Positions 1 to 28,489 of a DNA stretch of 28,489 nucleotides are shown one piece after another. Numbering within the stretch: position 1 is the stretch's first letter; the number at the start of each line of letters is the position of its first letter. This DNA comes from Amoebidium appalachense (lineage: Eukaryota; Protista; Ichthyosporea): assembly GCA_963693365.1 (NCBI GenBank), contig CAVNZM010000007.1, positions 3,409,170 through 3,437,658 of the forward strand, read 5' to 3'. Position numbers and translations under genes: made by a program. A model generated the notes under the pieces. It had not been told where the DNA came from. It saw only the letters and a program-made list of their open reading frames with translations, and searched no databases.

Positions 1-1717
1 CACATCAGACTGATGGGAGGAAGTGTACATACGCAAGATGGAATAGATAGTCTTATTTTGGCGTTCCACCAAGCCATTGGATTGGTGGTGGTACGGTGAC
101 GACATCAGCCGTTCCAAGCCAAGTAAGCGGCATGCGTCAGTGATGAGCTTACTCGTGTGCTGTTTTGGGCTATCGCATATGATGCGTGTCGGTACGCTGT
201 ACTGACATATTACGTGCTCTAATAGTGTTTGTGCAATTGTTTCAGCAGTTAGGTCAGGTAATGGGACCGTAATTACCCAGCGTGTCAGACGATCAATAAA
301 CACTGCGATGTGTTTATGTTTCGCGAAGGTAGTGGGTAAGCTTTGTATGAAGTCCATGTGGACCTCTGGGAAGGCACCCGCAGGAATAGATCTGGGGTGT
401 AAAGGAGCACGTGCATTGTGCGGGGGGTTTTTCCCCGATTGGCACTTTTCACACGATTGTACATAGTGTTGTACATCAGCGAACATGTTATCCCAATAGT
501 ACAGTTCGCGAAGTTTATAAAAGGTTTTTGTGACTCCACGATGACCAGCAATAACATCTTTGTGGCAGGCCTCCAAAACCATCTTTTTCATACCATTTGG
601 TATACAAAGTTGATATTTGTCTTCATCGCGTTTGGCGATTTTTGATGGTATGTAAATATGATAAAGCATATTATCATGGATAACGAAATTGGGGGCCTCA
701 GCTGCTACTTTGCGTGCAGCTTTTGGGTTGTCGGGGAGCGGTTGGTTGGGCAACATTAGATAATCGATGATTGGTCGAAGGGATGGATCTAAAAGTTGCA
801 TCACGCGTACCTGTTGTGGATCCAGTGTGTTGAAAGTGGGGAGAATCGCTGATATTAAATCAGTTTCCAGATCATGAGAATTATTTCTTTTGTATGATTT
901 GGCATTTACCGAGGTATTGAGGGCATGCCAGGACTCAAAAACAATGGTAGAAATATAGTCTTGAGAGTCATCATACAGATCTGGATCCCCTTCAACAAAA
1001 TTTACCGCGCTCTCGTCGGTTCCGATTGGTTCATCGGGCGAGAGGGGTAAAGGGTTGCGTGAAAGTGCGTCAGGAACTTGATTATGTTTGCCGGGGCGAT
1101 AAGTAATGTTAAAGTCGTACTCCTGAAGAGTAATAGCCCAGCGTGCAAAAATACCCGTAAGTTCCTGTTTATTAAACATATAGGAAAGAGCTTGATGATC
1201 AGTAATTAGATCAAAAGTCTTCCCATAGAGATAGGGCCGAAAGTATTGTACTGCCCATACAACTGCCGCTGCTTCAAGTTTGGTGGCAGGTGTTTCTAGA
1301 TGGCCGTGGTGGCAGCATAATTTTGCTCGGAGCCGTGCAGTGAGCGGCTCGCGTATGCAATCACGCGTGGGTGCCCTTGGTCATCCTTTTGAAAAAGCAC
1401 AGCGCCGAGACCTTTTGTACATGCGTCGGTCTCGAGCCAAAATGGTTTTTTATAGTCAGGGTGACCCAAGATTGGTTCGGTCGTTAATTTTTCTTTGAGG
1501 GTATCGAAAGCGTGGGTTTGGTCGGGGCCCCAAATAAAAGGATTAGAGGGCTTGGTGACCTCGCGTAAAGGATGTGCGATTTCCGCAAAAACCTTCTTGA
1601 ACTTTCGAAACCACGCGCAGAGCTGGAGGAATGAAAGAGCTTCAGCACTGGTAGTAAGTATGGGCCAATCTTTTATCGCTTTTATCTTTGCGGGATTGGG
1701 TGCAATATCTTTGGAAT
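1..1717 (-). pseudogene. pol: Gypsy pol (RT thumb/RNase H/integrase), frameshifted by a 26-bp net insertion at ~1290-1315
   Basis: ORF 1296..1778 holds the RT-connection/RNase H N-half. A second frame below 1289 continues RNase H and integrase to position 1. Confidence 0.88.
1281..1315. other. 17-bp insert flanked by 9-bp direct duplication (TGGTGGCAG) inside Gypsy RNase H
   Basis: tggtggcag (1281-1289) + gtgtttctagatggccg + tggtggcag (1307-1315). Removing the insert and one copy restores NYAATKLEAAAV. Confidence 0.8.
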
Positions 1718-1970
1718 GGGCGATGGACTTGGTAAAATTCGAATCGCGAAGGGCCGCCAGGCCCGGAGCCCGGAGCACGGCGCCCGGCCCGGCCCGCGCG
1801 GGGGTCTGGGGGGATGGCGTCTGGAGGGACGGCGTGGGGCAGAGAGAGAGAGGGGGTCTGGGGGGACGGGGTCTGGGGGGACGGGGGGTGAGCAGACTCT
1901 GCTCACCCCCCGTCCCCCCAGACCCCGCTGGCGGCCCTTCGCGATTCGAATTTTACCAAGTCCATCGCCC
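1718..1970. mobile_element. MITE (PIF/Harbinger/Tourist-like) with 43-bp TIRs and 3-bp AAT target-site duplication
   Basis: GGGCGATGGACTTGGTAAAATTCGAATCGCGAAGGGCCGCCAG at 1718-1760 has its perfect reverse complement at 1928-1970. AAT lies at 1715-1717 and 1971-1973. Excision restores an open Gypsy RT frame. Confidence 0.85.
1867..1927. repeat. Perfect GC-rich palindrome (30-bp arms, 1-nt loop) inside the MITE
   Basis: cggggtctggggggacggggggtgagcaga-c-tctgctcaccccccgtccccccagaccccg. Confidence 0.9.
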
Positions 1971-2236
1971 AATCCAATATTGGACTAGTCACGTGGCCTG
2001 GTAACTTTAAGATCACACCACACCAAACCACCTCCGATCCGATCGCGATCAATCTATTACCCACTTCCCACGTTTCCCACTTAAAATCGAAAAAGAGAAA
2101 AAAAAAGGAGACAAAACAAACGATACAGCATTACCCACTTCTAAGTGGGTAAGTGGCCAATGACAACAAACACTTATCGATTTAAACCTAAAACACAACC
2201 ATATAGTACTCGGGAACGGGGAACGGGGACATGCCA

Positions 2237-2320
2237 GGCACACGCGGCACACGAGGCACAGGAGGCACACGCGGCACACGAGGCACAGGAGGCACACGCG
2301 GCATGCGAGGCGCGCGTGCC
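2237..2320. repeat. GC-rich short tandem repeat (GGCACACGCGGCACACGAGGCACAGGA-type units)
   Basis: About 2.5 copies of a 27-bp unit built from 9-bp GGCACACGN subunits. Confidence 0.75.
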
Positions 2321-2401
2321 TGCCAGGGGCCTCCCCGCCCCGCCCAGCCACGCCCAGCCCCGCCGGTGATATGAAAAAATATTATGTGTGCATAGACATG
2401 A

Positions 2402-3244
2402 ATGGCGATCATGGATGATGAAATACACAACGCGCCACAATGGTGCAAATTTCTGGTTGCTCTGGGCATATACAAGCCTTTACATCTAATAACATGGTAC
2501 AACAGCAACATTCAGAAGGGCAGTGGGTTCAGCCTGTTCTGGTATGACGCAAACGATGAGCCGGTGATGAACACGTGGAGTGAAGCCAATGAGATGCACG
2601 CGGTGGGTACGGATACAATAAGAATGGGCGGAATCGATTGGTGTTTTTCCGAGGAGGACATGACCTGGGCAACACGTGTGGGCTGGGTACGCGATACCAA
2701 AGGCTACCTACGACTCTACCTACCGGGCTGGAACCAACACGTGGCTGAGTCACCGGCTGCACACCAGTTGGTGTGCTATTTCCAGGGCATTATCACCGCG
2801 AGTACGGACTTCGAGATCGATCACCGAAACCAATCAGTAAAGGACAACCGACGGACCAATCTCTGCCCGCGACCAAAGGCCTATAACCAGTTCAAGAGAC
2901 GAATCACAGGGCAGCCATGCCGGTTTGTGAACACCCGCGAAGGTTTCTTCGAGGTGCGGTTTCCAATGGTGCACAAGAAAGGGCAATACCACAAGATCGG
3001 CACATACACCGACTACACGGAGGCCGTGCACGTGGCGAGAGCCCATTGGCGTGTTTACTGCACACAGGCACGTGGCTGGACCGACCCAAGCATGGTGCAA
3101 GACTTCGAGGTGTTGATGGAGCCACACATTCCAGAGCCGGAAGTGAAGCCAATCATCGCGCCCGGATTCGTGGCTGACGTCACTGCCCGACCCACCGGCA
3201 AGCTGTGTGTCCCGACCAACAGCATCACGCGCCTGTTTGCCTAA
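2402..3244 (+). CDS. HNH endonuclease with C-terminal AP2-like DNA-binding domain
   Basis: EIDHRNQSVKDNRRTNL..YNQ (HNH_3 type) preceded by FSEEDMTWATRVGWVRDTKGY and followed by FEVRFPMVHKKGQYHKIGTYTDYTEAVHVAR (AP2-like). AATAAA overlaps the stop. True start may be a downstream Met. Confidence 0.82.
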   Translation: MAIMDDEIHNAPQWCKFLVALGIYKPLHLITWYNSNIQKGSGFSLFWYDANDEPVMNTWSEANEMHAVGTDTIRMGGIDWCFSEEDMTWATRVGWVRDTKGYLRLYLPGWNQHVAESPAAHQLVCYFQGIITASTDFEIDHRNQSVKDNRRTNLCPRPKAYNQFKRRITGQPCRFVNTREGFFEVRFPMVHKKGQYHKIGTYTDYTEAVHVARAHWRVYCTQARGWTDPSMVQDFEVLMEPHIPEPEVKPIIAPGFVADVTARPTGKLCVPTNSITRLFA

Positions 3245-3337
3245 TAAAGTAAAGACAAGAAACCAATCAGAAACAGGCCGGGAACGGGGAACGGGGGACA
3301 GGGAGCAAAACGTCTAAGTATGGACACGGGCACAGAC

Positions 3338-3560
3338 GAGAGAGAGAGAGAGAGAGAGAGAGAAAGCTAAGTCTACACGAGAGAGAGAGAGCAGAGAGAG
3401 AGAGAGAGAGAGAGAGAAAAGCTGTCTACACGAGAGAGAGAGAGAGAGAGAGAGAAAAGCTAAGTCTACACGAGAGAGAGAGAGAGAGAGAGAGAAAAGC
3501 TAAGTCTACACGAGAGAGAGAGAGAGAGAGAAAAAAGCTAAGTCTACATGAGCTAAGTCT
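3338..3560. repeat. Compound microsatellite: (GA)n tracts punctuated by AAAGCTAAGTCTACAC units
   Basis: About 5 copies of aaagctaagtctacac (one with an internal deletion) separated by variable-length GA runs. Confidence 0.9.
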
Positions 3561-3566
3561 TGACCC

Positions 3567-3862
3567 GGGCAGGGGGGGGGCAGGGGGGGGGCAGGGGGGG
3601 GCACGTGAGGCAGGGGGGGCACGTGAGGCAGGGGGGGCAGGTGAGGCACATGAGGCACGTGAGGCAGGGGGGCACGTGAGGCAGGGGGGCACGTGAGGCA
3701 GGGGGGGCAGGGGGGGCACGTGAGGCAGGGGGGGCACGTGAGGCACGTGAGGCAGGGGGGGCACGTGAGGCAGGAGGGGCACGCGAGGCAGGGGGCACGC
3801 GAGGCAGGGGGCACGTGAGGCACGTGAGGCAGGGGGGCCGAGGGCCGGGGGGGGGGGGAGGG
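3567..3862. repeat. G-rich minisatellite (GCACGTGAGGCAGGGGGG units)
   Basis: More than 12 imperfect 9/18-bp units with CACGTG cores and G5-G9 runs. Confidence 0.9.
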
Positions 3863-4023
3863 TTTATTTAGAAACAGGGATCTGTATATACTTCACGGGG
3901 GTTTATTTTAGCATACAATACGGGTATAACAATTCCCAACCCACATATTCTGATCAGCATCAATGATCTAAATTCGAGCATATAAATTCCAAAAGGTGAG
4001 TGTCGGTTTTTTCTATATACAGG

Positions 4024-5034
4024 TCATTCATCCTCGGTATGATCGGATTGTACATTCATATTTGGACGGAAAAGGAGAGAGGGACGAGATGTGTTATGGT
4101 ACACAACCAGAGATACACCATTGTCGTCATCACCACTATTTTCACTTTCACTTTCGCTTTCACTTTCACTCTCATCACCTGACTCGCAATAGGCCAATGT
4201 ACGCACACGTTCCAAACGCACATGTTCCTCCAAAGACTCCATCTCCACATACAAAGCAAGCGCATCACCACCACCATCACCACCCAAATCGTCACAACTA
4301 CTCTTACGTCGTTTGACGGAGTCGCCAGAACCGCGTCGGCGAGGCAGACCACAACCAAAATGACACTCTTTCGGCTCGACGTTGTGATATCGCTTCAGAC
4401 GCTGTTCGTTGTTGTACACGTCGCTTGTGAGTTTGGATTTCTGTGCCTGTAGCACTTTAATCTGACGAGAAAGGGCCCCAATCTCGTCCTTCTTCTGGGC
4501 ATTCACGGCGGAGGTAAGGGCATACAAATACGAATACTCGGCCAACACACAACTGAAAACCTTCTTGTCTTCATCGGTCACAGGCCACGGGTCTTGGTCG
4601 TATAGAGCACTGTCACGATATGTCATGAACGCGATGCATTTGCCAACAACGTCATCCCAATCAGCTTTGTAGGAGCGATGTACTTCGACGTCGGGAGAAA
4701 AAATAGAATCGGCATCGATTTTTTTCAAACACAACCGGAAGTCACGAACACCAATTGTTGCTATACCAGAGGTGTCGAGGGTGAGATGTGCACAAACGTC
4801 GAGCAACTTATCCAACAAAAAATCATATTCGTCAATCGAATCGACGACAGTTTCGTTAGTCACCGCGAGGACCTGTGCGTGACGCCACAATCTGGCAAGG
4901 GAAGGCAGGGAAATCCGCATGTGGCTTTGCATGCTCGGGTCACGCTTGTGGGAGGGTCTTGTTTCCAGTGCATCAAAGAAATCAATAATAACCCGAAAAG
5001 TCCCGGAGACACGAGCATAGCGAATAGAAGCCAT
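4024..5034 (-). CDS. Hypothetical protein (~336 aa) with coiled coil and acidic ES-repeat tail
   Basis: Long open frame with natural composition from MASIRY. Coiled-coil EIGALSRQIKVLQAQKSKL, ESESESESES tail, upstream TATA-like (5343-5350) and CCAAT elements. Confidence 0.7.
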   Translation of the reverse strand: MASIRYARVSGTFRVIIDFFDALETRPSHKRDPSMQSHMRISLPSLARLWRHAQVLAVTNETVVDSIDEYDFLLDKLLDVCAHLTLDTSGIATIGVRDFRLCLKKIDADSIFSPDVEVHRSYKADWDDVVGKCIAFMTYRDSALYDQDPWPVTDEDKKVFSCVLAEYSYLYALTSAVNAQKKDEIGALSRQIKVLQAQKSKLTSDVYNNEQRLKRYHNVEPKECHFGCGLPRRRGSGDSVKRRKSSCDDLGGDGGGDALALYVEMESLEEHVRLERVRTLAYCESGDESESESESESENSGDDDNGVSLVVYHNTSRPSLLFRPNMNVQSDHTEDE

Positions 5035-5112
5035 TGTGAACCCGTTAACACGAACGATTCCAAACGGGCTTAAAAACACAATCAAACACCGAAATTTTGT
5101 GTCGCTACATGT

Positions 5113-5320
5113 CACGGTTCGTAGACGATGGAAAACAGAAAAAAAGTCTCTTCTAAAAAAGGACGCTTACAACACGGCTCGTTCACGATGGAAAACAGAA
5201 AAAAAGTCTCTTCTAAAAAAGGACGCTTACAACACGGCTCGTTCACGATGGAAAACAGAAAAAAAGTCTCTTCTAAAAAAGGACGCTTACAACACGGCTC
5301 GTTCACGATGGAAAACAGAA
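5113..5320. repeat. 60-bp tandem repeat, ~3.4 near-identical copies
   Basis: Unit acgatggaaaacagaaaaaaagtctcttctaaaaaaggacgcttacaacacggctcgttc with exact 60-nt period. Confidence 0.95.
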
Positions 5321-5633
5321 GGCTTCTGCGACGCGAAGAGTCCTTATAAACATCTGCGTTAGCGCAACCACCAAAACGAACCAATGCGCATCACGTAGGG
5401 TTCAACTCAGCAGAAACATAGCCAATTAAAACAATGCTTTAATTTCGCTTGGCCAATTAAAGGGCTCGCCTTTCACGTTTTTTGGAGTGATTATTTCGTC
5501 TGGCCAATCAAGTGGCCTCGCGTTTCGCTTTGCAAAAAAAAAATAAAGTTCGCCGAGTGAACAACCAACCAAACCACGCAAAAAGCACGCCACCACACAT
5601 GCTTCCCATTATGGTGATTACCGCGGCGTTCGG

Positions 5634-5826
5634 GACCAATCAGATCAGCGGTCAAACCACGCGAACCAATCAGACCAACGGTCAAACCGGATGGACCAAT
5701 CAGATCAACGGTCAAAACACACAAACCAATTAGATCAGCGGTCAAACCGGGCGGACTAATCAGATCAGAGGTCATACCGGGCGGACCAATTAGATCAGCG
5801 GTCAAACCGGGCGGACCAACCAGATC
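5634..5826. promoter_or_regulatory. 30-bp tandem array of CCAAT-box units (~6.5 copies) in a divergent intergenic region
   Basis: Consensus GACCAATCAGATCAGCGGTCAAACCGGGCG. It lies between divergent ORFs starting at 5034 (-) and 5929 (+). Confidence 0.7.
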
Positions 5827-5928
5827 CGATTTAGATACGGATCGATAAAAAAAGGCCCAGGCGGTGCTGTGAAGGGTCGTATCGCGCGACAGACACAGGC
5901 TTCCTCTTTTTATTGGTACAAGTGCACA

Positions 5929-6198
5929 ATGTGGCCTTGGGTAGTCGCGTCCGCCATCTCATTCGTCCTGTTCTGGTTGACGCTGATATCATGTGACGTT
6001 CATAGAATAAACAGATCACTGAAGCAAAAAACCGGGTCCCACCCAATACTGGACCCATTATGCGACAACTTCATGATTCGCTGGCTGTGGATACTGTTGC
6101 CACTAATGCTTGCATATACATACACCACATCCACACAATTCACCGAGACGGAAACCGCACAGAAAATACTTTCAGGTGCTACACCCGTATCAACTTGA
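5929..6198 (+). CDS. Small two-TM membrane protein (89 aa), hypothetical
   Basis: Hydrophobic segments MWPWVVASAISFVLFWLTLIS and FMIRWLWILLPLMLAY. Confidence 0.55.
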   Translation: MWPWVVASAISFVLFWLTLISCDVHRINRSLKQKTGSHPILDPLCDNFMIRWLWILLPLMLAYTYTTSTQFTETETAQKILSGATPVST

Positions 6199-6526
6199 AA
6201 CGACCCACCCCTTTGAAAGGTGGATCCCACCAGGGCTCTCGCTTGGCAATCACCACGACTTCCGGTACACGAGACTGTGTTTTTGTCAAAACACCGACGA
6301 GTTCACCGACATTCCAACATATATCTGGAATCGACAGGCTGCTCGCCAACGCGTTCACAACAAAGCGGCTTTTTTGATCCACTCCACATACTTGTGTAAT
6401 CAAATCACTCGTCGCGGAAAGAACCACAGTCCCAGAGTGAGCACGCGCGCTGCGCAGCATGTTGTCTAACCGCCCGCGATCTCCCACGTACCAATAACAC
6501 CCTGGGTTGTACACTTCCACGTCCAT
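6179..6526 (-). CDS. Hypothetical protein (115 aa)
   Basis: ORF MDVEVYNPG..FKLIRV with natural composition, convergent with the previous ORF. Confidence 0.5.
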   Translation of the reverse strand: MDVEVYNPGCYWYVGDRGRLDNMLRSARAHSGTVVLSATSDLITQVCGVDQKSRFVVNALASSLSIPDICWNVGELVGVLTKTQSRVPEVVVIAKREPWWDPPFKGVGRFKLIRV

Positions 6527-6724
6527 TTCACAAGGAAAAAGATTAAATTGACACGACTGACCAACGATCACTGGGTTTTATTGTTTATCAATATACAAAT
6601 GACATTCCTCCAAAAATAGCGGATACAGTGCCACCGGTGACCAGTCACCTGCATTTATTAGGACGAAACCCACAAGACCCCAAGCGGGCCTGTCCGCGGA
6701 GGACAAATCCACGGCAAGCCGTCT

Positions 6725-7598
6725 TCAAAGTGCGTGTCCTACATGGCCTGAGTTGTTCCACGGTGTCGGTCCTCTACGCAGGCTGCGAGGCAGGCCGAAG
6801 AACTCGGTTGTGCGGTTGCGGGCGTGGACGGTGTCCAACACGGCGTCCCTTAGCGGCAGACCCGCGTTCTCGACCTGGACGTTGACCCGCTCAAAGAACG
6901 GGTCGAGCCACTCGGAGGCCCAGTCGTCAAGCGCGGTGGTGAAGTCTTGAGCGGCCACAGCGCCGGGGGCCATCGAAACGGGGGCACCGTGCTCGATCCC
7001 GACGCGGTAGGCACCCTCTTGCAGGGTGGACGGAGGCGCGGCACTGGGATGGGGTAGTGCATACGACGTTCTCAAACAGGAGGCTGGGCATGACCCAGTA
7101 GGGTTTCCTGGAGATGGCAGGCGCCACACCATCGACTTCATCCAAGTTGGGATCCCCAAAAACGTTCCAGAAAACCCATCCGTCTCTGGTCGGCTTGGTG
7201 GCGTATACGGGGGGCCGTCGTTCACATCTGTAACCATACCCCATGCCGGCCTCGCTGTCGCTGAGCGTGGTGTCGAATTCATAGTAGTATTCGCTGAGGG
7301 TCGGGTCGGTAACGGGGTGTCCGGGCTTGTACAGTTTGATGTAGCCGCGCATGGAACGTTCGTCGCGCTCATAACGAGTCATGCCATTTACACCAACACT
7401 CTGGACACTGATCTGTCCGTTTGACAGAATGGGAATAGCCACCCTGTGTGCGTGGTCCCATCTCGACTCAATTAGGCACGACCAATCCCGGCCATCGGCC
7501 GTGGATTCTGTAACGCATTCAAATTTGCGGTCTAGGTACCTCGTGAGCTCGTCCTCCGTGGCGATGCGGGTCAGTTCCATGCGCACCGGCATTTTCAT
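6725..7598 (-). pseudogene. ORFan family paralog A, single frameshift at ~7050-7062
   Basis: The N-part (ORF 6927..7598: TRIATEDEL..TRDGWVFWN..KPYWVMPSLLFE) and C-part (ORF 6725..7372: APPSTLQEGAYR..ARNRT..TPWNNSGHVGHAL) together align with the gene at 15741-16560. Confidence 0.8.
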
Positions 7599-7829
7599 AA
7601 CACAGAATGTTCATGTGAAATTGGAAATGCGAACTGGTGGCCTGTTCTTGTGTGGTAAGCTTTTATACCGGATGTCGCGCAAGCATCAAGCCAATCAGAT
7701 CACACCCGTCAACCAATCAAGAACCAATTAAAGAGCAAACACAAGATCCACCAATCGGAAATCAGAAGTCACATCCAAAGACCTTGCACCAATCAAAGCC
7801 ACAACATCCCCCCTGATCTGTCGCGCTGC

Positions 7830-8120
7830 CTAGTTCTCTTTATTTTCCATGGGCGGCTCCGGCTCGTCATCGGGTTCTAACATCCTTTGCATGACAATCG
7901 CGGTCATGGCCTGGTTCTTGGGCACCCAGTGCTTGAACCCGCACTTCCGCGCGAGCTCGTCGGGCAGGTCGATGTAGCCCTTGTCCGCGAGCTCCCTGGC
8001 GTAGCGCTGCTTCTCGCGCTCGGTGTGGCGTTGCGTTTCCTCTGTGGGGACAACCGTGGCCTGGATGACGGGGGCCTTGCCTGGCTCCTCCTTGAGCTTG
8101 TATTCCCAGCGATACGCCAT
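7830..8120 (-). CDS. Hypothetical protein (96 aa)
   Basis: ATG start, strong GC3 bias, charged helical composition. Confidence 0.6.
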   Translation of the reverse strand: MAYRWEYKLKEEPGKAPVIQATVVPTEETQRHTEREKQRYARELADKGYIDLPDELARKCGFKHWVPKNQAMTAIVMQRMLEPDDEPEPPMENKEN

Positions 8121-9186
8121 ACGTGTGGCACCAATAAAAATACAAACAGACGTTTATTGAGTTTGTGTGTTGTGAAGGCGGGGGCCAGCCCCGCGTGTGT
8201 GTAGTTAAATGTACATGGTGTGTGTGCGTGTGTGGTGAAGCCTGCGGCGCGCGTGCAAACAGGCCGTGTGCGACCTCGTAGAACTGGGCCGTTTCACCGA
8301 CCCTCCACTTCTCGCCGGCGAGCTCGACGACGACGGTATCGGACGTGATGGGGGTGATGAGGCGCGGACGAGGCGCGCACTCCGTGTCCAAGGAGACGCT
8401 TGCAAAGCCCTCCATGACTAGGAAGGAGGGGTGTTCGGGAAGGCACATGCCGCGGACGCGCGGGTGGTAAGGACTTGCAACGATCCAGACGATGCACAGG
8501 TGGCGCAGCCTGCACAGGGTACGGATAGCGCGCATGAACGACGCGGTCCATACTGCGCGGACAGCGACCAGGGTCTCCATGTCGTAGGCGCGCCACGGGG
8601 TGAAGTGGTTCGTCATGGTCAGGCGCTGGACTGCGCGGATGAAGAGCACGGGGGGCGCGGGGTCGGTGTAGGTGTCCTCGTCGTCGCTGGGCAGGTCGGT
8701 GTCGACGTGTGTGATGCGCACGGTCTTACAGTTTGAGATGCGACCGCGGACGAAGCACGCGGACAACTGGACGGCAGAGGCGTTCGCGATGACGCCCTCG
8801 ATGAACAGGTCACCGTAGAAGGTGACATCGACGGTCTCGAGCGCCGTGCAGGCGTCGAAGCCCACGAGGTGCAGTGCGGCGTCGGCCTCGAAGAGCTCTG
8901 ACCTGTTGAGTTGGATCAGACGGTCGCCCTTCTCCGACTGGTCGTCCCATGCGCTCGTTATGCACAGGTGGCGGAGGCCGGGGGGCAGCTTGACGGTGAT
9001 GGACTGGTTCAGATCGCGTGAGAAGAGGGCTACGATGTCCAGGGTGATCACCTCCATGGCGCTCCTGGTCGAGAAGTCGATCATGACGGTGGGGTGGAAC
9101 AGGTGCGCCCTGATGTTGGCTTCGAGGTCTGGGTTGTCGACCTCCTCCTTGAGCAGAAAGTACGGTGCCTCGGTGATAAGCGCCAT
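7867..9186 (-). CDS. Hypothetical protein with weak LRR-like segments; biological end probably ~8200-8240
   Basis: Starts MALITEAPY below a CCAAT/CRE cluster (9259-9358). Segments LPPGLRHLCI, ALETVDV and LRHLCIV. After ~8240 the frame reads through CA-rich UTR-like sequence and a minus-strand AATAAA (~8153) into the next gene. Confidence 0.6.
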   Translation of the reverse strand: MALITEAPYFLLKEEVDNPDLEANIRAHLFHPTVMIDFSTRSAMEVITLDIVALFSRDLNQSITVKLPPGLRHLCITSAWDDQSEKGDRLIQLNRSELFEADAALHLVGFDACTALETVDVTFYGDLFIEGVIANASAVQLSACFVRGRISNCKTVRITHVDTDLPSDDEDTYTDPAPPVLFIRAVQRLTMTNHFTPWRAYDMETLVAVRAVWTASFMRAIRTLCRLRHLCIVWIVASPYHPRVRGMCLPEHPSFLVMEGFASVSLDTECAPRPRLITPITSDTVVVELAGEKWRVGETAQFYEVAHGLFARAPQASPHTHTHHVHLTTHTRGWPPPSQHTNSINVCLYFYWCHTYGVSLGIQAQGGARQGPRHPGHGCPHRGNATPHRAREAALRQGARGQGLHRPARRARAEVRVQALGAQEPGHDRDCHAKDVRTR

Positions 9187-9357
9187 TCTTGTGTCGGTTC
9201 CCGTGTTTGCCCGGTGCGATTCTTGGAGCCATTTTAATGGCCGTTGCCGCTTGGGATACGATGACGTCATCGCCCAATGGCGATTTCCGCCCAAGAGCGC
9301 CCATCCAATCAAGGACGTCCACGAGCACCCACCCAATCGGGAGGTGTCGTTACGTCA

Positions 9358-10409
9358 TCATACCCGAGCCCGAAGATCGTGCGGACTTCCAGAGCACGGT
9401 GCACGTACGTACGTTCTCCAGAGCGTCCAATACAACCCAAACCAACGCGTGAGGAACCATGTGCTGTTGCCCGGATACGAAGCTAATTTTGAGTCGGCTT
9501 CGCCGACCGTCTTGAGCCATCCAACATTATCCTTGGTCGAGCAGTAGAAAGACTTGCATTTCGGTTCTGCGACGCACGCAGTCTTCACTTCGTCCACCGA
9601 CCCTTCATCGACCGAATATCCCTTCCGGCGTGCCCGTCATCCAATCGCTGCACCTAATTGGGTCCGGACACCGGCCGGCCCGACTGCCAGAGCACAGTTC
9701 CGTCGGCGTCGCGCACGTAGGCGACACCGTCGTTCTCGATTGTCAGGATCGCCGTGCCCAGCTTCCCCTTGCGGTAGGTGTTCGACGCCCATATGACCGC
9801 ACCCTTTGCGTCGTACACCACCAGATTGTTGTCCTCCTGCATGACGAGAGAGTAGGGCGCGGTACCGTTGTTGGTCTTGTTGTGTGCCCAGAGGACCTTG
9901 TTGCTGCCGCGTTCGGCGACTATGGTGTTCCCATCTCTCTCCTGCACCAGTTTGTACCGACCGTCGGGCGACACGATCGCCTCATAGGATGTGCTGGACC
10001 CCACGATCTTTTTGCCGCTTCCCACCATGCTACTGGCTGGTGGCTCCTCCTTCTTCACGACAGCGGTGGGGGCGTTGGGACAGGAGGGACAGTCGGGGCA
10101 CTTCTCCTTGGGGGGGCAGGTCGGGCAGGTCGGGCACGTGGGGCACTTTGTGGGGGCCAGGGTGGGGCACGTCGGACAGGTGGGGCAATCCGGGCACTTC
10201 TTTTCGGGGGGGCAGACCGGACAGCTGTTGCATATGCCGCAGGGGCGCCTGCACTTGAGGGTGGTGATGTAGCGGTAAAAGCGGGGCCGGTTGACGTCGT
10301 ACACGACGAGGAGGACGAACAGGGCACACAGGCACCACACCCACGTAGACACACTGGGGCGGCGGGGGAAAACCTGTGACGGGGGCAAGTCCATTTGGTA
10401 GACCCACAT
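9358..10409 (-). pseudogene. Membrane-anchored CPxC-repeat / bulb-type (B) lectin / PAN-apple-like protein, broken by TAG at 9654-9656 and a frameshift at ~9601
   Basis: TM WVWCLCALFVLLVVY, stalk CPDCPTCPTCP, B-lectin SPDGRYKLVQERDGN..LW..LVMQEDNNLVVYD..IWASNT..LTIENDG..LWQS. Beyond the stop: DGHAGRDIRSMKG/SVDEVKTACVAEPKCKSF..GWLK (PAN-like). Confidence 0.8.
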
Positions 10410-10440
10410 GAAAATCGCACACAGTCCTGTTTGGCAAGCT

Positions 10441-10848
10441 TTATTTGAGCGGCTCGCGGCGCAGCGCGGATGCCACGCGGGCAGTCCAGGCGCACCTGCC
10501 ACGCAAGTTCGCGGCGAATGCCTGATATGGAAGCGTCTGTGAGAACCACTCGCCCTTGTTGACGTCCCAGTAGCGGAGCCCGTTGTTCTTCGATATGTGG
10601 ACCCGGGGACAGCTGCGGCAGTCCGGAACGGTCTCGCTGTCAGCGTCGAAGCCCTCGGCGAGGTACTTGTCGTACAGCGCCTGTCCGCACGCGATTGCGT
10701 CGCAGCCCGCGTAGGGTCCAGGGTCGGGCAGTGGACGACCTTCCATGGCCGCACGCACCGACCGCCACACCGACGCCGCCTGGTGCCGAGCCGCGATTGC
10801 AGCAAACATCAGCGCGCATAGGACACACACAACCAGTACCAGATACAT
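10441..10848 (-). CDS. Small secreted/membrane Cys-containing hypothetical protein
   Basis: N-terminal hydrophobic MYLVLVVCVLCALMFAAIAA, with CDAIAC and CRSC. Confidence 0.65.
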   Translation of the reverse strand: MYLVLVVCVLCALMFAAIAARHQAASVWRSVRAAMEGRPLPDPGPYAGCDAIACGQALYDKYLAEGFDADSETVPDCRSCPRVHISKNNGLRYWDVNKGEWFSQTLPYQAFAANLRGRCAWTARVASALRREPLK

Positions 10849-10894
10849 CACTGTGAGACACCAGCTCTACGTCCAACCCCAAGACCGCGAGCGG

Positions 10895-12120
10895 CTATTT
10901 GATCCCAACTAGGACGGTGAAGCGACCGCCGACCCTGTACCCCATCTCATCCACGACGGCCACGCGCAGCCCCTCGACGTGCTCGAGCGACGTGGCGAGC
11001 TGCGGCGACGCCTGTAGGTCTTCGCTGATGCCGCAGGCGGCGCCGTGGACACCCGCGGACACGATGCGGCCCTGCAGGCTTGTCTCGCCGTGCATGACCG
11101 TGACCAGCAGCGCGCCCCGAGGCGCCAGGGGAGGCGTGGACCCGACGATGCACTGGATGTTGTCTGCGGCGCAGGGAAGCTGTTGGTCGCCTTCGGCCAC
11201 GGGGGCGTGGTCGCCGTCGAAGTACCTTGCAAGCGGGGGCAACCCGCTGGTGAGGCTGTGACTGACGTGGCCGCCGACCTCGAAACCCAGGACGCGCGCA
11301 AGGCCGCGTGGGACATCGAGGGTGAACGTAGGGACAGTTGCATATGGGGCCCAGTGCTTGACGACGTCGGGTGTGAGTGTCTTGTGGTGGTGGATGCTGA
11401 TGACCAGGCGATCGGGAATCGCCAGCTGCGACGGGGACATAAACGAGTAGAGCGTGTGGTGGAACGGCCACTTGAAGCGGTTGTGGGGGTCACGCTCGTT
11501 TGCCAGCTCTCGCCATGCCCAAGGGTTCTCCCGATAGTGTATCTGCGCCAGCTGCAGCACCTCGTGGGCCAGGTGATCGGCGGGGCCCGAAGTGCGCGGC
11601 GCCCACCTGTCCTTTGCGAGGAAGTCTTCTTGGCGGGTCCATGCCTCGCCATTGCGCTCGGCGGCGGCCTTGATGACGGCCGTGTGTGTGACCTTTGCGT
11701 AGTACGGGACTGCATCCGGGAACACGTCGAGGAGGTCTGCGATGTCATCGATGTTATACGAGGGCTTGTAGCAATCGGCGATGGCCTGATCTAGACGGGC
11801 CTCCAATTCAGCGCACAGGGCGCCGATTGTATAGTGCCCGACCGGCAGGTAGATGTCTGCAGTCGAACGTGTCCACGAGCCCGGGTGGCGGCCATCTGGC
11901 GAGTCGAGGAACGACAGCCCCAGCACCAATCTGTTGGAGCCCTCTGACACGTCGTACACGGAATGCACCCGTGCGCCCTCGACGCGAACACCGTGGACCG
12001 AGCGGGGAGCGGAGAACTCTATCTTCAGCGGGCCACCATGTGTGTCGCCGCTGACAAAGTAGTATCGCCAGGGAGCCTGGGACGCTTGGGTCGGGGCGGG
12101 TGAGCTCCGGGCGGAGGCAT
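10895..12120 (-). pseudogene. Putative minor capsid (penton-like, single jelly-roll) protein; probable frameshift near 12062
   Basis: The frame extends upstream of the listed ORF: YFVSGDTHGGPLKIEFSAPRSVHGVRVEGARVHSVYDVSEGSNRL..DIYLPVGHYTIGALCAELEARL..LARVLGF..LRVAVVDEMG. This resembles the penton pattern (YNI...N.L / I.IP.G.Y...L...L / LGF / L.V.L.D..G). An ATG at 12120 (MPPPGAHPPRPKRPRL) is one base out of frame. Confidence 0.55.
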
Positions 12121-12276
12121 CGCCTACTCACTGATGTGCGGGACGGGGTTGGAAGTGCGGGTCCGTGGGGAAAGGCCCGTCGTGCCATGGCGGCGGAGAA
12201 GTCGATGTGTGAAGCCATGTCGTCAAGAATACGGGAGCGCGCCTTCGACATCCTACAGGTGGGTGAGCATAAAAGC

Positions 12277-12645
12277 TCAGTCCATGACTGTGCAGTTGCA
12301 CTGCCAACGGGCCTTGGGTCCCGGGGCAGAAGGTGCGGGCGTCATGCTGGGTGTCCACACCCAAGTCTCGGGGGTAGTGGTGGGGGTGGCTGGGGACGGG
12401 GTGACGTCATCATCGGAGGAAATCTGTGACCCAGACCCACTGGCGGGGAAGTCGAGTGGGACCTCATCGTCTGTCGGCGCGGGGATGCCGGGGGGCCAGA
12501 CCGCAGGTGCGGTTTCAGCGACGGCCTCGGTGGCTGCGAGACTGGACGCGGGGCCGGTGCTTTGGTATATGCACTGTGGAGCAGCGAACGACCCGACGGC
12601 AAGGGCGAAGACGGCGTAGAGGTTGTTGAGCATTACTTGTAGCAT
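12277..12645 (-). CDS. Secreted Pro/Thr/Ser-rich (mucin-like) small protein
   Basis: Signal-like LYAVFALAVGSFAAPQC, P/T/S-rich body, C-terminal WQCNC. Confidence 0.6.
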   Translation of the reverse strand: MLQVMLNNLYAVFALAVGSFAAPQCIYQSTGPASSLAATEAVAETAPAVWPPGIPAPTDDEVPLDFPASGSGSQISSDDDVTPSPATPTTTPETWVWTPSMTPAPSAPGPKARWQCNCTVMD

Positions 12646-12653
12646 ATAAAATT

Positions 12654-13250
12654 CTAGGCGCCGCGGAGGTCCAAGACGGCAAGAAACAACGTTATGGCAG
12701 GGAACGGGAACATGTCAAGACAGAGCCTGAAGCGCCAGAACCGCGCGATGCATATCGCAACATTGACACCCCGAAATCCATATTGGACGCCGAGGTCGTC
12801 CGTGTAGACAAACCACGAGGGCATCGGGATGATTGGTAAACCGCCCAAGCCAAGCGAAGCGGCCACTCCCAGTTCGATACGGGCAGTGGGTAGCGAAGCG
12901 GGTGACCAATTTGTGTGGTTAGGTGTACGCGTGTTGATTCTTACGTTAGCGAGGCTTGGCCTCGGTAGTGTGTGTTTCGCGGCGGTCGTGGCTCCGGTCT
13001 GTGAATGTATGAAGACAAATTCTGAGGCATCGGCCCTGTCGTCGGTGAACGTGACAACGTTGTGATCCGGCAAAGCCTTCCAATACATACGCAGATCCCC
13101 AACGCGGGTGCACACGTATGGGTCATCCCTCTGCCATGGCAGTGCCATGCCAGTCTGTTGGGTGTCTGCCAGATCGGGCGGCCAATCAGTTGGTTCGCTC
13201 AGCAGAGCCAGTTGCTTGCTAACGTATCGACCTGAATAAAGGATGTGCAT
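12654..13250 (-). CDS. Hypothetical protein
   Basis: 198-aa ORF co-oriented with its neighbours; no motif recognised. Confidence 0.35.
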   Translation of the reverse strand: MHILYSGRYVSKQLALLSEPTDWPPDLADTQQTGMALPWQRDDPYVCTRVGDLRMYWKALPDHNVVTFTDDRADASEFVFIHSQTGATTAAKHTLPRPSLANVRINTRTPNHTNWSPASLPTARIELGVAASLGLGGLPIIPMPSWFVYTDDLGVQYGFRGVNVAICIARFWRFRLCLDMFPFPAITLFLAVLDLRGA

Positions 13251-13858
13251 ATCGTGTGGGGGCTAACAAGACCTGGGCATTTTATTGTGCCACAAGCAGG
13301 GGGTGTGCGTACACGCATGTGGATCGCTCTGGGTATACTCTGTTCACGGACATGCAGCCATGTTGTGGCCGCCGCAGATGCCTTGCCCAGCAAGCTTTAT
13401 TGAATTGTTGCCACGCGAGATGCGGGCGATGGCAAAGAACCCCCAATCATACGGTCAAGACATACCCATGTACCTACTCCAATCGTCCAACCTTGAATAT
13501 GCCAAGTCCGAGCCATGTCGGACGCGCAAAACAACCGGCGAAACCTACACAGTCAAACCCGGAAAGAAATCTAACATCAAAACCCAAAACAATGTTCCCC
13601 AAGGGGAAGACTACTACTTCCGCTTTCTCAGAATGGTTAATAGACGCATGCATACGAGTGACATCCAACTAGGCACTCCAAGTGCAATAAGGGGTGCTGG
13701 TGATACGGCCAATTCGGGGCGATGGGGTGCAATCCACGTCCCCCGCAATGTGAGCGTCTGTAAAGGGCGGCGGGAATGCTATATGCAGATGAAGTGGGTG
13801 ACCTCCAAACTCGTCGATTGCGTTCACCAGACGTATGTGGGCTGTGCCTTGATCTCTG

Positions 13859-14407
13859 TCAAGCGGTGATGGTAGTGGGATGTGGGGTGGTCGGAGTGTT
13901 AGCGGTGTGTTTTTTTGTCTCGTGTGTGGGTTCGTCGTGAGGGAGTCTCGCCAATTCCGCGATTGTGCGCACCTTCGGGGTATTCAAAGTACAACACTTG
14001 TCGGCGATTTGGAAGATGGCGTGATTGGCGTCTTGCATGTATGGAACCGTGATAAGACCCACCACGGAGACAACCGAGACAAGTCGGGCGAGTTGTGACA
14101 CAAGCGAGGCGTCCTCCTTCCGCAATAAAAATCTCATCAGGACGTGTCGCATTGGACGCAGTAGACTGAAGTCTACCTCTGATATCAGGGCTTGGACACA
14201 CTCCTTGCAGAAAGCGGCATGGCTATTCAGCATATCGACATCCGCCCCGTCGATGGCCGACGACACGACAACCAAGTCCGGGTTGTCGTCGAACGACCCA
14301 TAATAAGACTTTACTTCATCTGTGATACACTTGATGTAGCTTGTTCTGTGCTCCGCAGGAAGCGTGGCGGGCAGACCATAGAAACTCCGGAAATCGGAGT
14401 TCGACAT
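13859..14407 (-). CDS. Hypothetical protein (~182 aa)
   Basis: Starts MSNSDFRSFYGLP. Minus-strand TATAAAG at ~14484-14490 and CCAAT/ATTGG boxes further upstream. Confidence 0.6.
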   Translation of the reverse strand: MSNSDFRSFYGLPATLPAEHRTSYIKCITDEVKSYYGSFDDNPDLVVVSSAIDGADVDMLNSHAAFCKECVQALISEVDFSLLRPMRHVLMRFLLRKEDASLVSQLARLVSVVSVVGLITVPYMQDANHAIFQIADKCCTLNTPKVRTIAELARLPHDEPTHETKKHTANTPTTPHPTTITA

Positions 14408-14696
14408 CGTGATTCGCAAAACTAGAAACGTATTCTGGTAGTCGAATGGATGAATAATGAAGCATTGGGTATGCGTCGTTCCTCTTTATACCATTTGATT
14501 CAGATGCGTATAAGCAAATGCAAATGATTGGTGTATGATGGCGTTATGTGTGCTGATGTAACCAATCGCTGCTCTCCATCCGCATGAATTCCTAGTGTGT
14601 GGTATGAGCTCACTTTATCAGCAACCAATGAAAAAAAACGACGAATTGGATTGTAGTGTTTACATCTTCAATTCGCATCAAATTTGATAATGATTT

Positions 14697-14977
14697 GCGC
14701 CCAATCAACAACGGCGACTCAAAATTCGGGATGATTCAAAACGGCGACTCAAAATTAGGCGTGTCTCATCTTACGCCCAATCAACGGCGGCTCACCTTAC
14801 GCCCAATCATTCAAAACGGCGACTCACCTTGCGCCCAATCATTCAAAACGGCGACTCACCTTACGCCCAATCATTCAAAACGGCGACTCAAAATTAGGCG
14901 TGTCTCATCTTACGCCCAATCAACGGCGACTCACCTTACGCCCAATCATTCAAAACGGCGACTCAAAATTCGGGATC
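14697..14977. repeat. Complex tandem array, main unit 32 bp (TTACGCCCAATCATTCAAAACGGCGACTCACC)
   Basis: About 7 CGCCCAATCA and 9 AACGGCG(A/G)CTCA modules with a higher-order duplication of aaattaggcgtgtctcatc. Confidence 0.9.
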
Positions 14978-15740
14978 TTCTACGTCGTGGATGTTTGCAC
15001 AAGGAACACCTACCTCACCGGGCCCCAAATTGAAACCACACCTTTTCTGGGGTTCGTTTGGTTTTAAGATCGGTTGTGTGTTCGTCGAAAATGACCGTGC
15101 CTGTCTGTGTGTGTCTGTTACTTTGTGTGGGTACCAAATATAATATCTGGTCCTCCATGCCGTCCTGTACCGTTGTCCGTTTTGTGTGTCTCTTCTTGGT
15201 CTCTGTCTGTGTCTCGCTTTTTTATGGCGCTTTTTTCGCTTTTGTTTTGGGCCTGGGCGTCTGTGCCGTTGGCGCTCGGTGTGTGTCTTCCGTCGTCTAG
15301 CCATGGTCATTGCATATGATTATAAGACCCCGATGGTCTCTATTGGCGGAAAGGTGCGGTCTTTGTGTAGAAATAGGCTCCTTCCTACCAAGCTTTTGGT
15401 GAATGAGGCGACAACCAAGCCCATGGAACCACGTGCACTTGTATGCGGCCCGTGGGCAACCATGGGCCTCTGCCGGTATAGACCAAGGTTCTTGTAACCT
15501 TGCATGACCATGCCACTAGCCTAGCTCCTTTCATGACCCGTGTTCGTGTTGGCAAGTTTAGGAAAGGATGGTAGGTTCAACTGTGCCTGTATCTATGTGC
15601 CCAGTGCTCTGTAAGTCCGCGAAGTGAGAACGGTCCCTCGTTTTTCCGTTATGTTTGCTTTGGGAAGTGTGATGGTGACAGCTTGGTGGGGTCTGTGAAC
15701 ACGGCCCGGTCCCTGGCCATCTATTATGCACGACAGTCTT

Positions 15741-16560
15741 ATGACCGAGCGCTGGGATGTGGTGCGCATCACCACAGAGGACGAGCTGATGGGGTTCATA
15801 GAAAGTGCGGACTGGGATTTCAAGGTCACCCGAATGGCCGTTCCTACAAGGTCAACCACGCGCACAACCAGTGTCAAGAGCATCGTTGTTCGGCAAATAG
15901 AACGCAGGCGGTGCAACGTCAACTTCGAGTACGACGACAGCCACCCTGCTTACGACAAAACCATCAGCCCGTTCTGCTTTGAACTCGACCTCAAACCCGA
16001 CGACGCCGTCGAAGTGGACGATTAGTAGCGACGAAGACAACGGAGACGAGGCCAACCACGACGCGTGCTGGCCTCTCCTGTACACCACCAAACTAACCAG
16101 GGATGGCTGGATCTTTTGGAATGCAAGCGGCGTGCGCGAACTGGACGGTGTTGTTTCGGCACCACCCGGGGTCTCCCGAAGGCCCTACTGGGTGATGCCG
16201 GCGCTCCTTTTCGAGGTCCTCGTCAGCGTCCCGCCCCCCGCCCCGCCCGCCACCCTGCTCGAGGCCGCCTACCGCACCGGGGTCACACACGGGGCGCCTG
16301 TGCCGATGGGCCCCGGCGGCATGCACGCCGAAGACCTCGGCGCCGCGCTCGCAGACTGGGGCTGGATCGAGCATTTTTTCACGGAGGTCTGTAGGGAAGT
16401 CCGCGATATTTTTGTGTTTACGGGGCTGCCGGCGCGCGATGCCGTATTCGACGCCATCTACGCCCGCAACCGCACGCTCCAGTGGGAAAGCGGGCCCACG
16501 TCCGCAATGTCCAACGCGACCCCCTGGAGCAACGCGGGGGACTTGGGGCACGCGCTTTGA
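15741..16560 (+). pseudogene. ORFan family paralog B, single-base frameshift at ~16022
   Basis: MTERWDVVRITTEDEL..EVDD (ORF to 16025) plus SSDEDNG..TRDGWIFWN..RPYWVMPALLFE..ARNRT..TPWSNAGDLGHAL. Homologous to 6725-7598. Confidence 0.8.
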
Positions 16561-16580
16561 TGGGTTATCGCGACCGAATC

Positions 16581-16687
16581 TGATTGGTCCGCGATCTGCT
16601 GTAGCCCAAGGCGATTGGTAGATATAAGATTCTCGGGATCTGTTGGATCTATTGCGCGCTTTTTATTGGATAGGAGGGGGTATAAAA
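16581..16687 (+). promoter_or_regulatory. Pol II-like promoter: ATTGG boxes plus TATA
   Basis: ATTGG at 16583, 16614 and ~16665. TATAAAA at 16681, about 80 nt before ATG 16762. Confidence 0.6.
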
Positions 16688-16761
16688 TGCACACCCTCTT
16701 CACCACCCGTTTCATTTCAACACAGCTGCCAGCAACAGTGCACACCAAAACACACCCCAAA

Positions 16762-17235
16762 ATGACGGACACACTTCGGCGCCCCGATGCGGATGACGCA
16801 GAGAGATGCCCTGCGTTTGCGCGCTTGACGTTGGCACAGTGCGCAAACAAAACAGGGGGCAAGTGTTCAGCGCACCGCAACTCAAAGCCATGGACGTGCT
16901 TCCACCCCGCGTCCGGCGTGCTCCTCTACAGCGCCGGCACCATCAACATCTACCACGCCTGCAAGGCCCGGGACTACGCCCAGGCCAACATACTGCTCGC
17001 CGGCATCAGGGCCGTCCTGGCCGTCCAGGAGCAGCCCGCCACCGCCGGCGCCGGCGTGCCCGCGCTCGCCGCGTCCACCCCGGGCCCGGCCGCCCCCGCC
17101 CCACACTCGCCGCCCGCGACACCAGCGGCTGGGGGCGTCGAAATACAGTACTGCGAGGGCACGACCAAGCGTGGCAGGCGCTGCAGGAACAGGGTGAAGG
17201 GCACGGCCCACTGCCACGTGCACGCGCGCGAGTAG
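16762..17235 (+). CDS. CCCH zinc-finger protein (DUF5763-like, giant-virus type), 157 aa
   Basis: C-terminal CEGTTKRGRRCRNRVKGTAHCHVH and N-terminal CPAFARLTLAQCANKTGGKCSAH. AATAAA 9 nt after the stop. Confidence 0.7.
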   Translation: MTDTLRRPDADDAERCPAFARLTLAQCANKTGGKCSAHRNSKPWTCFHPASGVLLYSAGTINIYHACKARDYAQANILLAGIRAVLAVQEQPATAGAGVPALAASTPGPAAPAPHSPPATPAAGGVEIQYCEGTTKRGRRCRNRVKGTAHCHVHARE

Positions 17236-17289
17236 ACATGTTCAATAAAGACCTAAGAGTGGCCCTGGTGGGTTTATTCAAAGACGCGC

Positions 17290-17290
<1 letters not shown>

Positions 17291-17346
<56 letters not shown>
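17291..17346. repeat. (GT)n microsatellite between convergent genes
   Basis: About 28 GT units. Confidence 0.97.
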
Positions 17347-17348
<2 letters not shown>

Positions 17349-18239
17349 GAGCACGTGCTTCTCCAGGAAGCGAACCGGGTAGACCTTAACCGGGCGCATG
17401 TCGCCCTGCACCATCATCATGGTCTCTTCGGGCTCGCCTCCCTCCTCCTCTCGCCACTTTTTGGCCACGTGGCGGCCCACTGTGCTGCTGGTCTTGTCCT
17501 TGATCCCGTTGTCTAGCAGAAACTTGCCCACCGTTACGTAGTCCGTCAGCGCGGGCCCCTCCACCGCCCTAGGACCGCTCGCGGGCACCAGGATGTTGGC
17601 AACCGCGTCGTTGAGCAGCATGCGCATGCGCGGGTCCCGCTCCAGACCGAACTCCTCGAGCAGCCCGCGGTACATGTGCACGTTCTCCATCTCGAGGCGC
17701 TGCACCTCCGCGGCCTCGCGCCGCAGGCGCAGCCGGCGCTCCTGCTCCAGGTCCTCACGCTTCCGCTTGCGCTCGGGGGTCTCGTCGGTGCCGTTGCGGA
17801 AGAAGTCGCGCTCCTCGGGCGTGCTGCTGTCGAAGCGCGCCTCGATCTCGGGGATCAGCGACAGGTCTCCCGCCATCAGGCGCGCGATGTAGGTGGCGCA
17901 GGTCTTGCGGAAGTCATGAGCGCGCTTGCCGGGCAGCAGGAAGATGATCTCGAGCAGGACCTTGAAGGGGGCGACGGGAGTGAGCTTGCCCTTTCCGTTG
18001 ATGCGGACTTTGTTGCTGCGAGCAACAATGTCCTTGACGGCTGGATCCTTACTTGCCTGCATGTCGAACCATGCAGACCGGGCAGCATTTGACGACCCCA
18101 GAACGATCTCGGCGGTGTCCAGGACACTGCCCTCCGCATCTGTGCCATCCCCGTGCACCCTGAACTGGGCGCCCTTGAACTGGGGGAACTCCTTGGAAAG
18201 AAGCGACATGTCGACTTTTGAGTTCTGTTCGGCAGCCAT
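17346..18239 (-). CDS. BRO-like/antirepressor-type DNA-binding protein of eukaryotic DNA viruses
   Basis: SVLDT..GKGKLTPVAPFKVLLEIIFLLPGKRAHDFRKTCATYIARLMAGDLSLIPEIE, a coiled coil, and C-terminal VGRHVAKKWREEEGGEP..VQGDMRPVKVYP. Confidence 0.7.
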
Positions 18240-18317
18240 GGTGTGCGAGACTGACCGGTTTGTGTGTGTATTGCTCCTTTTATGCCCTCGCTGGCGCGTG
18301 TGTGCTTTCGTGGTGTT

Positions 18318-18945
18318 TTAGGAAGTTGCTTCGTGGCTGGCTTTCTTGAACACACTGATGACGAGGTCCCTTGTCAAGTCGTCTTCCATGTGCTCCCTTG
18401 CCATCTCCAGCATGGCCGCGGCAAAGGTCGCGAAGTCCACACGGAACAGCTCGCGCTCAATGTTCTTGTGTTTGATTGCCGTGTGCAGGCACTTCTCTGC
18501 AAGCGCCAGCTGCTCGGACGGCACGGGCAGCGCAAAGAGCAGGCGCTTGTTCTGTCCCACATGCCACGTGCCTGCCTGCTTCATGCGGCCCTTCACATCC
18601 CGCAGACTGAGTCCGATTTTCAGGCAGGGCGGGTCGCCATACTCGGACACAAACACGTAGATACCGGACTGCTGCTTGGCGCACACGTTGCTGGTGACCC
18701 GGCGCAGCTCCTCACTGGCATCTTCGTATTCCGGCGTGATGTGGTCCGGCTTGAGACTGTCTGCTCTCTGGAGTTCCAACAGCCGGCACTGTGCCTCGAT
18801 TTTCAGGCGCTCCTCCCGGATCACAGCAGCCTGCTCGCGCATCCTTGCAATCTCCGCAAACTGAGGGGATTCGGCGATGCGCGCCTCCTTGTACAGACTC
18901 AGGGCAGTTTCCATCTCGGCCTGGTTGGTCATGAACTGGGTGATA

Positions 18946-18946
<1 letters not shown>
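18318..18946 (-). pseudogene. T5orf172/MUG113 (GIY-YIG) nuclease-domain protein, 5' end cut at the poly-C/Ngaro junction
   Basis: SGIYVFV..LKIGLS..VKGRMKQ..AEKCLHTAIKHKNIERELFRV preceded by a coiled coil. The frame runs into poly-G with no plausible N-terminal domain, although an in-frame ATG exists at ~18932. Confidence 0.75.
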
Positions 18947-18992
<46 letters not shown>

Positions 18993-20673
18993 CTGCCGGG
19001 ATCTCCCCAAGGGTACACCACCCTTGCTAACCACCCCCTTCCCCCGAGGCTCAGACCCGGAGGCCCGCCCGCTGCCCCAGCACCACATTGACACCTCCCG
19101 CCTCCGGGAACTGCTGGCCTCCTACCCGGACCAACCATTCGCCGCACAACTCCTCCACGATGTCGAATTCGGCGTCGACATCGGCTATCGCGGCCCCTCC
19201 ACCTCTCGGGTGGGCCCCAACCTACCCACCACCCCGGAGGCAGCTGCCGCTATCACGGTGGATATTGCCAAAGAAGTCGCCCTCGGCCACCTGCGCGGCC
19301 CCCTCTCCCCGGCCCAATTCTTTGACGAATTTCCCGTCCACCGTTCCTCCCCCATCGGCGCCGTTACCAAGAAAGGGAACCCCCCCAAGTACCGTCGAAT
19401 CCACCACCTCTCCTGGCCCCGGGGTAGCAGTGTCAATGACAGCATCACCTACCCCGACGAACTTCAGTACATTCGCGCCCGGGATGTCACCCAACTCATT
19501 CTCGACGCAGGCCCCGGCTGCTACATGGCCGTGGCAGATGTGCAGGCTGCCTTCCGGCACATGCCCATCCGACCGGAAGACCACCACTTAATGGCATTCA
19601 AATGGCAAGGGCATTTTTACGTTGAAACCAGACTGCCCTTCGGCCTGAAATCTAGCCCAGCCATCTGGGAACGGATCGCGGCCACCCTACAGTGGCTGGC
19701 ACACCAGCACGGTATTACCCTCATCCGCCACTACGTAGACGACTGGATTATAGTCGCCCCCACACAACAGCAGTGCCAACGTCACCTATCCACCTTTCTG
19801 CAACTCTGCCGAGAGCTGCACATTGCCATCTCCGAAGACAAGATGCAGGGCCCGGCTACCCGTGTCGTCTTCATCGGTATCGAATTCGACTCCATCGCCA
19901 TGGAGGCACGAATCCCGGCTTCCAAGCTCTCGGACCTACTCGACCTCACTTCCCACCCAAAGCCCACCATCACCATTCGGGACCTCCAGTCCCTCCTCGG
20001 CAAACTCACCTGGTGTGCCCAGCTGGTTCCCCCCGGGAGGGCCTTCTCCCAGCGCCTATGGGCCCTTCTCCGGACCCACCCACACCTTGCCGGCCACCAC
20101 CACATACGACTGACTGCTGCCGCCCGGGCCGACATAGCCGAATGGCACCAGTTCCTCACATCATGGAATGGGGTGCACCTCATCACACCCCCCACATACA
20201 CCACCCTGGCCACTGATGCTGCCGGATCGGTGGGTCTAGGTGGCCACTGGCTCGAACAATGGTTCTTCATGCCCTGGTCCCCCTCCACCCAAGCCCTCTA
20301 TGCTCATGAGGGTAAACTCGGTTCTTCCGTCATCGAACTCCTGGCCATCGCAGCCGCCGTGGCCCTCTGGGCCCCCTCCTGGTCCACCCACCATGTCCGT
20401 ATTTTATGCGACAACACGGGTGCTGTGTCTGACCTGCACTCCCGGTCTTCCCCCCACCCCGTGATGGCCAAACTTATTCGGTTCATCACCCGCATGGAAA
20501 TGCAATACCAATTTACGTTACAGGCATCCTACCTACCAGGACCCCTCAACCATCTGGCCGATGCCATTTCTCGTAACCAACTTCCCCGGGCCCGACGACT
20601 CCGACCTTCCCTGCAACCGGAGCCCTGCCCCTTCCCCTCCTGGGTCCACGAGTTCCTATCCCTTCCCTTGGGC

Positions 20674-20676
<3 letters not shown>
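18947..20676 (+). CDS. Reverse transcriptase-RNase H of Ngaro/DIRS element (no native start in window)
   Basis: LRELLASYPD..FGVDIGY, KYRRIHHLS, ADVQAAFR, LPFGLKSSP, YVDD; RNase H ATDAAG..IELLAI..CDN..ADAISR. Confidence 0.92.
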
Positions 20677-20705
<29 letters not shown>

Positions 20706-21768
20706 AGATCTCCCGTTCCGGAGCAACACTGGCAGATTGGCCCCCCACTTTGCTCCGGCCGAGCTGCTTCGAGCCACCACTACCCTGCAGGAATGCCAGG
20801 CCCTGAGTCTCAACCTCGACTCTCGGGCCTTTTACTCCCGGGTGCAAAAAGTGTTCATCGATTTCTGTGTGGCATCTCGGCTGCAATCCTCCTCCGGGTC
20901 CTCCCTCCCGGCCTCCCCACACACCGTGCAACTTTTTCTCGCCTGGTGTGCCCAACGAGGGGTACAGGCCTCTTCCTTAACCGGCTACAATTCGGCCATC
21001 ACCAGGCTCCACCTCGACATGGGCCTCCCTGCTCCCTACCCCCACGACAAGTCTCTGGCCTGGTTCCTACGGGGGGTGGGCCGATGGCAGCTTTCTCACA
21101 ACATCCGACCCCGCTCATCCACCAGGGAACCCCTCCTCCCCTCCCACCTCCACCTACTCCACGGCCAGTGCCCCACCAAGGCCTCCTCGGCCAATCTCCG
21201 GCTATGGACGGCCCTCATCGTCGGTTTCTGTGGTCTCCTCCGTTCAGGGGAATTTACCTCCAAGACCCTGACTTCTTTCGACCCGTCCCGTCACGTTAAA
21301 CGGAAGGACGTGACCTTCAGCTACACCCCCACCGGTACTTTGTCCCATGCCACCCTCCACCTGCCAACCTCTAAGACGGATGTACAGGCCCGAGGTGTCA
21401 ACGTCACCCTAGCTGCCCTGCCCCTCACCCACTTCTCCCCAGCCCATCTCCTCCGGCAGTTCCTGGATACAACGTCCGGTCATTTCGACGACCCCCTCTT
21501 CAGTCTCGGTGGCATCCCCTACACCAAGAGTGCTTTCTCTGCCGATTTCCGTGCCCTCCTCTCCCGGGCAGGCCTCTCACCCTCCCGGTTTGCCGGACAC
21601 AGCCTCCGCATCGGGGGGGCCACAGCACTGGCTGAGGCCGGGGTCGACGACTCCCGGATCAAACAACTCGGCCGGTGGTCCTCCGACTGCTTCCTGATCT
21701 ATACCCGACTTCGTCCGGCCTCCATTGCTGCCACCACCACACGTGTATTCGCCTCTATTCTTAAGTGA
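20677..21768 (+). CDS. Tyrosine recombinase of Ngaro/DIRS element
   Basis: Catalytic set LLRSGE, SKTD, GHSLRIGGAT, GRWSS, LIY, with an N-terminal core-binding-like region. No early ATG; the frame opens right after the RT stop. Confidence 0.92.
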
Positions 21769-21796
21769 AACCTTTGGAGCAAGCATACTGCTCTCG

Positions 21797-21887
21797 TGCC
21801 GTGGTTTACAACCATTGCAGGTTCACTTTCGTCCAAGGGGATGTCCCCCTAGAGGCAACACACGTCCCGGAGTAGTTTTTCATAGAG
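21797..21887 (+). repeat. Split direct repeat B1 (91 bp)
   Basis: Identical to 22376-22466. Confidence 0.95.
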
Positions 21888-22071
21888 GTTTTATTTGTGG
21901 AAATTATTGACATAAATATTTTTCTGGGTAAACACGTAGGATGGGTGTTCGATACCAACATAACCATGTAGGCTTCATTTCGTGTTTTAGCAGTTAGCGG
22001 TTGGCTGCCCGCACACGGGCACCTATTAGCCAGTCAAAACATCAGATACCACAGATCACTAGACCGAGTTA

Positions 22072-22150
22072 TGATTGGCTCGGATCAGATTTCACATATC
22101 ACTAGTTCGATTTTTGATTGGTTCAGATCGGTAGGCTTAGGTATATAAGC
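22072..22150 (+). promoter_or_regulatory. Promoter-like motifs within the presumed A2 repeat
   Basis: TGATTGG at ~22072 and ~22115, TATATAA at ~22142. AATAAA follows at ~22354. Confidence 0.5.
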
Positions 22151-22375
22151 ACGACAGTTTTTAGCAGATCAGCAAGCTACAAACACATCTTCTGTGTTTA
22201 GCATCCACAGCCTTACAGCTATATATTCCTTTTCACCCACCCACCTACACCCACACACAACCCCCATTGATCCACACATACGTGCTGTTTTTTTTTTTTT
22301 CACGGGGCGAAGCCTTCCCCCGTTTTTTTTTGGGCACATGGACCTCACGGATCAATAAATTGATGACTGGGGGCT

Positions 22376-22466
22376 TGCCGTGGTTTACAACCATTGCAGG
22401 TTCACTTTCGTCCAAGGGGATGTCCCCCTAGAGGCAACACACGTCCCGGAGTAGTTTTTCATAGAG
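22376..22466 (+). repeat. Split direct repeat B2 (91 bp), 3' terminus of the Ngaro element
   Basis: Identical to 21797-21887. Confidence 0.95.
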
Positions 22467-22575
22467 ATTGGAGGATGTGGGGGGGTGATCGACATCTTAT
22501 GAGTTGTCCGTAGACGCGTCTACCACAGCTACACAGATACACATACAGTCAGTTTTTTTCCTGTATATATACGAC

Positions 22576-23055
22576 ATGGTACCAGTTCACAGATATATAT
22601 GCGACTGGAATGGCTGTAATAGACCGTTTCCAAACCTTCATGCTTTGAAAAGGCACGAGTTGGTACATACAGGAGCACGACCATTTGAATGTCCATGGCC
22701 CGACTGTCACAGACATTATTCTCAGAAAGCGACACTCGACGCCCACTACAAGCTTCATACCGGCGAATTAGCATTTAAGTGTGACTGGCCTGGATGCAAC
22801 ATTGGGTATAGCTGTTGGAGCAAATTGAAAATGCACATGCACAGACACCAAAATACCAGACCATTCAAATGCCCATGGGAAGGCTGCGAGTCAAGTTTTG
22901 TGGACAAGTACACACTCAATAAACACATGACCACGCACTCCGAGGACCGCCTGTTTGCGTGCACATGGACTGGATGTAAGAAAAGTTACCGACACGAAGC
23001 CAGCTTAAAAGTCCACCTGAAAAAACACACCATTATTACACAACAAACCAAATAG
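22576..23055 (+). CDS. Intronless five-finger C2H2 zinc-finger protein (159 aa)
   Basis: Five CxWxxC-x12-HxxxH fingers with linkers TGARPF, TGELAF, QNTRPF and SEDRLF. Confidence 0.9.
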   Translation: MVPVHRYICDWNGCNRPFPNLHALKRHELVHTGARPFECPWPDCHRHYSQKATLDAHYKLHTGELAFKCDWPGCNIGYSCWSKLKMHMHRHQNTRPFKCPWEGCESSFVDKYTLNKHMTTHSEDRLFACTWTGCKKSYRHEASLKVHLKKHTIITQQTK

Positions 23056-23122
23056 AAGATTTACTTACAGTCCCGGGTACAACAGACGGTGGGGATGGGG
23101 TTGTTTTTTTGTCTGCCAGTAA

Positions 23123-23791
23123 ATGATGGCAACGTACGACGAGGCATGGGTCAGGGATCGACTGGCCCAGGCAGAGGGCGGACGGTGCGAGGTGCTGACA
23201 CCGGCAGGGCGGATCGACCTACTGACGGACACGCAGGTCATCGAGGTCAAGCGTGTGGCGCAGTGGAAGGCGGCGCTCAGACAAGTGCAGGCATACCAAC
23301 GCTTCTACCCTGATCGACAGGCTCGTGTGCACCTGTTTGGTTACGCGTCGATCGAGGTTTATAGGATTGCCGCGGAGACGATGGAGTCTCTTGGGGTGTT
23401 TGTGATGGTGGAGCCCGACACTCTGCGGCTAATTTGGGGGTGTCATGGGGACATCTGCACAACCCGGACAAAACCAACGGAGAGGGGACAGGAATCGAAC
23501 GAAATACGCTTTCTAAAGGACGTAGCGACAGGCGCACGCGGAACACACAGCTTTGGTATCGAGAATGGGACCTGGGTTACAACATCGGGGATGGCCGGTT
23601 GCATGCGACAGTGGGCTGATATAAATATGTTGGACGATTGCGAGGTGGGGATCAAGAGACTGGGAACGGTGCTGACACAGGTTTTGGGCGGGTCATCGTT
23701 TGTTCCCGCAGGAGAGCGTGTCTCTATAGGGAAACCTGGCAGACACACCCGTGCCCACAAGATAGAGTATAGCAAGATCATGGCATATTAG
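23123..23791 (+). CDS. PD-(D/E)XK nuclease-domain protein with possible C-terminal winged-helix (D5-C-like) domain
   Basis: EAWVRDRLA..GGRCEVLTPAGRIDLLTDTQVIEVK..WKAALRQVQAY..YP..VHLFG matches the nuclease domain often fused to KilA-N in giant viruses. The C-terminal assignment is weak. Confidence 0.75.
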   Translation: MMATYDEAWVRDRLAQAEGGRCEVLTPAGRIDLLTDTQVIEVKRVAQWKAALRQVQAYQRFYPDRQARVHLFGYASIEVYRIAAETMESLGVFVMVEPDTLRLIWGCHGDICTTRTKPTERGQESNEIRFLKDVATGARGTHSFGIENGTWVTTSGMAGCMRQWADINMLDDCEVGIKRLGTVLTQVLGGSSFVPAGERVSIGKPGRHTRAHKIEYSKIMAY

Positions 23792-23820
23792 AGCTGTCCG
23801 GGAAGAAACACACAAACACA

Positions 23821-24075
23821 CACCCCGCGCGGGCCGCGAGGCAGGCGAGGCAGGGGTGGCTGGGGGTGGCTGTGAGGGGCGCGCGAGGAACCAAATAAAC
23901 GCACAACCGGAACACGGACCCACACCCCCACGCCCCCACGCCCCCACCCCCGCGAGGCCCGCGAGGCACACATGCACCGCGCGCGCACACAGACGCCACA
24001 CAGGCCTCGCGGGCCCCGCGCGCCGCACGGGCCACACGGGCCTCGCGGCCCCTCCGGGGGCCCCTCGGGGCCTGA
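23821..24075. repeat. GC-rich low-complexity intergenic tract (CGCGAGGC / GCCTCGCG modules)
   Basis: Repeated cgcgaggc on + and gcctcgcg inverted copies between convergent genes. Confidence 0.55.
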
Positions 24076-24228
24076 GGAGACAACAGACAACAAACAGTAT
24101 GTCAAGACAAGATGACAAGAAAAGCACAAGCGATGCAATCGGGCACAGGGGCGGGGGGCATGGTTTGCGAATATTAGTTTATTGTCGACTGGGAGGGGGC
24201 CACAGGCACCGCCCGAACACAGTCGGGT

Positions 24229-24633
24229 TTATTCGGCGTCTGTCAGCTGCGGCTCGGATTCACGATGGCGGCGCTTTGCCTGGCGGCGGTCGGTTAAGGT
24301 GCGCTGCAATTCAACCAAGGCCTGATTGATGACATCTTTCTCCCGGCGCAGCCTTATGATCTCCGCACCGAGGCCCCTTATACCGTGGCAGATCACAGAG
24401 GTGGCGTCGCTGGGGTCGGGGCGGGTGCGGAGATAGGGGGTGACGATGCCGTTGGTCACGGATCCCCAGACGGCGCACAAGCGTTCAAACGGGGAACCCG
24501 TGTTGTTGCTGTCATCCATCAGCTGGACGAGCCTGGTCTTTTCGTCCTCGGTCAGCCGCGCGGCATCCGGGTAGGCCAGACGGATGGTGTCCAAGATCAT
24601 GTCAATGTCTATTTCCATTGTGGTGTATGACAT
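24229..24633 (-). CDS. Hypothetical coiled-coil protein (~134 aa)
   Basis: Starts MSYTTMEIDIDM. Basic C-terminal RRQAKRRHR. Upstream TATA (24671-24678) and CCAAT at 24701, 24730 and 24761. Confidence 0.6.
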   Translation of the reverse strand: MSYTTMEIDIDMILDTIRLAYPDAARLTEDEKTRLVQLMDDSNNTGSPFERLCAVWGSVTNGIVTPYLRTRPDPSDATSVICHGIRGLGAEIIRLRREKDVINQALVELQRTLTDRRQAKRRHRESEPQLTDAE

Positions 24634-24858
24634 GTGTGCATGTGATGATGAAATGTGCTGTCGTGTGGTGATTATATACACGCGATATGCGTAGGCCCCA
24701 CCAATCAGAGATGCCCGCCAGGCCATCAACCAATGAATGGTGATGCTGATTCCGAATCTACCAATCCAAAACTACTGGGCAAGGGTATCATTGGATTGGT
24801 AGATCTGAACACGTCGACCAATCACAAATCTTGAGACCTGAAATCGCGCCTATAAACA

Positions 24859-26448
24859 TCACATGATGGGGCACACGATGACATCCTCCTTGTCGTCGTC
24901 TTGGGCATACCGCTCGTTGAGGATTCGAATGGCCTGGGCGCGGGCGGGCGCAGAGGGCGAGACGTGGGCGAAGAACGCGAGGAAGTCGCGGTCCTGGTAG
25001 CTCAGGAGCGTGGCCATCGGCCCAGACTCGTACCTTGCAATCAGACCCACCATCTGGCGCCACAGGGGATACGTGTCTTTGGGCTTCGGGGGCGTTGTCC
25101 ATGTCCTTGGAAGTAGGATCCTTGTCCAGATCGGCTATGCCGAATTTCGCGACGCCTGCGCCGTAGGCGAGGCACATCTCTAGGCGGTTCGGGGGCGGGC
25201 CGTCGCCGTGTGGCCCCTCCTCCGAGTTGTATGGGTCTTCGAAGTTGATGCCCCGCTTGTCGACAACCATCACATAGTCATCGGACAGGATGGCGGTCAG
25301 CCTGGGCGTGTTGATGATGTACTCGTCACGAACGGGGTCCCTGACGACCATGCTGGCCTTGTAGTCGTCGAGCTGCTCGCAGGCTTCGAAGGAGGTGTCG
25401 ACACCGGGGCCTTCGAAGGAATCGTCGCTGGCGCGCACGCGCAGCCACAGGGACGCGGTGGGGCGGGGGCTCGGGGGCTGGTTGGGTTCGTCGGGGTCGC
25501 TGGGGTCGGTCAGCTTCGCGCGCTTGGGGGGCGGAGAACGTGGCTCGTCGGGCTCGCGGGGCTTATCGGTGGCCGGGGGGCGGGGTTCCAGATCAGGCCG
25601 GCCGTTGCACATGGCGTGGACGATCGCCAACAGCGCGCCTCGGTCAAGGACGGCGCGACCGCGGACTGCACTGGGGTCGCGCTGGCCCAGCGCAAAGACG
25701 AGGCGTAACTTGGGCCACCCGCCAGGCAACCACGGTTCGCGGTACGAGCGGCCGTGAATGTACCCTTCGACGACCGGCTCGATGTGCAGGTAGACCGCGT
25801 CGGCGTCGGCGACGCCGTCGATGGCTTCGAAGGGGGTTGGGATCTCGTCGGCGTCGTCGTCCGAGAAACTCGTGATGTTGAAGTAGCGACCGTCATCGGT
25901 CTTGAAGAGGACCAGCCGGCTCAGGAGCTCGGGTCTTTCGTTGTAGGAGTTTTGCCCCGGGACGCGGTAAACGACAGCGACGGCGAGGCCACCCAGCTTG
26001 AACCCTGCGGCGTCCATTTGGCGCCTGGCCTCGGCCAGGTCGAGCGCAAAGGGATCCTCGAGCGAGGGGGGTGTGAGATTCAGGTACCGCCCGACGTGCC
26101 TGGTGTGATGGTCAGGGTCCTCGTCGGAGAAGGGATCTTGCATTGATTCGTACGTGTCTTCGAGCTTCTCGTAGAACATGTGGTAAAGACTGGCTTTCAG
26201 TTGGGCGGCGGTCATGTTGCAAAAGCCGATCGGAGAGTGCGCGTGCTCGTCGCGTAGGGTAATGCGGACTCGCATTGCCGGATCAAGAGAATCAAGGTAC
26301 TTTCTCCATTTAGCAATCTCCTGCATGTGATTGCGAATGTTGGTAGTGGCGGGTACGTCCCGGGGGGGTCGTTAACGGCAACGAGACATTCCAAGTCGGC
26401 GCCATCGCACCTGACAAAGGAATTCTTCCACTCATCCACGAACGCCAT
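24859..26448 (-). pseudogene. Large hypothetical gene (~530 aa) apparently split by frameshifts at ~26328 and ~25090
   Basis: Three consecutive GC3-biased frames: MAFVDEWKNSF..FAIT / MQEIAKWRKY..KDMDNA / PKPKDTYPLWRQMVGL..VCPIM. Contains an NLS-like PPPKRAKL. Confidence 0.6.
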
Positions 26449-26613
26449 GGCACAGATAAGGAACGAAACCAATGAAAAACGACAAGCATGCTTGAATGCG
26501 CGTGTGGACTGACATTTATTGGCGGTGCACGTGTGTCATGATGTCCAACCGGGCGGCGCGGACCTTTTGCACCCCAATGCCAGTGTGGGTTTTTGTTAAT
26601 AAAGCGCGACCAC

Positions 26614-27195
26614 CTACCGCCGACACACCTGGTAGTCAACCACGTAGCGTACATTCTCGCGTAATGTGCGCATATGAGAAACGCCGAACAGCCGTCCGTG
26701 CTTGTTTGTCTTGCGATCCAGACACACCTCGAGTGCGCCCTTGGAAGGGTACCAGGCACCGTCGGGGCACAGGATCTCGAGCGTCACCGTGAGCCGCAGG
26801 CTCTTGTGGATGTTGCCGTTGGAGTCGATCGTGTTGGACTCGGTGTGCGGGACCAGCGGCTTGCGGCCGTCCATCAGGCCCCAGGCGTTGGCCACCTCCA
26901 GGTCCACGTAGCTGTTCTCGGACCCCGCGTCGTACACGAGCTTGAACGTCTTGGCCTGGCCCTGCACGCGCACCGTCACGGTGTGCGTCTTGCTGCACTC
27001 GGGCACCAGGAACACCGGCACCTTGCCGTGGCGCGTCGTCGTGCGCCGCACGCCCGCGGCCGCGGCCGGGCCCGAGTGCGACGTCGAGCGCCGCGTGCAC
27101 GCGCAGCCAGAGAGCGCGTTGGACGTGCGGCGGCGGCGGCGGCGGCGGCGCAGCGTGCTGGTGGCGCGGCGCTTCTGTCGTTTGATGTGGCGCAT
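26614..27195 (-). CDS. Retropepsin-like (clan AA) aspartic protease with Arg-rich N-terminus
   Basis: VTVRVQGQAKTFKLVYDAGSENSYV (D-[TS]-G equivalent is DAG), flap-like TIDSNG, C-terminal LFGVSHMR (LLG.D.L equivalent), N-terminal RRRRRRR. Confidence 0.65.
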   Translation of the reverse strand: MRHIKRQKRRATSTLRRRRRRRRTSNALSGCACTRRSTSHSGPAAAAGVRRTTTRHGKVPVFLVPECSKTHTVTVRVQGQAKTFKLVYDAGSENSYVDLEVANAWGLMDGRKPLVPHTESNTIDSNGNIHKSLRLTVTLEILCPDGAWYPSKGALEVCLDRKTNKHGRLFGVSHMRTLRENVRYVVDYQVCRR

Positions 27196-27262
27196 GTTAC
27201 CTACAACGCCCACAATGTCCGCGGTGCGAGGCACAAACGCGGTTATTTGTCTAGATCGGGGC

Positions 27263-27499
27263 CTACACCTTCTTGAGCTTGGACCAGCAGCGCTTGCGGC
27301 AGCACTTGCGCTTGCTCTTCCTGCTGCCCGGCACGAGGCCGCGGCAGTTGCCCTGGTAGCGGCACATGATGTACTTGAGGTTGTAGTCGGCGACCTGCTT
27401 GAGCCACGCGGGGTCGGCCGAGGGGTACGACTTGTACAGGTCGCCGCCGATGAGCGCCTTGACGTGCGAGTCGGTGATGCCCGTGCTTTCCTTTAGCAT
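27263..27499 (-). CDS. Small basic Cys-rich protein (78 aa)
   Basis: MLKESTG..CRYQGNCRG..RKSKRKCCRKRCWSKLKKV with strong GC3 bias. Confidence 0.55.
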   Translation of the reverse strand: MLKESTGITDSHVKALIGGDLYKSYPSADPAWLKQVADYNLKYIMCRYQGNCRGLVPGSRKSKRKCCRKRCWSKLKKV

Positions 27500-27583
27500 T
27501 TGCAGGTGCCCGCAAAAACATGGTGCACGCGGCGCCGCGGGGCTTTCTTTTGCAGATCCGCGAGAAAATGTGCGCTGCAGTGC

Positions 27584-27877
27584 ATGGATGACATGGCGAA
27601 GCTCGGCGACCCGGGCGAGGTCAAGCGCAGGGAGCTGGAGGCGCTGGAGAGGCAGATGGAGCTCGAGGCGGGCACGCCGGCGATGGTGGTGGACCGAGAA
27701 CATCTCCCCGATGCGTTTGTCACCCCGGACATGCGCGAGATCACGGCAACCGATTACGATGGCTCAGTCTTTGACGAACTCTTCCTGTTTGGGGGCTATT
27801 TGTATAACGCCGTGCCTGCGGATCTAATGGCATACAGACCGGAGGTTTATTTCTCACCCGACTTCTTAGATAGCTAG
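27584..27877 (+). CDS. Small acidic hypothetical protein (97 aa)
   Basis: MDDMAKLGDPGEVKRRELEALERQ.. with GC3 bias, divergent from the previous gene. Confidence 0.55.
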   Translation: MDDMAKLGDPGEVKRRELEALERQMELEAGTPAMVVDREHLPDAFVTPDMREITATDYDGSVFDELFLFGGYLYNAVPADLMAYRPEVYFSPDFLDS

Positions 27878-28181
27878 TGGTCGTTACTGTTCTTGCGCTG
27901 GCACGCCGGTAATCCGGCCGCCAGGGGGGGACGCGCGGTTTTGTAGGCAACTGTTCATACGTAAGCGCGATGGCGACAAGCACAAGCACAGCGAGGAAGG
28001 TAAAAGAGTCTGACGCTAGGCGGTGGCCAGCCGTTGCTCCCGTCCGCGGTGCTGGCAACGAATTCACGACGGTCGTATTCTCCAGTGGCAGTGCGGCGTC
28101 GGACACGCTTTCGCGGTGTTTGCCACAACCGTTGCTGGCACGTAAGGCGACCATTGAGACCACCACCATTGTCATCTTCAC
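27741..28181 (-). CDS. Possible membrane-protein remnant
   Basis: Hydrophobic FTFLAVLVLVAIAL. It overlaps the + gene and has no clear start. Confidence 0.25.
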   Translation of the reverse strand: MKMTMVVVSMVALRASNGCGKHRESVSDAALPLENTTVVNSLPAPRTGATAGHRLASDSFTFLAVLVLVAIALTYEQLPTKPRVPPWRPDYRRASARTVTTTSYLRSRVRNKPPVCMPLDPQARRYTNSPQTGRVRQRLSHRNRLP

Positions 28182-28489
28182 TTAATTCTCAGCAAGACTT
28201 AGAAGTTGAGTTTGGTATTTATTTATTAGTTGTTGTAGTTTGTTTCCTTTTCCTTTCTTCATTTCTTTCTTTCTTTTCCGTTTCCGTGTACACGACATCT
28301 TAGATCTGTGTACGTATCGACATACTTAGCTCGCGCACACGTATTGTCGTTTGCGTCAAAATCTATATATGTCATCCAATCATATCTCGTTTGTATTTTC
28401 CCAAATATAGTAACTTACATTCCTTTCTCATTCCTTTCCCACGACGTAGCATTGTGCTATGTTCTTCAACTATTAGGAATAATTATATT

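What the first reader, a model, noticed from the sequence alone, without database searches (positions are those of the whole stretch)
2011..28185. Decaying endogenous large-DNA-virus block of unknown lineage embedded among host retrotransposons
Seen: about 25 short intronless genes packed on both strands, bounded on the left by a truncated Gypsy and invaded by an Ngaro element. Known: HNH-AP2, BRO-like, T5orf172, KilA-associated PD-(D/E)XK, DUF5763-like and penton-like genes are typical accessory content of Nucleocytoviricota. Inference: this is part of a giant endogenous viral element in a protist- or fungus-like host, and the many ORFans suggest a poorly sampled lineage. No core replication or major capsid gene lies in the window, so the lineage cannot be assigned here.
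Basis: partly seen in the sequence, partly recalled or inferred. Interest (0 to 1): 0.8.

Follow-up and report, generated by a model that had tools for sequence, protein, structure and literature searches.

The report
Young multi-copy giant-virus end, foldback-capped
This is one damaged copy of a gene-dense, likely giant-virus element that begins with a folded-back DNA end inside a host retrotransposon, and public sequencing runs hold near-identical versions at several times to about thirty times the depth of neighbouring or minor sequences, so it likely spread recently and is not an old relic.

Summary
The block is real: 27 intronless gene models fill 72% of 22.9 kb, and no capsid, polymerase, ATPase, primase or VLTF3 profile matches. 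Three corrections. (1) It starts at about 1711, not 2011, with a 267-nt Y-shaped foldback inside the Gypsy RT. (2) It does not end at 28185: a host repeat interrupts it at 28170 and a high-depth contig runs 3.7 kb further. (3) Only this copy is decaying: high-depth contigs differ from it by 0.4-0.6%, lack five frame breaks, and lie about 6-29 times deeper than flank or minor contigs. The only named close relatives of two genes (penton-like, DNA-binding-like) share one 183-kb contig of a Daphnia sinensis assembly; two accessory families occur in giant-virus records. Best reading: the end of a recently amplified, large nuclear DNA virus, probably Nucleocytoviricota, integrated many times in a protist-like host. 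Lineage and host are not shown; an Amoebidium-type GEVE is the closest published parallel. New member of a known kind; interest 0.5.

The parts
1..1713 (-). Host Gypsy RT(end)-RNaseH-integrase, cut off at the element's left end (flank, not part of the element)
   Evidence: Pfam rve/Integrase_H2C2; translation; depth 52-55 in X2, 0 in X1, X4, X17 over 1-968; an X2 Gypsy contig leaves the window at 1713 and runs on for ~1.6 kb
1711..1977 (.). Y-shaped foldback: 50-nt arms (98% complementary) enclosing a weak hairpin and a perfect 30-bp hairpin (1867-1927); likely the element's terminus
   Evidence: DNA fold -135 kcal/mol, z -18; depth at 1800 is 1111 in X4, where the Gypsy is absent, like 1349-1496 at 2009-2072
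1978..3870 (.). Subterminal repeat zone: 9-mer arrays 2236-2311 and 3574-3837, 40-mer GA-rich array 3394-3552
2402..3244 (+). HNH endonuclease gene, optional among copies (AP2 tail is a recalled resemblance, no profile hit)
   Evidence: PHROG E 1.8e-5; depth 5-32 in X4 against ~430 inside, X4 joint 2194->3280
4024..5034 (-). 336-aa ORFan with acidic tail
   Evidence: no family
5113..5826 (.). Tandem arrays: 60-mer x3.5 (5113-5320) and CCAAT-bearing 30-mer x6.5 (5633-5826)
5929..6526 (.). Two small ORFans (5929-6198 +, 6179-6526 -)
6725..7598 (-). ORFan, paralogue of 15726-16560; frame broken near 7045 in this copy
   Evidence: self-BLASTP E 4e-32 and 1e-17; break absent from high-depth contigs of X1, X2, X4, not flagged in the X17 contig
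7830..9186 (-). Two ORFans (7830-8120; ~8240-9186, which reads on past its likely end in this copy)
9654..10409 (-). Membrane-anchored-looking protein with CPxCP repeats and a bulb-type (mannose-binding) lectin domain
   Evidence: B_lectin E 2.4e-7
10441..10848 (-). 135-aa ORFan with hydrophobic N-terminus
10895..12251 (-). Penton (minor capsid)-like gene, frame broken near 12128 in this copy
   Evidence: Atlas features 0.95-0.97 to penton/V18-19/DUF5901 clusters, recognition below the tool's threshold; relatives P0043/P0041 at 37-47%; N-terminal piece matches P0043 at E 2e-10
12277..14407 (.). Four ORFans (12277-12645 -, 12654-13250 -, 13384-13869 +, 13859-14407 -)
14695..14976 (.). CCAAT-bearing 32/75-mer tandem array
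15726..16560 (+). ORFan paralogue of 6725-7598; frame broken near 16022 in this copy
   Evidence: break absent from high-depth contigs in 4 of 4 runs
16762..17235 (+). Small Cys/His protein with a weak DUF5763-like C-terminus
   Evidence: DUF5763 E 0.041 on 34 aa, under cut-off
17346..18239 (-).
   Evidence: 40 relatives, best named 56%; clade 100/100; relatives in viral records L001-L006
18318..18932 (-). T5orf172-domain gene, probably cut at its 5' end by the Ngaro junction
   Evidence: E 0.0012; ATG lies 14 nt from the poly-C
18947..22469 (+). Host Ngaro retroelement, 5'-truncated at a 45-nt poly-C: RT-RH, tyrosine recombinase, B1-A2-B2 end (secondary insertion)
   Evidence: depth 15,000-130,000 in X2, X4, X13; an X4 contig carries the gene at 22576 with other sequence left of 22466
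22576..23055 (+). Intronless C2H2 zinc-finger gene at low depth (minor variant or captured host-type gene)
   Evidence: zf-C2H2 E 6e-19; contig depth 16/35/87 in X4/X13/X2; GC3 0.49
23123..23791 (+). PD-(D/E)XK-type nuclease gene, optional among copies
   Evidence: 43-57% to nuclease domains fused to KilA-N or to the 17346-type domain; joint 23042->23810 in 3 of 4 runs
24229..26448 (-). ORFan 24229-24633 and a long ORFan broken near 25088 and 26361 in this copy
   Evidence: no Atlas hit
26614..28169 (.). Aspartyl-protease-looking ORF 26614-27195 (motif resemblance recalled, no profile or PDB hit) and three small ORFans; the element runs on beyond 28169 in other copies
   Evidence: X4 contig of 5264 nt at depth 249 leaves at 28169, X2 and X13 contigs likewise
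28170..28489 (.). High-copy host repeat inserted into the element (flank)
   Evidence: depth 4,000-16,000 in X2, X4, X13; loose end at 28170 in X3

Best explanation
The block is the left end of a gene-dense DNA element, likely a large (giant-type) eukaryotic virus, that likely entered this host's chromosomes many times in the recent past, and the window holds one copy, joined by its folded-back end to a Gypsy and since hit by an Ngaro, a second host repeat and several frame breaks. Shown: the anatomy, the foldback, the high-depth near-identical versions, the continuation beyond 28169, optional nuclease genes. Inferred: (a) viral origin in or near Nucleocytoviricota, with core genes lying further in, as accessory genes cluster at genome ends; (b) transcription by the host's nuclear RNA polymerase II, from excess CCAAT and AATAAA between genes; (c) integration anchored at the terminus, with copies cut at different distances from it, from the fall in depth away from the left end; (d) the HNH and PD-(D/E)XK genes move as selfish inserts; (e) the host is a protist, an Amoebidium-like ichthyosporean being a guess (about 50%).
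For: Depth: long block contigs have median depth 337 in X2 against 25.5-55 for the Gypsy flank (6-13x) and 355 in X4 against 12-27 for minor contigs (13-29x). Youth: 30 other letters in 7,806 bases (X2) and 82 in 12,734 (X4); breaks near 7045 and 12128 are absent from the deep contigs in 3 of 4 runs, near 16022 and 25088 in 4 of 4, near 26361 fully in 2 and partly in 2 of 4; CpG o/e 1.02-1.09 in the block against 0.72 in the Ngaro. Terminus: foldback z -18, covered with the adjoining 2009-2072 at 1100-1500 in X4 where the Gypsy is absent; a Gypsy contig of X2 runs on at 1713. Gradient: X4 depth falls 449 to 228 along 12 contigs, Spearman -0.97, not explained by GC (rho -0.48, p 0.11); X2 -0.63. 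Virus: penton-like features; GHT06_003851 and GHT06_003867 on one 183,011-bp contig; the 17346 family in a complete 154.6-kb record with an NCLDV capsid gene; KilA-N-fused nuclease relatives in a giant-virus bin. Host-type signals: CCAAT 37 against 16.5 +/- 3.8 expected outside arrays, AATAAA 19 against 2.9.
Against: No hallmark gene is in the window and none could be linked to it. The penton call is weak by the tool's own measure (recognition 1871, threshold 2300) and both folds failed (pLDDT 37 and 33.5). The tool warns that contig depth is not a copy number; high depth could come from free viral DNA. No listed contig bridges the Gypsy junction or the Ngaro poly-C junction. In X1 the terminal 2.2 kb is shallower (1-11) than the interior (~35), against a simple terminal-repeat model. 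The gradient is weak in X2 and absent in X1. AATAAA lies sense behind only 7 of 27 genes and antisense behind 4; the background for that test included coding DNA, so its p (4e-4) is too small. The 17346 and nuclease families also turned up in a bacterial MAG contig (L009). The host is not identified; the Ngaro RT has no named close relative (best 52%, unnamed).
Confidence: 0.6

Rival explanations
1. The high depth comes from a virus that persists or replicates as free DNA in the cultured host, and the window is one of a few integrated (or mis-joined) copies.
For: Kilobase-long unbranched contigs at 228-450 depth in X4 (5,264 nt at 249) mean very uniform sequence; a fall in depth from one end can come from replication starting at a terminus; CpG is not depleted.
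Against: The excess over minor contigs is of similar order (about 6-29x) in X2, X4 and X13 from different samples; intermediate-depth variants and several structural joints point to a population of distinct copies.
Confidence: 0.2
2. A giant DNA transposon (Plavaka-type giant repeat or similar) that carries virus-derived cargo and jumps by a transposase lying outside the window; the foldback is its terminal repeat.
For: Multi-copy, near-identical, end-anchored; no core viral gene in at least 23 kb; giant repeats of intron-poor genes are described beside GEVEs in PMC11244446 (section 7).
Against: No transposase profile matched; a penton-like gene is present; two genes keep company on a 183-kb contig in another assembly; no cluster of tyrosine recombinases.
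Confidence: 0.1
3. An old, single decayed GEVE, with the foldback being an unrelated MITE that happens to sit at the junction.
For: This copy carries at least five frame breaks, two retro-insertions and a lost segment at the Ngaro; the X17 contig is not flagged as differing at 7045, so at least that break seems real. Foldback depth exceeds interior depth 2-3x in X4, as a dispersed MITE would.
Against: 0.4-0.6% distance to deep contigs that lack the breaks; the foldback and 2009-2072 have like depth in X2 and X4.
Confidence: 0.05
4. An unusually large Polinton-like virus or adintovirus.
For: The best Atlas clusters are Preplasmiviricota pentons; such elements integrate in many young copies with terminal repeats; 44 occur in one Amoebidium genome (PMC11244446 section 10).
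Against: At least 26.6 kb, of which 23 kb seen hold no pPolB, MCP, ATPase or integrase, leaves little room in a ~30-kb genome; relatives lie on a 183-kb contig.
Confidence: 0.05

Closest known systems
Amoebidium GEVEs related to Mamonoviridae (Medusavirus, Clandestinovirus); Sarre et al. 2024, PMC11244446 (sections 7, 8, 10, 19, passages, and part 1 of 2 of the supplement PDF read; figures not visible)
   Same: Gene-rich intronless blocks among host repeats, secondary TE insertions, many insertions per genome, none with all core genes, isolate-specific presence; the host lives on freshwater arthropods, which would fit relatives in a Daphnia assembly.
   Different: No marker gene here to place it; the paper stresses high divergence among insertions, whereas this family is about 0.5% diverged; no foldback terminus or end-anchored truncation is described in the parts read; no JmjC or DNMT gene in the window. 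If the host is Amoebidium, this locus is probably among the 132 insertions already annotated.
183,011-bp contig of the Daphnia sinensis assembly (GHT06_003851, GHT06_003867)
   Same: Closest named relatives of the penton-like gene (47%) and of 17346-18239 (56%), 16 locus tags apart on one contig.
   Different: Annotated as hypothetical Daphnia proteins; its DNA could not be fetched, so whether it is a virus, a cobiont's or parasite's DNA or a Daphnia insertion is untested.
Medusavirus (PMC8557863, passages read)
   Same: No own RNA polymerase, nuclear cycle, many ORFans, AATAAA-like motif; fits the host-type signals here.
   Different: The word CCAAT does not occur in that paper, its AATAAA motif was not enriched between genes, and no gene here was matched to Medusavirus (not testable).
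Ngaro insertions in endogenous virophages (EMALEs) of Cafeteria burkhardae, PMC8547959 (passages read)
   Same: Ngaro with A1-[ORFs]-B1A2B2 structure inserted in endogenous viral DNA, itself sometimes nested in a retroelement.
   Different: EMALEs are small, AT-rich virophages with pPolB, rve integrase and capsid genes; none of these is here, and this Ngaro lacks A1 and ORF1.
Latent integrated giant viruses (punuivirus 10.1101/2024.09.03.611062; Ectocarpus EVEs PMC13236599; search listing and start of abstract only)
   Same: Integrated giant-virus DNA that is not an inert relic.
   Different: Those are full-length and shown to reactivate; here neither completeness nor activity is shown.

Membership tests
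Nucleocytoviricota GEVE | Hallmark genes (MCP, PolB, A32 ATPase, D5, VLTF3) | tested here: inconclusive
   None matched in 40 ORFs or 28 ORFs; the element runs on beyond 28169 and lost a part at the Ngaro; no genome is held
Nucleocytoviricota GEVE | Dense intronless genes on both strands, many ORFans | tested here: met
   27 models, 72% coding; intron absence by ORF continuity only
Nucleocytoviricota GEVE | Accessory families shared with giant viruses | tested here: met
   17346 family in a record with an NCLDV capsid gene; nuclease relatives fused to KilA-N in a giant-virus bin; also one bacterial MAG contig
Nucleocytoviricota GEVE | Joined to host chromosome DNA | tested here: inconclusive
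   Three host repeats abut it in the assembly and empty-site contigs exist at 1713, 22466 and 28169, but no listed contig bridges a junction
Nucleocytoviricota GEVE | Genome of giant-virus size | tested here: inconclusive
   At least 26.6 kb; relatives on a 183-kb contig
Amoebidium Mamonoviridae-related GEVE | MCP or VLTF3 grouping with Medusavirus/Clandestinovirus; Amoebidium host; CG hypermethylation | not testable with these tools
   No marker gene, no host genome, no methylation data
Polinton / adintovirus / Polinton-like virus | pPolB or primase-helicase, integrase, MCP, penton and ATPase within ~15-40 kb between terminal repeats | tested here: not met
   Only a penton-like gene in 23 kb
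Plavaka-type giant repeat | Flanking Plavaka transposase, tandem tyrosine recombinase genes | tested here: not met
   No such profile in the window; the only recombinase belongs to the Ngaro; the far end is not seen
Penton (single jelly-roll minor capsid protein), gene 10895-12251 | Single jelly-roll fold | tested here: inconclusive
   Atlas 0.95-0.97 but recognition under threshold; models pLDDT 37 and 33.5; Foldseek no match at E<=0.001; no PDB sequence match
Ngaro retrotransposon, 18947-22469 | RT-RH, tyrosine recombinase, B1-A2-B2 split repeats | tested here: met
   structure as in PMC8547959
Ngaro retrotransposon, 18947-22469 | 5' A1 repeat and ORF1 (gag) | tested here: not met
   Self-BLAST shows no second copy of A2 in the window; the element starts at the poly-C: a truncated copy

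The most novel reading that the evidence does not exclude
An undescribed lineage of large nuclear DNA viruses, so far seen only here and on an unnoticed 183-kb contig in a Daphnia assembly, has hairpin-closed, Y-shaped genome ends and integrates by an opened hairpin end (nicked about 50 nt from the fold and joined to host DNA at a short shared core). It has recently spread to ten or more near-identical, end-anchored copies and may still be active.
Probability: 0.2. Interest if true: 0.8.

Novelty: new member of a known kind. Interest (0 to 1): 0.5.

Why it matters
How giant-virus DNA gets into eukaryotic chromosomes is open: PMC11244446 (section 10) calls it apparently stochastic. This locus gives a sharp virus-host junction at a structured end, and depth data that suggest many young copies share that end. 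Comparing junctions across copies would test directly whether integration is end-driven. It also flags an unrecognised virus-like 183-kb contig in a public Daphnia assembly. If the host is Amoebidium, the insertion itself is probably already catalogued and only the terminus, the youth and the optional nuclease genes are new.

Tried and rejected
No host genome is held, so the rest of the contig could not be scanned. Exact look-ups of 14 window proteins found none in the collection. The word-indexed search with the penton-like frame found nothing. Scans of viral contigs with single window proteins or the penton alignment found nothing; both metagenome scans found nothing; the terminal 29-mer has no exact match in viral contigs; the paralogue alignment was too variable to scan with. 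Both AlphaFold models were unusable and the Foldseek search on one was meaningless. PDB sequence searches gave nothing useful; the Atlas gave no hit for the 24788-26326 ORF; no phage match for the nuclease; no Rfam match. The penton profile and the HNH gene did not match the virus records that were held (4 of 5 handles were not searchable). No RNA holder was listed. The Ngaro RT search did not name the host. Rejected: my first reading of 1978-2011 as more Gypsy RT, because X4 covers it deeply without any Gypsy. Rejected: that all breaks are assembly errors, because the X17 contig is not flagged as differing at 7045; the two breaks in G runs (near 25088, 26361) may still be errors. Paper searches for Daphnia sinensis with Nucleocytoviricota, endogenous viral + capsid, giant virus, the accession stem, and Mamonoviridae + endogenous + Daphnia gave 0 papers each; giant virus + hairpin + endogenous viral element + junction + microhomology gave 0. 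The library lacks most subscription journals. Figures, part 2 of the supplement PDF and the insertion coordinates of PMC11244446 were not seen and may already cover this locus. Earlier scan notes held nothing on this genome or sequence.

Full report
Observation. The ORF map and my 27 gene models cover 72% of the 22,936 bases between 1711 and 28169 outside the Ngaro, 9 on the plus and 18 on the minus strand. Pfam confirms the Gypsy integrase at the left, the Ngaro RT and tyrosine recombinase, a bulb lectin, a C2H2 protein and weak HNH and T5orf172 matches among 40 ORFs. NCBIfam and PHROGs on 28 ORFs add only HNH support. A finer scan gives DUF5763 at E 0.04. No capsid, PolB, A32, D5 or VLTF3 profile matched. 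BRO, AP2 and aspartyl protease are resemblances from recall without a profile hit.

Bounds. A 267-nt foldback at 1711-1977 has 50-nt arms at 98% and an inner perfect 30-bp hairpin; it folds as a Y at z -18. The Gypsy RT reading stops at it. In run X4 the Gypsy has depth 0 over 1-968 while 1800 and 2009-2072 lie at 1100-1500; in X2 a Gypsy contig leaves the window at 1713 and runs on. So the element starts near 1711. At the right, contigs of X2, X4 and X13 leave the window at 28169, one of them with 3.7 kb more at depth 249, and 28170 onward is a repeat at depth 4,000-16,000. The family is therefore at least 26.6 kb long. The Ngaro lacks its 5' repeat and ORF1, starts at a 45-nt C run 14 nt from the ATG of the T5orf172 gene, and ends in B1-A2-B2 (structure as in PMC8547959, passages). 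An X4 contig shows other sequence left of 22466, so an Ngaro-free version exists. No listed contig bridges the Gypsy junction or the poly-C junction, and the tables were cut, so a mis-join at these places is not excluded.

Copy state. Twenty of 24 listed runs hold the stretch 8000-17900 in part, 15 of them half or more. I laid 6 of them as contigs (X1, X2, X4, X17 on 1-14500; X3, X2, X4, X13 on 14001-28489). Long block contigs have median depth 337 in X2 and 355 in X4 (depths typed from table 8, leaving out the contigs of the two optional genes, the C2H2 gene, the Gypsy and the low-depth variants). That is 6-13 times the Gypsy flank in X2 and 13-29 times the minor contigs in X4. The tool warns that such depth is no copy number, so this is an order of magnitude only. 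The window differs from these contigs at 0.38% (X2, 11 contigs) and 0.64% (X4, 12 contigs) of bases. Frame breaks of this copy near 7045 and 12128 are absent from the deep contigs in 3 of 4 runs, near 16022 and 25088 in 4 of 4, near 26361 wholly in 2 and partly in 2 of 4. The X17 contig over 7045 is not flagged as differing, so at least one break seems real. CpG o/e is 1.02 and 1.09 in the two halves of the block against 0.72 in the Ngaro. The HNH gene and the PD-(D/E)XK-type gene are skipped by joints and lie at low depth in some runs. In X4 depth falls steadily from 449 near 6 kb to 228 near 25 kb (rho -0.97, n 12); in X2 the trend is weaker (rho -0.63, n 11); X1 shows none and is shallow over the terminal 2 kb.

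Relatives. The penton-like frame scores 0.95-0.97 against penton, V18-19 and DUF5901 clusters, but with recognition under the tool's threshold; folds failed. Among 1.84 billion representatives it has 2 hits, one true (P0041) and one repeat protein. P0041 is Daphnia sinensis GHT06_003851; its cluster holds a 476-aa unnamed member that aligns over the whole gene, including the piece before the break. The gene at 17346-18239 has 40 relatives; the best named is GHT06_003867 at 56%, on the same 183,011-bp contig, and a tree of all 41 rows puts both in a 4-member clade at 100/100 (long-branch warning for the link to the next clade). More distant members occur in brown-algal assemblies and in viral records L001-L006; the record behind L001 carries an NCLDV capsid gene. 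The nuclease domain at 23123 is fused to KilA-N in a giant-virus bin and to the 17346-type domain elsewhere. One bacterial MAG contig also holds these families.

Mechanism. The anatomy fits the end of a large DNA virus: structured terminus, tandem repeat zone, accessory and duplicated ORFans, optional endonucleases. CCAAT (37 against 16.5 +/- 3.8 outside the arrays) and AATAAA (19 against 2.9) are in excess between genes, which suggests use of the host's nuclear polymerase II, as in Medusavirus, which has no RNA polymerase (PMC8557863, passages). I infer repeated recent integration anchored at the terminus, followed by truncation and retroelement invasion (0.6). Free viral DNA as the source of depth (0.2), a giant transposon with viral cargo (0.1), an old single remnant with a chance MITE (0.05) and a large Polinton-like virus (0.05) are the rivals. 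That the foldback is an opened hairpin end is speculation from its shape and from recalled poxvirus and parvovirus termini; contigs cannot test it.

Comparison. The closest published case is the set of 132 Mamonoviridae-related GEVEs of Amoebidium, an ichthyosporean from freshwater arthropod cuticle (PMC11244446; sections 7, 8, 10, 19, passages and part of the supplement). A Daphnia-associated ichthyosporean would explain the D. sinensis link (a reference title in PMC11286789 names one as a common Daphnia parasite; passages), but the host is not shown and the Ngaro RT gave no named close relative. The block works like a GEVE; membership of Nucleocytoviricota stays unproven without a hallmark gene; the Polinton and Plavaka tests are not met in the window. 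Five searches found no paper on the D. sinensis contig.

Verdict. Real feature, new member of a known kind, with bounds and age corrected. Interest 0.5; 0.8 if end-driven integration of a still active, undescribed lineage is borne out (probability 0.2).

Noticed in passing
window 13748-14429 and 3901-5160: Run X17 (listed as DNA, guessed) covers the block in gene-sized patches with adapter-bearing loose ends; 13748-14429 lies at depth 874 and starts 22 nt before the ATG of the ORFan 13859-14407. This looks like a transcript library, but the run is not on record as RNA, so it is only a hint that this gene is expressed.
   Followed up: no
window 18947-18991 and 20677-20705: Both Ngaro frames (RT and recombinase) are preceded by long C runs (45 and 29 nt) followed by GATCTCCC; neither frame has a start codon of its own near the run. 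Could be a frame-change signal or homopolymer inflation; relatives P0046/P0047 also have proline-rich RT starts.
   Followed up: partly
window 1702-1713 and 1974-1983: The Gypsy target beside the left arm shares a CAATAT core with the perfect 10-bp palindrome just inside the right arm, and three bases are shared by Gypsy and arm; may mark a short-homology crossover.
   Followed up: partly
window 22576-23055: Intronless five-finger C2H2 gene at low depth and low GC3 inside the block; may be a captured host gene present in few copies.
   Followed up: partly
window 9654-10409: Bulb-type lectin behind a CPxCP stalk and a hydrophobic segment; a candidate surface or attachment protein.
   Followed up: no
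window 26524-26613 and 15512-15721: Contigs of several runs hold other sequence at these places, so the commoner versions carry segments that this copy lacks or the reverse.
   Followed up: no
L009:1-5070: A contig filed in a Verrucomicrobiales MAG holds several genes of the giant-virus-associated 17346 family and the nuclease fusion; likely mis-binned viral DNA.
   Followed up: partly
P0041, P0002 (D. sinensis contig): Both proteins look cut or shortened against their relatives, which suggests frame errors or decay on that contig.
   Followed up: no
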